From: a virus
Reading direction: 5' to 3' (one strand)
DNA length: 64,000 nucleotides
IMG/VR virus record: IMGVR_UViG_2920580016_000001
Location: 1,614 to 65,613 of that record
Part shown: in pieces, positions 1 through 64,000 of the stretch
Numbering within the stretch: position 1 is the first letter of the stretch
Layout: the number at the start of each line of letters is the position of its first letter
The notes under the pieces: generated by a model
What the model saw: only the letters and a program-made list of their open reading frames with translations
The model's database searches: none
What the model was told of the DNA's origin: nothing
Position numbers and translations under genes: made by a program

Positions 1-549
1 GAGCTCTATCGCGTCGGCAGGAATCTCGCCCTTGAACCCGATTTGCGCTTTGCGGCCATCCTCAAGCACGGCCAGGCCGGAGAGTTCTGTGGGGTAACGC
101 TCTTTGAGCTTGGCGCCGACTTCGTTCAGGCGCGGCTGCCAGGCTATCGTTTCGATAGCCTCTTCGAGGGTAATGTTGTTGCCTTTGGCGGCAACCTTCA
201 TGTCGGTCAACTCGCTGACCCACAGGTCGTCGATCTTCATTTCGGGCTCGACGACCGCTGGATCCAGCCCGTCTGCTCTCGCTCGTGCGGTGACGCTCGG
301 ATTCGTTGCCACTGCGTGAGCCACATGGGCGTCAATTGCGTCGGCCAGGCTGATGTTCTGCTGTTTTGCGGTGCGTTTGATCGCTTCCAGGGTGGGGCGC
401 TTCGGGATGGCTTGAGATTCCCGGGGAAGGGCGATAATCGTTCGATCGCTGTTCGTGGTGGACGCTTGGGATGGAGCGACGAGCGCGGATGTCAGCAGCG
501 ATGCTAGTGCGACAGTGATCAGAATCTTACCCTTGGCCGGTAACTGCAT
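1..549 (-). CDS. Secreted protein, 5' part only (runs off the window edge); possibly a protease pre-pro region
   Basis: Not in the ORF track. My translation from ATG at 549 (GGAGG RBS upstream) is open to position 1: MQLPAKGKILITVALASLLTSALVAPSQA... with a Sec signal peptide. Lower GC than the phage core. Confidence 0.6.
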   Translation of the reverse strand, partial: MQLPAKGKILITVALASLLTSALVAPSQASTTNSDRTIIALPRESQAIPKRPTLEAIKRTAKQQNISLADAIDAHVAHAVATNPSVTARARADGLDPAVVEPEMKIDDLWVSELTDMKVAAKGNNITLEEAIETIAWQPRLNEVGAKLKERYPTELSGLAVLEDGRKAQIGFKGEIPADAIEL

Positions 550-819
550 CGAACCTCCGTGCGATCTTGACAAAGTGTCTTGATCATAATCAAAGGCTGC
601 CGCGCCCAGCACAAGAGATCAACAAGCGGTCGTGATCAATTTGATATCTGGTAACCCGACACCTCATATCATCGAGCCGCAGTTGGCAGGAGGTATTTAT
701 CCCTCAGAAGCCGGTGAGACCCCCCGAAGGGGGCGACCAGACCTGAAGTTTCCCTCATCTTCCACTTGTTACAGATGGGCGAGTCCGTCGCATTAGCGAT
801 GCCGTGCAGAAACGCGAAG

Positions 820-860
820 AAGGCCCTCTGCTCGCCCGGAATGGGCGAGCAGAGGGCCTT
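820..860. terminator. Intrinsic terminator ending the late/lysis operon
   Basis: Perfect 18-bp stem AAGGCCCTCTGCTCGCCC-ggaat-GGGCGAGCAGAGGGCCTT just downstream of the holin stop. Confidence 0.85.
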
Positions 861-883
861 GTCGGCCTGTCCTTCGGGGGATG

Positions 884-1270
884 CTACGGCAGCTTCTCCT
901 CGACCACGACGACGTGCGCGACCGGGCCGGACCTCGGGCTGACCTGGCCGCGCAGCACCAGGCCGAGCACCGCCGACACCAGCAGGATGAACGCCGCCGT
1001 CTGCGCCGGGGTGAGCACCAGCCAGAAGTGCGAGACCCCGGTGAGGATCGTGGAGACCGCGCCGGTGAGCGCCGAGACGACCCACGGCCGGGTCTGGACG
1101 GCGACGATGAGTGCCAGCACACCGGATCCGATCGTGGAGATGTAGCCTGCGGCGGTCTCGGTGAGGCCGAGGGCGGGGATGGTGACGAGGAACGCGAGCA
1201 GCGCGTTCAGGATGTAGAGCAGGGCGGCCGGTTCCTGCCCCCACACGGTGGGGGTCTTGCTGGTGGACAT
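884..1270 (-). CDS. Holin (4 predicted TM segments)
   Basis: MSTSKTPTVWGQEPAALL...RGQVSP; GGAGG RBS; directly downstream of the endolysin; typical actinophage holin pattern. Confidence 0.8.
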   Translation of the reverse strand: MSTSKTPTVWGQEPAALLYILNALLAFLVTIPALGLTETAAGYISTIGSGVLALIVAVQTRPWVVSALTGAVSTILTGVSHFWLVLTPAQTAAFILLVSAVLGLVLRGQVSPRSGPVAHVVVVEEKLP

Positions 1271-1350
1271 GATGCCTCCGAGCATGCGAAAGGCCCGCCG
1301 TTCGGCAGGCCGCGAGAGATAGAGCTGGGCGAGGGAGTGCAGGCCGTCCA

Positions 1351-2112
1351 TCAGCCGACGCGCAGCAGCGCGGCCCACGTCTTCGGCCCGCACACCCCGT
1401 CGTCCTGCACGCCGGCGGCCCGCTGGGCGTGGCGTAGCGCGTCGTGCAGCGGCTCGCCGAACACGGTGTCGTCCACGCCGCCGTTGACGCCGTACCCTCG
1501 CGCGTGCAGCAGATAGAACAGCGTCTTGACGTGCCAGCGGAGCGGGTCGTTCTTGTTCTTGCCCGCGCCGAGACGCAGCGTCGGCAGCTTCTTCACGATC
1601 TCCTCCGTCCAGTACCGCTCGGGCTTCGGCTTCGCGGCGGCGGTGGTGCCGAGGTAGGCGGGGTAGCCGAACCCGGCCACGTTCTCGAGACTCCGCCAGC
1701 GGCGCATGACGCGGTTCTGTGTGTTGCCCTCGATCGTGACGATGGTCCGGCCGCCGTCGCGCACGGCCTCGACGAGGCCGACGTGGTCGATGCGCTTGAT
1801 GTCGCGGGTGCCGCCCCAGTCGAAGAACACGATCGCGCCCTTGCGCGGGGTGTGCCCCCACTGGCCGCGGTTCTTGAACCACTCGGCGTGGCCGACCGTC
1901 CACGCGTGATCTCCGACCACCGGCAGCAGCCCGGCCTTGTTCGCGCACCAGGCGATGAACATGTCGCACCACGGCGCGAGCGCCCACGACGACGGTTTGC
2001 CGTGCCGTTTGGCCCACCAGGACCCGAACACCGTCCACCCCGAGGGGCTCTCGGTGTAGCCGAGCTGCGCGCGGGCCTCCGCCAGGAGACGGTCCACGGG
2101 TGTCCTGGCCAT
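1351..2112 (-). CDS. Endolysin: CHAP amidase/peptidase plus C-terminal peptidoglycan-binding domain
   Basis: PWCDMF (catalytic Cys), DHVGLV (His), TIEGNT; C-terminal DDGVCGPKTWAALL PG_binding_1-like motif. Confidence 0.92.
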   Translation of the reverse strand: MARTPVDRLLAEARAQLGYTESPSGWTVFGSWWAKRHGKPSSWALAPWCDMFIAWCANKAGLLPVVGDHAWTVGHAEWFKNRGQWGHTPRKGAIVFFDWGGTRDIKRIDHVGLVEAVRDGGRTIVTIEGNTQNRVMRRWRSLENVAGFGYPAYLGTTAAAKPKPERYWTEEIVKKLPTLRLGAGKNKNDPLRWHVKTLFYLLHARGYGVNGGVDDTVFGEPLHDALRHAQRAAGVQDDGVCGPKTWAALLRVG

Positions 2113-2384
2113 CACACGCGCTCCGGCCAATGCCAGGTGCCGGGCTCGTCGCCAGGCGGCACGTTGAACTCGTGGAAGAAGCCCTGCGCGCCGGGAGTGA
2201 ACACCAGCAGATGCACGTGCTGGTCGCTGTCCAGCGCGGGCACCGCGCCGACGCGGACGCCCTCGGGGTCGAGAGTGTCGATGTCGGCCGTCACGATGGC
2301 CGCGCGGACGGCGTGCAGACCGTGCTTGCCCCGGTAGCGGACGATCCGCCCGGTCGTCGGGCGGGGCTCAGCCTTCTTGCTCAT
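2112..2384 (-). CDS. Phage hypothetical protein (PTTGRIVRY...WHWPERV)
   Basis: Coupled to the endolysin by a TGATG overlap; high-GC codon usage. Confidence 0.7.
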   Translation of the reverse strand: MSKKAEPRPTTGRIVRYRGKHGLHAVRAAIVTADIDTLDPEGVRVGAVPALDSDQHVHLLVFTPGAQGFFHEFNVPPGDEPGTWHWPERV

Positions 2385-2544
2385 CGGTGGCCACCTCCTC
2401 GTCTTCGATGGCGCTGCCGGGCTCCTGCGGCAGCTCCTCCTGGTCGGGGTCGAGCGCCGATACGCCGGCGTCGGCGAACGGCGCCACCGGGAGCGGGTCC
2501 TGGCCGTCCAGGATCGGGACTTCCTCGTCTGAGGCGTTGGACAT
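2368..2544 (-). CDS. Small acidic hypothetical protein
   Basis: AAGGAGG RBS; MSNASDEEVP...; overlaps the next gene. Confidence 0.55.
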   Translation of the reverse strand: MSNASDEEVPILDGQDPLPVAPFADAGVSALDPDQEELPQEPGSAIEDEEVATDEQEG

Positions 2545-2711
2545 GCTGACCTCCTTGAGGGCGAGCCAGTCAGCGACGGAAATCTTGAGCTCGTCGTCGC
2601 TGATGCGGATGGGAAGAACGGCGGGCACAACGAGCACGCCGTCGCGAACGGGCAGCACCAGCAAGGCAACCCGTACCTTTCTGGTAGCGGCCGGGCCGGG
2701 ATACTCAGGCC

Positions 2712-2912
2712 ATGGCGAAGAACAGCAACGGCAAGGGCGGCGCCAGCAAAGGCAGCACAGGCGGCAAAAGCGGCAAGCGCAACGGCCCGTCAGCGAAGGA
2801 CAAGGCCAGCGCGATGCGGTCCGCGTCGCGCCACCCAGACGACCCCCTGAACACGTCAGGCGCAGCGAAGCGGATCCAGGCAGCACACGACAGGAACCAG
2901 CCCAAGAAGTAG
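2712..2912 (+). CDS. Small basic hydrophilic protein (moron, antisense to the late operon)
   Basis: 66 aa, Gly/Lys/Ser-rich; AAKRIQAAHDRN motif; fills the gap exactly and converges on the gene ending at 2914. Confidence 0.55.
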   Translation: MAKNSNGKGGASKGSTGGKSGKRNGPSAKDKASAMRSASRHPDDPLNTSGAAKRIQAAHDRNQPKK

Positions 2913-2913
2913 T

Positions 2914-3222
2914 TCAGCTGCGGGTCAGCGAGATCAACGAGATGACCGTGCCCGCCACCAGGAGCAGCACGGTCACGATGGCGATGATCAGTCGGGTGCG
3001 AGCGCCAAGGTCATTGCGGGTGACGGCAGTGCGCTCCAGCTCGGCCAGCCGTGTGTCCTGCTCGTCCACGCGCGTGGCCAGCTCGGCGTGCCGGTTGTCC
3101 ACCTGGTCGAGGCGTTGCAGGATCAGGGCCGTCTGCCCGGAGGTGCGCTCGAACCCGACCTCGACGAGGCGGCGCAGCGTCTCCAGTGACACGGCCAGGC
3201 TGGGCATGTCGTCGGTGCTCAC
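2914..3222 (-). CDS. Coiled-coil protein with a C-terminal TM helix (lysis-cassette membrane protein)
   Basis: GTG start overlapping the upstream stop (GTGA); heptad region followed by LIIAIVTVLLLVAGTVISLI. Confidence 0.7.
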   Translation of the reverse strand: MSTDDMPSLAVSLETLRRLVEVGFERTSGQTALILQRLDQVDNRHAELATRVDEQDTRLAELERTAVTRNDLGARTRLIIAIVTVLLLVAGTVISLISLTRS

Positions 3223-3896
3223 ACGGCACCTCCCGGCGGGGGCTGCATGCCGACGAATGTCCCGCCGGGCTTGAGCTGGAACGTGGGCTGCGGGAGCTTG
3301 TCGGCGCGGGAGGCGCGCAGCCATTCGACGGCCATGCGCCGCGCTTCGACCCGTACGGGGTCGAGGCGGATCAGCGACGTGATCGGCTCCAACGGGTCCG
3401 GAGGTGCGGCCCGCGTGCTGCCGACGTACGCGAGCGCTTCCGCGCGCAATGCCTGCGGGGCGGCCTCCATTCGGACCCGGTGCTGTTTCACCGCGGCAAT
3501 CCGGGCGAGGTAGGCGGCGCGCCGCTCCTCGTCCGGCACGCCGGGCGTCCAGCAGGTGGGCAGGCCGTGCGTCGCCTGAAGCACCGCCACGGCGGACGGG
3601 TCGGCGGTGCGGGTGAGTACGTCGTCCGGTGCCGGGATGTACGGCTCATGCAGCGCCACGTCCAGCAGTGTCGTGATGTCGTCCGGGTCGATCCCGTACA
3701 GGGCGCACCGCCACTCCAGCAGCGTGTGCGGCAGCGCGTGATGGATCTCCACCCCGGTCGCCGGCGCGAACTGGTAGACGCACCACAGCGGTTCGGCCCC
3801 GTCCACGTGGGGCGCGACCGGCGTGGACGTCTCGGCCAGGGGCGTGTGGGTGTAGGACAGTTCGGCGTCCCACACCTGCACCACCTCAGCAGGCAT
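3219..3896 (-). CDS. Tail-associated hypothetical protein (possible fibre chaperone)
   Basis: Directly follows the large tail protein; RBS present. Confidence 0.6.
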   Translation of the reverse strand: MPAEVVQVWDAELSYTHTPLAETSTPVAPHVDGAEPLWCVYQFAPATGVEIHHALPHTLLEWRCALYGIDPDDITTLLDVALHEPYIPAPDDVLTRTADPSAVAVLQATHGLPTCWTPGVPDEERRAAYLARIAAVKQHRVRMEAAPQALRAEALAYVGSTRAAPPDPLEPITSLIRLDPVRVEARRMAVEWLRASRADKLPQPTFQLKPGGTFVGMQPPPGGAV

Positions 3897-3917
3897 GATC
3901 AATCCCCTTCATGGGTG

Positions 3918-6647
3918 TTAATGGCGGTGCGACCACCAGTAGACGGCGAACCCGTCCGGGAACGACGAGCTGATGCGGAACCCGGTCGTCAGCGACTCGG
4001 TCACGTACCACGAGCCCGACGGCGTGTGCGACGTCGGGCTGGCCAGGCCGCGCCGCAGCACGGAGACCGGCCCCATGTTCCCGTCCATCTCCGTGCCGTA
4101 GCTCACAAACCGGATGTTCGCGCCGGACCCGGCCGGGCTGAACCTGATCGACCCGGCCAGGATGCCCGCCGTCGCGCCCAGCACGGTGAAGTCCCACCAC
4201 TTGCCGACGTGCCGGGTGCGGCCGGTGTTGTCGAACCAGAAGTATTGTTCGCGGGCGGCGTCCTTGAAGTACCCGTACCGGGCGTAGGACTCGGCGAGCT
4301 CCATGAGGCCGCCGTTCGGGTCCGTGAGGGTGGCGTCACGGACCTGCATCTGCATGAACCCAGCGGCGATCGTCGTCTGGCTGGCTGCGGTGACCGCCGA
4401 GTTGGTGCCCGAGGTGACCTCGAACGTGGCCTCGCCCGTGAACCGGTCGTCGCGGGTGCGCAACCTGGTGTAGTTGGTGCCGGACGCGGCGGGGATGAAG
4501 CGGATTTCCGGGTAAGTCGCGCCGGGCGGAGCGAACTCCAGCCGCCGGCCCGAGGCCGCGGTGCGGATGAACGCCCCGGTGATGGTCTTGCCGTCGATCG
4601 CCGTGGCGGTCAGCGCCGCCGCGTCCACCGATCCGGCCGCGAGCTGGTCCACCGTCACGCAGTTGGCACGCAGGTGCGGGGTGTCGATCGCCAGGGCTTG
4701 GATCAGCGCGCCCGTGATCGTGTTGGCGATCAGGGCGTCGGCGGCGTTGACCGTCCCGTCGATGATGTTCGCGCCGTCCAGCACCTTGCCAATCACGTCG
4801 GCGTTCACCAGCGGCTGCGTGGCGATTGACGCGGAGGTGGAGGGAGCGGATTCGTTGCCGCGCCGGTCCACCGCCGTGAGCCGGAACCATCTCGGACTGT
4901 TGTACGGCTGGTCGGTGACGAGCGCCGCCCCAGCCGCCCGCAGGTGGTCCACCACCTGGTAGGGGCCGTCTGCCGCGCTGGCCATGTGGACGCGGACGTG
5001 CTCGAAGTCGGCGGGCATCGGCTCCCCCACGCTGCCGAGCCCGTCCCACGCGGCCTCGATCACCCCGAGCCGCGTGGACAGGACCGGCGCGGACGGCACG
5101 GGCGGCGGGGTGACGTCGTCCGGGACCAGGACCACGAACTCCGAGCTGAACACGCCCTTGGTGCCCTGTGCGGTGGCTCGGACCTTGAACGCGTACGTGG
5201 TGTCCACGACCAGCGGGCTGTAGGTGGCCGTGGTGTCGTCGGAGGTGGCGATCAACCGCCACACCTGGCCCACGGAGTTGACGCGGGCGTACACCTCGTA
5301 GCCGTCCACGTCGAGCGCCACACCGTTCACATCGGCGACGACTGGCGACCAGGTCGCGGTGATCTGCCCGCGGGCGAACCCGTGCTCGTCCACGTACGCC
5401 GCGGTGGCCACGATGAGCCCGGTCGGGGCTGCGGCGACCCGCCCGGACGGTTCCGGCGCCGGAGCGCCGCCCGTCCCGCCGGAGGAGACGCCGCCGGCCA
5501 GGATCCCCGCGGCCTGGCGGGCGAGCCTGATCTCGCGTTCGATGAACCGGTCGTGGAGGACGAGGTTGCCGCCGAGCCCGCCATCCTGGTCTACCGACAG
5601 CGTGATCTGGCGGACCCTCACCGGCTCCATCACGCCCTCGTCGGCGGGCGCGAGCACCACGTCACCCGGCCGGTAGTGCACCAGCGGCAGGAAGCGTGCC
5701 GCGCCGAACCGGATGCCGCGCGTGAGCTGGGTGCGTTCCCGGCCGACGCGTTCGAGCGCGTTCGTGCCGAGGAGGATCGCGGTGCCTTCGTCCGTGACGC
5801 CGCCCTGCGACTGCGACGTCTCCCACCTCCCCCACGGCTGCGGCGCGGACGGGTTGGTCACCTCGACCGCGAGGCCCTTCTCTCCGCGCACGAGGATCGC
5901 GGTCACCAGATCCTCGAGAGTCGCCGTCGCCGGGGCGTCGTCGATGTCCCTCCCCAACCGCAGATCCACCGGGCCGGGACCGGTGGCCAGGTCCTCGCCC
6001 AGGATGGTGCCCTCGTTGTAGACGCGGAGGGTGCGGCCGGACATCGTCCAGTCGAGCACCCCCTGCTCCGACAGGTTGATCAGGAGAGTGAGCAGGTCCG
6101 TGCCGGGCTCGATCTGGAGGGTGAGCGTCTTGTCCCACGGCTGACCAGCGCTGTCGTGGGTGGTGGTGAACGCCACCGACAGGCCGGGCAGCGCACCGCG
6201 GGCCTGGCCTTCGTCCACGAAGGTGCGCAGGATCGCCCCCGCCGACACGGCCGAGAACGGCCGCTTGTCGTCAGCCATGACCGGGCCGGCGTACAAGACG
6301 AGCTTGCGCAGCATCCACGCATAACCGGGGCACTCGTACGTGCGGGCGCCGGTGGCGTCGGTGGCGTTGCTGCCGCGTTTGATCCGCAGGAAGCGTGCGT
6401 CGTTCGGTTCCAGCCAGGGGCCGCCGCCGATCGACACCTCGACGGCGATCTCCACAGGTTGCGTAAGCCAGTCCGCGCCCGCGCCGGCCGCCGGGTACGT
6501 CGCCTTGAGCGACGGCACGTCGTTGAGTGGGAGTCCGGCCTCGAACCCGAGGTGGTGCGGCAGCACGCCGAGTCGGCCGCTGTTGGGGGCGTAGGCGATC
6601 AGGCGCAGATCGTACGGCTCAGCCGTCCCAGGGGTGATGACCTGCAC
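3918..6647 (-). CDS. Large minor tail protein / central fibre: hub (Tal-like) N-terminus, two Fn3-like domains, beta-helix repeats
   Basis: GTG start with GAGGAG RBS; Fn3 signatures (PTGL...W...Y.FKVRA; WFRLTAVDRRGNESAPS); repeats ending IDGKTITGAFIRT. Confidence 0.85.
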   Translation of the reverse strand: MQVITPGTAEPYDLRLIAYAPNSGRLGVLPHHLGFEAGLPLNDVPSLKATYPAAGAGADWLTQPVEIAVEVSIGGGPWLEPNDARFLRIKRGSNATDATGARTYECPGYAWMLRKLVLYAGPVMADDKRPFSAVSAGAILRTFVDEGQARGALPGLSVAFTTTHDSAGQPWDKTLTLQIEPGTDLLTLLINLSEQGVLDWTMSGRTLRVYNEGTILGEDLATGPGPVDLRLGRDIDDAPATATLEDLVTAILVRGEKGLAVEVTNPSAPQPWGRWETSQSQGGVTDEGTAILLGTNALERVGRERTQLTRGIRFGAARFLPLVHYRPGDVVLAPADEGVMEPVRVRQITLSVDQDGGLGGNLVLHDRFIEREIRLARQAAGILAGGVSSGGTGGAPAPEPSGRVAAAPTGLIVATAAYVDEHGFARGQITATWSPVVADVNGVALDVDGYEVYARVNSVGQVWRLIATSDDTTATYSPLVVDTTYAFKVRATAQGTKGVFSSEFVVLVPDDVTPPPVPSAPVLSTRLGVIEAAWDGLGSVGEPMPADFEHVRVHMASAADGPYQVVDHLRAAGAALVTDQPYNSPRWFRLTAVDRRGNESAPSTSASIATQPLVNADVIGKVLDGANIIDGTVNAADALIANTITGALIQALAIDTPHLRANCVTVDQLAAGSVDAAALTATAIDGKTITGAFIRTAASGRRLEFAPPGATYPEIRFIPAASGTNYTRLRTRDDRFTGEATFEVTSGTNSAVTAASQTTIAAGFMQMQVRDATLTDPNGGLMELAESYARYGYFKDAAREQYFWFDNTGRTRHVGKWWDFTVLGATAGILAGSIRFSPAGSGANIRFVSYGTEMDGNMGPVSVLRRGLASPTSHTPSGSWYVTESLTTGFRISSSFPDGFAVYWWSHRH

Positions 6648-6757
6648 GTCGCTCCTCTCAGGCGTGCGGCACTGATGGGATGGGCCGCCACGGGATGGGC
6701 CGTTGGCCCTTTCTAAACTCGACGCTTGAGCGTTCGCCCCTGGGCTGGGTCCGCCAG

Positions 6758-7435
6758 CTATCGGTGCCCTGCTGGCTTCTCGCTGTTGCTTCGCTCTTCC
6801 AAGGGGACCGGACGAGTGGTGCCGGATCTCGGGTTGGATGACCCAGTGAAGCGACGCGTTGGAAATTCCGGACTTGCCTCTCGCCAGAAAACGAAGATCG
6901 CGACAGTGAGCAGGAAGATCGTCAAGGCTAGGCCGTAGAGGACGAAGAGCCAAGCTCCCGGGACTGCGACAGCGACGCTCACGGCGATGGCCAAAGCCGA
7001 GGTTACCGGGAAGACTGACCGTATCGCCCAATAGGCGAGCCATCGCCGGGGCATCGGGTGTTCTTGAACGAAATGTTCCCAGCCGAGGCATTCCTGGCCT
7101 ACACGAGCTTCGACGACTGTCCGGAGGTATGTTGCGATCCGGGTGATCGAGTGGGCCTTGTACAGCCACACGAGGCCAAGTACGAGCGATAAGAGCGGGT
7201 AGATCAGGATGATCGCAGCGTTCTTGGCCTGTAACCCCACAGGGAGGATAGCGCCGAAGGCCACAACAGCCAGGGTGATCATCTGAGCCTGAAGCTGACA
7301 AAGTTGAACTATTTCCGCTCGCAGGCTGGCGTACTGGGTGATGGCTATTTGGGTGAGGTCCCAGTTAGGAGACGTAACCTCTTCTGTGCCGGGGCGAGCG
7401 ACTTGGGCACGACCGATGCGGGAGAAAAGATGCAT
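6758..7435 (-). CDS. Four-TM membrane protein (moron)
   Basis: Lower GC; QYASLRAEI followed by 4 hydrophobic helices; inserted between two tail genes. Start uncertain. Confidence 0.7.
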   Translation of the reverse strand: MHLFSRIGRAQVARPGTEEVTSPNWDLTQIAITQYASLRAEIVQLCQLQAQMITLAVVAFGAILPVGLQAKNAAIILIYPLLSLVLGLVWLYKAHSITRIATYLRTVVEARVGQECLGWEHFVQEHPMPRRWLAYWAIRSVFPVTSALAIAVSVAVAVPGAWLFVLYGLALTIFLLTVAIFVFWREASPEFPTRRFTGSSNPRSGTTRPVPLEERSNSEKPAGHR

Positions 7436-7484
7436 GCTTCCATACCAACTCATGGACGCCGATGGCGCGGCGTAGCTCTCCCTC

Positions 7485-8642
7485 TCAGGGACGGTGGGCG
7501 AGGTGGGCGATACGCCGCCGTAGCCGGATCTCGTTGTCGGCGAGCCGGTCATCGAGGACAAGGTTCCCGCCGGCCACCCCGCGGTCGGTGCGCGTGAGCG
7601 TGATCTGGCGGACGCGCAACGCGACCCGCTGCCCCGCTTCGCCGGGGGCGTAGATGCGGTCGCCGGGCAGATAGTCCCGCAGAGGCAGCCACCGGGTGTT
7701 GTGCGCGAACAGCAGCTCGCGGGTGCGTTGGACGCGCTCGACCGCTCCGCGCACGAGCAGGGAGCTGCCGACGAGGTTCGCGGCGTTCGTCTCGGAGACG
7801 CCGACCTGGCGGACGCTGGTCTCCCACCGGCCCCACGGCAGCGGGGTGCCGACGTTCGTCACCTCCTGGCGGAAGGAGGCGTCGCCGACGACGTACGCCG
7901 CGCTTGCCATGTCCTCCAGGGTGCCGACGTCGGGCGCGGCGCGGATGTCCCGGCCGCCTGCCAGTTCCACCGGGTTCCCGCCGGTGGTGAGGTCGCGGAA
8001 GATGGCGGTGCCGGGCCGCCACGCCGACAGGGTGCGGGGGCCGGTCATGCGGATGTCGATCAGGCCCGCGTCCACGAGCATCAGCAGGACCGCGAGGACG
8101 TCGGTGCCGAGCGGGATGCCGAGGCCGAACGTCTGGTTCCATGTCAGGCCCGCGGTGTCGAGGGTGCCGGTGAACGTCCACCCGAACCCGGATAGGGCGC
8201 CGCGCGCTTGGGCTTCGGTCAGCAGCGAGTTGATGATGAACCCGGCGGTCGCGTTCGGGGTCGGTGAGCCGTAGACGCGCTGCCCGTTCACGGGCGTGAT
8301 GGAGGCGTGCGCGTACGTGACGGCTTTCTTCAGCATCCACAGGTAGCTGGGGCAGTCAAAATGCCACACGCCGGATGGGTCAAGGCTGTCGCCCCTGCGG
8401 AGCATCCGCAGAAACCGGCCGTCGCCGTTCTCGGTCCACACGTTGCCGTCCGCTGACCACTGGACGCCGATCTCGCACGGCGCTGCGATCAGGTCTGCGC
8501 CCACGGCATGGGCGGAGTAGGCGAACTTCAGGCCAGGGACATCGTTGAGCGGCCAGGCGGCCTGGATGTACAGCGGGTGGGGGAGGATGCCGAGTCGCGC
8601 TCCGTTGGGGGCGTAAGCGACGAGCCTGAGGTCGAATGGCAC
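7485..8642 (-). CDS. Minor tail protein / baseplate hub (Tal-like), paralogue of the N-terminal part of 3918..6647
   Basis: Follows Dit; colinear similarity to the larger gene (DLRL.AYAPN..RLG.LPH, PLNDVP, PWGRWETS, RVRQITL, GGNLVL.DR). Confidence 0.8.
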   Translation of the reverse strand: MPFDLRLVAYAPNGARLGILPHPLYIQAAWPLNDVPGLKFAYSAHAVGADLIAAPCEIGVQWSADGNVWTENGDGRFLRMLRRGDSLDPSGVWHFDCPSYLWMLKKAVTYAHASITPVNGQRVYGSPTPNATAGFIINSLLTEAQARGALSGFGWTFTGTLDTAGLTWNQTFGLGIPLGTDVLAVLLMLVDAGLIDIRMTGPRTLSAWRPGTAIFRDLTTGGNPVELAGGRDIRAAPDVGTLEDMASAAYVVGDASFRQEVTNVGTPLPWGRWETSVRQVGVSETNAANLVGSSLLVRGAVERVQRTRELLFAHNTRWLPLRDYLPGDRIYAPGEAGQRVALRVRQITLTRTDRGVAGGNLVLDDRLADNEIRLRRRIAHLAHRP

Positions 8643-8677
8643 CAGCCCCCCTTAACGGAATGACCCACCTTATCCGG

Positions 8678-9232
8678 CTAAGGGTTTACCGTCCCCTCTG
8701 CCTCAGGGTTTGCAGAGTGCGGAAGCAACTGCGCATCGGCTCGCCATGAGGGCGTCCTAGTGGTTACACAGTAGCGTTCTCCACCGTATAAAGATTCGTA
8801 CTGTATCTCAAACTCGATGCGCTGTTCAATCAGTTTCCGAAAAGCGCCATGCTTTGTCCGATTCCAGGCGTCCATGCTCAAAAGAAACATGCTCTCACCA
8901 GATGGGATGCCCATACCGTCGGAGAGCGAGGAGGCGCCCGGACGAGGCACTATGCCAGCACGCGCCTGTCTGGATGTCACTCTGTTCCAGGCTCCCAAGT
9001 CGTGCCCGTCGAGCCACGCCCGAGTGCCTGTTATGATGGCCGGACCGAGGCCGATGTTCTGCAATTCGATGCCAGACACTTCTCCTTCAACCGTGCGGAG
9101 ATTCAACTGGAGAAGAGGGCGCACGGAATGGCGGTTGTGCAGCCGACTGGCTCTCAATTGGTAGATGGACACCGTCAGGGATGCGATTGCAATGATAGTG
9201 GCGCTGATGGCAATTACGGTTTGCGCATCCAT
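8678..9232 (-). CDS. Membrane-anchored protein (moron)
   Basis: Low GC; N-terminal TM (MDAQTVIAISATIIAIASLTVSIY); HNRHSVRPLL...N.GLGPAII; AGGGGAG RBS. Confidence 0.7.
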   Translation of the reverse strand: MDAQTVIAISATIIAIASLTVSIYQLRASRLHNRHSVRPLLQLNLRTVEGEVSGIELQNIGLGPAIITGTRAWLDGHDLGAWNRVTSRQARAGIVPRPGASSLSDGMGIPSGESMFLLSMDAWNRTKHGAFRKLIEQRIEFEIQYESLYGGERYCVTTRTPSWRADAQLLPHSANPEAEGTVNP

Positions 9233-9370
9233 CTGAACTCCCCTTACCCGCTTGACATTCTTGCTTCGAACGTAGAGTCCGCTTGGTGCAAGAGCAACAG
9301 GCTGTCGTGATGCACGAGACTGTCTATCGCCATCCAATGAAGATCGTTTTATGGGATCGAAGACGCCCTC

Positions 9371-10252
9371 TTACAGGTAGGCCCGCCGCGCTCGCACTTC
9401 GAGCTTCGAGGCGGCGGTGACGCCTGAGCCGGAGCACGAGATGAGCACGGCGCGGGAGAACGGGTCACCGACCGCGACGGCAGGGGTGAGGTGCAGCCAG
9501 CGGGACGCCGAACCTGGCCCGAACACGGAGATGACGCCGGTACGGTCCGTGCCCGCGGCGAGGTCCCAGATGTCAGTGGTGACGACGGCGGCGCGCATGG
9601 CGGCGGAGTCGATCAGCAGGCGTTCTGACGCGGTGATGCTGTTGCTGCCGGAGGTGAGCAGGCCGACCGCGCCCTGCGTGGCCGCGTCCCGGATGGTGAT
9701 GTTCGTGGCCGGCCCGGTCACCCTGATCAGCGAGTCAGTGATGGGCGCGGTGCTCCCGGCCAGCGTGGTGATCGGCTGCCCGCTGGCATTCGCCGAGCCC
9801 TCCCAGGTGGTGACCGTCTCGTCGCGCCAGTACACCGAGGGCACCTCCACTACGGCGGTGAGGCGGGCGCGGGCGGCGCCGACCCACAGTTCCGGCTCGG
9901 AGGCGGCGACGATCGTCACGTCGGCGACGCGCACGATCGACCCGGCCTGGTAGCGGAGGGTCATGAGCCGGTGCCGGACGCCGAGCAGCGCGGACAGGGC
10001 TTCGAGGTTGGCTTCGAGCTGGGGGAAGCCGCCGTGCCCTCCGGACGGAGTGGCCCCGGTCACGGTGAACACCAAGCTGAAGCTGGTGAGCTCGTGGTCG
10101 AGGCCGACGATCGGCAGCTCCCCCGCGCGGCCGGGCACGGTGACGCGGACCGCCCGCGCCCCGGGAAGGGGGCGGCGCTGCGTGCCGCGCTTCAGCTTCC
10201 AGCAGCCTGCGGGGTGGTCGAGCGGCACGCCGTCCAGCGTGTACTGCGGCAC
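9371..10252 (-). CDS. Distal tail protein (Dit)
   Basis: Immediately after the TMP; about 290 aa; V.VPGR.G and C-terminal RRAYL pattern. Confidence 0.75.
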   Translation of the reverse strand: MPQYTLDGVPLDHPAGCWKLKRGTQRRPLPGARAVRVTVPGRAGELPIVGLDHELTSFSLVFTVTGATPSGGHGGFPQLEANLEALSALLGVRHRLMTLRYQAGSIVRVADVTIVAASEPELWVGAARARLTAVVEVPSVYWRDETVTTWEGSANASGQPITTLAGSTAPITDSLIRVTGPATNITIRDAATQGAVGLLTSGSNSITASERLLIDSAAMRAAVVTTDIWDLAAGTDRTGVISVFGPGSASRWLHLTPAVAVGDPFSRAVLISCSGSGVTAASKLEVRARRAYL

Positions 10253-10254
10253 GG

Positions 10255-12489
10255 TCAGATCACCCCCAGTGCGCCCGCGAGCTGGAGCCCGCGGTTGACG
10301 CTCGTGCTGGTCGGTTCGGCCTGCGGGTAGTAGTTCGTCTGGTGCACGACGACCCGCGACATGCCGCCGAGCCCCGCACCGTTCCCGCCGGGGAGCGCGA
10401 GGCCCGGCACGGCCATGTCGGGGATGCCCGCGCCGGCGACGATCCCCGCCATGCGCTGCACGGCGGTGCGGACCAGGCCGCCCGCTTGGGTGATGCCGAG
10501 GGCGAGTCCGGCGGGGACTTCGCGGCCCATCCGCATGAACAACTTGCTGGGCGAGGCGATGCCGAGGAAGTCCAGGATGGGTTGCGGGAGAATCGACTTG
10601 AGGAAGCCGACGATCTTGGATTTGATCTGGTTTCCGGCGGCGACGATGCCCCGCCAGAGGCCGTCCATGAGCGCCTTTCCGGCGTTCATGATCGTGTCGC
10701 CGAAGCCCTTGATCGCCTGCATGATCGATTGGAGGGCTCCCCGGAAGTCGCCCGAGATGAGCTTGACCACCGCCGTGATGATCTTGATCCAGAACGGCAG
10801 GAGCGCCGTCGCGATCTGCGTCAAGGGCGGGATCAGCGGCTGGACAGCCCCGAGGACCTGGGAGAACGCGGCCACGCAGCCCGTGATCACCGGGATCAGG
10901 GCCTTGGTCAGCTCCACCAAGGGCGGGAGCAGATCCTTCGCCAGTTGCAGCAGCGGCGGCAAGATCGTCTGGAGGGCTTGGGCCAGGAGCTGTCCGTACG
11001 CCGCCGCGAGCGGGGCCGTGGCCGCCGCCAGCTCCATGATCGCAGCCGACAAAACCGGAAGAATGGGCTGCAAACCGGACGAAAGCGCCGAAATCACCGG
11101 AGCGAGCAGCGACGCCAGATTCGCGAGCGCCGCACCCAGCAGCTGACCCAGAACCCCGGCGAGCTGCCCGACGACCGGCAGCAGCGGGGCCGCCGCCGCG
11201 AGCACGGCCGAGATGCTCTGACCGAGCGCGAGCAGCCCGGCCTGAAGCTCGGGCGATGCGAACGCTTGTGCGAGCATCTGCGCGACCACGGTCAGCCCAG
11301 GACCGAGCGCGGCCAGGGCCGGCCCGAGCGCGGACACGGCGGCGGCCAGCCCAGGACCCAGCGCAACCGCGATGGCCGCCACGTGCGGCGCAACGAGGGC
11401 CAGCGATCCGGCCAGCGCTTGGAAGATCGGGAACAGGGCTCCGCCGACCTGGGCGAGACTCTGGAAGATCGTGACGAGGATCTGCTGACCCTGCGCCGAG
11501 TTGACGAACGCGTTCACTTGGGCCAAGAGTTGGCCGATCACGCCGAGCGCGCCGGACCCGCCGGTCTGCATCGCCGAGAAGACGCCCCGCACGATCCCGA
11601 CCAGGTCACCGGCGATCGCGCCGAGCTGGCGCAGCACATCGACGGCGCCCTGCATCCAGGCGAGCGCCTGACCGGAGGCGGCGGCCTGCGACAGGAACTC
11701 GCCGAACCGGGCCGCCGCGGCGGCGATCCCCGGCGCGAGCCCGGCCGAGAACCCGGCGCCGACGACCGACAGGTCACGGAACCCGGCCAGCAGCGGTTGA
11801 ATGGCAGGCAGCAGCGCCGCCACGGCGGACCGCAGCGAAGCAAAGATCGAAGAGACGGCGGAGACGGTCTGGCCCGAGGCGGCGAACCGCGCCACCTCCG
11901 CCGCGCCGAGCCCCATCTGCGAGGCGACCCCGGACATGCCGCTCTGGAGCGGCCCCGACAGCACGGCGGCGAGCGCGGTGATGTGGCCGGCGAGCGGGGC
12001 GAAGAACGCATCCTGCACCGACGACTTCAGGCCATCGATGGCAGGCTTCGCGGCCCGCAGCTCCAACGCCGCCGCCCGCGCGGCCGGTGACAGCCCTTCC
12101 AGCGCCTGAGCGAACTTCTCCGGATCATCCGCGAGCGCGGCGGAGAACGCCTCCTTGACCCCGGCCAACGCAACCTGCAACGTGATCAGCGCGGCGCGGC
12201 TGAGCGCAATGGCGCCCGGCAGCGCGGCCACAATCCCCGCCGCTGGAGCGAGCGCCGCCACCAGGCCGATGGCGCCCTGCGCGGCCGACGCCAGACCGGC
12301 CGCGGCGGCTGCCCCCGACACCGACAGCGCGGCGAGCCTGCCGCCCATCTGCGCCGACCCGGACGCGATGGACCCGGCGTGGGAGGCGAACTCCTTCGCC
12401 TTGTCGCGGAAGAAGTCGAGGGCGCGGCCGAGCGGCCCGGTGAGGTCGTTGCGGAGCCGCAGCCTGGCGAACAGTTCGCCGACGTTCAT
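10255..12489 (-). CDS. Tape measure protein
   Basis: 744 aa Ala/Gly/Leu-rich helical repeats; LGIASPSKLF motif; follows the tail assembly chaperones. Confidence 0.9.
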   Translation of the reverse strand: MNVGELFARLRLRNDLTGPLGRALDFFRDKAKEFASHAGSIASGSAQMGGRLAALSVSGAAAAAGLASAAQGAIGLVAALAPAAGIVAALPGAIALSRAALITLQVALAGVKEAFSAALADDPEKFAQALEGLSPAARAAALELRAAKPAIDGLKSSVQDAFFAPLAGHITALAAVLSGPLQSGMSGVASQMGLGAAEVARFAASGQTVSAVSSIFASLRSAVAALLPAIQPLLAGFRDLSVVGAGFSAGLAPGIAAAAARFGEFLSQAAASGQALAWMQGAVDVLRQLGAIAGDLVGIVRGVFSAMQTGGSGALGVIGQLLAQVNAFVNSAQGQQILVTIFQSLAQVGGALFPIFQALAGSLALVAPHVAAIAVALGPGLAAAVSALGPALAALGPGLTVVAQMLAQAFASPELQAGLLALGQSISAVLAAAAPLLPVVGQLAGVLGQLLGAALANLASLLAPVISALSSGLQPILPVLSAAIMELAAATAPLAAAYGQLLAQALQTILPPLLQLAKDLLPPLVELTKALIPVITGCVAAFSQVLGAVQPLIPPLTQIATALLPFWIKIITAVVKLISGDFRGALQSIMQAIKGFGDTIMNAGKALMDGLWRGIVAAGNQIKSKIVGFLKSILPQPILDFLGIASPSKLFMRMGREVPAGLALGITQAGGLVRTAVQRMAGIVAGAGIPDMAVPGLALPGGNGAGLGGMSRVVVHQTNYYPQAEPTSTSVNRGLQLAGALGVI

Positions 12490-12554
12490 CCCGACCGCCC
12501 CTCAACTCAAGATCGAAAATGTGTTGGCGGGTAAGTTGGCGGAACCGCCAACGA

Positions 12555-13258
12555 TTACCGGCGACGGGAAGCCCGGTCGTCGCCCGGGTCGAGCGCGCGA
12601 GCGATCCGCGAGTCACACACGAGCAGCCCCGCGATCCTCGTGCGCAGCCACCGCCACGACCGGCCCCGCAGCGCCGACGACTGGTCGAGGTCGATCCCGA
12701 ACACCTGGTGCAGGTCGGCCTCGACCAGCTCCCACCGGCTCAGCAGGTCGAGCCAGGACACGGACGCCCCGCCGGTCAGGCTGAGCCCGTCGTCCGGGTC
12801 GTACCAGTCGCGGAGCCCCGTGACCGGGTCGATCTCGCCGCCGCTGCCCTCGCCCGGCGAGCCTTCCGATTCGGGGCCTCCGCTTCCCCCGCGCCGGCCT
12901 CCCAGTGGCGGCGGGCGGCGTCGATCCCGGCCGCGACCCACAGCAGCACCGTTTCGCCGACGTGCTGGATGACGGGCCAGTCCAGGCGGTCGGCGAACAG
13001 CTCGTCCCAGACGGGGCCGAGCAGCCTCTGGTAGAGGTCGCTGTCCTTGCTCTCGTTGGTGAGCACGGTCTCGGCCAGCTCGTTCAGGTTCGTGGTGTCC
13101 ACGTCCTGCCCGGCCTCGACGGCGATCCCGGCGTGCATGAGCCGCTGCACCAGCAGGCCCACCTCCGCGTCCGGAGGTGGGATCACGTACGTCTTGCCCT
13201 TGATGGGCAGCCGCAGGTTGGGGTCGAAGAACTCGTCCAGGTCGCGGAATCCGGTCAC
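12555..13258 (-). CDS. Tail assembly chaperone, long (-1 frameshifted) form
   Basis: The downstream frame (WELVEADLHQVFGIDL...WRWLRTRIAGLL) is entered by a -1 shift at GGGGGAA. Confidence 0.8.
12776..13258 (-). CDS. Tail assembly chaperone, short form
   Basis: Between the major tail gene and the TMP; LPIKGKTYVIPPP and NRKARR motifs. Confidence 0.82.
   Translation of the reverse strand: MTGFRDLDEFFDPNLRLPIKGKTYVIPPPDAEVGLLVQRLMHAGIAVEAGQDVDTTNLNELAETVLTNESKDSDLYQRLLGPVWDELFADRLDWPVIQHVGETVLLWVAAGIDAARRHWEAGAGEAEAPNRKARRARAAAARSTRSRGSATGTTRTTGSA
12884..12890 (-). other. Programmed -1 ribosomal frameshift slippery site GGGGGAA
   Basis: The 0 frame reads GCG GGG GAA; a -1 shift gives GGA AGC GGA and joins the 12555 frame. 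Confidence 0.8.
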
Positions 13259-13734
13259 GGCGCCACCAGCGGGTTGTCGATCTCGACGTCCTCACCGGAG
13301 CCGAGCAATGTGAAAGAGAACGGTTCGAGGTCGGTCTTCTCACCGCCGACCGTGAACTCGTTGACCTGGCACGTGCCCTGGTACGCCTCGTCCGAGCCGT
13401 CACGCCGGTACCAGCGCACCTCGATGAACGCCTCGTCCCCGACCTTGCGGGCGGCCTGGCGGATGTACTCCTGGCCGGCGTCGGGCACGAACGTCGCGCC
13501 GGTGTTCTTCTTCCGCTTGCCCTCGGCCTCGATCTTCCACTTCCGCTCAGTGATCATGTCGCGGCCGTAGCCCGACTCGTCATCGAAGTCGCCATCATCT
13601 TCCACGTTGTCGTCGGTGGTCTTCTCCCACTTGGACAGGCCCCGGACACGCGTCCACGCGGACGTGGGTGCGCCGATCCCGGCCGTGTTGACGTCCATGC
13701 ACCAGTGCTTGGCGAGCATGCTCACCAGAGCCAT
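13255..13734 (-). CDS. Major tail (tube) protein
   Basis: 159 aa; AAGGAG RBS; DAGQE, EAYQG and FSFTLLGSG motifs; canonical position. Confidence 0.85.
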   Translation of the reverse strand: MALVSMLAKHWCMDVNTAGIGAPTSAWTRVRGLSKWEKTTDDNVEDDGDFDDESGYGRDMITERKWKIEAEGKRKKNTGATFVPDAGQEYIRQAARKVGDEAFIEVRWYRRDGSDEAYQGTCQVNEFTVGGEKTDLEPFSFTLLGSGEDVEIDNPLVAP

Positions 13735-13805
13735 GATCGTTCTCCTTGTCGTGCGCACGGGAACCCCGGCCGCGCGGGGGCCGCGAAATGGAAAGAGGAG
13801 CGGGG

Positions 13806-14267
13806 CTACTCGTCGTCCCGCTGGGGGGTGGGCCAGTGCACCATCAGCTCGTAGGAGTCGGCCCGCTCCCACCGGCCGGAGGAGTCGCGGCCGGGCGGCG
13901 CCACCACCGTCCGCCGCGCCAGCAGCACCAGCACCCCGGACGGGAGCCGCGTCTCGGTCAGGCCGTGCAGCACGGCGAAGATGGCATCGGCGTAATCGCC
14001 GACGTCACGCGGGTCACCCTTCGCCCGCATGCGAAGCTGCACAAGCACGGTCGAGTCGCCGCTGTCGAGCTCGTCGCCGCCGGTCCCGTACACCGCCAGG
14101 CTGATGGCGGTGTCCGGTGTGGTGGGCAGGCCGCCGATCGACAACGCGAGCTGCGTCGGCGTGTACTTGCCGACCGGCGACCACACGCCGACCCCGCGCG
14201 AGGCGAGGAGCTGCGCCAGCCCGTCCAGCAGCGCTCGCGAGAACTGGCCCGGCATCGGCGTGGTCAT
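13806..14267 (-). CDS. Tail terminator / 'minor capsid' protein
   Basis: Position before the major tail gene; LPTTPD, VQLRMR and GRDSSGRWERADSY motifs. Confidence 0.75.
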   Translation of the reverse strand: MTTPMPGQFSRALLDGLAQLLASRGVGVWSPVGKYTPTQLALSIGGLPTTPDTAISLAVYGTGGDELDSGDSTVLVQLRMRAKGDPRDVGDYADAIFAVLHGLTETRLPSGVLVLLARRTVVAPPGRDSSGRWERADSYELMVHWPTPQRDDE

Positions 14268-14638
14268 CCGCCGAGCGCCTTCCGCACCGCCTTGGCCAGC
14301 ATCGCCCGCACCACCGCGGCCTCCTCGTACAGGGTGGTCTCCAGATACTTCGGCTCGCCCTTGAGCGGGTGCTCCCAGTCGAGCTGTTCGTGCTGGGCGA
14401 CCGCGTACGGCTGATCGAACGAGATGATGCCCTCCAGGTTCGACCGGTCCACCACGGCGCTGCCGGACCTTTCCAGGTCGCCGGTCTGCCACGGCACCTT
14501 GGGCTCGGTCATGGTCAGCACGTGTTCGGCGGCCTGCTGGAGCCCGGTCTCGATCGCCCGCCGCGCCCTGCCTTCCAGCTCGTCGGGGTTGACGTGCAGA
14601 TCCACGCGCACGTCCACGTCGATCGCGCGGTCCGTCAT
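14264..14638 (-). CDS. Neck / tail completion protein (HK97 gp10-like)
   Basis: VPWQTGDLERS, PYAVAQHE and KYLE motifs. Confidence 0.78.
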   Translation of the reverse strand: MTDRAIDVDVRVDLHVNPDELEGRARRAIETGLQQAAEHVLTMTEPKVPWQTGDLERSGSAVVDRSNLEGIISFDQPYAVAQHEQLDWEHPLKGEPKYLETTLYEEAAVVRAMLAKAVRKALGG

Positions 14639-14958
14639 CGGCACACCACCTCCGTGTGATCTGGTGTGGGCAGCCCGCCGCCGGAGCGGTTGTAGGACGC
14701 GATGACCGTCGTCGTGCGCCCGTCCGGCCCCGGCGGGACGGTCACCCGCGACCCTTCTGGGCAGTGCGTGCCGGGCGGGAAGAAGATCGTCGTATCGGAG
14801 ACGACCTCCGACCCTTCGGCGTTGCGGACCAGCCTGCGTTCGTCGTCCACCAGGCACTTCTTGGTGACCGGGTCGCCGAAGATTGGCCCGTACGCGCCTT
14901 CTCCCTCGAACGGCTCGATGACCGCGGTGTGCGTGAACACCCACTCCGGGATCAGCAT
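14635..14958 (-). CDS. Head-closure (stopper) protein
   Basis: G.GAYGP and RLVRNAEGSEVVS; neck-gene position. Confidence 0.72.
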   Translation of the reverse strand: MLIPEWVFTHTAVIEPFEGEGAYGPIFGDPVTKKCLVDDERRLVRNAEGSEVVSDTTIFFPPGTHCPEGSRVTVPPGPDGRTTTVIASYNRSGGGLPTPDHTEVVCR

Positions 14959-14965
14959 GACCGCC

Positions 14966-15361
14966 TCACCAGGCGCCCTGGTCGATCACGTAGCCGGGCA
15001 GGAGCCCGGCCGTGCGCAGGATCGACGCCGCGTCCGGCGCGTGCCGCGCCGGCCCCGACCCGCCGTCCCCGGCCCGCTTCAACGAGACGGAGCCGATCTT
15101 CACGTCGGAGAACGCCGCGGCGACGCCGTACGGGTCGCCGACCGCCAGCGACCACGCCGCCTGCGCGCATGTCGCCCGAGCGATCGCCTCCCGCTCCTTC
15201 GGGTCGGTCGGCAACTCCGTGACCGGGTCCACGTCATACACCGCGCCGACCAGCAGCTCGTCGATCCGCTCCGACGCGCGGGCCAGCACCGCGTCGATCC
15301 CGGCCGGGGCCGGCTGCCCGGTGTAGGCCGCGTAGTCGGCCCCGGTCGCGTACACCACCAC
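14966..15361 (-). CDS. Head-tail adaptor
   Basis: YAT...L.RAS..ID; ATCAQ; VKIGSVS; L..AGLL. Confidence 0.78.
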   Translation of the reverse strand: MVVYATGADYAAYTGQPAPAGIDAVLARASERIDELLVGAVYDVDPVTELPTDPKEREAIARATCAQAAWSLAVGDPYGVAAAFSDVKIGSVSLKRAGDGGSGPARHAPDAASILRTAGLLPGYVIDQGAW

Positions 15362-15370
15362 CCCGGCCTC

Positions 15371-15712
15371 CTAGGGCAGTTCGTACACGGCCACGCTGAC
15401 GCCGGCCGGGTCGTCGTAGTTGATCCACACCGTGCCGTCGCTCTGCCGGTACACGTCGCCTGGGGGCGGGATCAGCACATCCCCGGTGTTCGCCGGGATC
15501 ATGTACGGCACGTCCGGCAGCGGCTGGCCCTCCAGCTCGCCGGGGATGACCAGAGTCACCGTGCGCGCCGCGTTCGCGGTGTTCTTGACGCGGATCTGCC
15601 GCTTCGACGAGTGCGGGAAGGCGTGCCCGTCCGCGTTCGCGGGCGTCAGCGCAGCCGCGAGGTTCACGCCGGTGCGCGGCATCGCGGTCACGGCGAGGTC
15701 AATCCTGGCCAT
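15371..15712 (-). CDS. Virion-associated hypothetical protein (possible head decoration)
   Basis: GGAGG RBS; beta-rich, 113 aa; between capsid and adaptor. Confidence 0.6.
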   Translation of the reverse strand: MARIDLAVTAMPRTGVNLAAALTPANADGHAFPHSSKRQIRVKNTANAARTVTLVIPGELEGQPLPDVPYMIPANTGDVLIPPPGDVYRQSDGTVWINYDDPAGVSVAVYELP

Positions 15713-16049
15713 CGCTGCCCTCCTCGTCCTCGTCGTTGTCGGCGTTCTCGCCGAACTCTTCGATCAGCGCGTCCTTGCGCAGGGCGCGGGCGTCGGACTC
15801 GTTCATGCCGCGGGCGACGGCGTAGGCGATCCACGCGTCCTTCTTGGCGCTCTCTGGCGGCCGGACCCCCGCCGTCGCCGCTGCCACGACATCGACCAGC
15901 GGCGGCGGCGGAACGGCGGGCGAAGCGGGAGCGTCGGCACGGTCCGGGCCAACCTCGGTGGCCGACCAGTTCGGCAGCATGTCCAGGCACGCGTCCCGCT
16001 CGGGGAAGTCCACGACGTGGCCGGTGTTGGCGTTCCGGTATCGCCACAT
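15699..16049 (-). CDS. Small head-region protein with a C-terminal helical domain (P.ESAKKDAWIAYA)
   Basis: Coupled to the capsid stop; acidic tail. Confidence 0.6.
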   Translation of the reverse strand: MWRYRNANTGHVVDFPERDACLDMLPNWSATEVGPDRADAPASPAVPPPPLVDVVAAATAGVRPPESAKKDAWIAYAVARGMNESDARALRKDALIEEFGENADNDEDEEGSDGQD

Positions 16050-17002
16050 CACGGCGCCTGCACCCCGTGGATCTTCACTGCGCGGTCCGGGTCGAGCGTC
16101 TTGACTCCGTACAAGGTGTCGATGCTGACCACATCCTGCTTTTTGGCCTGGTCGTAGCCCATGACCACCCTGAGCGCGAACCCCTTGTACGACTCGACGT
16201 GCGCGTTCGCGGCGCCCTGCGGCAGAACCAAGGGCCTGGTCACGAGGGCGAACGCCGTCCTGTGGAACGCGACGCCGATCTCCGTGTTGGGCTGGCCGGA
16301 CGTCGGCGTGGTCGCCGGGCCCTTGATGTTCTGCGTCTGGTAACCGTCGTGCCCGAAGATCCTGCGACCCAGGTTCGCCTCACGCAGGCCCTCGGTGTCG
16401 CCCCTGTGGTCGCTCTGGTGGAACAGCGGGTCGCCGAGCCACTGCGCCTCGATCTCCGGCCCGACCACCACGTACCGATCCGTGGGCGGCACGTTCCTCT
16501 GGTTGAGCACCCTGCGCGCGTCGATGACGACGCGCGGGTTGTCCCAGTTCCACTCGTTGGTGCCGGTGACGGGGCCGCCGACGCCGGTCACCGTGGTCCC
16601 GGCCGTGCCCACGCGCTGGAGGACGTCGGCCCGCAGCGACAGGATGTCGCGGTCGATCCGCTGCGCGATGGCCTCCACCGCCGGAGCGAGGAGCTGGGCG
16701 TTGAAGTCAACGATGTCCAACGTCAGCTCCTCGCTGGTCACAGCGAAGGAGACGTCCACGAACTTGTCGAGGCTGATCGGAATGCTGCCCTCGGTCGCGT
16801 TCTGGATGACGATGCCCGTGGTCCGGTTGAACTGGGTCGCCTCGAAGACGGCGGGCTTGCGGATCGTGATGGTGTCGCCGATGCGGTTGACGAACTCCTC
16901 CTCATAGTCCCTGTGAACCAGTTGGCTCATGACCGTGGTCTCGTAGAGGTTCGCCAGCGCCTGACGAGCGATGATGCTGGGGGTCAGAAACGTGTTCGGC
17001 AT
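16049..17002 (-). CDS. Major capsid protein (HK97 fold, P22 coat-like family)
   Basis: NTFLTP.IIA..AL; GDTITIRKP; C-terminal SIDTLYGVKTLDP. Confidence 0.92.
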   Translation of the reverse strand: MPNTFLTPSIIARQALANLYETTVMSQLVHRDYEEEFVNRIGDTITIRKPAVFEATQFNRTTGIVIQNATEGSIPISLDKFVDVSFAVTSEELTLDIVDFNAQLLAPAVEAIAQRIDRDILSLRADVLQRVGTAGTTVTGVGGPVTGTNEWNWDNPRVVIDARRVLNQRNVPPTDRYVVVGPEIEAQWLGDPLFHQSDHRGDTEGLREANLGRRIFGHDGYQTQNIKGPATTPTSGQPNTEIGVAFHRTAFALVTRPLVLPQGAANAHVESYKGFALRVVMGYDQAKKQDVVSIDTLYGVKTLDPDRAVKIHGVQAP

Positions 17003-17050
17003 CGGGCCTTACTCCTGACGTGGGCCCGTTGGCGACCGCCAACGAGAGTG

Positions 17051-17923
17051 CTAGGACGACTTCTCCTTCGCCGCCGCGCGGCGCTTGCGGAAGTCATCGA
17101 CGTTGGGCTCGGAGCCGGTAGGACGCGCGCCAGGCCCGCCGGCGAACTCCCCTCCGCTCCGCGTGGGCGGCCCGGACATCGACGCCGCCTTGTACTTTGG
17201 GTTTTCATCGATCGCGAGCTGGATGACCTCGCCGAGCTTCGTCCCGAAGTCGTCGCTGTCGGGGTCCAGGTCGCGGATCTTCTTCACGAACGACCGCGAG
17301 TCGAGGAGCGCGTCGGGGTCGGCGCCCATCTTGAGCCCCTGCCGGTGCACGGCCAGCTCGACGAGCGCGCGGCGGTGCCGCTCCCGCTCCTGGTCGCGCT
17401 CCTTCGCGGTCTGGTCCTTCTCAGAGGTCAGCTTCTCGATCACCTGCTCGGGGGTGAGCTTCTCGGCCTGCTCGTCGGCCACCAGCCCCAGAGCTTTGCC
17501 GATCTGCTGGGCGAACTCCTCCCGCACCTGCGCAGTGACTTCCTCCGGAGACGGCCCCTTCTTGGCCGCGGCCTCCTCCGCTTCCTTCTGCGCCTGCTTG
17601 AGCATGGCGCGGTAGTCGCCCGCCTCCTTCCGCGCATCACGGACGATCTTCTGCGCCCAGTCGGGCAACTGATCGACCTTGATGGCGTCGGGGTTGACCT
17701 TCTGCTCGGCCTGCCGAGCTGCGGCGAGCGGGTCAGGCTGGCCAGGCTGCTGGCCGGGCGGCGTCACCCCGGCCTCCGGACCGTCGCCCTGCGGCGTGTC
17801 CTGCGGCTGGCCTTCGCCTCCCCCGTCACCTTCAGCGCCTCCGGCGATGAGCCGGATCGGCTGGCCGTTCCTGCGGTGGCCGATGATCGCGCCAGGCGTC
17901 GTCGGCAGCATGTGATCGAACAC
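17051..17923 (-). CDS. Capsid scaffolding protein
   Basis: GTG start with GGAGG RBS; LPDWAQK...RKEAGDYR coiled coil; ALLDSRSF; directly upstream of the capsid gene. Confidence 0.8.
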   Translation of the reverse strand: MFDHMLPTTPGAIIGHRRNGQPIRLIAGGAEGDGGGEGQPQDTPQGDGPEAGVTPPGQQPGQPDPLAAARQAEQKVNPDAIKVDQLPDWAQKIVRDARKEAGDYRAMLKQAQKEAEEAAAKKGPSPEEVTAQVREEFAQQIGKALGLVADEQAEKLTPEQVIEKLTSEKDQTAKERDQERERHRRALVELAVHRQGLKMGADPDALLDSRSFVKKIRDLDPDSDDFGTKLGEVIQLAIDENPKYKAASMSGPPTRSGGEFAGGPGARPTGSEPNVDDFRKRRAAAKEKSS

Positions 17924-18006
17924 TGGCCCTCCCGGAGCCGGACATGAGAAAGGGCCCGCGCCAGGCGGACCCGACAACACAGCGAGCAGGTGATCCCGGC
18001 CCTGCG

Positions 18007-18174
18007 TCAGGCCGGCCGGTACCTGCGGTAGATGCGCACCCACAGCACGGCGAGCGCCTGGTTGCGGGCGTCGCCTGCGGGGTCGTACGGGCATTCCGTG
18101 ATCGGGCGGGACCGCTGCGCGGCCCATCGCGCCGTCGTGATCGCCGCCCGCCGGTCGAGATCCGTGAGGCTCAC
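18007..18174 (-). CDS. 55-aa protein with an Rmf/CrpP-like CPY...W motif
   Basis: GTG start overlapping the MuF stop; MSLTDLDRRAAITTARWAAQRSRPITECPYDP...LAVLWVRIY. Confidence 0.65.
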   Translation of the reverse strand: MSLTDLDRRAAITTARWAAQRSRPITECPYDPAGDARNQALAVLWVRIYRRYRPA

Positions 18175-20057
18175 CGCCGCTGCTCCCTCGCTCTCTGGGC
18201 GGCTTTCAGGTCGGAGGCGCGGCCGAGCATCTGCGCCCGGAACTCTACGAGCGTCATGCGCGGGTGCTTCTCCCACCACGCGCGCCGCTCGTCGGAGGCG
18301 TACTTGTCGGCTCGCGCTTGCGGCCCGGACAGCAGAGTCCGGCCGTCGATCCCCGCCGCACGGCCCGCGGCGTTGGTGAGGATGCCGCGCGTGTACCGCT
18401 CGGCGGCGAGGAACTGGAGCTCCAGCCACTCGTCGTACAGGCGGCGCACCACCTGGTCCAGGGCCTCCCCCGGCCGCCGCATCTGCTCGGCGACCTGCCG
18501 GGACTCCTCCCGCCGCATCACCTCCGGGTCGAGGCCGTACACGAGCGCGTACGCCTCCAGCGGGTCCGTGCCGTCGTCGATGAGGTCGGTGACGGCGCGG
18601 TCCTCGGCGGTGTCGTCGGCCTCCCACGACCACGTCGGGTTCTGCTCGCGGGAGTCGAGCTCGGCGAGCAGCCGTTCGAGCGCGACGTTGTCACCCGCTT
18701 CGCTGAACCGCCGCACCAACTCCATGACCTGGTCGTCGGAGGCGTTGGCGAACTCGGGCGGCAGCTCGGCAACCGCTTCCCGGACCCGCTGCTCGCGCTC
18801 ACGTTCCCGGTCGTTGTCCCGCCGCTCCAGCTCCTGGGTGATGCGCTTGACGGCGGCCCCGTCGTTCGCCCACCGCCCCAGCAGCGCGGCCAGCTCGTCG
18901 TCGGTGCGCTTTTCGAGGTCGCGCGGGATGGTGTCCTGGCGTTGCCGGTCGGTGCGGGCGGGGATGCCGGACTGCTTGGCGTGGTCGCGGATCTGCTTGG
19001 TGAGCCGGTCCGCCCGCGCGGCAGCTTTGCGCCGCTGCTCCGGTTCGAGCGCGACGGCGGCCTGCCGTTTCGCCGACCGGAGTTCGGATTCGAGGCGGCG
19101 CATCTTCTGCGACGCCTTGTAGCCGTCCGGCCCGGCGGGATGCTTGGCCGGCCGCGGCGGGCGGGTCGCGCCCGGCAGGTAGGCGCCGAGCGTGTGACCG
19201 CAGCCCGGATGCAGGAGCCCGGCGGCGCGGGCCTGCGTCACGGTGCCTTCGACGAGGACGTTCACCATGTCGTCGGAGACGGCGGACTCTTCTTGCCGCC
19301 ACCCGATCGGCCCCTCCTGTGAAAGGATCTTGCCTTCCCAGCGGGCGCACCGCTCGCATGTGAACGGCAGGCGGGACACGATGACAAGGTCGATCCCGTT
19401 CTCGGCGAGGGTGGCCAGGTGGCCGTCCGTCGCGGCCTGCGCCATCGCCGTACGCGTCGCCATCTCCGCGTATGCGGTCACCGACCACACCCGGCCGGAG
19501 GAGTCCGTGAAACCGGTGATGCCACGCCGGGCCACCTGGTCCAAGAGCCGGGCCTGCGCCTGACGGCGAGAGATCGCCCCCGTCAACGCCTGCGCGGACA
19601 CCTGGTTGACGATCTGCTGGAAGATGAACTCCGGCGCCGACCGCATACCGGGCTGGGTGGAGGCGACCAGCCGGACAGCGCGGCGAGCGATCTCGATGAC
19701 GCCCTGCCCCTGCGTGATCCCCTTGTGGGAGCCGAGGTGTTCCAGGTCGGCGGTCGCCCGCTGGACGCCGCGCCGCCACGCGCTGTTGACGCCCGTCGTC
19801 ACCAGCCGTTCGGACAGGCGCTCCAGGCGGGCCACGACCCGGTCCGCTTCCTTGCGGAGCTGGCGGAGCTCGGCGAAGCGCGGCCCCGCATACTCCGGCT
19901 CCCCCTCCCGCTTCACCAGAGCCTCGGATACGACCTTGAGGAGTTCGCGTTCGGCGTCCCAGTAGATCGCGGCCACGGCGCGGGCGTGGTCGAGCGCGGC
20001 CTCGATCTGCACGGCCTCCTGCGGCGCGGCCGGGAGCGCCAGCGTCGGCACACTCAT
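18171..20057 (-). CDS. MuF-like / phage minor capsid protein 2 with a long C-terminal extension
   Basis: Follows the portal; GITGFTDSSGR.W, YAEMATRT, C.RWEGKI and GLLHPGCGH motifs, then roughly 250 additional residues. Confidence 0.85.
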   Translation of the reverse strand: MSVPTLALPAAPQEAVQIEAALDHARAVAAIYWDAERELLKVVSEALVKREGEPEYAGPRFAELRQLRKEADRVVARLERLSERLVTTGVNSAWRRGVQRATADLEHLGSHKGITQGQGVIEIARRAVRLVASTQPGMRSAPEFIFQQIVNQVSAQALTGAISRRQAQARLLDQVARRGITGFTDSSGRVWSVTAYAEMATRTAMAQAATDGHLATLAENGIDLVIVSRLPFTCERCARWEGKILSQEGPIGWRQEESAVSDDMVNVLVEGTVTQARAAGLLHPGCGHTLGAYLPGATRPPRPAKHPAGPDGYKASQKMRRLESELRSAKRQAAVALEPEQRRKAAARADRLTKQIRDHAKQSGIPARTDRQRQDTIPRDLEKRTDDELAALLGRWANDGAAVKRITQELERRDNDREREREQRVREAVAELPPEFANASDDQVMELVRRFSEAGDNVALERLLAELDSREQNPTWSWEADDTAEDRAVTDLIDDGTDPLEAYALVYGLDPEVMRREESRQVAEQMRRPGEALDQVVRRLYDEWLELQFLAAERYTRGILTNAAGRAAGIDGRTLLSGPQARADKYASDERRAWWEKHPRMTLVEFRAQMLGRASDLKAAQRAREQRR

Positions 20058-20066
20058 GCCCGGTGG

Positions 20067-21641
20067 CTATTCGTCGTCGCCGGTGCCGGGCACGAGCACC
20101 TGGCCCAGCGTGTCGGGGTCCGGGACGTTGAGGCCGAGTTCATCGCGCAGACGGTTCTTCTCCTCGGTCACCTGGTGGTCGTCCCACTCCGGATGCACCA
20201 TGCGGATCTTGGTCTCCAGGGAGACGGCCATCGCCCGGTTCAACAGCTCGACGGTCCGGCCCAGCGCTTCAGGATCGGGTTGCACGCCGTCCGGCCAGTG
20301 CACCTCCCCCTTCTCCGCGCTGACCTTCTTGCCGAAGATGGCGTGGTCGAGCGATAGCAGCACGTCCGGCGCCCACTGCAACGTGGGGTTCCAGTAGCCG
20401 GTCTTCCGGCCGCGCGAGGAGAACGACTTCTTCTCGCGTGAGTGGACCTCGGTCGCGGTGACGGCCTGCCCGGACCCGTCCACCTCACCGAAAGACTGGG
20501 CGCTGTAGCCCGCCCCGCGAAGGATCTGAGCGACGAACGCCTTCCCGGCGTCCACGTGCTCCTTCACCCGGATGGCGAACTGCATGACCGTCAACATCGA
20601 GTTGGCGGCCGACCCAGGCGCCGGCAACATGCCGAGCCCCGAGTAGATCTCCCGGTCCGGGTCCCAGCTCGCGCCTTGGCCGCGGCCGAGGTTGTCGAGG
20701 AAGATGTCGGGCGCGATGACGCGGCCCTTGCCGATCCGGATGTCGCGCATCAGGCTGGTCCACACCTCATCCAGGGCGTCCATCAGGTGCTCGACGCCCT
20801 GGTAGTCCGAGCGGCCCAGTGAAGTGCCCCTGATCAGCCGGTGCGGTCGCATGTTCGGGATGTAGGAGACGAGCAAGCCGCGCGGGTACCGCGAGTCGAA
20901 CCCGCCGTCCTCGTCCACCTGCGAGGCGTAGATCTCCGTCTCCGGGTGGTCCTCCAGCGGCACCTGCTTGCCGAGCCGATCCTGCGTGCCGAGGAACAGC
21001 CCGTGGTAGACGCGGCCTTTCTCGTGCCGCTCCAGGTGCCGCCACACCTGCCGGGACCTGTCGTCCTCCGCCAGCACCCGCCAGAACGTCACCGCGGCGA
21101 GCTTGCCGTACCGGAACTCCGGCACCGCCGCGTCCGGCGGCAGCACCGACATGACCGGGTGGTCGTACATCTCCGTATCCCAGCCCGCGCGCAGGTATGC
21201 CCCGCCGTACGCGGAGCCGATCTCGGCAGCCTCCAGCAGCGCCCCGTAGATCCCGGCCTCGTGCATGATCTTGTCAAGGCGCTTCTGCGACGTCTTGCCC
21301 GGCACGCGCAGCGTCGGAGGCTCCGAAAACAGAAGATCAGCGGACGTGGCGGCGATGTCTCCGGCGATCGGGATGTGCAACTTGGTGGACCGCACCTGCC
21401 CGAGCGGGACCGGCGTGCCCCAGAACCATCGGGCGGCCCGCTGAATCCAGCCGGAGAATCCCTTGCTCGGCCGGTCCCAGCCCTTCGGGTCCAGGCCGAT
21501 GGCGTGCACCTGGCCGGAGCCGTACACCTGCGCGAGCTGGTCAGGGTCGCCCGCGTACCAGGCTCCCCACTCCTCATACAGCCGCATCTCGCGCTTCATG
21601 TGCGGCGGCGGCCACTCCTGGTCCCTCTCCGGAAGCGGCAT
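20067..21641 (-). CDS. Portal protein (SPP1 gp6-like)
   Basis: 524 aa; H.PIAGDIA..SADLLF.EPP, GRSDY, TATEV; position after the terminase. Confidence 0.9.
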   Translation of the reverse strand: MPLPERDQEWPPPHMKREMRLYEEWGAWYAGDPDQLAQVYGSGQVHAIGLDPKGWDRPSKGFSGWIQRAARWFWGTPVPLGQVRSTKLHIPIAGDIAATSADLLFSEPPTLRVPGKTSQKRLDKIMHEAGIYGALLEAAEIGSAYGGAYLRAGWDTEMYDHPVMSVLPPDAAVPEFRYGKLAAVTFWRVLAEDDRSRQVWRHLERHEKGRVYHGLFLGTQDRLGKQVPLEDHPETEIYASQVDEDGGFDSRYPRGLLVSYIPNMRPHRLIRGTSLGRSDYQGVEHLMDALDEVWTSLMRDIRIGKGRVIAPDIFLDNLGRGQGASWDPDREIYSGLGMLPAPGSAANSMLTVMQFAIRVKEHVDAGKAFVAQILRGAGYSAQSFGEVDGSGQAVTATEVHSREKKSFSSRGRKTGYWNPTLQWAPDVLLSLDHAIFGKKVSAEKGEVHWPDGVQPDPEALGRTVELLNRAMAVSLETKIRMVHPEWDDHQVTEEKNRLRDELGLNVPDPDTLGQVLVPGTGDDE

Positions 21642-21695
21642 GGTTCAGGCCCTCACTCTGTCTCGAAGGGACGCAAGATGGTCAGGCGGCGCGGG

Positions 21696-21995
21696 TCAGA
21701 TGACGTCGATCAGCCCAGCCGGGAGCACCGGAAGCTGAGGCGGCGCGGTCACACGCACCCACGCCTGATAGGTGCCGTCCGGCTTGGCGACCGTCCCGCC
21801 GGGGCCGAACAGGATGCGCGCGGTCGCGCCCCGCGCGCCGGCCGGCCCCGGCGCCCACTCGGCCGCATACCAGTCGGCCTCGACCGGCTCGACACCGGGC
21901 GCGGTGAACGCCACCTCGACGGTTTCTGTCCCGGCCGCGCCGCGCACGAAGAACGGCAGGAACTCGCACGACAACGACGAGATCGTCTCCACCAT
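21696..21995 (-). CDS. Small beta-sandwich virion protein (fibre adaptor-like)
   Basis: AAGGAG RBS; W..AEW...G.Y..WVRVT..P..PV pattern. Confidence 0.6.
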   Translation of the reverse strand: MVETISSLSCEFLPFFVRGAAGTETVEVAFTAPGVEPVEADWYAAEWAPGPAGARGATARILFGPGGTVAKPDGTYQAWVRVTAPPQLPVLPAGLIDVI

Positions 21996-22002
21996 GGGCT
22001 CC

Positions 22003-23286
22003 TTACGTGCGCGATGCGGACCAGGTACGGCGAGGCGGCTCGGCGCCCCACCGGCGGGCCAGGGTGGCGCTCCACGTCCGGCGTGGCCCGTCCACGCCCG
22101 TGACGTCGCGGCCGAGCAGCCTGAGCGGCCGGGCCTGGTCACCTTCGGTGGCCAGGGCGACGACGCGGATCTTGCGGCGGCCGACCGCCGCAACCGCGTC
22201 GGTCTCGGTGGCCGCGCCGATCGTGCGGGCGCGGCCCGGCCGGACCGCAGCGGCCATGCTCGCGTCGAGCGCCGGCCCGAGGAGCCGTACCTTGACCGGG
22301 GTGACCGGCAGCGCCTGGTCCGTCTCGGCGGCGGTGCCGACGAACGTGCCGTTGGAGATGACGAACGCCTGGTCCGTCTCACCCGCCTGCCCGACGACGA
22401 TGCGGTGCGCGGGCCTCACCGGGGCGGCGCTGCCGCTCTCGTGCGCGGCCCCGATCGTGCGGACCTTCCGCGCCAGCATCGGCAGCACGGTATCGGCCTC
22501 GACCGCCTGGCCGAGCACGCGCCGCTTCACCGGCCGGATCGGCGCCGTGGTCTCCAGCGACGCGGGCTGGCCGAGCGTGCGCCGCTTCCGCCGCGTGATC
22601 GGCTGTGCCTGCTCGGCGGTGCTCGCGGGCTGCACGATGACGGCCGGGTAGGCGGGGCCGAGCTTGCCCTGGTCGGTGGCGGCGACGTCATCCATCAGGA
22701 TCACGACGCCGGGCATGTAGACGAACCCGGCCTCGTTCGGCAGCGTGGTGTTGGCGTTGACGCCGGTGACGCTGGCTTGCAGGGGTGTTGTGGAGGCTTC
22801 CACGGACTGGTACACCCACAGATCGGCGGCACCGTTGGAGGTGGTGGTGCCGATCAGGACCCGCAGTTCGATCCGCACCCATTGCCCGGCTGTGACGGCC
22901 GAGGGGATGGAGCACAGGACGGCGCTCGTGGTCCTCCGGTAGGAGATCGTCCCGGTCGGGCCCACCATCAACCGGCCCACGGCGGTAGGTGAACCGCTGG
23001 TGGGCTGGAAGTTCAGCTCGAAGAACCAGTCGTCGGCGGACGGCAGCGACCCGAACTGGACGTAGAGGCGGACCCAGATTTCGCGTCCGGCCAGGGTGAT
23101 GTTCCGCCACGCGAGCGAATCGTTCGAGCCGATCTCCGCAGCGAGCGGCGCCCGTGTACCGGCCGCCGCCACGTAGGTGGGCGTGCCGGTGATGTTGGTG
23201 AACGCGTCACCTGAGCTGCCTCCGGAGTTCCCGGTGGTGATCGCGGTCCCGTCCGTGCCTCCGTTGAAGGAGTTCCGCAGCAGCAT
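22003..23286 (-). CDS. Fibre-like protein: lectin/LamG-like N-terminal domain plus about nine 20-aa repeats
   Basis: GQWVRIE and DDVA beta-jellyroll motifs; repeats of the form (L/I)G.A.E.D.A..V...K.R. Confidence 0.65.
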   Translation of the reverse strand: MLLRNSFNGGTDGTAITTGNSGGSSGDAFTNITGTPTYVAAAGTRAPLAAEIGSNDSLAWRNITLAGREIWVRLYVQFGSLPSADDWFFELNFQPTSGSPTAVGRLMVGPTGTISYRRTTSAVLCSIPSAVTAGQWVRIELRVLIGTTTSNGAADLWVYQSVEASTTPLQASVTGVNANTTLPNEAGFVYMPGVVILMDDVAATDQGKLGPAYPAVIVQPASTAEQAQPITRRKRRTLGQPASLETTAPIRPVKRRVLGQAVEADTVLPMLARKVRTIGAAHESGSAAPVRPAHRIVVGQAGETDQAFVISNGTFVGTAAETDQALPVTPVKVRLLGPALDASMAAAVRPGRARTIGAATETDAVAAVGRRKIRVVALATEGDQARPLRLLGRDVTGVDGPRRTWSATLARRWGAEPPRRTWSASRT

Positions 23287-23293
23287 GGCTGGC

Positions 23294-23776
23294 TTAGACC
23301 GGGGTGGCGCGGAAGAACCCGGCGGCGGAGATCTGCGCGACGATGTCGGTCCCGTCCGGCACGATCACGAAATCGTGCGCGGTCATGGGCACGATCTGGG
23401 CGTCGGTGGAGGACCCGGCGGGCTTGTAGCAGATGACGAGCTTGGACCAGCCACCCGAGGCGGGGAGCACGCTCGTCCAGGTCTGGTCGGGGATGTCGAG
23501 GTCGGTCCGGTCGTTGGCGTCGTCCGGGACCACCGGGTTCAGGTCGGCCGCGACGATGCTCTTGCGGGCGTAGCCGTTGCCGACCGGCACCTCGTTCGTG
23601 GTCCCGGACACGAGGTCGGCCAGAGTGTCCTTGTCGCGCAGCACCGCGTCGGACTCCAGCCCCGACGTGGCCAGCGCGACGACGACCAAACTGCAGCCGG
23701 CCGGGTCGCCGGTCTTCACCCGGTTGACGAGCTCGACGCTCCTGCCGAGCGCGATGTTGAACGTGAAGTCGGCCAC
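23294..23776 (-). CDS. Virion structural protein (fibre-associated)
   Basis: GYARK...DDAND..DLD..DQTW and DF...PDG.DI pattern; first gene of the insert between TerL and portal. Confidence 0.6.
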   Translation of the reverse strand: MADFTFNIALGRSVELVNRVKTGDPAGCSLVVVALATSGLESDAVLRDKDTLADLVSGTTNEVPVGNGYARKSIVAADLNPVVPDDANDRTDLDIPDQTWTSVLPASGGWSKLVICYKPAGSSTDAQIVPMTAHDFVIVPDGTDIVAQISAAGFFRATPV

Positions 23777-23959
23777 GATCGTTCTCCCTCAAGGTCAGGG
23801 GCTGGGGTCCAGCGGCGCGGGCCGGCCTTCGTGCTGCCCCTCAACAGCGGAAGGTCCGGGCCCGCGCCGCGTGCTCGACGCGCGTACGGGGAAGCCGCGC
23901 GGAGCAGACGCGCCCCCGGAGGTGCCGACCGCCACAACCGGGCTCCGGGGACGCGCGTT

Positions 23960-25255
23960 CTAGTAGGCGGGGACGGGTTCGAGCAACCGCATCCACACCG
24001 CCTGCGTGGTGTGCAGGCCGTAGCGGAGGGCGTCCACGCTGTGGTCATGCTCCTTGACCGGCGCGTCCTCGCCTCGCTCCGCCTTCTTCTCGTCCCAGGC
24101 GTAGCCGACAATCTCGTCCAGCAGGGCGCGGCAGGAGGCATGCACGCGCAGATGGTCGGCGGCGATCAGGTTGGAGACGGTGCGGATACCGTCGAGCACC
24201 GAGTTGTCTCCCTGCTGGGGCCGGAACCCGTCGTGGTGCAGCTGCATGATGAACGAGGCGGCGGACGGGTCAACGATCAGCCAGTCCGGCCGCACGCCGT
24301 GCGTCCCCGGCCCGTACGTGTCGGGGATGTCGTCCAGCCACTCGGCCAGCCGCATCGAGTATTCGGCGTCGGTGAGCTGGCGGCGCTGGACGCGGGAGTC
24401 CCACCGCCATTCGTTGGCGACGTAGATGCGACGCTGCCCCTCCAGGTCGGGAACCGACACGCCGATGAGGACGGCGTCGAAAGGGTTCGCCGTGCCATAG
24501 TCCACGCCCACGGCGAGCCACTTCTCCATCAGCGGCAACTCGTCCACGACGTGGCGGTCTTCGTCGAACATGTCGAAGATGGCGCCCTCGGCCATCACCC
24601 ACTGGCCCAGGACGAACCGTTTGTACCAGAGGCCGGTGTACTCCTTCTTCAGCGCGGCCACGTACGCCGGGTCCAGGGCGTGGTTGTCGTCCAGGCGGAA
24701 GTGCCAGCTCCGGAGGTCGAGTTCGCCGGCCCGGTCGAGGAAGTCGCGTTTCAGCCAATGGGAGGGGCTGTCGGGGTTGGTGGAGCCGAACAGCTTTGCC
24801 CCCGGCACGCTCAACCGGCTGAGCAGCATGTCCCAGAACGGCCGCTCCAGCAGCGTGATCTCGTCCACGTACACGCCTGCGCACGTCATGCCGCGCAGCC
24901 GGGTTTCGGCACGGGCATCAGCGCACGAGATGATCTCAACCTTGCGGCCCAGGATCGTCGCGGTCGGCGCACCGCGGGTGTAGGAGATGCGTGCGGCCAG
25001 CGGCCCGGTGGTGGCGGGGTCCATCAGCGGATCGAACACATTCCGCGAGATTGTGTCCGCCGTCTTGCCCACGATGACGAGGGAGCCGCCACGGGGCGCG
25101 TTGGCGACGAACGCCAGCCACCTGATCAAGGAGGCGATCGTCTTCCCACTGCGGATGGCCCCCTGCCAGATGTTCAGGCGCGCGCTCGACTCGGCGATCG
25201 AGCGTTCCTGCTTGGGTGACAACCGGACCGCCAGGCCCAGTCCGCCGCCGGTCAT
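23960..25255 (-). CDS. terL: Terminase large subunit (PBSX-type)
   Basis: Walker A GAIRSGKT; Walker B YVDE; STNPD coupling motif; nuclease VDYG, VDPSA, DHSVDALRY. Confidence 0.95.
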   Translation of the reverse strand: MTGGGLGLAVRLSPKQERSIAESSARLNIWQGAIRSGKTIASLIRWLAFVANAPRGGSLVIVGKTADTISRNVFDPLMDPATTGPLAARISYTRGAPTATILGRKVEIISCADARAETRLRGMTCAGVYVDEITLLERPFWDMLLSRLSVPGAKLFGSTNPDSPSHWLKRDFLDRAGELDLRSWHFRLDDNHALDPAYVAALKKEYTGLWYKRFVLGQWVMAEGAIFDMFDEDRHVVDELPLMEKWLAVGVDYGTANPFDAVLIGVSVPDLEGQRRIYVANEWRWDSRVQRRQLTDAEYSMRLAEWLDDIPDTYGPGTHGVRPDWLIVDPSAASFIMQLHHDGFRPQQGDNSVLDGIRTVSNLIAADHLRVHASCRALLDEIVGYAWDEKKAERGEDAPVKEHDHSVDALRYGLHTTQAVWMRLLEPVPAY

Positions 25256-25746
25256 GCTTCGCCTCCGGCGTCGTCGTAGATGACCTCGCCCGTGACGACG
25301 TCGACCTCCGTGATGGCGTCCATGTCGGGGTCCGGCACCTGGTAGCGCTGCTGAAGCTGAGCCAGCATGGTGCCGAGCAGCGACGCCATGTCGTGGTCGG
25401 GGTGGCCGTTGCGGTTGATCTGGTCCAGGCCGAGCAGCGACGCCCGCTTGTTGACGATCTTCAAGCAGGTTTCCGCCGCCTGCACCTCACCCTTCAGCAC
25501 CTTCGGCCACAGCGCGGCCATCATCCGGTCCAGGCGGCCGATCTCCAGATGCAGCAGATGCTCGGCCGCCATACCCTCCGCCTTGGCGGCCCGCTTCAAC
25601 GCCGCGGTGATGTCCGCGCTCGCGGCCTGCGGGCTGTTGTAGCCCAGCCGCTCGGCGATCAGCGTCGGGGACACTCCGGCGATCCGCATCTGGAGCGCCT
25701 GAGTGCGCCGCTGGGCAAGCTCCAGCTGCCGCTGCTTGTCGGCCAT
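25252..25746 (-). CDS. Terminase small subunit (HTH)
   Basis: N-terminal HTH (GVSPTLIAERLGY); R..LLGLD; coupled to TerL. Confidence 0.8.
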   Translation of the reverse strand: MADKQRQLELAQRRTQALQMRIAGVSPTLIAERLGYNSPQAASADITAALKRAAKAEGMAAEHLLHLEIGRLDRMMAALWPKVLKGEVQAAETCLKIVNKRASLLGLDQINRNGHPDHDMASLLGTMLAQLQQRYQVPDPDMDAITEVDVVTGEVIYDDAGGEA

Positions 25747-25791
25747 CGCCCCGGACTCATCCCCTCTGCTGTTGTCGGTTCCGCCAACGAG

Positions 25792-26067
25792 CTACAGCGC
25801 GCCTGCCGCCGGGTCGCCGACCGGCACGTGATCCACCACATCCGGCAGTTGCGGCTCCACGATCTCCACCGTGGCCGGGGTCACCCACACGCCGCGGGCG
25901 CCGATCTGCTCGGCGAACACCGCCAGCGACGGCAGCGACCAGCCGCCGTCGTCGCCGTCACCCTCGTCTCCTTCGGGTGGCCCGGCCTGGTCCACGATGA
26001 GCGCGAACGGCTCCTCGCTGATGTCGCCGATCTCGTACAGCGGCAGGCGCAGCACCTGGATCCGCAC
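25792..26067 (-). CDS. Phage hypothetical protein
   Basis: RIQVL.LP...PFALIVDQ; adjacent and co-oriented. Confidence 0.6.
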   Translation of the reverse strand: MRIQVLRLPLYEIGDISEEPFALIVDQAGPPEGDEGDGDDGGWSLPSLAVFAEQIGARGVWVTPATVEIVEPQLPDVVDHVPVGDPAAGAL

Positions 26068-26391
26068 CTACTCCCCCTCGCCGGGCGTCTCGGCCGCGCC
26101 GCCGGCGACGGGCGTGAAGCTGCGGTGGAACACCGTCCGGGAGAGCTTCCAGAACGAGCCCGCGCCGTCGTGCACGATGAAGTCGCCCAGGCCCGCGCGC
26201 ACCATCCCCTCCGGCGTCTGGAGGTCGATGTACTCGGCCGACCGGCCGCGCAGCGCGGGCCGTCCGACGATGCCGCCCAGCTTCGACTGCTCGTTGATCC
26301 AGGCGACGATGTCTTCGAGGTCGAGCCCGTTCACCTCGACCGCCTCGACGACGGTGTCGATGGGCTCGTATTGCCGGATGTCCACGACCAT
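26068..26391 (-). CDS. Phage hypothetical protein (TPEG.V.A..GDFIV...F motif)
   Basis: Common phage small-protein motif; GGAG RBS. Confidence 0.7.
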   Translation of the reverse strand: MVVDIRQYEPIDTVVEAVEVNGLDLEDIVAWINEQSKLGGIVGRPALRGRSAEYIDLQTPEGMVRAGLGDFIVHDGAGSFWKLSRTVFHRSFTPVAGGAAETPGEGE

Positions 26392-26694
26392 GATCTGTTT
26401 CTCCGTTTCTGTCGCCGCCCGGTAGCCGTACCGGCGCGGTCCTGGACGATCTGGTCGGCGATGGCCGCGCACGCGGGGACCATCCCAATCGCCGCTGGTG
26501 ACCGGGTTTGCCCGGCCGGGCCTGGTCGGGATACCGCCGCTGACGGCTGTCCACTCGACCGTCCACGAGTAGCGGGCGCACCGCTCCAGGCGTGGTCACT
26601 CTGCCGCAGAAACCCTTCGTGACCGACTGTCTTGACAGCACGATCCCTTGCCTATCCCTTGCCAAAGATACGCCTGAATGCTTCAGTTGTTTGT

Positions 26695-27591
26695 ATGCCT
26701 GGCCAGTTTCGAGAGTTCACAGTAAGACGTGGTCGAATCCAAGGATTTCGACCCACAGCAGAGCAAATTCAGGACGTCTGGCAGCTCGCCCAAAAGGGGT
26801 TCGACTCAACAGCTACAGACACCAAAATTTCATATGACCCCGGCAACAGTAAAAGTATTGAAGATGACGACCTGGCAAATTTCGTGCGTGAAGTTAAAAA
26901 GGATCGAGATCTTCTAACAAATTTGCATCTCAAATCCAGTCAAGCAAACCCTAGAAGAATTGTAGAGATCTCCATAGGCCCAGATTCATGGACGACTTAC
27001 GAAGTTCAGGCCGAAGACTCGACTTGGGCGTTAGGGCGCTTCGAGGAACTTACGGCCGCACTACTGGAAGCCAGACCTTTTTTGGCGGCCATCCGAGCGA
27101 AGGCACCAGAATGGCAACCCTACTCCTACCTTCAACAAGAAAAAAATAGGCCAAGAACGGGAAAACGGCTCTCCGTTCGCTGGAGAGAGGGGCCAAGTTG
27201 GCAACCGCGGACTTGGCTACCATTTCAATCAGCCGCCAAACATCGTCTTGAATTCACACTAACGCTCCTCATCACGTATGCGCGGATGGTGCTATTCGCC
27301 CTTCCTCTGGTATTGGCCATCCTGGGCTCCGAAATACTCATTTTCAATATTTGGGGCATAGCCTATCTGACCGAGAGGAAGCAGCCCATCTGGAATCCTG
27401 AAACCCTTGCAAGGTACGCGTGGCTTGGTGTCGCCTGTGGCATCCTCAATTGGGCGATAGGACGCTGGCTCCACCTCCAACTCCAAGCGAGGGTGTTTCT
27501 AACAAAGAGAAAAATTGAAGTTAATCTGCCCTTGATTGTTGGTATTATATCGGCAATTGCCGCCATTGTGCAAATCTTTGTGTCATTATAA
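26695..27591 (+). CDS. Low-GC membrane protein (moron, C-terminal TMs)
   Basis: Much lower GC than the flanks; antisense to the phage core; TTGACA at 26632. Confidence 0.75.
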   Translation: MPGQFREFTVRRGRIQGFRPTAEQIQDVWQLAQKGFDSTATDTKISYDPGNSKSIEDDDLANFVREVKKDRDLLTNLHLKSSQANPRRIVEISIGPDSWTTYEVQAEDSTWALGRFEELTAALLEARPFLAAIRAKAPEWQPYSYLQQEKNRPRTGKRLSVRWREGPSWQPRTWLPFQSAAKHRLEFTLTLLITYARMVLFALPLVLAILGSEILIFNIWGIAYLTERKQPIWNPETLARYAWLGVACGILNWAIGRWLHLQLQARVFLTKRKIEVNLPLIVGIISAIAAIVQIFVSL

Positions 27592-27900
27592 CGTGCAGCC
27601 TCAATGCAATGCGGGCATGTTGCCGATCCCATTAATCTCGACGTGCCCACTTCCAGCACCGTCACTCGGTAAGGATTGGTCCTCGGAGGACACGTGTCTC
27701 CTCGTGGGCAGGCGTCCCGGGTCCTCAAACTGGAGGGGCGGCACGCGATATCACCCTGTATACCCTCCGTGTGCGTGACTCACGATGTACCCGAGTTGGT
27801 CTCGATTCGCACTACGGACACCTCGGAGGGCACGATCGAGGTCGCTGGGCTGGTGCGCGGCGCGCTACACGGCGAGATCCCAGACCCGTTCGGCGTGCGC

Positions 27901-29001
27901 TCAGCGCCGGGTCCCTGCCCCGGCCGCAGCGGGGATGTACTCGAAGCTGACCAGCCCTAGCCGGCGCGGGTCGAGCGTGTCCTTGTGCTGGTTCCGCCGC
28001 TTCGAGCTGGTGTGGAGCTTGGTGGCGCGGGCCTGCCGCTGCCACCGCGGCGACCGGTCCCGGTAGGAGATCAGCGCCGGATGCGACGACACGGACCGGT
28101 AGCGGAAACCCTGATCGGCGAGATGCTGCGCCACCCACTCCGACATGCGAGCGCCGATCGACAGGCCCTGAAAGTCCGGCAGCACCACCAGCCGGTGCTC
28201 CATCTTCATGTTCCGCACGATCGGGTGCTGGAAATGCCGGTACGCAAGGAACGCCACCGGCTGGCCGTCGATGCACCCAGCGAAGCAATGCGCCGTGTTG
28301 CTGATCTCGGCGCTCAGATAGTGATGGTGGCGAAATACCGTCCAGAGCGACCGGTCAGCAGCGTGGATGTCGAGCCGGAGCGTGGGCCGGGGTTGAACCT
28401 GCCTCCACGCGAACGAGCCCGCGGCGACGTCGTATACCCAGTCGGGCTGGAGCCAGTCGAGCACGTCGTAGTGGCACGTGACGGCGACGAGCTGCCGCCC
28501 GGAGCGGCGTACGGCTTTCGCCACCGCGTGAGAGGCGACCTTGGCGACCTGGCGATCCACGACGGACGTGAACTCGTCCACCACCACGAGCCCGTCATGC
28601 TCGGCCAGGGCGCGGGCCATCGACGCGCGGAACGCCTCCCCGTTCGACAGCGTCTTATACGGCCGGAGCCACGCGGGCGGGCTCGAGAGTCCCACCGCGG
28701 TCAGCAGGCCGACGATGTCCTTGATGGACATGCCCTTGGGGAAGTCATCCACGAGCGCCCGATCCCCCCACGAGTGTGCCTCGACGAGCCGGCCCGGCCA
28801 CAACGCGCGGGCGAGGGTGGTCTTCCCGGCGCCGGACGGGCCGACGAGCAGACCGACGTTCCACTTCCGGTCCTCGATGGGTAGGTGCGCCGACCAGGAG
28901 TTGGTCAGTTTCTCTTCCAGCGGCACGTCGAACATGCCCTGGAGCTGCAACACCCTGGCGGTGCGGCGTACGGGGGTGGCGAGGGTGATGTCCGCGCGCA
29001 A
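27901..29001 (-). CDS. ABC-type ATPase fused to a GNAT (Mom-like) acetyltransferase
   Basis: Walker A GPSGAGKTT; signature LSNGE; Walker B VVVDEFTS; H-loop VTCH; then HHYL and RLVVLPDFQG.SIG acetyl-CoA motif. TTG start with GGAGG. Confidence 0.88.
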   Translation of the reverse strand: MRADITLATPVRRTARVLQLQGMFDVPLEEKLTNSWSAHLPIEDRKWNVGLLVGPSGAGKTTLARALWPGRLVEAHSWGDRALVDDFPKGMSIKDIVGLLTAVGLSSPPAWLRPYKTLSNGEAFRASMARALAEHDGLVVVDEFTSVVDRQVAKVASHAVAKAVRRSGRQLVAVTCHYDVLDWLQPDWVYDVAAGSFAWRQVQPRPTLRLDIHAADRSLWTVFRHHHYLSAEISNTAHCFAGCIDGQPVAFLAYRHFQHPIVRNMKMEHRLVVLPDFQGLSIGARMSEWVAQHLADQGFRYRSVSSHPALISYRDRSPRWQRQARATKLHTSSKRRNQHKDTLDPRRLGLVSFEYIPAAAGAGTRR

Positions 29002-29113
29002 GAGTGCCTCCTACATCGGGGTCACGATCGCGTCACTCGGTCTCCACAGGGCAGGGGTCCGGCAGCATCATCAGGGCCATGGCCGAGAAGAACTCCGAGC
29101 GGTAGCCGGGATC

Positions 29114-30292
29114 GTGAAGCCTTCGTCGATGGTCGTGGCCGTGCTGGTGCTCGTGGCGGTCCCGACGCTGGTGTGGATGCTGGGTCCGGGCGCCACGTGG
29201 GTGCTGGAGCACATCGACCACGCCACAGTGTTCAAAGAGGACAAGGATCGGGCCGCCGCACTGGCAGCGATTCGCGGCAACGTCCTGGCCGTGGCCACCG
29301 GCCTAGCCGCGCTGCTGGCAGTGTTCTACACCGCGCGCAACGCCGACACCGCCCGGCGCACCTTCCAACTCGGCGAGCGAGGCCACGACACCGACCGCTT
29401 CAGCAAGGCGGTCGAACAGCTCGGCAGCGCCCAGGCCCCCGTCCGGCTCGGCGGCCTGTACGCGCTTGAACAGCTCGCGCAGAACAACCCCAGGCTGAGG
29501 CAGACGATCGTGGACGTTATCTGCGCCTATCTGCGCATGCCGTGGACGCCCCCGCGCGAAGAGGACCGGCACGAGAAGATCCGCGCCGCCCAGCGCGCCG
29601 CACGCACTGGGACGTCGGGCCGGACCGAGGCGCGGGCTGGCCGTGACCCGGACGAAGAACGGCAGGTCAGATTCACCGCCCAACGCCTCCTCATCGACCA
29701 CCTACGCTGGCAAAAACGCCGCTGGTGGCAGCTCCCCACCGCTGCCAATGCCCTCTTCTGGCCCGGCATCCGCCTCGACCTGACCGGTGTCACCTTGGTC
29801 GACTTCGACTTCGAACGCTGCCGTGTCGATCGAGCCGTTTTCAGGGGAGCAACCTTCATCGGTGACAGCTGGTTCAACGAGGTGACCTTCACCGGCAACG
29901 CCCTATTTGAAGGGGCAACCTTCGCTGGCAACGCCCCATTCGGCGGCGCGACCTTCATCGGCGAGGCCCTATTTGAAGGGGCAACCTTCGCTGGCAACGC
30001 CCTGTTCGGCAACGTGACCTTTTTCGGCAACGCTGGATTCGGCGGGGCAACCTTTACCCGCGGCGTCTGGTTTCGCCGAACGTCCTTCATCGCCGGCGCC
30101 GCATTCGGCGGCGCGACCTTCCTCGGCAACGCCGTGTTCAAGGGCACGCGAGGCACCCGGATCGACCTAGCGGGAGCGCGAGTGATGCACCCGGATAACG
30201 GGCACGTGTGGCCGCCGGGTTGGCATGTAAGCACCGGCCCCACCGGTGCGGTGCTGAAGCCAGATAAGCGGACCGACGACGGCGGGGAGTGA
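29114..30292 (+). CDS. Membrane-anchored pentapeptide-repeat protein (moron)
   Basis: Two TMs; TDRFSKAVEQLGS...VRLGGLYALEQLA; C-terminal ATFxGxAxF repeats. Start approximate. Confidence 0.85.
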   Translation: MKPSSMVVAVLVLVAVPTLVWMLGPGATWVLEHIDHATVFKEDKDRAAALAAIRGNVLAVATGLAALLAVFYTARNADTARRTFQLGERGHDTDRFSKAVEQLGSAQAPVRLGGLYALEQLAQNNPRLRQTIVDVICAYLRMPWTPPREEDRHEKIRAAQRAARTGTSGRTEARAGRDPDEERQVRFTAQRLLIDHLRWQKRRWWQLPTAANALFWPGIRLDLTGVTLVDFDFERCRVDRAVFRGATFIGDSWFNEVTFTGNALFEGATFAGNAPFGGATFIGEALFEGATFAGNALFGNVTFFGNAGFGGATFTRGVWFRRTSFIAGAAFGGATFLGNAVFKGTRGTRIDLAGARVMHPDNGHVWPPGWHVSTGPTGAVLKPDKRTDDGGE

Positions 30293-30326
30293 GCCGCCTC
30301 GGCACAGCGGAGCGTTAACGATCGGC

Positions 30327-30950
30327 CTACATGAGAGCTCGGACGGAGTAGCCTTCCTCGGTCAGCCGCTCCAGTAGCTCGACCTGCTCCGCTTCGGACT
30401 CGCAGGTGACGACGACGCCCCACACGGTCGGCGGCTCAACCCGCTCGGCCGGCCCCGACCCCGTGACCGGGTTCGGCGGCGCTTGCTCGGGGTCGCGGGG
30501 CACCAGCTCGTCGAGGTCCGCTAGGTCGTCGCTCGTGTACCCGGCCGCGGCCAGCAGCGCTTCGTCGGCGTCGCCGATGTCGGTCAGCATGTCGGCGAGC
30601 ATGCCGTGATCCCAGCCGCCCCGCTCGGTGAGCCGGTTCGCCGCCACCAGGTACGCCTCCGCGTCCGCATCCGACCGGGAGGTCCAGCCGCGCAGGATGG
30701 GCACCAGCCACACGCCGTCGTCGCCGACCTTGACGCCTTCGGGCGGCGACTTCCCCTCTGTGGCCATCTCGTCAAGGACGTGGAGGCGCCCATGCCCGGC
30801 GACGAGGCGGCCAGTGCGCTCATCGAGCTCGCCGGCCAGGGTGCACCCGAACGCCTCGATCGACTTCCTGATGGCCGGGAGGTCGTGCTCTTTGGGGTTC
30901 CGCACGGCTCGGGAGATCTCGGGGAGGGGCATGTGTTCGATACGGCGCAT
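30327..30950 (-). CDS. ParB/Srx N-terminal domain protein
   Basis: RNPKEHD, SIEAFG, LVAGHGRL and A.NRL.E.GGWD motifs; C-terminal V.CESEAEQ..L.ERL..EGY. Confidence 0.85.
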   Translation of the reverse strand: MRRIEHMPLPEISRAVRNPKEHDLPAIRKSIEAFGCTLAGELDERTGRLVAGHGRLHVLDEMATEGKSPPEGVKVGDDGVWLVPILRGWTSRSDADAEAYLVAANRLTERGGWDHGMLADMLTDIGDADEALLAAAGYTSDDLADLDELVPRDPEQAPPNPVTGSGPAERVEPPTVWGVVVTCESEAEQVELLERLTEEGYSVRALM

Positions 30951-31205
30951 CAGGTCCTCGTTAGGGTGACGATTCGTGAGCACGAGGCAGCCAGGCCCCG
31001 TATGACGAAGAGTTTCCGGTGCCGGTGCCACCGCTGGTGACGTACGCGCCACTAGCCCGGAATTTCTACTAGCCAATCGCAGTAGCGCGATTCAACCGCT
31101 CGGGCAGGATTTCGTACCTCACTTGACAGATCCTCAACAGATCCTCAACATGCCCCAGCTTACCTTTCTGCTCGCAAGGCAATCGATGGCGGAAAGGACC
31201 ATCCC

Positions 31206-31661
31206 ATGGCTTCAGTCACCAAGCGGATCATCACATCCATCGGCATCACCGGTGCCGCATCTATGCTGATCATCGCCCCCAGCTCACCGGCGCACACGGC
31301 ATCCTCCACGGTGACCGCGCTCGCCCCCGCTGCCCAAGCATCGCACGCGCATGCGGGCAACGACACAGCGAAGGCCGCCCACAGAAAGGTCGTTTGGAAG
31401 CGCCGCAGCGGCTGCACCTGGGTGTTTGAAAGCAGCCATACTGGCGCCTTTACCAAAAAGGTACAGGGGGGATGCACAGGCCATTCATGGCTTTATGTGC
31501 AAACTACGACCGGCTGGAAGAGCGGCTGGATACACGACAGAAATCATGCCGGATTTAGTATCCATTCGTATAGCAAAGAGCAGCGCAAGCGCATGGGCCA
31601 GGTCAAGTTCACCTGGCACAAGACCAAGCGTAACGAGACCGCTCAGCTCATCAGCCACTAG
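31206..31661 (+). CDS. Secreted basic protein (moron)
   Basis: GAAAGGA RBS; signal peptide ending AHTA/ASS; two Cys; TTGACA at 31123. Confidence 0.7.
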   Translation: MASVTKRIITSIGITGAASMLIIAPSSPAHTASSTVTALAPAAQASHAHAGNDTAKAAHRKVVWKRRSGCTWVFESSHTGAFTKKVQGGCTGHSWLYVQTTTGWKSGWIHDRNHAGFSIHSYSKEQRKRMGQVKFTWHKTKRNETAQLISH

Positions 31662-31783
31662 GGCCAGACCGCGCGTGCCGCCCCGCTGCTCGCCGACTGC
31701 TTCCCCTCGTACACCATCATCCCGGAGCCGAAGCCCTGCGCGGCCGGTATTAGCAGCTGCCACGCTTCAAATGATCATGAAAT

Positions 31784-31820
31784 AGGTGAGGCGCTGAGAG
31801 CGATTCTCAGCGCCTCACCT
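31784..31820. terminator. Bidirectional terminator hairpin
   Basis: 16-bp perfect stem AGGTGAGGCGCTGAGA-gcgat-TCTCAGCGCCTCACCT between convergent units. Confidence 0.8.
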
Positions 31821-31943
31821 CGCGAGCGACACTGGCCATCAGGCCAGGCCAGTTAGGCCGCGAGCGGCCACCATAATGAGCATTCCGCGCGGGCTGGCCG
31901 TTGGCGGAACCGCCAAGCACGCGAAGATCACTCCGGTTGCTGA

Positions 31944-32234
31944 TCAGAGGTCGTCGTACCGCCCCAGCAGCGCCAGCGCGTTGGCCCACCCGATCGGCGT
32001 CAACCGGTAGAACCGGCGGCGAGCCTGCCCATCGGGCACGCCCTCCTCCCACTCCCCGGCAACCCAGCTACGATCCTCCAGATCGTCGATCAGCGACGTC
32101 ACGCGCACCGCCGTCAGCCCGGCCGCCTCGGCAAGCGGCCAGATCGCCATCCCAGGCTGGTCCTTCAGCAGCACCTCCAGCACGCTGCCGAGCGCAGCCG
32201 TGTACTGGAGCCCGTCCACCTCGCGGCGGCTCAC
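31944..32234 (-). CDS. PadR-like winged-helix protein
   Basis: GTG start; W.E......RRRFYRLT..G motif. Confidence 0.78.
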   Translation of the reverse strand: MSRREVDGLQYTAALGSVLEVLLKDQPGMAIWPLAEAAGLTAVRVTSLIDDLEDRSWVAGEWEEGVPDGQARRRFYRLTPIGWANALALLGRYDDL

Positions 32235-32479
32235 GTCCCACCTGCCCGCCGCTCCAGCTCGGCCCGGCCCGCGTCGGTGACCACCGTCGTGCGAGCCGTA
32301 CCGCGATGACCTTCCGCAGGCCCGACACTGATCAACCCCAGCGTGACCAGCGCGTCCACGTCGGCCTGATTGAGACCGTACTCGGGGATGTCCTCGTACG
32401 AGCCGTACAGGACGACACTGCCCTGCTCGGCGAGGACGCCCAGGAAGTGCAGCCGGCGCGGGGTGAGACGCGGAGTCAC
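32231..32479 (-). CDS. Small winged-helix-like protein
   Basis: LT.R...L..L ... L...GLI ... VTDAGRAEL; GTGA-coupled. Confidence 0.6.
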   Translation of the reverse strand: MTPRLTPRRLHFLGVLAEQGSVVLYGSYEDIPEYGLNQADVDALVTLGLISVGPAEGHRGTARTTVVTDAGRAELERRAGGT

Positions 32480-32681
32480 TCCCCACCACCACCCGGCAGG
32501 CCCTGCGGCACCCGGCCTCCGCGCTTGGTCAGCTCGGCCACGATCTCGTTCATGGCGTCGCCACCATGTCCGCGTCGTCACCGTAGTGGTGGTCGAGACC
32601 TTCCCAGCCGTCCGCGAGGGTGTTCTCCAGGCACAGGGCCGCGCGGAAGCACGCCTCGCGCTTCGCCGTCCGCCGATGCAT
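32476..32681 (-). pseudogene. Small gene with an apparent 1-nt frameshift
   Basis: ATG at 32681 reads MHRRTAKREACFRAALCLE...DMV and then stops; a shifted frame continues DAMNEIVAELTKRGG...GE to the stop at 32476, overlapping the next start. Confidence 0.5.
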
Positions 32682-33016
32682 CAGGCATCGCCGCCCTCGG
32701 GAAGCGGACGCCCGGCATCAATCCAAGCATTCACGAGCCGACCGATCGCTGCGGCTCGCGACGAGTATTTGCGTCGCGTCCGCAAGGGATCCATGGGAAA
32801 AGCCGGCTTGAAGCGCCATCCCTCCTGGAGCCACGGGCCTGCCCCGTAGCGGGTCATGTTCTCCTCGGCTAGACCGATCTCGACGTCATCGACGTACACC
32901 AGCCACTGGCGGCCCCCAGTGTGTTCTACGGTCTGCGCCGGCCCGAGCTCGACGGACAGGTTCTCGTCCCAGCGAGGAACCTTGCCCGGTCGGACGGGGG
33001 TGCGGTTGGTGTTCAT
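32681..33016 (-). CDS. Hypothetical protein (left small-gene array)
   Basis: ATGA-coupled; high-GC codon bias. Confidence 0.65.
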   Translation of the reverse strand: MNTNRTPVRPGKVPRWDENLSVELGPAQTVEHTGGRQWLVYVDDVEIGLAEENMTRYGAGPWLQEGWRFKPAFPMDPLRTRRKYSSRAAAIGRLVNAWIDAGRPLPEGGDA

Positions 33017-33387
33017 CGGGCCTCACCCGATTCGAGCATCTCCGTCGTCAGAGCGAGCATCCGCTCCACGTCACCCACCGACGCCGCCCGCGTGAACTCC
33101 TCCAGGCCGGCCCGCGGCAGGAACCGTGAACCCATACCCGAGGGGAAGAGTTCCTCATCGACCACGAACCCATCGTCGTCCCACCAGCCGGTGCCGTCGA
33201 TGTACGAGCTGCCGGTCTGGTCAGCTAGGTCGAGCTTGGCGGCCACAGCGCCCAGGGATTCGCCATCTGCGCGAAGCCTTATGGAGGTTGTTTCCCGATC
33301 TCCGATGAATACCGGCGAATCGACGCTCGTCCGCCACAGCACGTAGCAGTCGCGGCCAGGCGCGCTTTTGAACACGACGAGGCTCAT
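33013..33387 (-). CDS. Hypothetical protein (left array)
   Basis: ATGA-coupled. Confidence 0.65.
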   Translation of the reverse strand: MSLVVFKSAPGRDCYVLWRTSVDSPVFIGDRETTSIRLRADGESLGAVAAKLDLADQTGSSYIDGTGWWDDDGFVVDEELFPSGMGSRFLPRAGLEEFTRAASVGDVERMLALTTEMLESGEAR

Positions 33388-33779
33388 CGGCCCTCACCAC
33401 CCGCCTCGTCGTCCTCGGCCGACAGGTAGACCCGGCCGGCGGACTCCACCTGCACCCGGCCCGCCAGCATCGCCAGCAGCTTGTCCTGGTCCATGTTGAG
33501 ATCCGTGGCGGCGCGACAGAGATTGTCGGCCTGGTCCTGAGTGAGCGACACGTCGAGGGTCAGGGCGCTCTCGCTCGACGGCTCGTCGTCGGGCTCCCTG
33601 GCGGAGCACTCCGAGTAGTGCCCGTAGACCACCTCGCGCACCGAACCGATGTTGTTGGACTCCACGATCAAGTCGTAAGCGTTCCCCGTCCGGAACCCGC
33701 ACGGCTTGTGAATCAGGTGGGAGAGGTGACCCCAGTAGCCGGTGCCCGGCTCGGTCTCCCAGTCGGCAGGCAGCCTCAC
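33384..33779 (-). CDS. Hypothetical protein (left array)
   Basis: GTGA-coupled; HKPCG...H...C possible Zn site. Confidence 0.65.
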   Translation of the reverse strand: MRLPADWETEPGTGYWGHLSHLIHKPCGFRTGNAYDLIVESNNIGSVREVVYGHYSECSAREPDDEPSSESALTLDVSLTQDQADNLCRAATDLNMDQDKLLAMLAGRVQVESAGRVYLSAEDDEAGGEGR

Positions 33780-34084
33780 CGGACCTCACCGCCCGTCAGA
33801 GCGACGACCGTCACCGACTCGACCGGGGTCAGGTGCGTGACGAACTCGCCGTCCGCATCGATCGTGACGAGGTACATGCCCGATGCCTGGTCCAGGTCCT
33901 GGATCGCGTCCTCCCACAGGAGGTCGATGCTGTGGACGTTCGGGTCGGCCTGGAAGCCGACGACCTGGGTCGGGTTCCCCTTCCAGACGTCCTGGCGGCC
34001 GATCGCGCCGGACTCGTCGGCGAAGTAGGGGTAGGGCAGTGTGTGGTCGGCGGACGGTTCCTTCTGAATCTTGAAGGTCGTCAT
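33776..34084 (-). CDS. Hypothetical protein (left array)
   Basis: MTTFKIQ...LPYPYF; ATGA-coupled. Confidence 0.65.
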   Translation of the reverse strand: MTTFKIQKEPSADHTLPYPYFADESGAIGRQDVWKGNPTQVVGFQADPNVHSIDLLWEDAIQDLDQASGMYLVTIDADGEFVTHLTPVESVTVVALTGGEVR

Positions 34085-34359
34085 CGGACTTCCCACCCCC
34101 CAGCGTGCAGCTCCGTCCGAAGCTCCGCGATGACCTCGGGGGCGGCGTGCTCGACGTAGACGCCCTCGTCGCACCTGGAGATGTGGACGGTGGTGGGAGC
34201 GTAGACGAAGACGCCCCGGAGGATGTCCTCCGCTTCGCGGAGATTGACGCGCAGGATCGTCAGGCCGGCGGGCAGCGGCTTGGCGGGCAACCCGGCACGC
34301 CGCCGGGCGGCGGCCAGCGCTTCGACCTCCGCCACGGTGGTGATGATGGGGCGGCTCAT
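34081..34359 (-). CDS. Hypothetical protein (left array)
   Basis: ATGA-coupled. Confidence 0.6.
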   Translation of the reverse strand: MSRPIITTVAEVEALAAARRRAGLPAKPLPAGLTILRVNLREAEDILRGVFVYAPTTVHISRCDEGVYVEHAAPEVIAELRTELHAGGWEVR

Positions 34360-34613
34360 CGGACCTCACCCGGCCTGGCGGTGTTGTAGAGGTCGTCGAA
34401 CGACATTTTCCAGGCAGCCACGTACTCGGGGAACCCGGCGGCGAGCTTGGCCTGGTTCTCCAGGTCGGCGTGGCTGATGGCCTCCATCAGCAGTTCGAGG
34501 AAGTGGCCCGGTCCGGCCGTGCGGCGCGTGGCGGGGTACTTGGACCACAGAACGTTCTCGGCGACCTCGGGCGTGACGAGGCCGGTGTCAGGGGTGGTGT
34601 GAGCTTCGCTCAT
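34356..34613 (-). CDS. Hypothetical protein, first gene of the left array
   Basis: G.F...L..A...AD..N..KL..GFPEY motif, a common phage small-protein pattern. Confidence 0.7.
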   Translation of the reverse strand: MSEAHTTPDTGLVTPEVAENVLWSKYPATRRTAGPGHFLELLMEAISHADLENQAKLAAGFPEYVAAWKMSFDDLYNTARPGEVR

Positions 34614-34691
34614 GATCATCTCTTTCGCGAGGAGACTGATTCACTCGCGATCGTAGCCTTCGTTGGCGCTACCGCCAACGAAATGCCAAAC

Positions 34692-34787
34692 TTCAGATAC
34701 TTGTGAATATCTGAACTGCACTCCTGGTGGCAGTTCTGATATTTCGTCCCTGCCAGGTCAACAAGAGGCGTGAATGACTTCCGATAT
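34692..34787. promoter_or_regulatory. Putative tyrosine-recombinase site: inverted core plus two direct accessory repeats (TTCnGATAY)
   Basis: TTCAGATAC-ttgtga-ATATCTGAA (34692-34715), TTCTGATAT (34734) and TTCCGATAT (34779, just inside the gene). Confidence 0.65.
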
Positions 34788-35757
34788 TAGAAGCCAAGAT
34801 CACAACGAGTTGGAGCGTCCAAAACGACGACGCCCCGGAGCCGCACCCACCCCCGTACCGGAGCGGTACGCCACGGCGTTCGCCGACTACGAGCAAGCAG
34901 TCATGAACCCGCTCTTGGATATGGACGACGACACCCGCCGCGCCTACCTCTCCCGCATCCGCCAATACCTCGCCTGGCTCGAAGACGCCGACCTCAACGG
35001 CGACCCCCTCACCGACCCCGCCGTACGCGACTGGGCCGCCCGCGACTACCGCGCCCACCTCCTGACCGTCCTCAAACGCAAACCCACCACCGTCAACGCG
35101 CACCTGACCGCCATCGACGACTTCAACCGCCGCATCGGCCTCGGCCCCGCCACCGCCAAACGCATCATCCTGCCCAACCTCGCACCGCGAGCACTCGACC
35201 AACGCACCCAGACTCGATTCCTCCGCGCCATCGAACAGTCCGCCCCCCGCGACCGCGCCATGGGCTACACCGCGTTCTACGCCGGAACCCGCATCCACGA
35301 ACTCGTCGCCCTCGACATCGACGACCTGCACATCAGCGCCCGCAAAGGCGTCCTCATCATCCGCATGGGCAAGAACGAGAAGTACCGCGAGGTGCTCATG
35401 CACACCACGCTCCGCACGGAACTCGACACCTACCTTCGCCACCGCGCGAACCTGCCCGGCGCCGACAAGAGCAAAGCCCTGTTCCTCAACGTGCGTGGCG
35501 GCCGGCTGTCCGCCCGAGCCGCCACCGACGTGCTCAACGGCATCGCCGACCGGGCCGGGATCGACGTCGGCCGCGACGAGGAGTTCACCACCCACGTCCT
35601 GCGCCACACGCTTGGCACGAAGCTGGCTCGTGAAGGAGAAGACGTGGTCAAGATCGCCCAGATTCTGGGCCACAACCTCGAGACCGCCCGCCGTTACACC
35701 CTGCCCACCGAGGCCGACATGCAAGCCGCCATCGACAAGCTCACCGTGGACGAATGA
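34774..35757 (+). CDS. Tyrosine recombinase (XerC/TnpI-like resolvase type)
   Basis: AGTRIHEL (R), GKNEK (K), HVLRH, LGH, RRY: catalytic set intact. 327 aa, no arm-binding domain. Confidence 0.92.
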   Translation: MTSDIRSQDHNELERPKRRRPGAAPTPVPERYATAFADYEQAVMNPLLDMDDDTRRAYLSRIRQYLAWLEDADLNGDPLTDPAVRDWAARDYRAHLLTVLKRKPTTVNAHLTAIDDFNRRIGLGPATAKRIILPNLAPRALDQRTQTRFLRAIEQSAPRDRAMGYTAFYAGTRIHELVALDIDDLHISARKGVLIIRMGKNEKYREVLMHTTLRTELDTYLRHRANLPGADKSKALFLNVRGGRLSARAATDVLNGIADRAGIDVGRDEEFTTHVLRHTLGTKLAREGEDVVKIAQILGHNLETARRYTLPTEADMQAAIDKLTVDE

Positions 35758-36269
35758 GACAAGGAGCCCTCAGGATGACCCGCCCTCGCGCAAGACATCA
35801 GTCGGAGACAGCACCCCAGGCCACCGAGGATGGCACCGCACCAGCAAGCGTCTACAGATGCGCGGAATGCGGTGACGGCACCCGCCTGACCGCTTGGACG
35901 CATGTCGTGGCGCACGGCCCCGTCAGCCCTACAGGAGTCATCGAACGCTACGACTGGACCGACGACGATGACGACGTCATCGAGGAGTCGATCCAGTGCG
36001 AGGTCCACGGTGAGGGCTCCGTCGAGAAACTGATCGACGGCCTGTACTGCTCTGCGATGATCGACGGCCGGTACGTTTCACCCACGGTCGAACTGGCCAC
36101 CGCCCTGCTGAACGAGAGCGACGTCAAGTGGGACGTACAGCATCGGGAGCTGTACAACCTGGCGTTGAGGATCAGCGGCCGAGGCTGGAAGCCGGTGACC
36201 CCGGAGAGCATCGCGAGGTTCGAGGAGTTGGTGAAGGCCAGGGCGCGGCGGGCGGTCGCCGATGACTGA
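35754..36269 (+). CDS. Hypothetical protein with a CxxC...CxxH Zn motif
   Basis: ATGA-coupled to the recombinase (alternative start 35775); YRCAECG, IQCEVHG. Confidence 0.65.
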   Translation: MRQGALRMTRPRARHQSETAPQATEDGTAPASVYRCAECGDGTRLTAWTHVVAHGPVSPTGVIERYDWTDDDDDVIEESIQCEVHGEGSVEKLIDGLYCSAMIDGRYVSPTVELATALLNESDVKWDVQHRELYNLALRISGRGWKPVTPESIARFEELVKARARRAVADD

Positions 36270-36416
36270 GCGCAGCGCCATCCACATGCTCACCGTGGCC
36301 GAATAGTCGTTGGCGGTTCCGCCATTGAGCCCGGCGAATCTGAGCGGATGCCCGACAAGCTGTAGGTGCCGGTCGTACGGTGGCGTCCACATTCCTCGCG
36401 AAAGGGAAACGCCACC

Positions 36417-36785
36417 ATGACCATGTTCATCGACACAGCCGTCTACGTCGGGCCGGACGGCACCTACTTCGACGTGATCGACGCACTCCCCGACGCCCCT
36501 CCCGGTAGCGTCATCGTCAACGCCTCCGGCATCCTCTTCGGGCTGGAGGCCAACGACCTGCGCCTGCTGCTCAGCATGCTCGGCCCGGACGCCACGCACG
36601 GCCAGGTCTCGCTCCTGCTCAACGACCCGGACGGCCACCTGTCGCTCGTCGCCACATCTGGGCCGGAGGGCCTGGAGCTCGCGGTCAACTTCCCGGCGTG
36701 CGCGACCAACGCCACGGTCACCATCCCGCACGACCGGTCCGCCGCGGTGCGGGCGGCCATCGAGGAGGCGGCCGGCGATGAGTGA
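36417..36785 (+). CDS. Hypothetical protein (right small-gene array)
   Basis: AAAGGG RBS; GC3-biased. Confidence 0.65.
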   Translation: MTMFIDTAVYVGPDGTYFDVIDALPDAPPGSVIVNASGILFGLEANDLRLLLSMLGPDATHGQVSLLLNDPDGHLSLVATSGPEGLELAVNFPACATNATVTIPHDRSAAVRAAIEEAAGDE

Positions 36786-37125
36786 CGTCTTCCCCAGCAG
36801 AGCCGACTACAACGAGCCCGGCTCGATCGAGATGGAAGTGCACGAGCTGGTGATGCGGTTCTCCTCCGGCGGCCGGTTCCGGCTCGTCGCCATGCTCTAC
36901 ATGCTGCCGTCCGAGCCGCCGAAGGTGGGCGGCCAGTGGCCACGCATCCTATTCGCCGAGTACGCCAACGATGGGCACGAGGTGCCGATCCTGTTCGGGA
37001 CCGAAGCCCTGCCGGGTGAGGCGTACGAGGCGTTCCCTGATGATCAGGTCGTTGTCATCCCGATACCGCCGCAGGAGGCGGCGCGGGAGCTCGAACTGGC
37101 GGCGAGGGAGCGGATCGATGGCTAG
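36778..37125 (+). CDS. Hypothetical protein (right array)
   Basis: Overlapping coupling; GGAGG RBS. Confidence 0.65.
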   Translation: MSDVFPSRADYNEPGSIEMEVHELVMRFSSGGRFRLVAMLYMLPSEPPKVGGQWPRILFAEYANDGHEVPILFGTEALPGEAYEAFPDDQVVVIPIPPQEAARELELAARERIDG

Positions 37126-37525
37126 CTTCGCTCACCTTGCGTACGTCCTGGAGCGGGCGGCCGACATCATGCTCGGCGACCACACCCTCGACCCGGAGGA
37201 AGCACTGGCTCGCGCGGTCTGGGGCGGCGAGCCGTGCACCAAGGAGTACGGCCCGGACTTGGACGCGTTCTACATCGCCTCCAGGATCATCGAACTCCAG
37301 GACCGGTTCACCTCCTGGGAGACCACAGGCATCGACCCGGACGCCACGCACGTCCGCGACATCCCCCACGCGCAGGCCCGGAGCGCGGCCCGGCACATGG
37401 CCGAGCTGTTCCACCGCATCGACTACGCCGGCTACCGCCCTCGCGTCGAGGATGACGACCTGGACGTGGTGGCGCGGCTGATGTGGGAGCAGGCGCACGG
37501 CGTCGAGTTGGCGAGGTGCCCATGA
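37118..37525 (+). CDS. Hypothetical protein (right array)
   Basis: MASFAHLAYVLERAADIM; GGGAG RBS. Confidence 0.65.
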   Translation: MASFAHLAYVLERAADIMLGDHTLDPEEALARAVWGGEPCTKEYGPDLDAFYIASRIIELQDRFTSWETTGIDPDATHVRDIPHAQARSAARHMAELFHRIDYAGYRPRVEDDDLDVVARLMWEQAHGVELARCP

Positions 37526-37812
37526 GCGCGAACTTCACCCTTTCCGCCCAGGTCGTGGACGCCGCCGCCGATCTGCTGGAGTCTGACGCCACGCTGAACC
37601 CGCGCAAAGCGCTGGAACAGGCGGTGAGCTCGGCCGGGATCGCCCCCGAGGAGGCCGACCCGCTCACGAACGACGCGGACTTCCTCATCACTGCCCGGCA
37701 CGCCGGCGGGCACGGCTATGCCGACCTGTTCGACCTGGCCGACGTGGCCCGTGACGAGGCGATCCTCGCGATGCGGGCGGCTGCCGCCGAGTATCGGAGG
37801 TACAGCGCATGA
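37522..37812 (+). CDS. Hypothetical protein, apparent paralogue of the preceding gene
   Basis: VDAAADLLESDATLNPRKALEQAV versus LERAADIMLGDHTLDPEEALARAV. Confidence 0.65.
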   Translation: MSANFTLSAQVVDAAADLLESDATLNPRKALEQAVSSAGIAPEEADPLTNDADFLITARHAGGHGYADLFDLADVARDEAILAMRAAAAEYRRYSA

Positions 37813-38057
37813 GCGACTCCACGGCACGCAGCATGCGTCATCTGGACACCGAGGACGACGTGCGCGCTTTCGCCGTCGAGCACGGGTTCGACGTCGGAGC
37901 GCAGTTCGGCAGCCTGTACGTGTACCTGCCAAGCCGGTCCGCCACGATCGGGGACACGATCATCGACAACGGTCCCGGCGCGGAGTACCGGTACGAGGTC
38001 TACAACACGGCGACGTCGGGGGCTCGGAACTGGAACCTCGACGATGAGCCCGAATAG
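37809..38057 (+). CDS. Hypothetical protein (right array)
   Basis: ATGA-coupled; GGAGG RBS. Confidence 0.6.
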   Translation: MSDSTARSMRHLDTEDDVRAFAVEHGFDVGAQFGSLYVYLPSRSATIGDTIIDNGPGAEYRYEVYNTATSGARNWNLDDEPE

Positions 38058-38084
38058 GGTCCGCCTCGACCAGGAAGGAGCACC

Positions 38085-38321
38085 ATGAACGCCGTCACGG
38101 AAGAGATCATCACGCACGCGGCGGCTGAGGCCGGGATCGCCCTGAACGGCCAGGCCGCGCGGGTGGCCGAACTGGTGGAGTCGCGCCTGCCCGACACCGA
38201 CGACGGCTACACCCGCGACGACATCTCCTACGAGCTGGACGCCGCGCTGCCCGAGGTGGGCATCGAGTTCACCACGGATGAGGTGTGGGAGATGGCCGCC
38301 GTGGTGTGCAACTGGATCTGA
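38085..38321 (+). CDS. Small acidic protein (last gene of the right array)
   Basis: AAGGAG RBS; strongly acidic. Confidence 0.7.
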   Translation: MNAVTEEIITHAAAEAGIALNGQAARVAELVESRLPDTDDGYTRDDISYELDAALPEVGIEFTTDEVWEMAAVVCNWI

Positions 38322-38334
38322 CGTCGCACGCAAG

Positions 38335-38361
38335 GGAGCCCGCCGCCTGTCGGCGGGCTCC
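38335..38361 (+). terminator. Terminator closing the right array
   Basis: GGAGCCCGCCG-cctgt-CGGCGGGCTCC followed by TGTATGTT. Confidence 0.8.
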
Positions 38362-38486
38362 TGTATGTTCAAGGGCAGGTCGGTGCTCGTTCGGCCGGAT
38401 CGCCCCTCCTTGACAGCCTTGGGCTGAGGATTTCATCACGGCCGTGCACGCCAGGCCAGCCCTACAAGATCGCAGGAGCACTTGAC

Positions 38487-38960
38487 GTGTCGGATGAGCC
38501 GAAACAGCCCGAGCGGGCGCAGCAGACCGATAACCAGTTCCGAATCGCACTGCTCACCGCCAGTGCCGCTCTGGGAGGGGCTGTCGTTGGCGCTTTAGCC
38601 ACATTCGCCGGGGTCGTCTATCAGGCCGATTCCACACGTGAACAAGCCCTTCGCCAGGAGCGCCAGGTCGCCTACACACAGCTGAATGTCGCCTTTGACC
38701 GCTTCAATACCGCACAAAAGGATGACCGGTGTGCGCGATATGACGAACTTCTACCGGCATACGCAACAGTGCGGCTCCTTGCACCCTCCATTGTCGCCGC
38801 CCACGCGGGCTTGGCTGTAGAAGCCGCTCGGCGCCAATGCCTCGCCATCAGCAGCACAGGACAGGGCTTCAGCGAGGATCAGAACAAACTTATCCGTGAC
38901 ATCGTGCGACCATTCACCGAGGCAGCGCGTAAAGACCTAGGCGTTCACCCCGAGGACTGA
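38487..38960 (+). CDS. Membrane-anchored protein (moron)
   Basis: Lower GC; N-terminal TM; RQERQVAY and F..AARKDLG; AGGAG RBS; TTGACA at 38410. Confidence 0.7.
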   Translation: MSDEPKQPERAQQTDNQFRIALLTASAALGGAVVGALATFAGVVYQADSTREQALRQERQVAYTQLNVAFDRFNTAQKDDRCARYDELLPAYATVRLLAPSIVAAHAGLAVEAARRQCLAISSTGQGFSEDQNKLIRDIVRPFTEAARKDLGVHPED

Positions 38961-39138
38961 TCCCGCTCCGGGAAGATGTCCGGCCAGTCCACCGGCGTCC
39001 AGGCCAGCGCCGCGTACAGCCTCGTCCAGGCGTCCGCGATGGCCACGCAATTGGTGACGTGCCCCGTGTCCTGGATGTGCTCGGCTGCCTGGTCCAGCAA
39101 CTCCCCCGCCTTGCCGCGGCCAGCTCGGCGGGCGTCAC
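38945..39138 (-). CDS. Small hypothetical protein (frame uncertain, possibly frameshifted)
   Basis: GTGA-coupled start MTPAELAAAR; the plausible C-terminus (ELLDQAAEHI...ADAWTRL) lies in another frame. Confidence 0.3.
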
Positions 39139-39362
39139 GCCGACACCTCCGGCTTGTCCTTGGCGCGGGGGCGGTGGTCGCCGCCGCGGTGCCGCAGTTC
39201 GACGCCCGCCTCCTCCAGCAGCGTGTGGATGAACCCGTACGAGCGGCTGATCGACTCGGCGAGCTCGCGGATGGATTCGCCCGCCTGGTAGCGGCCGGCG
39301 ACGAGCTGGGCGAGCAGGTGGCGTTCGGCGCCCAGGATGCGGACGCGAGGCTTGAGCTGCAT
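39135..39362 (-). CDS. Helix-turn-helix protein (actinobacterial small HTH)
   Basis: RYQAGESIRELAESISRSYGFIHTLLEEAGVELR.RGG; AAGGA RBS. Confidence 0.8.
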   Translation of the reverse strand: MQLKPRVRILGAERHLLAQLVAGRYQAGESIRELAESISRSYGFIHTLLEEAGVELRHRGGDHRPRAKDKPEVSA

Positions 39363-39447
39363 GAGGGGTCCTTCTGCTCCTGAGAATGGGGCACTGCCGA
39401 ATACGTCAGATCGGTAGTCACGGAGGCACACCCAGCGCTAACTTTGA

Positions 39448-39816
39448 GTGATGCAGGCCCAAGCACTCGGGGTGTTAGAGGCCGCGCTCTGGGGCTTGGC
39501 CGGCGGCGGCGCCGCCGCACTGGTGTCACTGATCGCGGCTATCAAGGCCGCGGGCTACCGTTGGCCCTGGCGCGGCAAAGACCGCACCGACCAGGAGATA
39601 CGTGAGCACTTCTGGGCCCGGTTCGCCGTGCTCGGCGGATCCCTGCTGCTCGGCTCGATCGTCGCGGCAGCCGCGCACGGGCAGATGAGCGGCCCCTGGC
39701 CAGCCTTCCTGCTCGGCGTGGGAGCCGAAGCCAGTGTGCGTGGCTTGTTGGCGGGGGTAGAGGTGGCCGTGCGTAAGGAGGCGGGCGGAGGTGAGCAGCA
39801 TGCGAACCCGTCCTGA
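39448..39816 (+). CDS. Three-TM membrane protein (moron)
   Basis: Hydrophobic helices; overlaps the pentapeptide gene. Confidence 0.65.
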   Translation: MMQAQALGVLEAALWGLAGGGAAALVSLIAAIKAAGYRWPWRGKDRTDQEIREHFWARFAVLGGSLLLGSIVAAAAHGQMSGPWPAFLLGVGAEASVRGLLAGVEVAVRKEAGGGEQHANPS

Positions 39817-40714
39817 TGCCCTGCTCGCTCGCCTGGCACGGGCAGTTCGCCCCTCCCGCCCCTGGCTGAGAGTGACCGTATCGCCTTGGTGGGCCCGCGT
39901 GCTCATCGCCGCAGGAGCACGTCCAGCACCCGCAGACAGCATGGCCGTCAGCTTCCCTCCCGTAGGGGCTGCGCATGGCGTAGGACCGGGCGCGGACCTA
40001 AGGGGCGCGGACCTAAGGGGCGCGGACCTAAGGGGCGCGGACCTAAGGGGCGCGGACCTAAGGGGCGCGGACCTAAGGGGCGCGGACCTAAGGGGCGCGG
40101 ACCTAAGGGGCGCGGACCTGACCGGCGCGAACCTGAACGACACGACCCTTATCGGCGTGCACCTGAACTTCGCGCTGTTGCCCAACGCGAACCTGAGCGG
40201 CGCGCTCCTGGAGGGCGCGGACCTGACCAGTGCGAACCTCACCCACGCGATTCTGTCCGTCGCGGACCTCACCCACGCGGACCTGAGCCGCGCGAACCTG
40301 AACAGCGCGGACCTGGTCTACGCGAGCCTATACCGCGCACATCTGCGCAGCGCGCACCTGCACCACGCGCACATGGACGAGGCGGACCTGAGCCGCGCGG
40401 ACCTGAGCGACGCGGACCTGACCGGCGCGAACCTGAGGCACGCGGACCTGACCGGCGCGAACCTCACCCACGCGAACCTGACCAGTGCGAACCTCACCCA
40501 CGCGAACCTGACCAGTGCGAACCTCACCCACGCGAACCTGACCGGGACGCGCCTCGACGGCGCGAACCTGCGTGGCGTGGTGTGGAGTGAGCAGACTCAG
40601 TGGCCCACGGACAAGTGGAAAGAGCACATGCGGAAAGCGTCTGATCAGTTGCCCGACGGGCGACTACGGGTCCGTGCCGAAGGCACTTCGGACTCTGCAC
40701 CGATCCTCGTGTGA
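39791..40714 (+). CDS. Pentapeptide-repeat protein (A[D/N]Lxx)
   Basis: Long run of ADL/ANL pentapeptides; ends W...T.WP. Confidence 0.88.
   Translation: MSSMRTRPDALLARLARAVRPSRPWLRVTVSPWWARVLIAAGARPAPADSMAVSFPPVGAAHGVGPGADLRGADLRGADLRGADLRGADLRGADLRGADLRGADLRGADLTGANLNDTTLIGVHLNFALLPNANLSGALLEGADLTSANLTHAILSVADLTHADLSRANLNSADLVYASLYRAHLRSAHLHHAHMDEADLSRADLSDADLTGANLRHADLTGANLTHANLTSANLTHANLTSANLTHANLTGTRLDGANLRGVVWSEQTQWPTDKWKEHMRKASDQLPDGRLRVRAEGTSDSAPILV
39989..40108 (+). repeat. Perfect 15-bp tandem repeat x8 (GGCGCGGACCTAAGG, GADLR)
   Basis: Eight identical units counted directly, followed by a ninth variant. Confidence 0.95.
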
Positions 40715-40722
40715 TCACCTGG

Positions 40723-40968
40723 TCACGCCGCTCGGCGGGCAGCGCGTAGCTCGTCGCGGTCCTCCGCCGTGGTCGGTACGGGACGGCCGGCCCAGATGCA
40801 CCACTCGATGAGGGCGAGGTCGGCGTAGTCGTACACGGTTTCCCGCCCGGCGCGGCCGAGGATGCGCGCCTTGTAGCGGGACGCCCATTTCCGGATGGTG
40901 CACGGCTCCCGTTCGAGCCGGCGGGCGGCTTCGCGGGCGGTCACGGGGGATGGCGGGGTCACGTTCAC
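40723..40968 (-). CDS. MerR/excisionase-like HTH protein
   Basis: VTAREAARRLEREPCTIRKWASRY...YDYADL; start uncertain. Confidence 0.7.
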   Translation of the reverse strand: MNVTPPSPVTAREAARRLEREPCTIRKWASRYKARILGRAGRETVYDYADLALIEWCIWAGRPVPTTAEDRDELRAARRAA

Positions 40969-41243
40969 CCCGCTTTCGCTGTTCTGTCCCGGATTGATCG
41001 AGGCGCTGAGATGGCCGTAGACGCGCGAACAGGCCACGGCCGATAGGAGAGGGTGGGGGCGGCACACGCACCGGCAGAAACGCGTCCAGTCCCGCGTCTC
41101 GCGTACGCCCAGCTCACAAGGGGGGAAGGTGGGCATAGGGGTGCCGCCCGCACGAAGTGTGACACACATGATCGCGTGGGCGCAACCGTTGGCGGCACCG
41201 CCAACGATCAGCGCCCCAATGCCGTTTCGGGGCATGCACCGAC

Positions 41244-41594
41244 TCAGTCAAAGGCGGTGACACGAAAGACGGGAACGAAGACAACCGCAACGATCAACAC
41301 CAACAGGCAGAGCCCGATCACAAGGAACGTCCAGACGTTGAACCAGCGGAACCCGATCGTAAGAAGTGCCAGCACCTCGCCAGCAATGAAGATGAGCCCA
41401 AGCACGAAGGCGGTCCAATACGCCCTGTTCACGTCCTCATTCGCCATCTTGATCTGCCCCGAGGCCCCGCTCTTATCCGCCTCGTTGAGTTCGCGTTGCA
41501 GGGATCGAAGGATGAAGCTGAACTCGACCGCTAAGGCGATCATAAGAGTCGGCAGGACCTGCGCAGCCGTAGTGTAGAACGCTTCTGAACCCAT
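41244..41594 (-). CDS. Small three-TM membrane protein (copy 1)
   Basis: MGSEAFYTTAAQVLPTLMIALAVE...IGFRWFNVW. Confidence 0.75.
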   Translation of the reverse strand: MGSEAFYTTAAQVLPTLMIALAVEFSFILRSLQRELNEADKSGASGQIKMANEDVNRAYWTAFVLGLIFIAGEVLALLTIGFRWFNVWTFLVIGLCLLVLIVAVVFVPVFRVTAFD

Positions 41595-41961
41595 ACCAGT
41601 TATTCGCGGTCAGATCGCCGAATGTTCCAGGATTGCGTCCTGTCCGCGTGAAATACGGCCGGGGATGGGGTCGGTTACACAGGGGGCACGCGATCCACGA
41701 GGACCTTCGCCTCTTCACCGCGGCGTCCCTGGCATAGGCAGGGGATGCGCTCGGAGGCAGGCATGCGGTAAGCCGTACCGCTCACGATAGCCGACACGTC
41801 ATGATCACGCGCGTGCTCGGACGCAACCACCACTCGTACCGTGACATATGCGGTCAATGTCCGCTTACTGGCCTGGTCCGGAGACTTCTGCTCAATTATG
41901 ATCAACTAAAAGATTATTCAACCTGAGGGCGGGCCGAGCCCTATCGTCGAAAGGATCAACG

Positions 41962-42480
41962 ATGTTCCGACTCCGGCAGATAGCCACCGTCCTAGCAGCG
42001 CCTCTGCTTCTCATGAGCATGGTCGCGGGCGCGGGAACCGCATCAGCGAGTTCACGGAACGAAAGTTCCGGCACAGCGGTGCTCTCCGGCACGCCCGGAC
42101 CATTCAAGATCGCCAATCATCAAGCCTTGGGGTTGTGCCTTGACACCACCGGCACCCTCAGTCACGGCGTTTACCTGGGCCGTTGCAACAGCGGCGACCC
42201 CGGCCAGAGGTGGGGCTGGTGGAACGGTGGGTGGCTCATCCACCTCCAAAGCGGCTACTGCCTAGCCGCTGTAACCGTAGCCGGTGTCAATGTGGCCCAG
42301 TTACAGCACTGCATTGACCATCGCACCCAGTATTGGACGCACCAGAACTTCGCCATTCTCAACACGAGCACGGGCACCAACCGTTGCCTGGATCCCGCTG
42401 CCGCTGTGGAGGGGGCAGACGTGGAGCCCATAACCTGCTTCACCACTCCCGCGCAGGGGTGGTCGGTGACCTACTGGTAG
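41962..42480 (+). CDS. Secreted ricin-B (beta-trefoil) lectin-domain protein
   Basis: Signal peptide (ASA-S); GLCLD, three QxW repeats (QRW, QYW, QGW), paired Cys; AAAGGA RBS. Confidence 0.88.
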   Translation: MFRLRQIATVLAAPLLLMSMVAGAGTASASSRNESSGTAVLSGTPGPFKIANHQALGLCLDTTGTLSHGVYLGRCNSGDPGQRWGWWNGGWLIHLQSGYCLAAVTVAGVNVAQLQHCIDHRTQYWTHQNFAILNTSTGTNRCLDPAAAVEGADVEPITCFTTPAQGWSVTYW

Positions 42481-42618
42481 TGACGCCCGGCTCGCACATC
42501 GCGGAATACTTCGCACGTCACCGCCGTCGCCGGGTGCACCTGCGGCGGCGGCATGCAATGGCACGAGACCACCTGCGCCCTGTGGGGCTGCCCGCCGGCC
42601 AGGGCCCCTCATCAACGA

Positions 42619-42900
42619 TCACGCGCCTGCCTCTTCGATCACGAGCCGCACCTTCACCGGCGTCAACAACACCGCAGGCTCCACCCCAAGCAGGCCCGCC
42701 AGGATCACCAGCTCGTCCACGTCCACCCGACGTCGGCCCCGCTCGATCGCCGACAGTGCGAACCGGTCCAGACGATGCCCGCGCGCCGCCGACACCTCCT
42801 CTACGCGGTCGGCCGAGACGCGGCGGGCCTTCCGTAGGACGCGCACGTTCTCCGCGACCACCATCCCCACCTGGCCGACGTGCGGCGCCGACCTGCTCAC
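42619..42900 (-). CDS. XRE-family HTH protein
   Basis: NVRVLRKARRVS...LSAIERGRRRVDVDELVILAGLLGV. Confidence 0.85.
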   Translation of the reverse strand: MSRSAPHVGQVGMVVAENVRVLRKARRVSADRVEEVSAARGHRLDRFALSAIERGRRRVDVDELVILAGLLGVEPAVLLTPVKVRLVIEEAGA

Positions 42901-42946
42901 GCGCTCACCTCCCTAGTCGTTTGTGTGCGGAACCGCGAACGAGCTG

Positions 42947-43708
42947 TCATGCTCCTGCCTCCTCCGTCACCCGGTCCATCGCCTCCGCCTCCGACACGTG
43001 GTGGCCGCAGTTCTCGCACACGTAGTAGCCGGCCCGCGGCTGCCACTCCAGGCGCCGCAGCTCGCAGCCGGGGCAGCGCGCGACCGTCCGGCCGGGCTCG
43101 TCATCCACCAGGCGCCGCAGCCGCGACTCCCACGCGAGCGCCCACTCGACCACGCCGAGCTCCACGGTCTGCTCCGGGTCGTTCACCGCCGACACGACGG
43201 TCAGCCCCTCCAGCGCCAGCACCGCGTCCAGCTTGTCCACCAGCCACGACACCGACCGCGACCTCACTACACCCGACCGGCCGGCGGGCACCAGGTCCGC
43301 CAGCTCCAGCCGCTCCCCCACGTCCCTGCGCAGTCGGAGCAGTTCGCCCGTCAGCGTGTGCACGACGTCGCCTTCCCCCGACAAGCTGCCGTGCGGCCGA
43401 GTCCCGCGCACCCGAGACCACCGCGTTTGCGCCTTCACCACGCCGGGCCGCGCCGCCCACGCCGCCGCCAGTTCGTCCACCACCAGCAGCGCACGACGGC
43501 ACGTCTCCCGGCATCGTCCGCAGTGCAGCGGCTCCCCCGGCCGCCACTCCACGGTCGGCATGACGGGCTCCGGCGGCGGCTCCCCCTCGCCGCCCTCTGC
43601 CAGCCACTTATCGACCGCGTCCGCGTGCGCCTCCCGCTCACGCAAGAACGCCGCCCACGCCTCACGAGCCAGCCGGTTGCACGGCCCCACGCACACCCGA
43701 TCCGACAC
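42947..43708 (-). CDS. Multi-CxxC zinc-ribbon protein (possible late transcription regulator)
   Basis: CVGPC, CGRC, CPGC, CENC; GGAGG RBS. Confidence 0.7.
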   Translation of the reverse strand: MSDRVCVGPCNRLAREAWAAFLREREAHADAVDKWLAEGGEGEPPPEPVMPTVEWRPGEPLHCGRCRETCRRALLVVDELAAAWAARPGVVKAQTRWSRVRGTRPHGSLSGEGDVVHTLTGELLRLRRDVGERLELADLVPAGRSGVVRSRSVSWLVDKLDAVLALEGLTVVSAVNDPEQTVELGVVEWALAWESRLRRLVDDEPGRTVARCPGCELRRLEWQPRAGYYVCENCGHHVSEAEAMDRVTEEAGA

Positions 43709-43825
43709 CAGGACCTCCTCGGCCGCCGCACCCCATGGAACCAGCACACCCTACAAACACCGGGCAAGATCGAAACCATTCAGACACAGCGCGACCGAGG
43801 CCAGCGTTGCGCCACGGCCCCGCAT

Positions 43826-44179
43826 CTACTCCAACGGACTCGTGTGCCGGAAGAGGGGAACTAAGACGACCGCGAGGATCATGAGTAGCAAGCAGATGCC
43901 GATCCCCGTGAAACTCCACACGTTGAACCACCGGAAACCGATCGCGAGGAACGCCCACACCTCGCCGACAAGGAATACGACGCCCACCCCCGTCGCGGTC
44001 CTGACCCAGAAGGTGAATTGGAGCCTTCCCTCCTCAGCCTGAGCTTCGTCCCCCTTCTTCTCCCACTTGCGGGCAGATCGTTGTGCCGCCTGCATCATGA
44101 ACCCGGCCTCTACCGCCAGAGCGATCAGCAGCGTCGGCAGAACCTGCGCGGCCGTGGTGTAGAACGCTTCTGAACCCAT
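43826..44179 (-). CDS. Small three-TM membrane protein (copy 2, paralogue of 41244..41594)
   Basis: MGSEAFYTTAAQVLPTLLIALAVE...IGFRWFNVW. Confidence 0.75.
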   Translation of the reverse strand: MGSEAFYTTAAQVLPTLLIALAVEAGFMMQAAQRSARKWEKKGDEAQAEEGRLQFTFWVRTATGVGVVFLVGEVWAFLAIGFRWFNVWSFTGIGICLLLMILAVVLVPLFRHTSPLE

Positions 44180-44362
44180 ACCAGGTGATCGCCTCCAAAC
44201 CGCAGGCCGTTCCACGCCCGCGAATCACACCCTCTCCTCGCTGACGATCAACGCCCTTCGACCACGACCCCGCATCGTCACGGCAAGATCAAAACCATTC
44301 GCGAAAAACAAGCGCGAGGTACCTCCGGCCGGCCGCCGGGTGGGGGGTACGGGGGCATGCGT

Positions 44363-44393
44363 GAGCCCCCGCGCGGTGGTCGCGCGGGGGCTC
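44363..44393 (-). terminator. GC-rich hairpin
   Basis: 13-bp stem GAGCCCCCGCGCG-gtggt-CGCGCGGGGGCTC after the 44408 stop. Confidence 0.7.
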
Positions 44394-44407
44394 GCTCGCG
44401 GTCCGGT

Positions 44408-45103
44408 TCAGGCGCGGGTGCGCGCTTCGCGGATCACGTTCTGCACCTTGCGGAGCGCGTCCGTGATGGGCGCGATGTCTCCGGCGTTGCCGTTGCGTGC
44501 GGCGGCGGCCAGCGCGGGGAGGAGGCGGAGCGCGGCTTGCGCGTAGGAGGCGTTCTCGTCGTCCCTGCTCTCCGAGACGGACACCTCGTGTTCCCACGTG
44601 GCGCGCGGGTAGGCCACGCAGCATGCGCCTAGGCCGTTGACGTCCACAATGACCGGAAGCGTGACCCGGCACGCGGCCAGCACAGCGGCCATCTCGCGGG
44701 CGGCTTCCCGCGCGGCGGCCAGCGCTTCCCCGGCTCCGGGGTGGAGCACGGGCGCGCTTGTGATCTCCGCGATGCTGATGTGCTCGATCGTCGCGCCGTG
44801 CGGGCGTACGAGCCGATACGCGGTGTGGTCGCAGTCGTGGCACGTGTCGGCGACCCACCATGAGCCGTGCTGGTTGCGGCGGTCTCCGGCGTAGGTGACC
44901 ACCGATCCGCGCGGCAGAAACACCAGCAGGTTGGAGCGGGCGCGCTGCACGCGGGAAGCGTGGTCGGCCGTCAGCGCGGCGGCGTAGGGGCACTCGACGT
45001 CGGGGCGGCACAGGCTGCACGCTTCGCGGTGCTGGATGCGGTCGGCTTGGATCATGCGGACGGCGGCGGCGCTGTTGACGGCGAGTGTGGCGAAGCTGGT
45101 CAT
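44408..45103 (-). CDS. Cys/His-rich hypothetical protein
   Basis: H...C..C....CP and CHDC; GAAAGGG RBS. Confidence 0.7.
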   Translation of the reverse strand: MTSFATLAVNSAAAVRMIQADRIQHREACSLCRPDVECPYAAALTADHASRVQRARSNLLVFLPRGSVVTYAGDRRNQHGSWWVADTCHDCDHTAYRLVRPHGATIEHISIAEITSAPVLHPGAGEALAAAREAAREMAAVLAACRVTLPVIVDVNGLGACCVAYPRATWEHEVSVSESRDDENASYAQAALRLLPALAAAARNGNAGDIAPITDALRKVQNVIREARTRA

Positions 45104-45141
45104 GATCTGCCCTTTCGGGTCGTGGCTGGTTGGTGGTGAGG

Positions 45142-45173
45142 GCTCCCGCCCCCGGTGGCGCGGGGGCGGGAGC
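45142..45173 (-). terminator. GC-rich hairpin
   Basis: GCTCCCGCCCCCG-gtggcg-CGGGGGCGGGAGC after the 45181 stop. Confidence 0.7.
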
Positions 45174-45180
45174 GGTGGTG

Positions 45181-45858
45181 CTACTTCTTGGGCGCGGGCT
45201 TGCCGGGCTTGGCGGGCTCCTCCGGCTGCTCCGGCGGGACGGGCAGTCCGGCGTTGGTGAACGCCTGCGCCAGCTCGGCGCGGGCGATGCCCTCATCGAT
45301 CCCGGCGAAGAACGCGAGCGCGGGGTCCTGCTTGAACTTGGCCAGCGCGGCGGCTGCGGTCACGACCTGCTTGATCCGCTTCGCCTTCTCCGCCGCGATG
45401 CGCTCGGCTTCCTTCTTCGCCGCTTCGGCGTGGATCTCGGCGAGCTTGGCCAGCGGGTCAGCGCTGCCGACCATGGCCTTGACCTCCGCCTGAGACAGGG
45501 CGTGCGTCGCGATCATGTGGTCGGCGGGGATGCCGTACGCCTCGCACGTGGCGGCGATGCGTGCGGCGGCTCCGGCGCGGTCGGGCATGCGGTACCACGC
45601 GGCGCGGTCCGCTTCGCTGACCTTGTCCATCGCGGCGTACTCGGTCGGGGTGGGGCCGTCGTAGAGGGTGCCTCCGGCCTGCCGGATGGCGATGATCTCG
45701 GCCAGCGTGGCGCGGGCGGCGGGCAGACGGTAGGCGTTGATCATCGGGTTGTTGCCGGTGTGCCCCTCAAGGGCCTTGTTGAGGTCGGTGAGGGCGTCAC
45801 GGACGGCGGCGCGGATCTCGTCGGTGATGGTGAACGGGGCGGTGTTGTTGCTGGTCAT
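45181..45858 (-). CDS. Alanine-rich helical hypothetical protein
   Basis: GAGAGGA RBS; strong GC3 bias. Confidence 0.7.
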   Translation of the reverse strand: MTSNNTAPFTITDEIRAAVRDALTDLNKALEGHTGNNPMINAYRLPAARATLAEIIAIRQAGGTLYDGPTPTEYAAMDKVSEADRAAWYRMPDRAGAAARIAATCEAYGIPADHMIATHALSQAEVKAMVGSADPLAKLAEIHAEAAKKEAERIAAEKAKRIKQVVTAAAALAKFKQDPALAFFAGIDEGIARAELAQAFTNAGLPVPPEQPEEPAKPGKPAPKK

Positions 45859-45883
45859 TGCGCTTTCCTCTCGGGTTGGGTGG

Positions 45884-46621
45884 TTACTCGGTGGGGGTTT
45901 CGTTGTCGGAACCGCCAACGCGATCGACCAGGGTCTCTTCGGCCGCCTGGTCGGACTTGTGGCGGCGGTAGATCACGATGCACGCGACCGTGATCGTGAT
46001 CAGCATGGCTGCCAGGATGCCGCCGAGCCACGCGGGGATGTCGTCGCTGACGTGTGTTGCCGTGACGGGCGGCAGGCTGGGGCCGCTCGCGAGGCTGGCC
46101 GTGGGAATGGGCGACATGGCCCGCGTGGGCGTGGGCGTCCGTGACGCGATGCGCGGCGTCGGGAACGCCATCGTGTCCGCCGTGCGTGCCGGGGGTGGCA
46201 CAGTCCCCGTGAGCGGCGCGGGCGCGGTCGTGGTGACTGTGGTTGCCGGACCGGTCGCCGTGGCGGTTGCCGTGGTGGTGCGCGTCGTGGTGGCGCGCAC
46301 GGTGGCGGTCTCCGTCTCCGTCGCGGTCACGGTGCGCGTGCTCCGCACCGTGGCGGTCTCCGTCGTGGTGGCGGTGGTGGTCACGGTCGGCGGGGTGGTG
46401 GTGACCGTGGCCGTGGCCGTGGTGGTCGCCGTGGTGGTCACGGAGACCGTGACGGGGATGCAGATCACGGGCGGGTCCTGGATCGGACAGCCCGTGATCG
46501 TCGGGTCGGCCACGACGGCACGGGGCGCGGCGTGGCCTGCTGGTGTGGCGATCACGGCAGCGGCGAGTGCGGCGGCTGCTGCCGCCGTTCCCGCTGCCGT
46601 GATCGCTCGTGTGATCTGCAT
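45884..46621 (-). CDS. Thr-rich surface protein (signal peptide, Thr/Ala stalk, C-terminal TM plus basic stop-transfer)
   Basis: AHA-A-type signal; long (T/A/V)T tract; WLGGILAAMLITITVACIVIYRRHK. Confidence 0.7.
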   Translation of the reverse strand: MQITRAITAAGTAAAAAALAAAVIATPAGHAAPRAVVADPTITGCPIQDPPVICIPVTVSVTTTATTTATATVTTTPPTVTTTATTTETATVRSTRTVTATETETATVRATTTRTTTATATATGPATTVTTTAPAPLTGTVPPPARTADTMAFPTPRIASRTPTPTRAMSPIPTASLASGPSLPPVTATHVSDDIPAWLGGILAAMLITITVACIVIYRRHKSDQAAEETLVDRVGGSDNETPTE

Positions 46622-47119
46622 GGCTCGGAGCTTGTTCTCTGTAGGACATGTGTGTCCAGGTTTTGGACAAAATCGAGATCAATCGGTTACCGAGCTGGAG
46701 CTCCAAGTTGGCAACCCGTGTTGTCGTGCATGCGCTTGGCCAGCAGGAACGCCGAAACGGGACGACAGTTTCGGGCAGAACAAAACCTCTAGAAGTCAAC
46801 CAAAGTTGACGAGCACAGATTCGCGCCCACCGACCCCGAGGGCATGTCTGTGGGTGCTCGTCCCTACTCGCTCTTGTGGATCTTGTGTGTACGCGATTCT
46901 CCGGCCTTGCGATCGTGGCCTGGTCTCTCTGTGCCAGACCATGCCTGTTCGGCGCTCTCGCTCCACCATGATGAGCATTTCGGCGGTGTCTGGCGGTGGC
47001 GGCGCATCGCTCTCGCGTCGGTCGCGTCGCCTGCTGGTCGCCGTGACGGGACAAGCAGCAGCGACGAGGAGGTGAGTGCCCGGCTCGGCCTGGTCGGCTG
47101 GGTGCGGCTGATCGGTGGC

Positions 47120-47902
47120 TCAGGGTTTGGCGATGCGGTCGGCGGCGCAGGCTCGGCACGGTTCGGCCATGAACGGGTGGATGCCGCACATGCGGCCGAC
47201 GCCGCGGTAGCCGGCGGGCTCGTCCGGCAGGTAGGCGTGTGGGTCTCGGCGTAGGGCGCGTTGGACGTACCGGCCGGGGTTTTTCACGAGGGTGCGGGCT
47301 CTGCTGAGGATGAGGCGCCGTACGTGGGCGGCGTGCTCGGGGGTGATGTCTGTGGTGGTGAGTGGGGCGAGTTCGCGGCGGATCATCTCGTCCAGTTCGG
47401 AAAAATCTTGTCCGTCAATCCGTCCTTGATCGCCTGCATACGGTCCGTCAGATGAGTGATGAGAGAGCGTCAGTTGGGATGGGATGGGAGTGGGATGGGT
47501 TGGGGGGGCGTCTCCAGACGCGTCTCGCGACGCATCTTGAGACGCGTCTCGCTGTGCCTCGCGCGCTTCCTTCTGAGACGCCAGCCACCGCTCCTGACGT
47601 GCCTTTTTGGCCTCGCGACCCTCACGAACCTTGATCGCTGACGGCTGGTATTCGAGGTAGTCGTGAATCTGCCAACCGTCATTGGTTTTAGACCACAGAC
47701 CAGCGTTCACCAGCTCATCGGCGTACCGTCGCGGCGACGAAACGTCACTCACGTACATCAGCTCACGCGTCCCGATCACGCCATCGGTGAGGTTCGCGTT
47801 GCACCAGCACAACGCGCTCACGTACAGGCGGAACGCCCGATCCGACAGCGGCCGGACCTTCCGGTTGACCGGGAACTGGTCATCGACACGTACCCACGGC
47901 AT
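47120..47902 (-). CDS. Phage replication initiator (RepA/O-like)
   Basis: MPWVRVDD.F..N.K, LTDG.I, L..AGLW, W.IHDYLEYQPS; internal DNA repeats. Confidence 0.85.
   Translation of the reverse strand: MPWVRVDDQFPVNRKVRPLSDRAFRLYVSALCWCNANLTDGVIGTRELMYVSDVSSPRRYADELVNAGLWSKTNDGWQIHDYLEYQPSAIKVREGREAKKARQERWLASQKEAREAQRDASQDASRDASGDAPPTHPTPIPSQLTLSHHSSDGPYAGDQGRIDGQDFSELDEMIRRELAPLTTTDITPEHAAHVRRLILSRARTLVKNPGRYVQRALRRDPHAYLPDEPAGYRGVGRMCGIHPFMAEPCRACAADRIAKP
47473..47550. repeat. Putative origin: four 12-bp-period GACGCGTCT-type iterons plus a G-rich TGGGA tract inside rep
   Basis: GC(G/A)TCT at 47508, 47520, 47532 and 47544; GTTGGGATGGGATGGGAGTGGGATGGGTTGGGGGGG adjacent. Confidence 0.65.
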
Positions 47903-47929
47903 GCAAGCCGCCCTTCCCTTATGCGCGAA

Positions 47930-47969
47930 GTGGGGGCTCGTCCACCGAGGGAAGTGGTCGAGCCCCCAC
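47930..47969 (-). terminator. Hairpin upstream of rep
   Basis: GTGGGGGCTCG...CGAGCCCCCAC stem abutting the palindrome copy at 47970. Confidence 0.6.
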
Positions 47970-47993
47970 CGTAAGCGGAACCGCCAACGAACG

Positions 47994-48479
47994 TCACGAG
48001 CCCCCGAGGACCGCCATGGCGAGGCGGCGGACCGCGGCCGGGGTGGTGTCGTGCGCGTAGTCCGGCGGGTACACCTTGACGTTCGCCTCGCCGCCGCGCA
48101 CCCGGCCAGCGCCGACGAGGGTGCCGTCCGCCAGGCCGCAGTACAGGAGCCGGGCGTCCTTGCCGAAGCTCCGGGTGTCCAGGACCTTCGCCTCGTAGGC
48201 GACCGCGACCGCCACGAGCGTCAACACCGGAGGGATGAGCGAGCGCAGCATGGCCGTGTCGGCACCTTCGAGCGCGTCGGCGGTGAGCTGCCCGTCGCTG
48301 ATCCAGTCGGGCGGGAACACCGGCGTGATGCCGAACGTCCCCAGCGTGTTCGGGTCCTGGCCGGCGGGCACGCTGATCAGCATGAGGGTGGGTTGCACTC
48401 CCCAGTCTCCGGCGTCCTCGAAGTTCTGTTCCAGGCCGCGCACGTACTGCTCAGCGATGTCGGCGGTGAGTTCAGGCAT
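47994..48479 (-). CDS. Hypothetical protein
   Basis: Coupled early-operon gene. Confidence 0.65.
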   Translation of the reverse strand: MPELTADIAEQYVRGLEQNFEDAGDWGVQPTLMLISVPAGQDPNTLGTFGITPVFPPDWISDGQLTADALEGADTAMLRSLIPPVLTLVAVAVAYEAKVLDTRSFGKDARLLYCGLADGTLVGAGRVRGGEANVKVYPPDYAHDTTPAAVRRLAMAVLGGS

Positions 48480-48984
48480 GGCGTTGGCCGTCTTTCTGTG
48501 AGTGGTGGTGAAGGGTAGCGACGAGTTCGGCGCGGCGGTCCATCAGCATCCGGCCCAGCCAGTTCGCGCCCGGCTCCTGACACGAGTTCCGGCCGCACCG
48601 GCAGTCACCCCAGTGCTGGTCGTGCCAGGTGTTGCCCTCGATCAGGAGCGCGTTCCCGGTGCCGAGGAGCACCCGGCCTGCCGGGGTGTCGGGGGCGAAC
48701 TTGACGGTGAGGATCGTCCGCATCGCCGTGTAGCGGATGGAGGTGTCCCAGCCGGGCCGGAGGGTGACGCGGCGGCCGAGCCGTTTCGCCTCCCCCGGCG
48801 TGGCCGCCGCCATGATGTCGGCCCGCTCGGCGGGGTCGAGCGTCTTGGCGGCGTTGAACGCGTGCTCGGCGGTCGGGTAGGTGATCTGTCTCTGTTCCAG
48901 GTGGGAGTGGAGGGTCACGGGGATGCGTGCGAAGTTCGACAGCGCCTCGTACGGGCCTGCGAACCGGTCGATCACCTCAGCCAT
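48472..48984 (-). CDS. NADAR (YbiA-like) family protein
   Basis: LSNF, YPTAEHAFNAAK, TP.EAKRLGR, KF, L.EGN.W.D..WG, G.N.LG..LM motifs. Confidence 0.9.
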   Translation of the reverse strand: MAEVIDRFAGPYEALSNFARIPVTLHSHLEQRQITYPTAEHAFNAAKTLDPAERADIMAAATPGEAKRLGRRVTLRPGWDTSIRYTAMRTILTVKFAPDTPAGRVLLGTGNALLIEGNTWHDQHWGDCRCGRNSCQEPGANWLGRMLMDRRAELVATLHHHSQKDGQRHA

Positions 48985-49192
48985 GGCGGACACCTCCGCA
49001 TGTGCACGGCCCACCGGCGAGAGCACGCCGGTTCACCTCGGCGATGACCGCGAGGACGATGGGCGCGACCAGGTCGTCGGCTTCCATGCCGACCCGCCAG
49101 TTCGCGGCGGCGAGCCCGCGCCGGCCTGCCTCCATGAAGGGGGCGAGTGTCTGTGCGAGTTCGGGGGTGAGCTGCCTCTGTGCGTCACCCAT
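48977..49192 (-). CDS. Small hypothetical protein
   Basis: AAGGAGG RBS; overlapping coupling. Confidence 0.55.
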   Translation of the reverse strand: MGDAQRQLTPELAQTLAPFMEAGRRGLAAANWRVGMEADDLVAPIVLAVIAEVNRRALAGGPCTCGGVRHG

Positions 49193-49904
49193 GGTCGTCG
49201 CCTCCTTGCACGAGTCGCAGGCCGGGAGCGCCGCCCGGCCAGCCGCTCGCCTCGCCGTCGCCGTCGAGCACGGCCAGTTCAGGCGCAGCCTGGCGGCCGA
49301 GGACCTTCGCCATGACGGGCCAGTCGTCTGCGCACAGGCCCACCGAGGGCGGTTCCCAGCTCGCGCCGGCCGCCCATCGGTACACGTTGGCCCACTTCCA
49401 CCGCAGGTAAGAGGGGCCGAGGCCGCCACGGTTCGGCAGCGGCTCCGGCACCTTCCCGGACGCGAGCAGCGCCCGCTCGTGCTCCTGTACCTGGTTGGCG
49501 ACGTCGCGGTGTCGGGAGCAGTACCAGTCCGGCCTCCAGGTGCCGTCGTCCGGGTTGGTGACGCGGACGCGAATGGTGCCGCGCCGCTCGCATAGCCCAC
49601 TGCGTCGGATCATCGGCGCCGGACATGGCGCGTACCATGCGCCGCGGTCCTCGGGCTCGTACCGGGGCGCGTCGGAGGCGATCAACTCCCGGAGCTGGAA
49701 GTTGTTCCTGAGCCCGAGAATCGAGGCGGCGCGCTTCCAGCGGTCATCCTTCGGGCATCGTTCGATCGCGACGATCCAGATCCAGGTGATGACGAACATG
49801 CGGAAGTCGCCGCCCCGGCCGGACGTGGGGAAGCGGTCGTCCTTGTAGGCGCGGGCGATGAGCTGGTGGGCGTCGAGGATACGCCGGAGTTCACGCCCCT
49901 CCAC
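49185..49904 (-). CDS. Hypothetical phage protein (C/H cluster)
   Basis: PRYEP, C.APM.RR...C, WYCSRH. Confidence 0.7.
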   Translation of the reverse strand: MEGRELRRILDAHQLIARAYKDDRFPTSGRGGDFRMFVITWIWIVAIERCPKDDRWKRAASILGLRNNFQLRELIASDAPRYEPEDRGAWYAPCPAPMIRRSGLCERRGTIRVRVTNPDDGTWRPDWYCSRHRDVANQVQEHERALLASGKVPEPLPNRGGLGPSYLRWKWANVYRWAAGASWEPPSVGLCADDWPVMAKVLGRQAAPELAVLDGDGEASGWPGGAPGLRLVQGGDDHG

Positions 49905-50715
49905 GCCCGTTCCCTACCTTCCGCATCTCGTCCATGACGTTCTTGGCCGCGTACGCGAGGCGGCCCATCAGCTCCTCTACGCGGGCCTGCCGCTGCTGGA
50001 GCCGGATGTGGTCACGGCAGTCGGCCAGCGCCGACGCGAGCTCGTGCGGGGTCATCCGGTCCAGCTTGGTGCCGTCGCCCCAGGCGAAGTCGTCGAGCTT
50101 GGCGCCGAGCAGCTTCTCCAGTTCTTCGAGGAGGTTCAGGCGGCGTTGCACGTGCTCGGCCAGTCCGGAGTGGACGGCGTTCTGCCGGGCTTCGGTGACG
50201 CGCTTGTAGAGTTCGTCGCGGTGCCGCTCACGCACCTGATCCATCTCGGTCAGGCGGGCGTTGTCCGTCCGCCTGACCAAGGTGGCCAGCAGGTCCATGG
50301 TGAGCGTGAGCTCTTTCGCCTCCGCTTCCACGACCGTCTTGAATCGGCGGCGGATTGCGGTGGCTGGTGGCTCCATCAGCCCCCAGCCGGCGGGCAGCTC
50401 GTTCTGCTGGACGACGCCCGCGGGGGCTACGATCCAGAAGCGCGTGCAGTACGGCCACCAGGCGTCGGCCTTGCCCGGATTGTCCAGCTCGCGCAACCAA
50501 TCCGCGCGGGACACCTTGAGCTCGTGGACGTCGAGCGCCAGGCCGCGCGAGCGCCACAGCCCGATCCGGACTAGGTCCGCGCGGCTTCCGCCGGCGCCGG
50601 GTGTGCTGGCGGTGCCGGGGGCTTCCACTTCGCGGAGCAGGATCTCGCCGTCGCGGACGGCGCCGGGTTTGCGGTAGTGGCGTTCGAGTGCGTCATACAG
50701 GGTGGCGGTGTTCAA
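49891..50715 (-). CDS. MmcB-like PD-(D/E)XK nuclease with a coiled-coil C-terminus
   Basis: RADL...HELKVSRADWLREL..P.K...C.RFWIVAP...ELP.GWGL; TTG start. Confidence 0.8.
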   Translation of the reverse strand: MNTATLYDALERHYRKPGAVRDGEILLREVEAPGTASTPGAGGSRADLVRIGLWRSRGLALDVHELKVSRADWLRELDNPGKADAWWPYCTRFWIVAPAGVVQQNELPAGWGLMEPPATAIRRRFKTVVEAEAKELTLTMDLLATLVRRTDNARLTEMDQVRERHRDELYKRVTEARQNAVHSGLAEHVQRRLNLLEELEKLLGAKLDDFAWGDGTKLDRMTPHELASALADCRDHIRLQQRQARVEELMGRLAYAAKNVMDEMRKVGNGRGGA

Positions 50716-50858
50716 CGGGGCCTCCTCGTCCAGCGGAAGACGAGCGTGGGGAAGGGCAGCACGTAGACTGCGGCCGGGGCGATGTAGGCGCCGACCCACA
50801 GGTCTCGCGGCTCGATGTAGACCGCCAGGCGGCCGAGGGTGAGACGGCGCGTCGTCAT
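50712..50858 (-). CDS. 48-aa hypothetical protein
   Basis: Own translation MTTRRLTLGRLAVYIEPRDLWVGAY...; coupled at both ends. Confidence 0.6.
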   Translation of the reverse strand: MTTRRLTLGRLAVYIEPRDLWVGAYIAPAAVYVLPFPTLVFRWTRRPR

Positions 50859-51106
50859 GCTCTCTCCCCGAGGTGGGTGCGGACGGACGCGAGCGCGGCC
50901 ATCTCCCGCTCAGGTGGCGGATCGCACATGTCGAGGTACGCGGCGGCGATTTCGACGACGACGTGCAAGTCTTCTTCGGGCACGGTGGTCTGGCCGATGT
51001 TGTGCTCGACCAGGGCGCGGTATACCTTGGCAGCGACCTCGGCGTACGTCATGCCTGCGTTCATCGCGCGGCCGATGACCTCGGCGAGCGTCAGAGCGCT
51101 GATCAT
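50855..51106 (-). CDS. Small hypothetical protein
   Basis: ATGA-coupled. Confidence 0.55.
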   Translation of the reverse strand: MISALTLAEVIGRAMNAGMTYAEVAAKVYRALVEHNIGQTTVPEEDLHVVVEIAAAYLDMCDPPPEREMAALASVRTHLGERA

Positions 51107-51921
51107 GCTGGGCACCCCATCTCGAACAGCGGCAACGTCTTCACGGTCTCTACGGACTTGCGACGACGCCCAGCAGGTCGAGGCGAGCGGCGACGAATCA
51201 GGCCCGCCTCAGCTCGAAGCCGCAGCGTCCTGAGCGTGAGCGTGCGCTTCACGCCGTTCACGGTCTCGGTGAGGATCGACACGTCCTTGCCGTGCTCCTC
51301 CCGGAACCGCTGCTCCTCGTACTCGGCCAGGGCGTACCGCTCCGGGAACTCCCGCAGGGTGAGCAGCCACTGAGCTTGGCCCGCGCGGACGCAGCTGCCC
51401 TGGCAGTTGTTGTGACTGAAGCCGAGCTCGTACATGCGAGCGATGGCGATGCCGAGCTTGACGCACTCGGCCTTCATCCGCTCCTTGCTCCAGGTCTTGT
51501 CGTCCATCAGCGGGAACTCGACCCGCCACGGCGCCCATCCCTTGACGACGCCGGGCTTGCGGCGTTCCTCGGCCGCGTCGAGGCCGACGTACAGAATGGT
51601 GTCGGCCGGGTCGCAGTTCTTCTCCAGCCACTTCCGGCAGGGCTTCTGCTTGAGTTCCTTCGTGCATGGGGCGAGCCGGGAGTTGCCCAGGAAGTGCTGG
51701 TCGAAGTACACCTGGAACGGGTTCCGGCCGTCGCACACGATGGTCGGGGTGATGTCGAGGTGTTCGCTGGCCTGGCCGAGGAATCGGTACAGGTCGGGAT
51801 GCTCCCACAGGGTGTCGGCGAACAGGAGGACCACGTTCTCCTTGCCGTACTGCTGGACGACGAGGTTGGCTGCGTGGAACGAGCCGAGTCCGCCGGACAT
51901 CTGGATCACGTGCCGGGTCAT
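51103..51921 (-). CDS. PAPS-reductase / adenine-nucleotide alpha-hydrolase superfamily protein
   Basis: SGG.GS PP-loop, FADT..E..D.YRFL, C...LK..P, Y..GF.HNNC.G.CVRAG. Confidence 0.82.
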   Translation of the reverse strand: MTRHVIQMSGGLGSFHAANLVVQQYGKENVVLLFADTLWEHPDLYRFLGQASEHLDITPTIVCDGRNPFQVYFDQHFLGNSRLAPCTKELKQKPCRKWLEKNCDPADTILYVGLDAAEERRKPGVVKGWAPWRVEFPLMDDKTWSKERMKAECVKLGIAIARMYELGFSHNNCQGSCVRAGQAQWLLTLREFPERYALAEYEEQRFREEHGKDVSILTETVNGVKRTLTLRTLRLRAEAGLIRRRSPRPAGRRRKSVETVKTLPLFEMGCPA

Positions 51922-52316
51922 GACGGCCGGCCCGCGTGCCAGCCGCAATCCCCGGCAGAGCACGGGCGGCACTTCCAGCCGCTCGGAGTCCGTACCCAGC
52001 CAGACGTGGCTGCGGTCTCCTCGGCCTCAGTCTGCGACTTGCAGTGGTAGACCATGCACTCGCCCGGGTCGTCGCAGCCGTCGCCGCAGCAGCCGCACAC
52101 CACGTAGTAGCACGGCCTGTCGAGCTGCTGGACCACCGACGGCGGCGTCCAGTCGGTGTCTCTCGGGTCGTCCGGTTCGAGAGCCGCTTTCCGGGACGGG
52201 TGGTGGTACTGCTCGCCTGTCTCGCCGGGCCTGATCCAGCACGGGGCGGGATGCGTGAGGACCTGCGAGGCGATGACCGTGGTCAAGTCGGGACTGCCGA
52301 ACGTCGGAGTGCTCAT
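51918..52316 (-). CDS. Cys-rich (Zn-finger-like) protein
   Basis: CGCCG, H, W...CRPC. Confidence 0.6.
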   Translation of the reverse strand: MSTPTFGSPDLTTVIASQVLTHPAPCWIRPGETGEQYHHPSRKAALEPDDPRDTDWTPPSVVQQLDRPCYYVVCGCCGDGCDDPGECMVYHCKSQTEAEETAATSGWVRTPSGWKCRPCSAGDCGWHAGRPS

Positions 52317-52942
52317 CGGACGTCCGCCTTCCGGAAGCCCTGCAGGTGCAGCACCAGGCCGCCGGACGGTTTCCACCTGAGCGGCGCGGTGACTCGCACC
52401 CGGTCGCCGACGTCGAACTTCCCCTTGAGCCGCTGGTACTGGCGCGGGATCATCCACGCTGTGGCGGTGGCGCCCGCGTCCTCGAGAGTGAGGTGCGCCC
52501 ACAGCTTGCCGGTCTTCTGGCTGTCCTTCTCTTCGATGGCGATGACCGTGGCTTCGACGGTGACGGTCTTGCACCGGTCCTCGCCGGGGCGGGCGTTGAT
52601 GGCGGCCAGCGTGGTCACCTCGCCCTCCAGGACGGCGACCAGGCGGCGGGCCTGGCGTACACGGACGTGGTGGCGCCCGGCCGGGGTGAGAGCGAGCGTC
52701 TTCGTGCTGGGGCCGGTCAACTCGATGGTGATGAGGTCGTTGCGTTCGGCGGTGTCGATCGCGCCAGTGCCGCACGTGTGCTGCCCGGCCTGCCACCGGC
52801 CACGCGAGGTGGACTGGTAGGTAACTCGGCCGGTCTGCTGGTATTCGGCGCTTCCGGCGATGGCGTCGAGGAGCCGGTCAACGGCTTGCCCGAGCTGGGG
52901 GATGCGGATGTTATTGGGGTGCTGGTGGTGGGTGGTGGTCAC
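52313..52942 (-). CDS. Protein with a C-terminal OB-fold (DnaE-OB-like)
   Basis: KTGKLWAHLTLEDAG...P..Y.......VGD.V.V. Confidence 0.65.
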   Translation of the reverse strand: MTTTHHQHPNNIRIPQLGQAVDRLLDAIAGSAEYQQTGRVTYQSTSRGRWQAGQHTCGTGAIDTAERNDLITIELTGPSTKTLALTPAGRHHVRVRQARRLVAVLEGEVTTLAAINARPGEDRCKTVTVEATVIAIEEKDSQKTGKLWAHLTLEDAGATATAWMIPRQYQRLKGKFDVGDRVRVTAPLRWKPSGGLVLHLQGFRKADVR

Positions 52943-53484
52943 GGTTGGTCCTCTCTGATGTGGCGGATCAGGTTCTTGAGGTCCGGGTGCAGGTGCTCCT
53001 CGGGCTCGCCCATGGAGAAGGCGGCGCGGACCAGCCGAACGACGTGCTCGCGGTCGATGTAGCGGGCCGCCGCCTCCTCCGCCGGGCTGGCCCGCGGCTC
53101 GGTTTCGGGTGCGGGTTCTTCCTGCTCGTGGAAGTCCTTGAGCGCGATGCCGTACTCGCCGCGGCGGGTGATGGGAACCCAGGTCGCTCCGACGATGACG
53201 CCGTGGTCGATGATCGTGCCCCGGATGGTGCGGGGCAGGTCGTCGGCGAACATCGGGTACACGGCGGGGCCGTGGACGTCTTTCCACGTGACGTAGCGGG
53301 CGCTGCCGCGCATCCCGTTCGTGCGGTGGAGGTGCAGTAGCGCGGTGAACGGCGTCGGCTTCTGCCAGGTGATGGTGTCGGGGTCCACGCTGGCCGGGTC
53401 GCGGATGATGCTCCCGTACTGGTCGTACGGCACCGCGGCGGGGATGGCGCCGGGCTGCTCGTGCGCGGACTTGGCCGGGCTCAC
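52939..53484 (-). CDS. Hypothetical protein
   Basis: GTGA-coupled early gene. Confidence 0.6.
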   Translation of the reverse strand: MSPAKSAHEQPGAIPAAVPYDQYGSIIRDPASVDPDTITWQKPTPFTALLHLHRTNGMRGSARYVTWKDVHGPAVYPMFADDLPRTIRGTIIDHGVIVGATWVPITRRGEYGIALKDFHEQEEPAPETEPRASPAEEAAARYIDREHVVRLVRAAFSMGEPEEHLHPDLKNLIRHIREDQP

Positions 53485-53789
53485 GTCTGGTCTTCCTCTC
53501 GCTGGTGGCGGTCACGGATGCTCTGCGGCAGGAGGGTCCGTGCGAGCGCGGCCCCCCGCTGCGTCGCAGCGGCGGGATCGTCGGGGAGCCTGCGCGCGAG
53601 CGGGTTGACGCGGCCGGCGGGGGTGAGCCGCCAGCCGCGCCCGTTCAGGTCCGTCATGAACCGGCGCGCGACCGCTTCGGCGTCGGCACGCTGCTCGGGC
53701 GAGGTGGACGCCCATTCGCGCAACCGCTTGGCCAGGACCTCGACGGCCTCATCCATCGCCCGCTTCTGGAAGTCCGCTTTGGCACTCAT
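53481..53789 (-). CDS. Hypothetical protein
   Basis: MSAKADFQKRAM; AGGAGG RBS. Confidence 0.6.
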   Translation of the reverse strand: MSAKADFQKRAMDEAVEVLAKRLREWASTSPEQRADAEAVARRFMTDLNGRGWRLTPAGRVNPLARRLPDDPAAATQRGAALARTLLPQSIRDRHQREEDQT

Positions 53790-54094
53790 GACGGCTGCCC
53801 CTCCTGTTGGCGCTGGTAGGCGGCGCGGCGCAGCCGCCGTTTGCGCTCGGCCTCGCGGGTCTCGAAGCCCTGGCCGTACCAGATGCCGGTCGGCTCGCCG
53901 TGCCGCAATACCGTGCCCGCGTACTCGCGGCATTCGGGCCGGACCGGGCAGGAGCGGCAGACGGCGCTGGCTTTCGCCTCGCGCTGCTCCTTCTCCTCCT
54001 TCGTCTCGCCGACGTCGGAGCCCGGCCCGCAGAAAAGAGATGGGTGTTCGTTCTGGCACGCGGCCTGGTCGAGGAAGTCGGTGAGCCAGCTCAT
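53786..54094 (-). CDS. whiB: WhiB-family transcription factor
   Basis: AAC...CxxCPVxxxC (4 Cys); GIWYG variant of the G[V/I]WGG turn. Confidence 0.88.
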   Translation of the reverse strand: MSWLTDFLDQAACQNEHPSLFCGPGSDVGETKEEKEQREAKASAVCRSCPVRPECREYAGTVLRHGEPTGIWYGQGFETREAERKRRLRRAAYQRQQEGQPS

Positions 54095-54414
54095 CGCGGC
54101 GGCCCCTCCTCCTGGTCCGCGTGGAGGAGGAGGCCCATCTCGCCGGCGGCGGCCAGGTAGCGGTCGATCGACCGTTTGTTCCGCCCCATTTGCTCGGCGA
54201 TCTCGTACCGGTCGCGCAGGCCCGAGTTGTGCCAGTCGGCGGCCTGCTTGACGAGCGCGTACGCGTCCGGCGTGGTCGGCATCCACGCCGGACGGGTGAC
54301 GGCCTTGACCTCGAAACCGGCGGTGCGCAGCGCCTCCAGCAGCGCATCGGGGGTGGGGTCTGGGCGGGCCAGCTCCTTCGTGAGGACGGCCACGGCTGAT
54401 GTCGTGGTGGTCAT
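54091..54414 (-). CDS. HTH protein
   Basis: EIAEQMGRNKRSIDRYL. Confidence 0.65.
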   Translation of the reverse strand: MTTTTSAVAVLTKELARPDPTPDALLEALRTAGFEVKAVTRPAWMPTTPDAYALVKQAADWHNSGLRDRYEIAEQMGRNKRSIDRYLAAAGEMGLLLHADQEEGPPR

Positions 54415-54417
54415 CTC

Positions 54418-54633
54418 CTACTCCTGGAAGGTGTGGCGGTGGTGGATGTTCGGCTGGTTGGCCAGCCGCCGGGCGGCGTCGAGGTCGGCGACGGTGAGGT
54501 CGCGGCCCTCGATGACCGCCAGCGCGCGGGTGCGGTCCGGGTTCCAGACAGCGACTCGCGGCCTGTCCGGCATGCGCGGTTGTTGGCGGTTCCGCCAACG
54601 ACGCTCGTCGGCGACGTCGGATGGCGTCTTCAC
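54418..54633 (-). CDS. Small hypothetical protein
   Basis: GTGA-coupled to the RuvC-like gene (alternative ATG at 54573). Confidence 0.5.
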   Translation of the reverse strand: MKTPSDVADERRWRNRQQPRMPDRPRVAVWNPDRTRALAVIEGRDLTVADLDAARRLANQPNIHHRHTFQE

Positions 54634-55196
54634 CAGCCCTCCCTGCAGTACAGCTGGATCTGGGCAAGCACGCGGCGGTGCTTGGTGGGGAGCGGAAAGG
54701 CGGGGTGGCCGAGCAGGTCGAGGACGAGCCAGCGCGCCCACGCGGCGTCGCACTCGTCGAAGGAGCGGAACGAGGCGCCCGCGTACTCGTACGCAGCCGC
54801 CGCCATGTCGTGCTTGGATGCGCCGCCCTTCCCGGTGGCGTACATCTTCAGGTGCTTGACGTTGATCACGGCGACAGCGATGCGGTATCTCCAGCAGGCG
54901 AGCCGCACCGCCCCGCCGATCTCGGCGAGCCGGTGCGTGGCCGACGACCGCTTGCTGAAGGCGTAGTCCTCGATCCCGACCGCTTGCACGCCCGTCCCGA
55001 GGAGCGAGGTGACGACGTCTCGTTCGACGTGGTCGGCTCGCCGCATGTCGTCGGCGTACGTCCGCGTCTTCCCCGCGGCTTTGGGCGCGGTGATGAGACA
55101 GGTCCTGCCGTCCGGCAGGGCCAGCCCGGTCTTCTCTGCGGCCTGGTCGAGCCCGGCCACCCGCGGTGGCTGCCCGGCCGGCGGCGAGGTGATCAC
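54630..55196 (-). CDS. RuvC-like Holliday junction resolvase
   Basis: VAGLD...TG, VGIE, LAEIGG, KMYATGKG.A.K, DECDA. Confidence 0.88.
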   Translation of the reverse strand: MITSPPAGQPPRVAGLDQAAEKTGLALPDGRTCLITAPKAAGKTRTYADDMRRADHVERDVVTSLLGTGVQAVGIEDYAFSKRSSATHRLAEIGGAVRLACWRYRIAVAVINVKHLKMYATGKGGASKHDMAAAAYEYAGASFRSFDECDAAWARWLVLDLLGHPAFPLPTKHRRVLAQIQLYCREGW

Positions 55197-55414
55197 TGTC
55201 CTTCTCCCTCCTTGCTCGTGGTATCGATCGCGCGCAGGCCGCGGCGGGCGAAGTCACGCCACTGTTGCTCACGGGCGCGTTGGGCGGCGTCGGCCTGGCG
55301 TACGGCGCGGCTGTGCGCGAGGAGCGCCACCACCGTGACCGTGATCGACGCGAATCCGATCACAGTGGCGAGGTCACGCAGCACAGTCCACGCGGTCCAC
55401 AGCACGTCGATCAC
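55193..55414 (-). CDS. Small membrane protein
   Basis: One TM; coupled. Confidence 0.55.
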   Translation of the reverse strand: MIDVLWTAWTVLRDLATVIGFASITVTVVALLAHSRAVRQADAAQRAREQQWRDFARRGLRAIDTTSKEGEGQ

Positions 55415-55776
55415 GACTCGACCGCCTCCCCCGCTTCGAGCTGGGCGATGCGGGCGCGGAGACGTTCCACCTCGTCACCCGCGTCGTTCGCTCTCGTGTT
55501 CTCCTGGCGCAGCTCGGCCATCAGGCGGGCCTTGTCCTGCATAAGGTCGCCGACCTGCTGGTACGCCTCGCTGTACTGCTGCTTGTAGATGTCAGCCTCT
55601 CGGGCCTGGTCGCGCTTGGCGGTTTCGATCCCGGCGAGAAGCCCGAGAGCCGCCCCGGCCGCGACACCGAGCAGCGTGGCCACGACGGCGAACACGCCTG
55701 GGGCGATGAACGACAGCACGAGCAGCGCCAGATTGGCGCCGCTCACCGCTGCGACCTGCCACGTGGCCAGCTTCAC
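55411..55776 (-). CDS. Membrane protein with a coiled coil
   Basis: Two N-terminal TMs followed by heptads. Confidence 0.65.
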   Translation of the reverse strand: MKLATWQVAAVSGANLALLVLSFIAPGVFAVVATLLGVAAGAALGLLAGIETAKRDQAREADIYKQQYSEAYQQVGDLMQDKARLMAELRQENTRANDAGDEVERLRARIAQLEAGEAVES

Positions 55777-56171
55777 GCCGCGCGCTCCTGGCCGCTGTCG
55801 AGCGCGCCGAGGACCTGATCGAGGGTGCGGCCCTTGGTGTCGTTCCAGTTCGTCAGCCAGAACTTCGGGCAGAGCTCGTCGTCCTCGGGGTTGCGCCCCA
55901 GGCTGGTGGCGATCTCGTCCATGAGGTTGTGCGCAGCGTCCCAGCGGGCCTTGAAGGCTGCGCGGCCCATGACCTCGATGTCGCTGCGCCGAGGCTTGGC
56001 GCGGGCCAGCGCATACGGCGGGAGCCCGGCGCCGCGGCCGATCGCTTCGACCAGACAGCAGCCGGTCTTGCCGGGCCGGTTGCTGGCGTAGTTGTTCTGA
56101 ATCCAGCCGTCGCGGCGCAGCACGCCGATGGCGGCCGGGCGAATCGTGTCAGGGCTGACGGTGGTGGTCAT
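55773..56171 (-). CDS. Phage hypothetical protein (GWxQ...CL..A...WND...RT family)
   Basis: Recurrent actinophage motif; AAAGGA RBS. Confidence 0.7.
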   Translation of the reverse strand: MTTTVSPDTIRPAAIGVLRRDGWIQNNYASNRPGKTGCCLVEAIGRGAGLPPYALARAKPRRSDIEVMGRAAFKARWDAAHNLMDEIATSLGRNPEDDELCPKFWLTNWNDTKGRTLDQVLGALDSGQERAA

Positions 56172-56494
56172 GCGGGTTCCTTTCGAGGGGTGATTCCTGC
56201 GTTGGCCAGGTCTTCTGGTGTGCACGGGGCGACGCCGATCTCCTGGCCGGGGTGGTCGCGAACGGCCCGCTCGAACACGTAGCTCACGTACGCGAACGGC
56301 AGCGGCCGGTCGGGCCGGAGCGCGACCTTGTTGACGAAGACGAGCCAGAACGGGCCCGGCTCGCGGCTGTAGTCGATCGCGTCCAGGTCGGGGCTGCCGT
56401 CGTCCCGGACCGCGATGGCGTCCAGCACGGTCACGGACAGGACCTCGGTCGTATCGTCGGCGGGCCGAACGCTCACCATCACGTCGTTGTTCAC
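56168..56494 (-). CDS. Hypothetical protein
   Basis: GTGA/ATGA-coupled. Confidence 0.55.
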   Translation of the reverse strand: MNNDVMVSVRPADDTTEVLSVTVLDAIAVRDDGSPDLDAIDYSREPGPFWLVFVNKVALRPDRPLPFAYVSYVFERAVRDHPGQEIGVAPCTPEDLANAGITPRKEPA

Positions 56495-56943
56495 GCTCTC
56501 TGGCCCTCCCCGCCGGCCGCCCGCCCCTGCACGCCGAGGAAACCGAGCGGCGGCATCTGGCACGCCTCCATCGCGGGCAGGTGCGTGCCGTTGACCTCGT
56601 GGACCGGGCCGAGCACCGGGTCCACGACAGCGATCCGCGCGCAGTGGCACACGAGCGTCGGCCGCGACTCCTCATCCGACTCTCGAGACTCGTCCTTACC
56701 GACGAGGGCGAGGAGCTGGTCCCGGCTGCGGACCAGGTCCGCGAGGTGCTTCTCGGCGGCGGCCCTCTCCTTGTCCAACTCCAGCTCGACGGCGATGCGG
56801 CGGGCGTCGAGGTCGGCGATGTGCCGCTCGGCGCCCGCGATAGCGCCGTCCACCTGCTGGAGTCCCTGGGTGAGGAAGTTGCGGACGGCGGGCGTGTAGG
56901 TGTCGGTCGTGCCGGTCTGCTCGGGGAGGGTGTCGATCGACAT
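56491..56943 (-). CDS. Coiled-coil protein with C-terminal CxxC/H/C
   Basis: AAAGGA RBS. Confidence 0.65.
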   Translation of the reverse strand: MSIDTLPEQTGTTDTYTPAVRNFLTQGLQQVDGAIAGAERHIADLDARRIAVELELDKERAAAEKHLADLVRSRDQLLALVGKDESRESDEESRPTLVCHCARIAVVDPVLGPVHEVNGTHLPAMEACQMPPLGFLGVQGRAAGGEGQRA

Positions 56944-57030
56944 CCGAATGTCCTTTCTCAAGGGGTTGGGGGGTGTTGGGGCCGGCCGAGCGCCCCCGCC
57001 TCGTACGTGCTCAGGGCGCCCGGCCGGGGG

Positions 57031-58740
57031 CTATTGGGAGGCCGCCTGCGCCTGCGCGGCGACGGCCTGCCTGTACATCTCCGGCGTGACCTGGCCCTTG
57101 CCGGGGTCCGCGCTGAGCGCCTTGAGGAAGCCGTCCAGGTGGACGTTCGACACCTCGGCCAGCTTGGTCACCGGCTGCTTGCTGCGCCGTCTGGTATTGC
57201 TGTTGACCCACAGGCACACGGCGGGCGTCAACTCGTCCTTGGTGCCGCCCAGGTCGGTCCACACGGTGACGATCCGCAGTTTGAGGTCCTCGCAGCGGGC
57301 CTGCGCGAGCCGGTCGAGCTTGGCGATCGCCTCGTCCGCCTTCGCGGCGGTGAGCTGAGCGGTGGAGGTGACCTGGACATTGCAGTTGTTCAGCAGCCAC
57401 AGGAAGCGGTCGTTGCCGGTGATGCCCGCCTCGCCGAACACGGTGTTCAGCTTGGTGAGGGTCGCGCGGTTGGCTCCGCCGATTGGCCGCCCCTGCGGCT
57501 GCTCGGGAGCGGCCGGAGCCGGCGCGGGCTCCGCCTCGTGAGCGGGCTCAGGAACGGGCTCGGCGGCAGGAGGCTGCGCGGTTTCCTGCGGCGGATTCTC
57601 CGCAGCCGGAGGAGCCTGCGGGGCCGGAGCATCGGCCGTCTTCCCGTTCAGGAACAGGCCCTTGGTGACGGCGTCCTGCACCTTTGCGATCTCGTCGCGG
57701 TTCAGCTCCTTCGGGTGGTTGACCTGACGCTCCAGGACCCTCGACGCGTAGGCGAGCATCGCGGGGCCGGTGACGCCCTTGGCCGTGAGCGCGCTGCCCA
57801 GCGCGTCCAGTAGCTCGGCTTTGGTCGGCTCGTCCGTCCCCTGGTCGGCGGCCGGGCCATCCACGCGTTCGGCGATCAGCCGGATGACGGAGCGGGGCCG
57901 CGGCGCCTGTTCCTGGCCGCCGCCGTTCTCGTCGGCGGCGTCGCCGTCGTCGTCGTCGCGGCCGGGGTGGACGGTGACCTGCATGATGTCGGCGTGTGGG
58001 TCGTCGTCGGTGCGGGTGCCCTCGTCGGCGTACGCGGCGGTGACCAGGTCGATGGTCTGCGGCAGCAGCTTCACCAGCCGCGCCCGGATCATCGTCTTCT
58101 TGCCCTGCTCGTCGAATTCGGGCGAGAACTCGCCGTGCTGGTACCAGGGGCCGCCGCTCTTGGTCAGGGCGTGCTTGTTGCGGTGGCGGACCATCTGCGC
58201 GTGCGTCATCGGCTCGGTGACATGGAGCTCGCCCCGGTACTTCGCCATCGCGAAGTAGTCCACGGTGGGACGCTCGTCACGGCGGGGGTCTCGCCGGTTC
58301 GGCTTGTACCGCACGTGCCACTCACCGTCGAACCACGACTCGAATGCGTCGCCCTCCTTGACGACGTACGCGCCCATGAGCGTGGTGGCGGGGTCGCGGT
58401 AGCCGATGTCCGTGAAGCCCTTGTAGCCGACGATCAGCGTGGCATCGAGCCGGTAGTCGGCGTTCTTGTTCTTCATCGGGATCAGCCAGGCGTGGCCGAG
58501 CGCGGGGACGTGCGGGCGCAGGTTGAGCTGCGCGCACGTCACCAGCCCGCCGATCACGCTGGGGGCGTAGACGTTGGCCAGGTCGGGGTTGTTGGCGAGC
58601 GCGTTGCGGGCGTCCTGGAGGAACCGCTCGACGCGGACACCGGGCGGCAGTGCCTCCCGGAACACCAGCTCGTAGTCGGTGATCGTGTCGTCCAGCTTCG
58701 CGAGCTGTTCCTTCTGCCTGGGGGTGAGTTCAGCGCCCAT
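57031..58740 (-). CDS. recT: RecT-family single-strand annealing recombinase with a long C-terminal extension
   Basis: CAQLNL.P...LG.AWLIP, GYKG...., V.EGD.F, W....D...KKT motifs; paired with YqaJ. Confidence 0.88.
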   Translation of the reverse strand: MGAELTPRQKEQLAKLDDTITDYELVFREALPPGVRVERFLQDARNALANNPDLANVYAPSVIGGLVTCAQLNLRPHVPALGHAWLIPMKNKNADYRLDATLIVGYKGFTDIGYRDPATTLMGAYVVKEGDAFESWFDGEWHVRYKPNRRDPRRDERPTVDYFAMAKYRGELHVTEPMTHAQMVRHRNKHALTKSGGPWYQHGEFSPEFDEQGKKTMIRARLVKLLPQTIDLVTAAYADEGTRTDDDPHADIMQVTVHPGRDDDDGDAADENGGGQEQAPRPRSVIRLIAERVDGPAADQGTDEPTKAELLDALGSALTAKGVTGPAMLAYASRVLERQVNHPKELNRDEIAKVQDAVTKGLFLNGKTADAPAPQAPPAAENPPQETAQPPAAEPVPEPAHEAEPAPAPAAPEQPQGRPIGGANRATLTKLNTVFGEAGITGNDRFLWLLNNCNVQVTSTAQLTAAKADEAIAKLDRLAQARCEDLKLRIVTVWTDLGGTKDELTPAVCLWVNSNTRRRSKQPVTKLAEVSNVHLDGFLKALSADPGKGQVTPEMYRQAVAAQAQAASQ

Positions 58741-59668
58741 CGGGGTCTCCTTCCAGGGCGGGAAGCTTGATCTTGTGGAGGTTCCGGACCGCCTGCACGT
58801 GCGGGTGCGGTCCTCGGTTACGGCGGCGGGTGGCGATGACCTGGCCGTTCAGGTACGCCTTCTTCGCTCGCCCCATCTCGTCGGCGATGGCCGCCTTGGC
58901 GCCCAGCAGCTCCTCCTCGGCCGCGGCGGCGGCGAGCTCGGCCTTGACGTAGCGGACGCCGACCGGGTCCGAGACGCTGACGGACAGGTCCTCGTCGATC
59001 TCCGGGTGTGCAGCGCGGAGCGTCCGGTAGGTGTGCGGGTGGTGGTCGAGCGGCGGCATGATGCCCCACAGCAGGTTCGTGCGGAACTCGGCCGCCTGCT
59101 CAACCAGCGCGCGGGCCGCCTCGGGGTCGTACTCAACGACGTACTCGGCGAACTCGAGGCCCGGTCCGATCATCGGCACGTACCAGCGCTCCAGGCCGAA
59201 GATGTGCATGTACCACATGACCTGCACCCAGTACGGGAGCGGGATCTCGTCGGTGCCGGGCTCGCCCCACTCGTCGCGGTAGCGGGCCGACTTGTACTCG
59301 CCGCCCGCCACGAGCCGGCCGCGGTGGTAGCAGAGCGCGTCGGGGTTGGTGAGCATCCACCCTCTGGCGTACGTGCCGGGGTGGTCCACGATCTCCCACT
59401 CCGGGTGGAGCTTGCGGAAGTACGCGGCGAGGGACGGTTCGAGGAGGTGGCCACGTTCGGCGTCCTCACCGGCCTCCTCGCGCTCAACCTGCCCGGTCAG
59501 GACCATGGCGAGCCCGTACGGGGACATGAACGTGTTGGCTCCTAGCGCGGTGGCCACGTCGGTGCCGCCCATGCGCGGTCCGTCGTCGGCCATGCGGGTG
59601 GCGAGCCATTCGGGGCTGCCCGGCTCGAACCGGCCGAGCAGCTCCGGCGTTGCGGTGATGGTGGTCAT
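58730..59668 (-). CDS. YqaJ-like (lambda-exonuclease family) recombination nuclease
   Basis: GSPEWL..R, GG.DVA..LG...F.SP, G..LEP, .PD, E.K, Y..QV.WYM. Confidence 0.9.
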   Translation of the reverse strand: MTTITATPELLGRFEPGSPEWLATRMADDGPRMGGTDVATALGANTFMSPYGLAMVLTGQVEREEAGEDAERGHLLEPSLAAYFRKLHPEWEIVDHPGTYARGWMLTNPDALCYHRGRLVAGGEYKSARYRDEWGEPGTDEIPLPYWVQVMWYMHIFGLERWYVPMIGPGLEFAEYVVEYDPEAARALVEQAAEFRTNLLWGIMPPLDHHPHTYRTLRAAHPEIDEDLSVSVSDPVGVRYVKAELAAAAAEEELLGAKAAIADEMGRAKKAYLNGQVIATRRRNRGPHPHVQAVRNLHKIKLPALEGDPDGR

Positions 59669-60144
59669 TAGAACGGCGGCTCGTCCGTGAAGTCCGGGTG
59701 CTGCGGCTTGGGCTCTGGCGGCGGCCAGCCCTTGCGAGCGATGAGCCGGAGGTCGGGGGCGTGCGCGAGCAGGACCTGCACGTCCTCGTAGCAGTAGGCG
59801 TCGCCGCCGTACACGCCGTGGGGGCAGCGGTCGTTCTCGTTGACCAGCCGGATGCCGACCACCACACCCTCTTCGTCGTTGATCGCAATGGCGAACCAGC
59901 GGTGTCCGTCGCCGTCCCACACATCCCCGACCTCGATCGGCCAGTTCGAGGGCGGGACGGGCGTGACCGTCACGCCGACGTGGTCGAGCGGGATGTGTAG
60001 AACGGTGCTGGTCTGGGAGCCGTTCGGGCCGACGAGCTTCACGGAGATGTCGGTGGTGCCGCCTCGCTCGGCAATGGTGCCGACGACAAGGGCGTTCTCC
60101 AGGGTGATGTTGTAGCGGCGGCCGGTGTCGTAGTAGGTGCTCAT
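59668..60144 (-). CDS. Hypothetical protein (ends DEPPF)
   Basis: WP...GDVW.......WFA; acidic SSB-like tail. Confidence 0.65.
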   Translation of the reverse strand: MSTYYDTGRRYNITLENALVVGTIAERGGTTDISVKLVGPNGSQTSTVLHIPLDHVGVTVTPVPPSNWPIEVGDVWDGDGHRWFAIAINDEEGVVVGIRLVNENDRCPHGVYGGDAYCYEDVQVLLAHAPDLRLIARKGWPPPEPKPQHPDFTDEPPF

Positions 60145-60149
60145 CGCGG

Positions 60150-60332
60150 TCAGGCCCCCTGCTGCTCGGTGAGGACGGCGCGGGCCTCGTTGACGTACCT
60201 GGCGGCGGCCTGAGCTCCGACCTGGTCGATGAGCATGTCGAGCGCGGTGGTGGCGTGGGGGCAGTCGAATGGGCTGCTGGCGATGACGAGTGCGAGGTCT
60301 GCGATGCGCTCGTCGGCGCGGCTGGGCGTCAT
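60150..60332 (-). CDS. Small protein, first gene of the early leftward operon
   Basis: GGGAGAG RBS; follows the palindrome at 60351. Confidence 0.55.
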   Translation of the reverse strand: MTPSRADERIADLALVIASSPFDCPHATTALDMLIDQVGAQAAARYVNEARAVLTEQQGA

Positions 60333-60645
60333 GCGTCTCTCCCTGAGAATCGTTGGCGGTTCCGCCAACGGGTTGGGTGCGGATGTGGCGTTTCCGCTTG
60401 GCGGTGGTGGTGGTCGCGAGACTTGTTGATCTTGCTTGAGCATGTCTCGCGACACCTCCAGCGTACGCCTTTGAGACGCGACTGTCACGCTCTGGTCGCG
60501 TCGATCGCGCCGCTCATTTGCCAGTGCATCAAGATCAACCAGTCGCCGTCAGTGATCTTGACAGGAGACGTGCAGACGCGACCGACGCCCACCCGTTTGA
60601 TACGCTCGCGTCGATCCCGACCGCCACAAGGGGGATACCGCAACC

Positions 60646-61161
60646 ATGCCCGCCACCCGACAGACCCGCCTCAGCCCCGAAATGGCGCTCATCACCCGCT
60701 ACCGCAAGCGCGAAGGCACCCCCGAACCCGAGATCGGGTTCAAACCGGCCGCCCGGAAGATCGCGGTCGCGTCAGGGGATCGCCACCTCGTCGCCGAGCA
60801 ATACTGGCGACGCCGCGAACACGGCGAAGTTCAGCGCGTGGACGACACCCCACTCGCGTGGATGGCCTGGGCCGTGGATGTCCCACCCGACGAGCTCGCC
60901 GCCACCGGCCGCACCGAAGCCGCCGACCTCCTCCGCCAGATCATCGCCGACCAGGACGCCAAAGCCGCCCAGGCGCCCGACCGGCTCGAACTGTCAGAAG
61001 AACTCCTCCAGCAACTCGTCCGCCAGCGGATGGAAAAGGTCCGCAGACTGCACGGCATCACCGAAGAGGATTGCGAGCGGATCGAGAAGTTCTTCCGGCA
61101 GCGCATTCAGCAGGCGTTCGACGACACCGAAGTCCGGATCGAAGCGCTCACCCGCCGCTGA
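60646..61161 (+). CDS. Putative immunity repressor (degenerate XRE HTH)
   Basis: Divergent from the early operon; AA..I....(W)RRRE.G....LA.MA.AV.V.PDEL...GR.EAA.LL pattern typical of actinophage repressors. Confidence 0.65.
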   Translation: MPATRQTRLSPEMALITRYRKREGTPEPEIGFKPAARKIAVASGDRHLVAEQYWRRREHGEVQRVDDTPLAWMAWAVDVPPDELAATGRTEAADLLRQIIADQDAKAAQAPDRLELSEELLQQLVRQRMEKVRRLHGITEEDCERIEKFFRQRIQQAFDDTEVRIEALTRR

Positions 61162-61176
61162 CCCCCTCCCCCGGGG

Positions 61177-62130
61177 TCAGTTCATCCAGCGGGTCGCCGC
61201 GTGCCTGATCAGCTCGTTCCGGGACCGCACCCCGGCCCGCTCTTGCAGGTCGGCCAGCCGCCGCTGCACCGTGCGCACCCCTAGGTCGGTGATCCGCGCG
61301 ATCCGCTCGTTGGTCGCGCCGGAGACGAGCAGCCCGATGATGTGCCGCTCCTCCAGGCTGAACTCCTCACTCAGGACATCGTTCCCGCCGACCAGCGGCG
61401 TCGCCTCCGCCCAGCACTGCTCGAACACCATCTGGTGGGCGATCAGCTCCGTGCCGCCCGTGATCAGATAGGTTGACAGCCTGTCAGCGGCATCCCTCGG
61501 GTAGGCGGGCACGAGTGCGCGCTCCCCGTCCGCGATGATCAGCTTGTATGGGAAGGACGCCGCGATGCGGATCTCCGCGTTCGGCAGCGCCATGTCGTTG
61601 CGGATGCCGTCGAGCGCCCGGTCGTCGTCCACGACGGCCTGCTCGTAGATGACGCGGAGATGGGGCGTGCGGATCGTTCCATCGTCGTCGCGGCGGGCGT
61701 CGTCGTCCGGGGCGTGCACGGTGGTGAGCCTGACGAACGGTGCGGTGATGAACTTGTCCAGCGTGCGGACCGCGTTCAGCTCCAAGTCGTCCATGCACGT
61801 CTTCAGCTGGACGCGGGACGTCAGCAGCGTCACCGGGCCGGTACTGGCCGGCCGGTGGGCGAGGTCGTAGAGCTCCTGAAGCTCGGCCACCCTCGCCTTG
61901 GCCGCGAACAGGCTGGCCTCCTTCTCCCGGACCAGCCGCTGGAACGCCTGATCGGGTCGGCGGACGTCCAGCGGGTCCCCGGCGACCAGGCCGAGCCCGC
62001 GCAGCCTCTCCACCGCGTCGGCCGCCTCGTCGCCTAACTGGCCGACCAGGGTTTCCATGCTGGTGTGCGGGTTCGCAGCCAGGTGGCGGTACACCTGCTC
62101 CTCCTGCGCGGTCATGCCCAGCGGTGTCAC
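61177..62130 (-). CDS. LuxR-type HTH regulator with an N-terminal wHTH and a TrmB/PLD-like middle domain
   Basis: E..VY..L; P.KLIIAD...AL; F...W..A.PL; LL.SG.TNE.IA...LG.RTVQRR. Confidence 0.85.
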   Translation of the reverse strand: MTPLGMTAQEEQVYRHLAANPHTSMETLVGQLGDEAADAVERLRGLGLVAGDPLDVRRPDQAFQRLVREKEASLFAAKARVAELQELYDLAHRPASTGPVTLLTSRVQLKTCMDDLELNAVRTLDKFITAPFVRLTTVHAPDDDARRDDDGTIRTPHLRVIYEQAVVDDDRALDGIRNDMALPNAEIRIAASFPYKLIIADGERALVPAYPRDAADRLSTYLITGGTELIAHQMVFEQCWAEATPLVGGNDVLSEEFSLEERHIIGLLVSGATNERIARITDLGVRTVQRRLADLQERAGVRSRNELIRHAATRWMN

Positions 62131-62153
62131 GTGATGCCTCCCCGTAAGGTCCT

Positions 62154-62450
62154 TCAGCCCCGTTCTGCGTCCCAGCTATAGGTGACGCTGGAGTGACGTA
62201 TGAGGTTTGCGTCGGTTTGTCCCCAGCGGTACAGCGTGCGCCAGGTGCGGGCCCATCGCACCTCGGCGACAAGCCGGACACCGGCATGAAGGGGCAGCAG
62301 CAGCCAGACGGCGGCGAAGGCGCGCATCTCGAGGCTGAGCGGACCGCCGCAGTAGGCCCGCAGTAGGGCGAGGGCGGCCAGCCCTGCGACGAGGGTCATC
62401 GCGTGGGCTGGCCAGCGTGAGCGTGTGGTCATGTCGGGGGTGTTCACCAT
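62154..62450 (-). CDS. Small membrane protein
   Basis: Two hydrophobic segments; coupled to the upstream gene. Confidence 0.5.
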   Translation of the reverse strand: MVNTPDMTTRSRWPAHAMTLVAGLAALALLRAYCGGPLSLEMRAFAAVWLLLPLHAGVRLVAEVRWARTWRTLYRWGQTDANLIRHSSVTYSWDAERG

Positions 62451-62788
62451 CCGCCCTCGTTGCCGTTGGTCTGGGCGGGTTGCTGGGTGATGGTGACCGT
62501 GGTGGTGGTCTCCGTGACGGTGCGGGTGATGGTCTTGGACCCGTCGGGGTGAGTGACGGTTTCCGTCTTCTCCGTCTTGGTGGTGGTGACGGTCGGCTTG
62601 GCCGGTGCCGTGGTGGAACTGGCGGACGGCGTGGTGGTAGTCGTCAGGGTGGGCGCGGGGGTGATCGTCGTGGTGGTGGAGTCGTTGGGTTCGACGGGGT
62701 CGGCCGCGGCGGTCAGGGTGGCGAGGGCGAGTATCGTTCCGGCGCACACGAGGCTGATCTTGCGGACGCGCCCGGCGAGACTCTTCAT
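62444..62788 (-). CDS. Secreted Thr-rich protein
   Basis: Signal peptide MKSLAGRVRKISLVCAGTILALATLTAAA; poly-Thr; GGGAG RBS. Confidence 0.65.
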   Translation of the reverse strand: MKSLAGRVRKISLVCAGTILALATLTAAADPVEPNDSTTTTITPAPTLTTTTTPSASSTTAPAKPTVTTTKTEKTETVTHPDGSKTITRTVTETTTTVTITQQPAQTNGNEGGW

Positions 62789-63043
62789 GGACTGGTCACT
62801 CCCTGTCATGGATGTGTGCACGCAATTGCGTGCATGGGACTGATGTAAGCCGGAGTGACATGTGTAAACGCCGGTGTCATGTCGTGTCCATGGGTTCCCG
62901 TGGCCGGACCGTGCCATGGCGCATGTCGGCCACGCAGGCCGTAACTATCCAGCATCAGGGCATATCGCGGCAGTGCCACACATGGGATACGGTGAATCCC
63001 GCCATTTTGTAAGGATTCTTACCAGCATGGAGGGGGCCCGCCG

Positions 63044-63367
63044 ATGAACCGGCCAGTTCGTATCCGCAGCGTCACTGTTAGCGTCACCATCGTCGCGGTC
63101 GCCGCGATAGCCGTCGTACTCTTCGACACCGCCGACCAGCTCAGCCCGGCCGCGCTCCTCGCCGTCGCCGGACTGATCGTCGCAGCCGCCGCAGGAGTCC
63201 TGTACGACGCCCTACGCCGGCCCCAGCCGCGCCCGCCCCTGTCGGAGGCATACCAGCGCGGCTTCGACAGTGTTTACCCCGCAGGGGGTACACACCGAAT
63301 CCTCACAGACCCTCACATAGAGCCTGGATCCAGCCCCACAATTCAGCCGTTTTTGAGGAAAACTTAG
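63044..63367 (+). CDS. Two-TM membrane protein
   Basis: GGAGG RBS; two hydrophobic helices. Confidence 0.6.
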   Translation: MNRPVRIRSVTVSVTIVAVAAIAVVLFDTADQLSPAALLAVAGLIVAAAAGVLYDALRRPQPRPPLSEAYQRGFDSVYPAGGTHRILTDPHIEPGSSPTIQPFLRKT

Positions 63368-63527
63368 CGATCCAAGTTTTACGTCAAATGCCTGGACGAC
63401 CCCCGAGAAGCACACCTAACGTGAAAGTAGTCATCGCGCCCAAAAGGTGAATCGCCGAAGGAATCGGACGGTGATGTGAAGAGAATTGCAAGCTAGACGA
63501 GCCTGCTCTACGCAAGGGAGTTCTCTC

Positions 63528-63857
63528 ATGCGGCCAAGGCACACAATCACGCACGCCATCATGACGCTGGTGACCTCGGTAGCTCTGGTGACGGGAGCTG
63601 TTGCCCCTACCGCGAGCGCCTCGATCAGGCAAGACCCGTCGATCTACGTATCTCCCGAGACCGGGCCTCCGGGAACGGAAATAACCGTTGACGGGATCGG
63701 CTTCCTCCCGAACCTCCCGATTAGCATCTCCCATCCGGGGCTAAGTGGCCCCGATAGTATCAAAGCTCAACGATTCGGCGGAATTCCTACCGCGACATTC
63801 CGCGTCATGGAAAGCACCGAACCCGGGACGATCACTATTGAGCCTTTTCCATCCTGA
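63528..63857 (+). CDS. Secreted protein with an Ig-like start (VSP..GPPGT.ITV.G.GF)
   Basis: AAGGGAG RBS; signal peptide ASA-S. Confidence 0.65.
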   Translation: MRPRHTITHAIMTLVTSVALVTGAVAPTASASIRQDPSIYVSPETGPPGTEITVDGIGFLPNLPISISHPGLSGPDSIKAQRFGGIPTATFRVMESTEPGTITIEPFPS

Positions 63858-64000
63858 CGCCGCAGCTCATTTGCTAGTGCTGTGGCCGGAAACGATCACC
63901 GGGTTGGCGCGTAAGTCGCTCCTGCCAGTTGGATGGTGCTGATCACGTTCGATCGGCATTCGGGAGGCCAGGTGACGCAACCGGTCAAGGTCCGCAGGCT

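Follow-up and report, generated by a model that had tools for sequence, protein, structure and literature searches.

Dispersed palindromic sites at gene boundaries of a Streptomyces-type prophage as probable operators of a phage-encoded regulator

Results

A dispersed family of palindromes

The window, the whole 64,000-nucleotide stretch of viral DNA that was analysed, carries a family of 20-22 bp palindromes with the consensus TCGTTGGCGG-WW-CCGCCAACGA and symmetric flanks (TCG…CGA), in which the half-site centres lie approximately one helical turn apart (Table 1). All 11 sites listed in the original prediction were recovered with matching coordinates and sequences, and a twelfth, degenerate, site was found at 42923. 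A search with GTTGGCGGWWCCGCCAAC allowing up to 3 mismatches returned 11 matches across the window, where chance would give 0.16 and the highest count in 100 shuffles was 2; these comprise 10 of the 11 earlier sites and the new degenerate one, whereas the site at 17027, described as 2 nt shorter than the others, was confirmed by direct reading to lack the central 2 bp. Approximately 20 copies are distributed over a prophage of approximately 102 kb that spans three contigs (C36, C15 and C19), with 7 further sites on the C15 part and up to 3 candidate matches on the C19 part (≤2 mismatches), at least one of which is chance-like.

Table 1. Sites and candidate binder in the window, with the state of each site in four syntenic relatives.
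Feature	Position	Strand	Context	Syntenic relatives
Additional half-site GTTGGCGG	12523-12530		beside the 12534 palindrome	
Palindrome, core GTTGGCGGAACCGCCAAC	12534..12553	.	46 nt upstream of 744-aa tail gene 10255-12489 (minus), putative tape measure on size and position	orthologous sites in 4/4
Palindrome minus 2 central bp (CGTTGGCGACCGCCAACG)	17027..17044	.	between 17051-17923 and P22-coat-type capsid gene 16049-17002, 25 nt ahead of the latter	4 orthologous sites, normal spacing
Palindrome, one half altered (GTTGTCGG)	25770..25789	.	25 nt upstream of 25252-25746, putative TerS on its position immediately upstream of TerL	G5 substitution in one half recurs: GTTGTCGG in G001, G202, G358; GTTGCCGG in G177
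Palindrome (…CCGCCAAG)	31899..31918	.	immediately past stop of small PadR-like gene 31944-32150	ortholog in 1/4
Palindrome	34661..34680	.	divergent gap between 34356-34619 (minus) and tyrosine integrase 34774-35757 (plus)	ortholog in 1/4
Palindrome (…CCGCCATT)	36308..36327	.	past stop of 35775-36269, 91 nt before 36417-36785 (both plus)	ortholog in 2/4
Palindrome	41187..41206	.	52 nt upstream of excisionase-like HTH gene 40723-41136 (minus)	orthologs in 4/4
Degenerate site (GTGTGCGGAACCGCGAAC, 3 mismatches)	42923..42940	.	between Zn-ribbon gene 42947-43708 and XRE gene 42619-42900	
Palindrome (GTTGTCGG half)	45901..45920	.	44 nt upstream of 45181-45858 (minus); overlaps 3' end of upstream frame	orthologs in 4/4
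Palindrome, conserved weak half (CGTAAGCGG)	47970..47989	.	upstream of PHROG replication-initiator gene 47120-47902 (minus); followed by strong stem-loop	GTAAGCGG half-site kept in G001, G202, G358; counterpart in G177 has another degenerate half, 127 nt off predicted position
Palindrome	54581..54600	.	just past RuvC-like gene stop, within 5' part of frame 54418-54633	orthologs in 4/4, coding flanks conserved
Perfect palindrome	60351..60370	.	20 nt upstream of 60150-60332, first gene of leftward early operon	present in 4/4
Candidate binder, 171 aa	60646..61161	+	predicted N-terminal XRE/Cro-CI-type HTH (residues ~5-90), long C-terminal helices	

The sites lie at gene boundaries in 84 of 96 cases, compared with 29% of random positions (binomial p = 9e-33), and nearly all occupy short intergenic gaps, typically 1-13 nt past a stop codon, with 14-50 nt separating them from the start codon that follows. 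Among the 65 sites between co-directional genes, 26 begin 1-13 nt past the stop codon, and for 23 the distance to the following start is 30 nt or less (14-30 nt). The gene contexts assigned earlier mostly held, except that the 54581 site is not intergenic but lies in a coding frame, at its 5' end. The description of the sites as marking operon starts did not hold in the promoter sense, because the gaps are too short for a promoter at most of them. Since most sites leave no such room, a classical operator role fits only 34661, the sole site with a plausible promoter layout (TTGGCG-17 nt-TACGAT, leftward). A scan beside two divergent-region sites found no sigma-70-like promoter. At approximately a dozen sites a separate, strong stem-loop follows, which could mean that sites and terminators act together.

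Conservation, motif classes and phage-specificity

Four syntenic relatives of 92-108 kb share the motif, with 18, 23, 18 and 20 sites (≤2 mismatches). Of 68 orthologous positions that could be aligned in these relatives (G001, G202, G358 and G177), 62 have a site. The intergenic DNA of these relatives has otherwise diverged, leaving the palindrome as a conserved island. More distant relatives carry class-specific versions of the form CG-xxx-GCGG-NN-CCGC-xxx-CG: 15 further elements sort into motif classes (CGTAAGCGG, CGACAGCGG, CGCmAGCGG, CGAATGCGG and (C/T)GATAGCGG), with 5-13 sites per region of 20-40 kb searched (20-27 kb in two of them) and off-class counts of 0-7 that exceed 4 only where related CAGCGG-type patterns overlap. 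Because the versions in related elements of the same host genus differ in only three bases per half-site (CG-xxx-GCGG), the site specificity is, as read from these sequences, phage-encoded.

The density of the motif was counted genome-wide with the pattern GTTGGCG-N4-CGCCAAC. The 102-kb prophage holds 8 exact copies and the remaining 12,332 kb of the genome holds 1; with up to 1 mismatch the counts are 15 and 12, so the prophage density exceeds that of the remaining genome approximately 970-fold and 150-fold, respectively. A reversed-pattern control gave 0-4 matches per genome, and genomes without an element of the same class remain at control level (G394, 5 vs 3 in the control; G193, 9 vs 4). 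The family is thus phage-specific, as had been proposed, and it is palindromic, spread through the early, accessory and late modules, and conserved in relatives.

Candidate binding proteins

The gene 60646-61161 diverges from the early operon, and the 60351 palindrome lies in the intergenic region between them, 277 nt upstream of the start of 60646-61161 and without overlap of the likely promoter of this gene. Structural modelling identifies its product as an XRE-type HTH protein: the AF2 model has a pLDDT of 85, the top Foldseek matches are all XRE regulators, with weak E-values, VIA-align gives Z 5-7.2 across whole DNA-binding domains, and an ESM Atlas search is concordant with the XRE fold; a Pfam search gave no match. 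In the same-motif class, the N-domain exhibits 66-73% identity to the G000 protein, and the C-terminal part 59% in G202 but 22-23% in the other three relatives, while N-domain identity between classes is 34-41%. The helix-turn-helix sequence of the homologues varies with motif class, and identity of the N-domain predicts class with an AUC of 0.92, compared with 0.79 for the C-terminal part of the same protein. This covariation, which had been put forward as a check on the repressor, is confounded by shared ancestry, and a Zn-ribbon protein reaches 0.97 on a smaller set. A class-specific counterpart of the 60351 site lies 229-913 bp upstream of the 60646-61161 homologue in 11 of the 13 listed elements of other classes. 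In the remaining two, G253 and G328, the closest site is found at or beyond the end of the homologue.

On a reading in which this protein binds the palindromes, the conserved WRR(I/R)E end of the recognition helix may contact the invariant GCGG and its variable start the variable triplet. Three counter-examples bear on this reading. The start of the recognition helix of the G000 protein differs and is accompanied by a 2-residue insertion, yet the motif is the same as that of its relatives; near-identical helices (FS[DE]G.WRNIE) occur in two classes, CGCmAGCGG and CGAATGCGG; and G393, G355 and G358b hold both candidate proteins with only 2-3 ATA-type matches per 28-40 kb (≤2 mismatches), approximately background. 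The protein favoured by the original prediction is retained, tentatively, as the most likely reader of the sites, on its XRE HTH fold and an N-domain that follows motif class, alongside an equally universal competitor.

This competitor is a tandem ribbon-helix-helix (RHH) protein encoded at C15:291648-292130 (minus), for which the role of reader is possible but doubtful. As a single-chain protein, two copies of it would occupy the two asymmetric half-sites, it would autoregulate through the pair of sites bracketing the start of its gene, and 60646-61161 would then have other, local operators. Its AF2 model shows beta-alpha-alpha twice, with pLDDT >90 over residues 50-155, and the best Foldseek matches are chains E-G of the F-plasmid relaxosome (TM by target 0.57-0.69, E 0.008-0.16), followed by VirC2 (E 0.32, TM by target 0.38), all of which we take to be single-chain RHH proteins; Pfam RHH_10 is matched at E = 0.006. 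Wherever the region is covered, motif-bearing elements all encode the protein. Its gene is a solitary one on the reverse strand, and two class-specific sites, 200-320 bp apart, flank the gene start in the TTG, TAA, CmA, AAT and ATA classes. Its sequence, however, follows motif class less closely: the AUC of 0.85 is lower than that of the HTH N-domain, identity is 45% between same-class G000 and G001 but 50% between G000 and G394 of a different class, beta-strand 1 (NTGTRLD) is identical in the TTG and TAA classes despite their differing motifs, and strand 1 of G192 has diverged although the ATA-type motif is retained.

The XRE protein at 42619 and the PadR-like and WhiB proteins, also named earlier as candidate binders, are unlikely in this role, as are the LuxR and ParB-like proteins, because none is universal: the first two have no homologue in G001, the sole same-motif relative searched, and WhiB was not found in G202.

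Discussion

The palindromes probably serve as operators in roadblock-type silencing, read by a single DNA-binding regulator that the phage encodes and that has two-fold symmetry. A silencing network for a dimeric phage protein had been predicted, and a phage-specific, dispersed, palindromic and conserved family of sites meets the needs of a dimeric DNA-binding regulator; protein binding, repression and a roadblock mechanism are the parts that we infer to explain the existence, enrichment, placement, conservation, symmetry and class variation of the sites together with the folds of the two candidate proteins. Bound in the lysogen, the regulator would stop RNA polymerase where the early operon begins and would also block it at many junctions inside the early, accessory and late gene trains, so that the sites would work as roadblock or "stoperator"-like operators rather than classical promoter-overlapping ones. 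Stray transcription would thereby be kept out of the replication, packaging, capsid, tail and lysis genes.

The same sites might instead be used positively in the lytic cycle, by an antiterminator, an activator or a genome-organising protein, with no silencing in the lysogen. The sign of regulation is not fixed by these sequence data, the most strongly needed late genes (putative small terminase, capsid and putative tape measure, and in G001 also a holin gene) are preceded by sites, and some sites lie immediately upstream of terminator-like stem-loops. Such use is nevertheless unlikely, given that the distance to the next start at the 23 closest co-directional sites is too short for a downstream activator-dependent promoter and that the same site stands in front of the early operon, opposite the CI-like gene, a classical repressor position.

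An RNA hairpin (8-bp stem, 4-nt loop) on the transcript after stop codons, raised as an alternative in the original prediction, would have the mRNA stabilised, processed, terminated or translationally coupled, and an RNA-binding protein may recognise it. Perfect copies do fold, at -14 to -18.6 kcal/mol (z -2 to -3.6), the sites fall directly past stop codons and just ahead of ribosome-binding sites, and the halves stay complementary through cross-class changes. The mismatches within a genome, however, are all one-sided and none is compensatory, and among the 70 non-Watson-Crick pairs G·U is not favoured on the sense strand (13 are G·U-type there and 12 A·C-type, and the remaining 45 are of other types). 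The degenerate sites at 25770 and 47970, whose weak half-sites recur at matching positions in relatives, show no folding advantage over shuffles (z -0.63 and +1.07). A hairpin would not need the same sequence in approximately 20 unrelated contexts, the flanks are symmetric, divergent and possibly untranscribed gaps also hold sites (34661 and 60351), and terminator-like hairpins, where present, are separate, longer stems beside the site. The one-sided mismatches, the lack of G·U strand bias and the conserved non-folding sites thus point, at the level of sequence, to double-stranded DNA read by a symmetric phage-encoded protein, and a hairpin is improbable.

Dispersed palindromes are also known from KorB of RK2 and from the N15 centromere sites, and the sites could be centromere-like or KorB/ParB-type elements for a plasmid-form partition by the ParB-like protein 30327-30950, or recombination sites. 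This protein has PHROG ParB-like matches, and the relatives are stand-alone contigs of 103-108 kb that are possibly plasmid-prophages. A partition or recombination role, another of the earlier alternatives, is very improbable: the ParB-like query is unmatched in G216 and G214, which are 99-100% complete and whose 40-kb regions contain 9 and 10 class-specific sites, it has no Pfam ParB match, and the prophage, translated in six frames, has no deviant Walker-A (ParA-like) motif. A host repeat (REP-like) or host transcription factor site is scarcely credible, given the excess density in the prophage, the control-level counts in G394 and G193 and the other triplets in phage relatives of the same genus, with the single exact copy elsewhere in the host genome (C2:147900) sitting in a repetitive coding-like stretch.

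The operator reading has a precedent in phiC31, whose inverted repeats share the dispersed intergenic layout of the prophage palindromes, so that the comparison drawn earlier with its repressor-bound repeats is supported at the level of layout. By analogy with the phiC31 CIRs, the palindromes would be repressor operators that act as transcription roadblocks, a known kind of control network, here in a so far undescribed phage group.

Palindromic sites in the prophage

The window contains 11 matches to GTTGGCGGWWCCGCCAAC at up to three mismatches, against 0.16 expected from 100 dinucleotide-preserving shuffles, among which the largest count was two. The 11 sites of the original prediction all exist, and their coordinates and sequences are correct on re-reading: ten were recovered by the pattern search, and the site at 17027 was recovered by direct reading, since it lacks two central base pairs and so is not caught by the pattern, its arms being as elsewhere. 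The eleventh pattern match is a degenerate extra copy at 42923, absent from the earlier list, and an additional half-site lies at 12523-12530. Counted in sense orientation, 65 sites of five related elements give the extended palindrome TCGTTGGCGG-(T/A)(A/T)-CCGCCAACGA with symmetric flanks. The shortened site at 17027-17044, upstream of the capsid gene, has normal spacing in all four orthologues and may be weakened or dead in the host genome of the prophage (G000). The site at 54581-54600 lies inside the 5' part of the coding frame 54418-54633, where it encodes RRWRNRQ, and both the site and its coding flanks are kept in four of four relatives.

The core pattern GTTGGCG-N4-CGCCAAC was counted genome-wide, comparing the 102-kb prophage with the other 12,332 kb. 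Exact copies number 8 in the prophage and 1 in the rest of the genome, rising to 15 and 12 at up to one mismatch and to 20 and 214 at up to two. The sole exact copy outside the prophage, C2:147900, lies in a repetitive coding-like stretch. In the relatives sharing this motif (G001, G202, G358 and G177) the matches cluster on the phage contig, and a reversed-pattern control gives 0-4 matches per genome; in genomes with only a distant phage relative, the pattern and control counts are 5 vs 3 (G394) and 9 vs 4 (G193). A host REP-like repeat is ruled out, as the density of exact copies across the host chromosome is not comparable to that in the prophage. The palindrome family is phage-specific, in line with the original prediction, and is a feature of the phage.

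Genome organization and relatives

The host genome is 12.4 Mb in size with ~70% G+C, and the window makes up nearly all of its contig C36. Genes were called by the third-position G+C rule and then scanned against Pfam and PHROGs. Judged by its gene content, the window is a siphovirus-type temperate phage with genes mostly on the minus strand. At the small-terminase position, the gene 25252-25746 has a match (E = 3e-25) to PHROG 645; the 'RNase E' label of that family looks doubtful here. The second of the two pentapeptide-repeat genes contains a long 15-nt periodic repeat, and the paralogous duplicated segments 41263-41629 and 43848-44214 are 71-78% identical.

Features of the prophage and their coordinates (window positions unless a contig is given)
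Feature	Coordinates	Strand	Remark
Holin and CHAP lysin	884-2112		
Tail genes			include the 744-aa tail gene at 10255-12489
P22-coat-type capsid	16049-17002		
Portal			
TerL	23960-25255		
Pentapeptide-repeat protein genes (two)	28541-30292 and 39800-40714	plus	accessory region
ParB-like gene	30327-30950		
Tyrosine integrase	34774-35757	plus	
Small genes covered by the duplicated segments (two)	41244-41594 and 43826-44179	minus	
Ricin-type beta-trefoil lectin domain protein	41962-42480	plus	region otherwise minus-strand
Replication initiator	47120-47902		
PAPS-reductase-like protein	51103-51972		possible DNA-modification gene
WhiB, RuvC, RecT and YqaJ exonuclease			genes in the window
XRE-type HTH protein, candidate binder	60646-61161	plus	divergent gene at the far end of the window
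C-5 cytosine methylase and DpdA-family protein	C15:285021-287033 and C15:288874-289860		possible DNA-modification genes
Tandem ribbon-helix-helix protein, candidate binder	C15:291648-292130	minus	

A second cluster of the same motif lies on contig C15 at 278.6-292 kb. It was first taken as a separate element because no C36 protein matched it, but an independent second element is ruled out, as G001 and G202 have both parts on one molecule. By synteny, a single molecule in the relatives corresponds to C36, C15:275.7-293 kb and C19:198.3-214.9 kb. These syntenic relatives are the IMG/VR provirus G001 (91.6 kb) and stand-alone contigs from other genomes of the host's genus, namely G202:C39 (102.8 kb), G358:C37 (108.4 kb) and G177:C9 (106.9 kb). 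The element is therefore ~102 kb and was split by assembly, the break probably being caused by DDE transposase genes at C15:295.5-297.7 kb, and since host DNA continues beyond it on both C15 and C19, the prophage appears to be integrated. The 103-108 kb relatives may instead be plasmid-prophages, because they are stand-alone contigs with circularly permuted gene order. Megablast of two 24-kb segments of the window against the phage collection gave no match. The best matches of TerL (54-57% identity) are to Streptomyces phages and 88-93-kb Streptomyces plasmids; for the capsid, matching records come from Rhodococcus, Prescottella and Nocardia (48-52% identity).

Placement and conservation of the sites

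Six stretches of the prophage and its same-motif relatives hold 96 sites at up to two mismatches: 10 on C36, 7 on C15, 18 in G001, 23 in G202, 18 in G358 and 20 in G177. Most (84/96) are not deep within a called gene, compared with 29% of random positions (binomial p = 9e-33). A few of the 96, lying inside genes, are likely to be chance matches. Among the 65 sites between co-directional genes, 26 start 1-13 nt past the upstream stop codon, and in 23 the next start codon lies within 30 nt of the site end. Promoter space is absent at most sites. A -35/-10 reading of the palindrome fits the site at 34662 alone, where TTGGCG-17 nt-TACGAT, read leftward, is plausible; TANNNT at the right distance was seen in none of the other sites inspected by eye. 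Promoter and terminator scans of the divergent regions 60100-60700 and 34500-34900 detected nothing, including no sigma-70-like promoter.

The sites are conserved in position as well as in sequence. At 62 of 68 alignable positions across the four relatives, the orthologous position has a site within 150 bp, and in alignments the palindrome forms a conserved island in surrounding intergenic DNA that is diverged and full of indels. Even odd half-sites recur: before the terminase genes, a G5 substitution is found as GTTGTCGG in three relatives and as GTTGCCGG in G177, and GTAAGCGG before the replication gene recurs in three of four relatives. No second dispersed palindrome family was found in the same-motif elements.

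The immunity-region spacer 60370-60646 is conserved in five elements well past the palindrome. It contains a -35-like TGATCTTGACA and, ~60 nt upstream of the 60646-61161 ATG, an extended -10 TGATACGCT; the spacer also has the inverted pair CTTGTTGATCTTG / CAAGATCAAC and the repeats GAGACGCGAC / GTCGCGTC. TGATCTTG recurs upstream of 60646-61161 homologues in other classes too.

Recognition as DNA or as RNA

Selection for RNA pairing, with each site acting as a hairpin in the transcript, was weighed against recognition of the DNA itself. Hairpins of perfect copies, with 8 bp in the stem and 4 nt in the loop, would have folding energies of -14 to -18.6 kcal/mol, but the variation among copies argues against a selected hairpin. 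In sense orientation, the 70 non-Watson-Crick positions comprise 13 of G·U type, 12 of A·C type, which would be G·U only on the opposite strand, and 45 of neither type. Within-genome variants are one-sided, with compensation never seen. Two degenerate sites that recur in relatives, 25771 and 47971, show no folding advantage over shuffled sequence (z -0.63 and +1.07). Moreover, ~20 identical copies occur in unrelated contexts, the flanks are symmetric and copies are present in divergent gaps, all of which points to a sequence-specific, two-fold symmetric reader that would act on double-stranded DNA.

Terminator-like stem-loops, where present, are separate structures with longer stems just downstream of a site. 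About a dozen sites have such a perfect, G+C-rich stem-loop of 10-14 bp, 5-25 nt beyond the site, for example TGGGGGCTCG…CGAGCCCCCA after the site at 47971 (~47900-47968, minus strand), and also at L006/L007 and in relatives. The excess of terminator-like sequence downstream of sites is not significant, with 20/71 60-mers at or below -25 kcal/mol against 22% of random 60-mers.

Half-site classes among related elements

Homologues of 60646-61161 are present in 26/401 genomes sampled from the host's order, and regions of 20-40 kb (mostly 40 kb) around 23 homologues, in 21 genomes, were examined. In 15/23 regions there is a dispersed palindrome particular to that element, of the form CG-xxx-GCGG-NN-CCGC-xxx-CG, at 5-13 copies per region. 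Off-class counts are 0-7, exceeding 4 only where related CAGCGG-type patterns overlap. The half-site is CGTAAGCGG in G394; CGACAGCGG in G216; CGCmAGCGG in G193, G045, G253, G328 and G279; CGAATGCGG in G169 and G150; and (C/T)GATAGCGG in G214, G294, G364, G267, G192 and G141. No such palindrome family was found in eight stretches: G393, G355, G358b, G331, G156, G237, G170 and G339 (two copies). The triplet differs among elements of one host genus, and the reader of the sites is therefore phage-encoded. In G393 and G355 (L094-L095 and L098-L099), three copies of GGGGAAGT-N4-ACTTCCCC lie within ~170 bp, ~13 kb from the HTH gene, and may be origin iterons.

It is possible, though doubtful, that these ~100-kb actinophage or phage-plasmid elements form a natural series of at least six immunity classes on a common scaffold, in which one repressor family reads ~20 palindromes per genome as symmetric 'stoperators' around nearly every gene cassette. 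In such a series, the invariant WRR(I/R)E end of the recognition helix would lie on the invariant GCGG and the variable helix start on the variable triplet. If true, the elements would offer orthogonal repressor-operator pairs ready for use in Streptomyces, and joint change of repressor specificity and ~20 dispersed sites could be studied in a clean system.

Candidate binding proteins

Two universal candidates for the reader remain, each with counter-examples: the XRE-type protein 60646-61161 and the tandem ribbon-helix-helix (RHH) protein C15:291648-292130. The former was the best candidate of the original prediction, and it is tentatively favoured here as the binder at a little less than an even chance. 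Profile searches of 60646-61161 found nothing in Pfam (HTH_3 and HTH_31-type matches being absent even at E ≤ 5), NCBIfam or PHROGs, and tblastn against plasmid and phage collections gave no match. Its AF2 model (pLDDT 85) has a five-helix N-domain, whose top Foldseek hits, with weak E-values (0.5-4), are without exception XRE-type regulators; in the ESM Atlas, the closest clusters bear the names HTH cro/C1 or XRE. VIA-align of residues 5-90 on whole DNA-binding domains gave Z 5.2-7.2, which is middling for small helical domains and amounts to fold-level support only, with rmsd 2.0-3.6 Å over 61-78 aligned residues. The N-domain is thus predicted, at the level of fold, to be a five-helix XRE-type DNA-binding domain. 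A dimer of the protein would occupy each site, as the palindrome suggests. The protein resembles XRE/Cro-CI repressors (P22 c2, SinR, C-proteins, EspR and ClgR) in fold and in its CI-like divergent position, but differs from them in a C-terminal long-helix part that has no assigned relative and in having no peptidase (LexA-like) domain.

The helix-turn-helix stretch of 60646-61161 is class-dependent, but with a conserved WRR(I/R)E-x-G end. Within the same-motif class, the N-domain is 66-73% identical to that of G000, and the C-terminal half falls to 22-23% in three of the four relatives, which is the between-class level, with 59% in G202. Against the protein as binder, the start of the helix in G000 has a two-residue insertion while the motif is unchanged, and nearly identical helices go with two classes. 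Furthermore, G393, G355 and G358b encode both candidates and have almost no sites. The original choice of 60646-61161 is supported by a predicted XRE-type fold and an N-domain that follows class, but is weakened by these counter-examples and by a tandem RHH protein that is equally universal.

The RHH protein is a less probable binder. Its model shows beta-alpha-alpha twice in one chain (E47-53 H55-68 H72-86 and E114-120 H122-135 H139-157), and structurally it is closest to F-relaxosome chains E-G (TM by target 0.57-0.69), with a weaker match to VirC2 (E 0.32, TM by target 0.38). F-plasmid TraY and Ti-plasmid VirC2 are single-chain tandem RHH proteins. The match to RHH_10 (E = 0.006) is below the Pfam cut-off, so that sequence similarity is marginal, but its beta-alpha-alpha units with an N-terminal strand place the protein, by its predicted structure, in the ribbon-helix-helix superfamily; in some classes it has four units. 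The start of the RHH gene is bracketed by two class-specific sites 200-320 bp apart in the TTG, TAA, CmA, AAT and ATA classes, one upstream and one within the first ~150 nt of the frame. Arc/Mnt-type RHH repressors are among its closest known counterparts, and it might likewise function as a phage repressor. Its sequence, however, does not follow class consistently: beta-strand 1 is identical in two classes, the G000 protein is less similar to that of its same-motif relative G001 (45%) than to that of G394 (50%), and the protein of G192 has a diverged strand with the same motif kept. Areas under the curve for identity against class (HTH N-domain 0.92, RHH protein 0.85 and, on a smaller set, a Zn-ribbon protein 0.97) were set aside as a means of deciding the binder, as they are too confounded by ancestry.

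A binder other than these two proteins is about as probable as the RHH protein. The remaining candidates of the original prediction, XRE (42619-42900), PadR-like (31944-32150) and WhiB, are unlikely, the first two having no homologue in G001, the sole same-motif relative searched, and WhiB not being found in G202. G001, G358 and G177 lack the LuxR gene (61177-62130). A search with the ParB-like protein of the window as query found no counterpart in G216 or G214, whose 40-kb regions have 9 and 10 class-specific sites, and no ParA-like Walker motif is present in the prophage. The excisionase-like HTH protein 40723-41136 was rejected as the specificity determinant, its helix being almost invariant across classes.

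Proposed mechanism

In the lysogen, each palindrome would be bound by a symmetric dimer or by two single-chain RHH monomers. One site precedes the leftward early operon, 20 nt from its first gene and opposite the CI-like gene. At the remaining sites, which lie at internal junctions, the bound protein might block the elongating polymerase or act with neighbouring terminators. We infer the binding of the sites, the sign of regulation and the roadblocking.

Comparison with known systems

The layout of the sites matches that of the conserved inverted repeats (CIRs) of phiC31, one of the precedents named in the original prediction, but sequence and repressor are not shared. In the phiC31 record, CCTACTCACGTGAGTAGG occurs at least 16 times; examples follow the capsid and tape-measure genes and precede the terminase gene. 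The c repressor of phiC31 reportedly binds the CIRs. In both temperate actinophages, one conserved palindrome occupies short intergenic gaps, often directly past a stop codon, in early and late regions alike. The sequences are unrelated, however, with no match to the window motif in phiC31 at up to three mismatches, and tblastn (E ≤ 1e-3) found no homologue of the 683-aa c repressor in the whole genome, the prophage giving only fragments at E 0.68-4. Nothing corresponding to the conserved early-promoter motif of phiC31 was seen here. The phage here is also larger, at ~100 kb with a P22-type coat, compared with 41 kb for phiC31.

The stoperators of mycobacteriophage L5 and other cluster A phages (repressor gp71) are numerous sites within operons, in short intergenic spaces, and are believed to halt the elongating polymerase in a lysogen. 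The present sites resemble them in lying inside operons, in the gap separating a stop codon from the following ribosome-binding site, without a promoter. L5 stoperators are asymmetric 13-mers oriented with transcription, whereas the present sites are perfect two-fold palindromes with no orientation bias, and their position matrix in sense orientation is symmetric out to the flanks TCG…CGA. In the P1 C1 operators and the RK2 KorB OB sites, a single regulator acts on at least a dozen dispersed sites of a large element, extrachromosomal or temperate; the operators of P1 are 17-mers without symmetry, and KorB is a ParB-family protein. By analogy, the present system may share with these its dispersed sites, single regulator and large element, but differs from RK2 in that its ParB-like protein is not universal among motif-bearing relatives.

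To our knowledge, silencing of an entire prophage through scattered repressor sites has been described in only a few well-studied phages, namely phiC31, L5 with its relatives, and P1. The 18-mers of the present motif occur in no paper of the searched library, which excludes most papers in subscription journals and ~1.7 million articles of PubMed Central. The present case extends the principle of dispersed silencing to a large group of temperate elements; no description of this group was found. Practical use of the class series depends on the presumed binder and the presumed sign of regulation. Dispersed-site control is already known in kind, and the most interesting aspect, and the more useful result, is the CG-xxx-GCGG series of half-site triplet classes, which predicts heteroimmunity groups and provides candidate operator-repressor pairs, orthogonal to one another, for genetic work in actinomycetes, as well as a testable instance of joint repressor and operator change.
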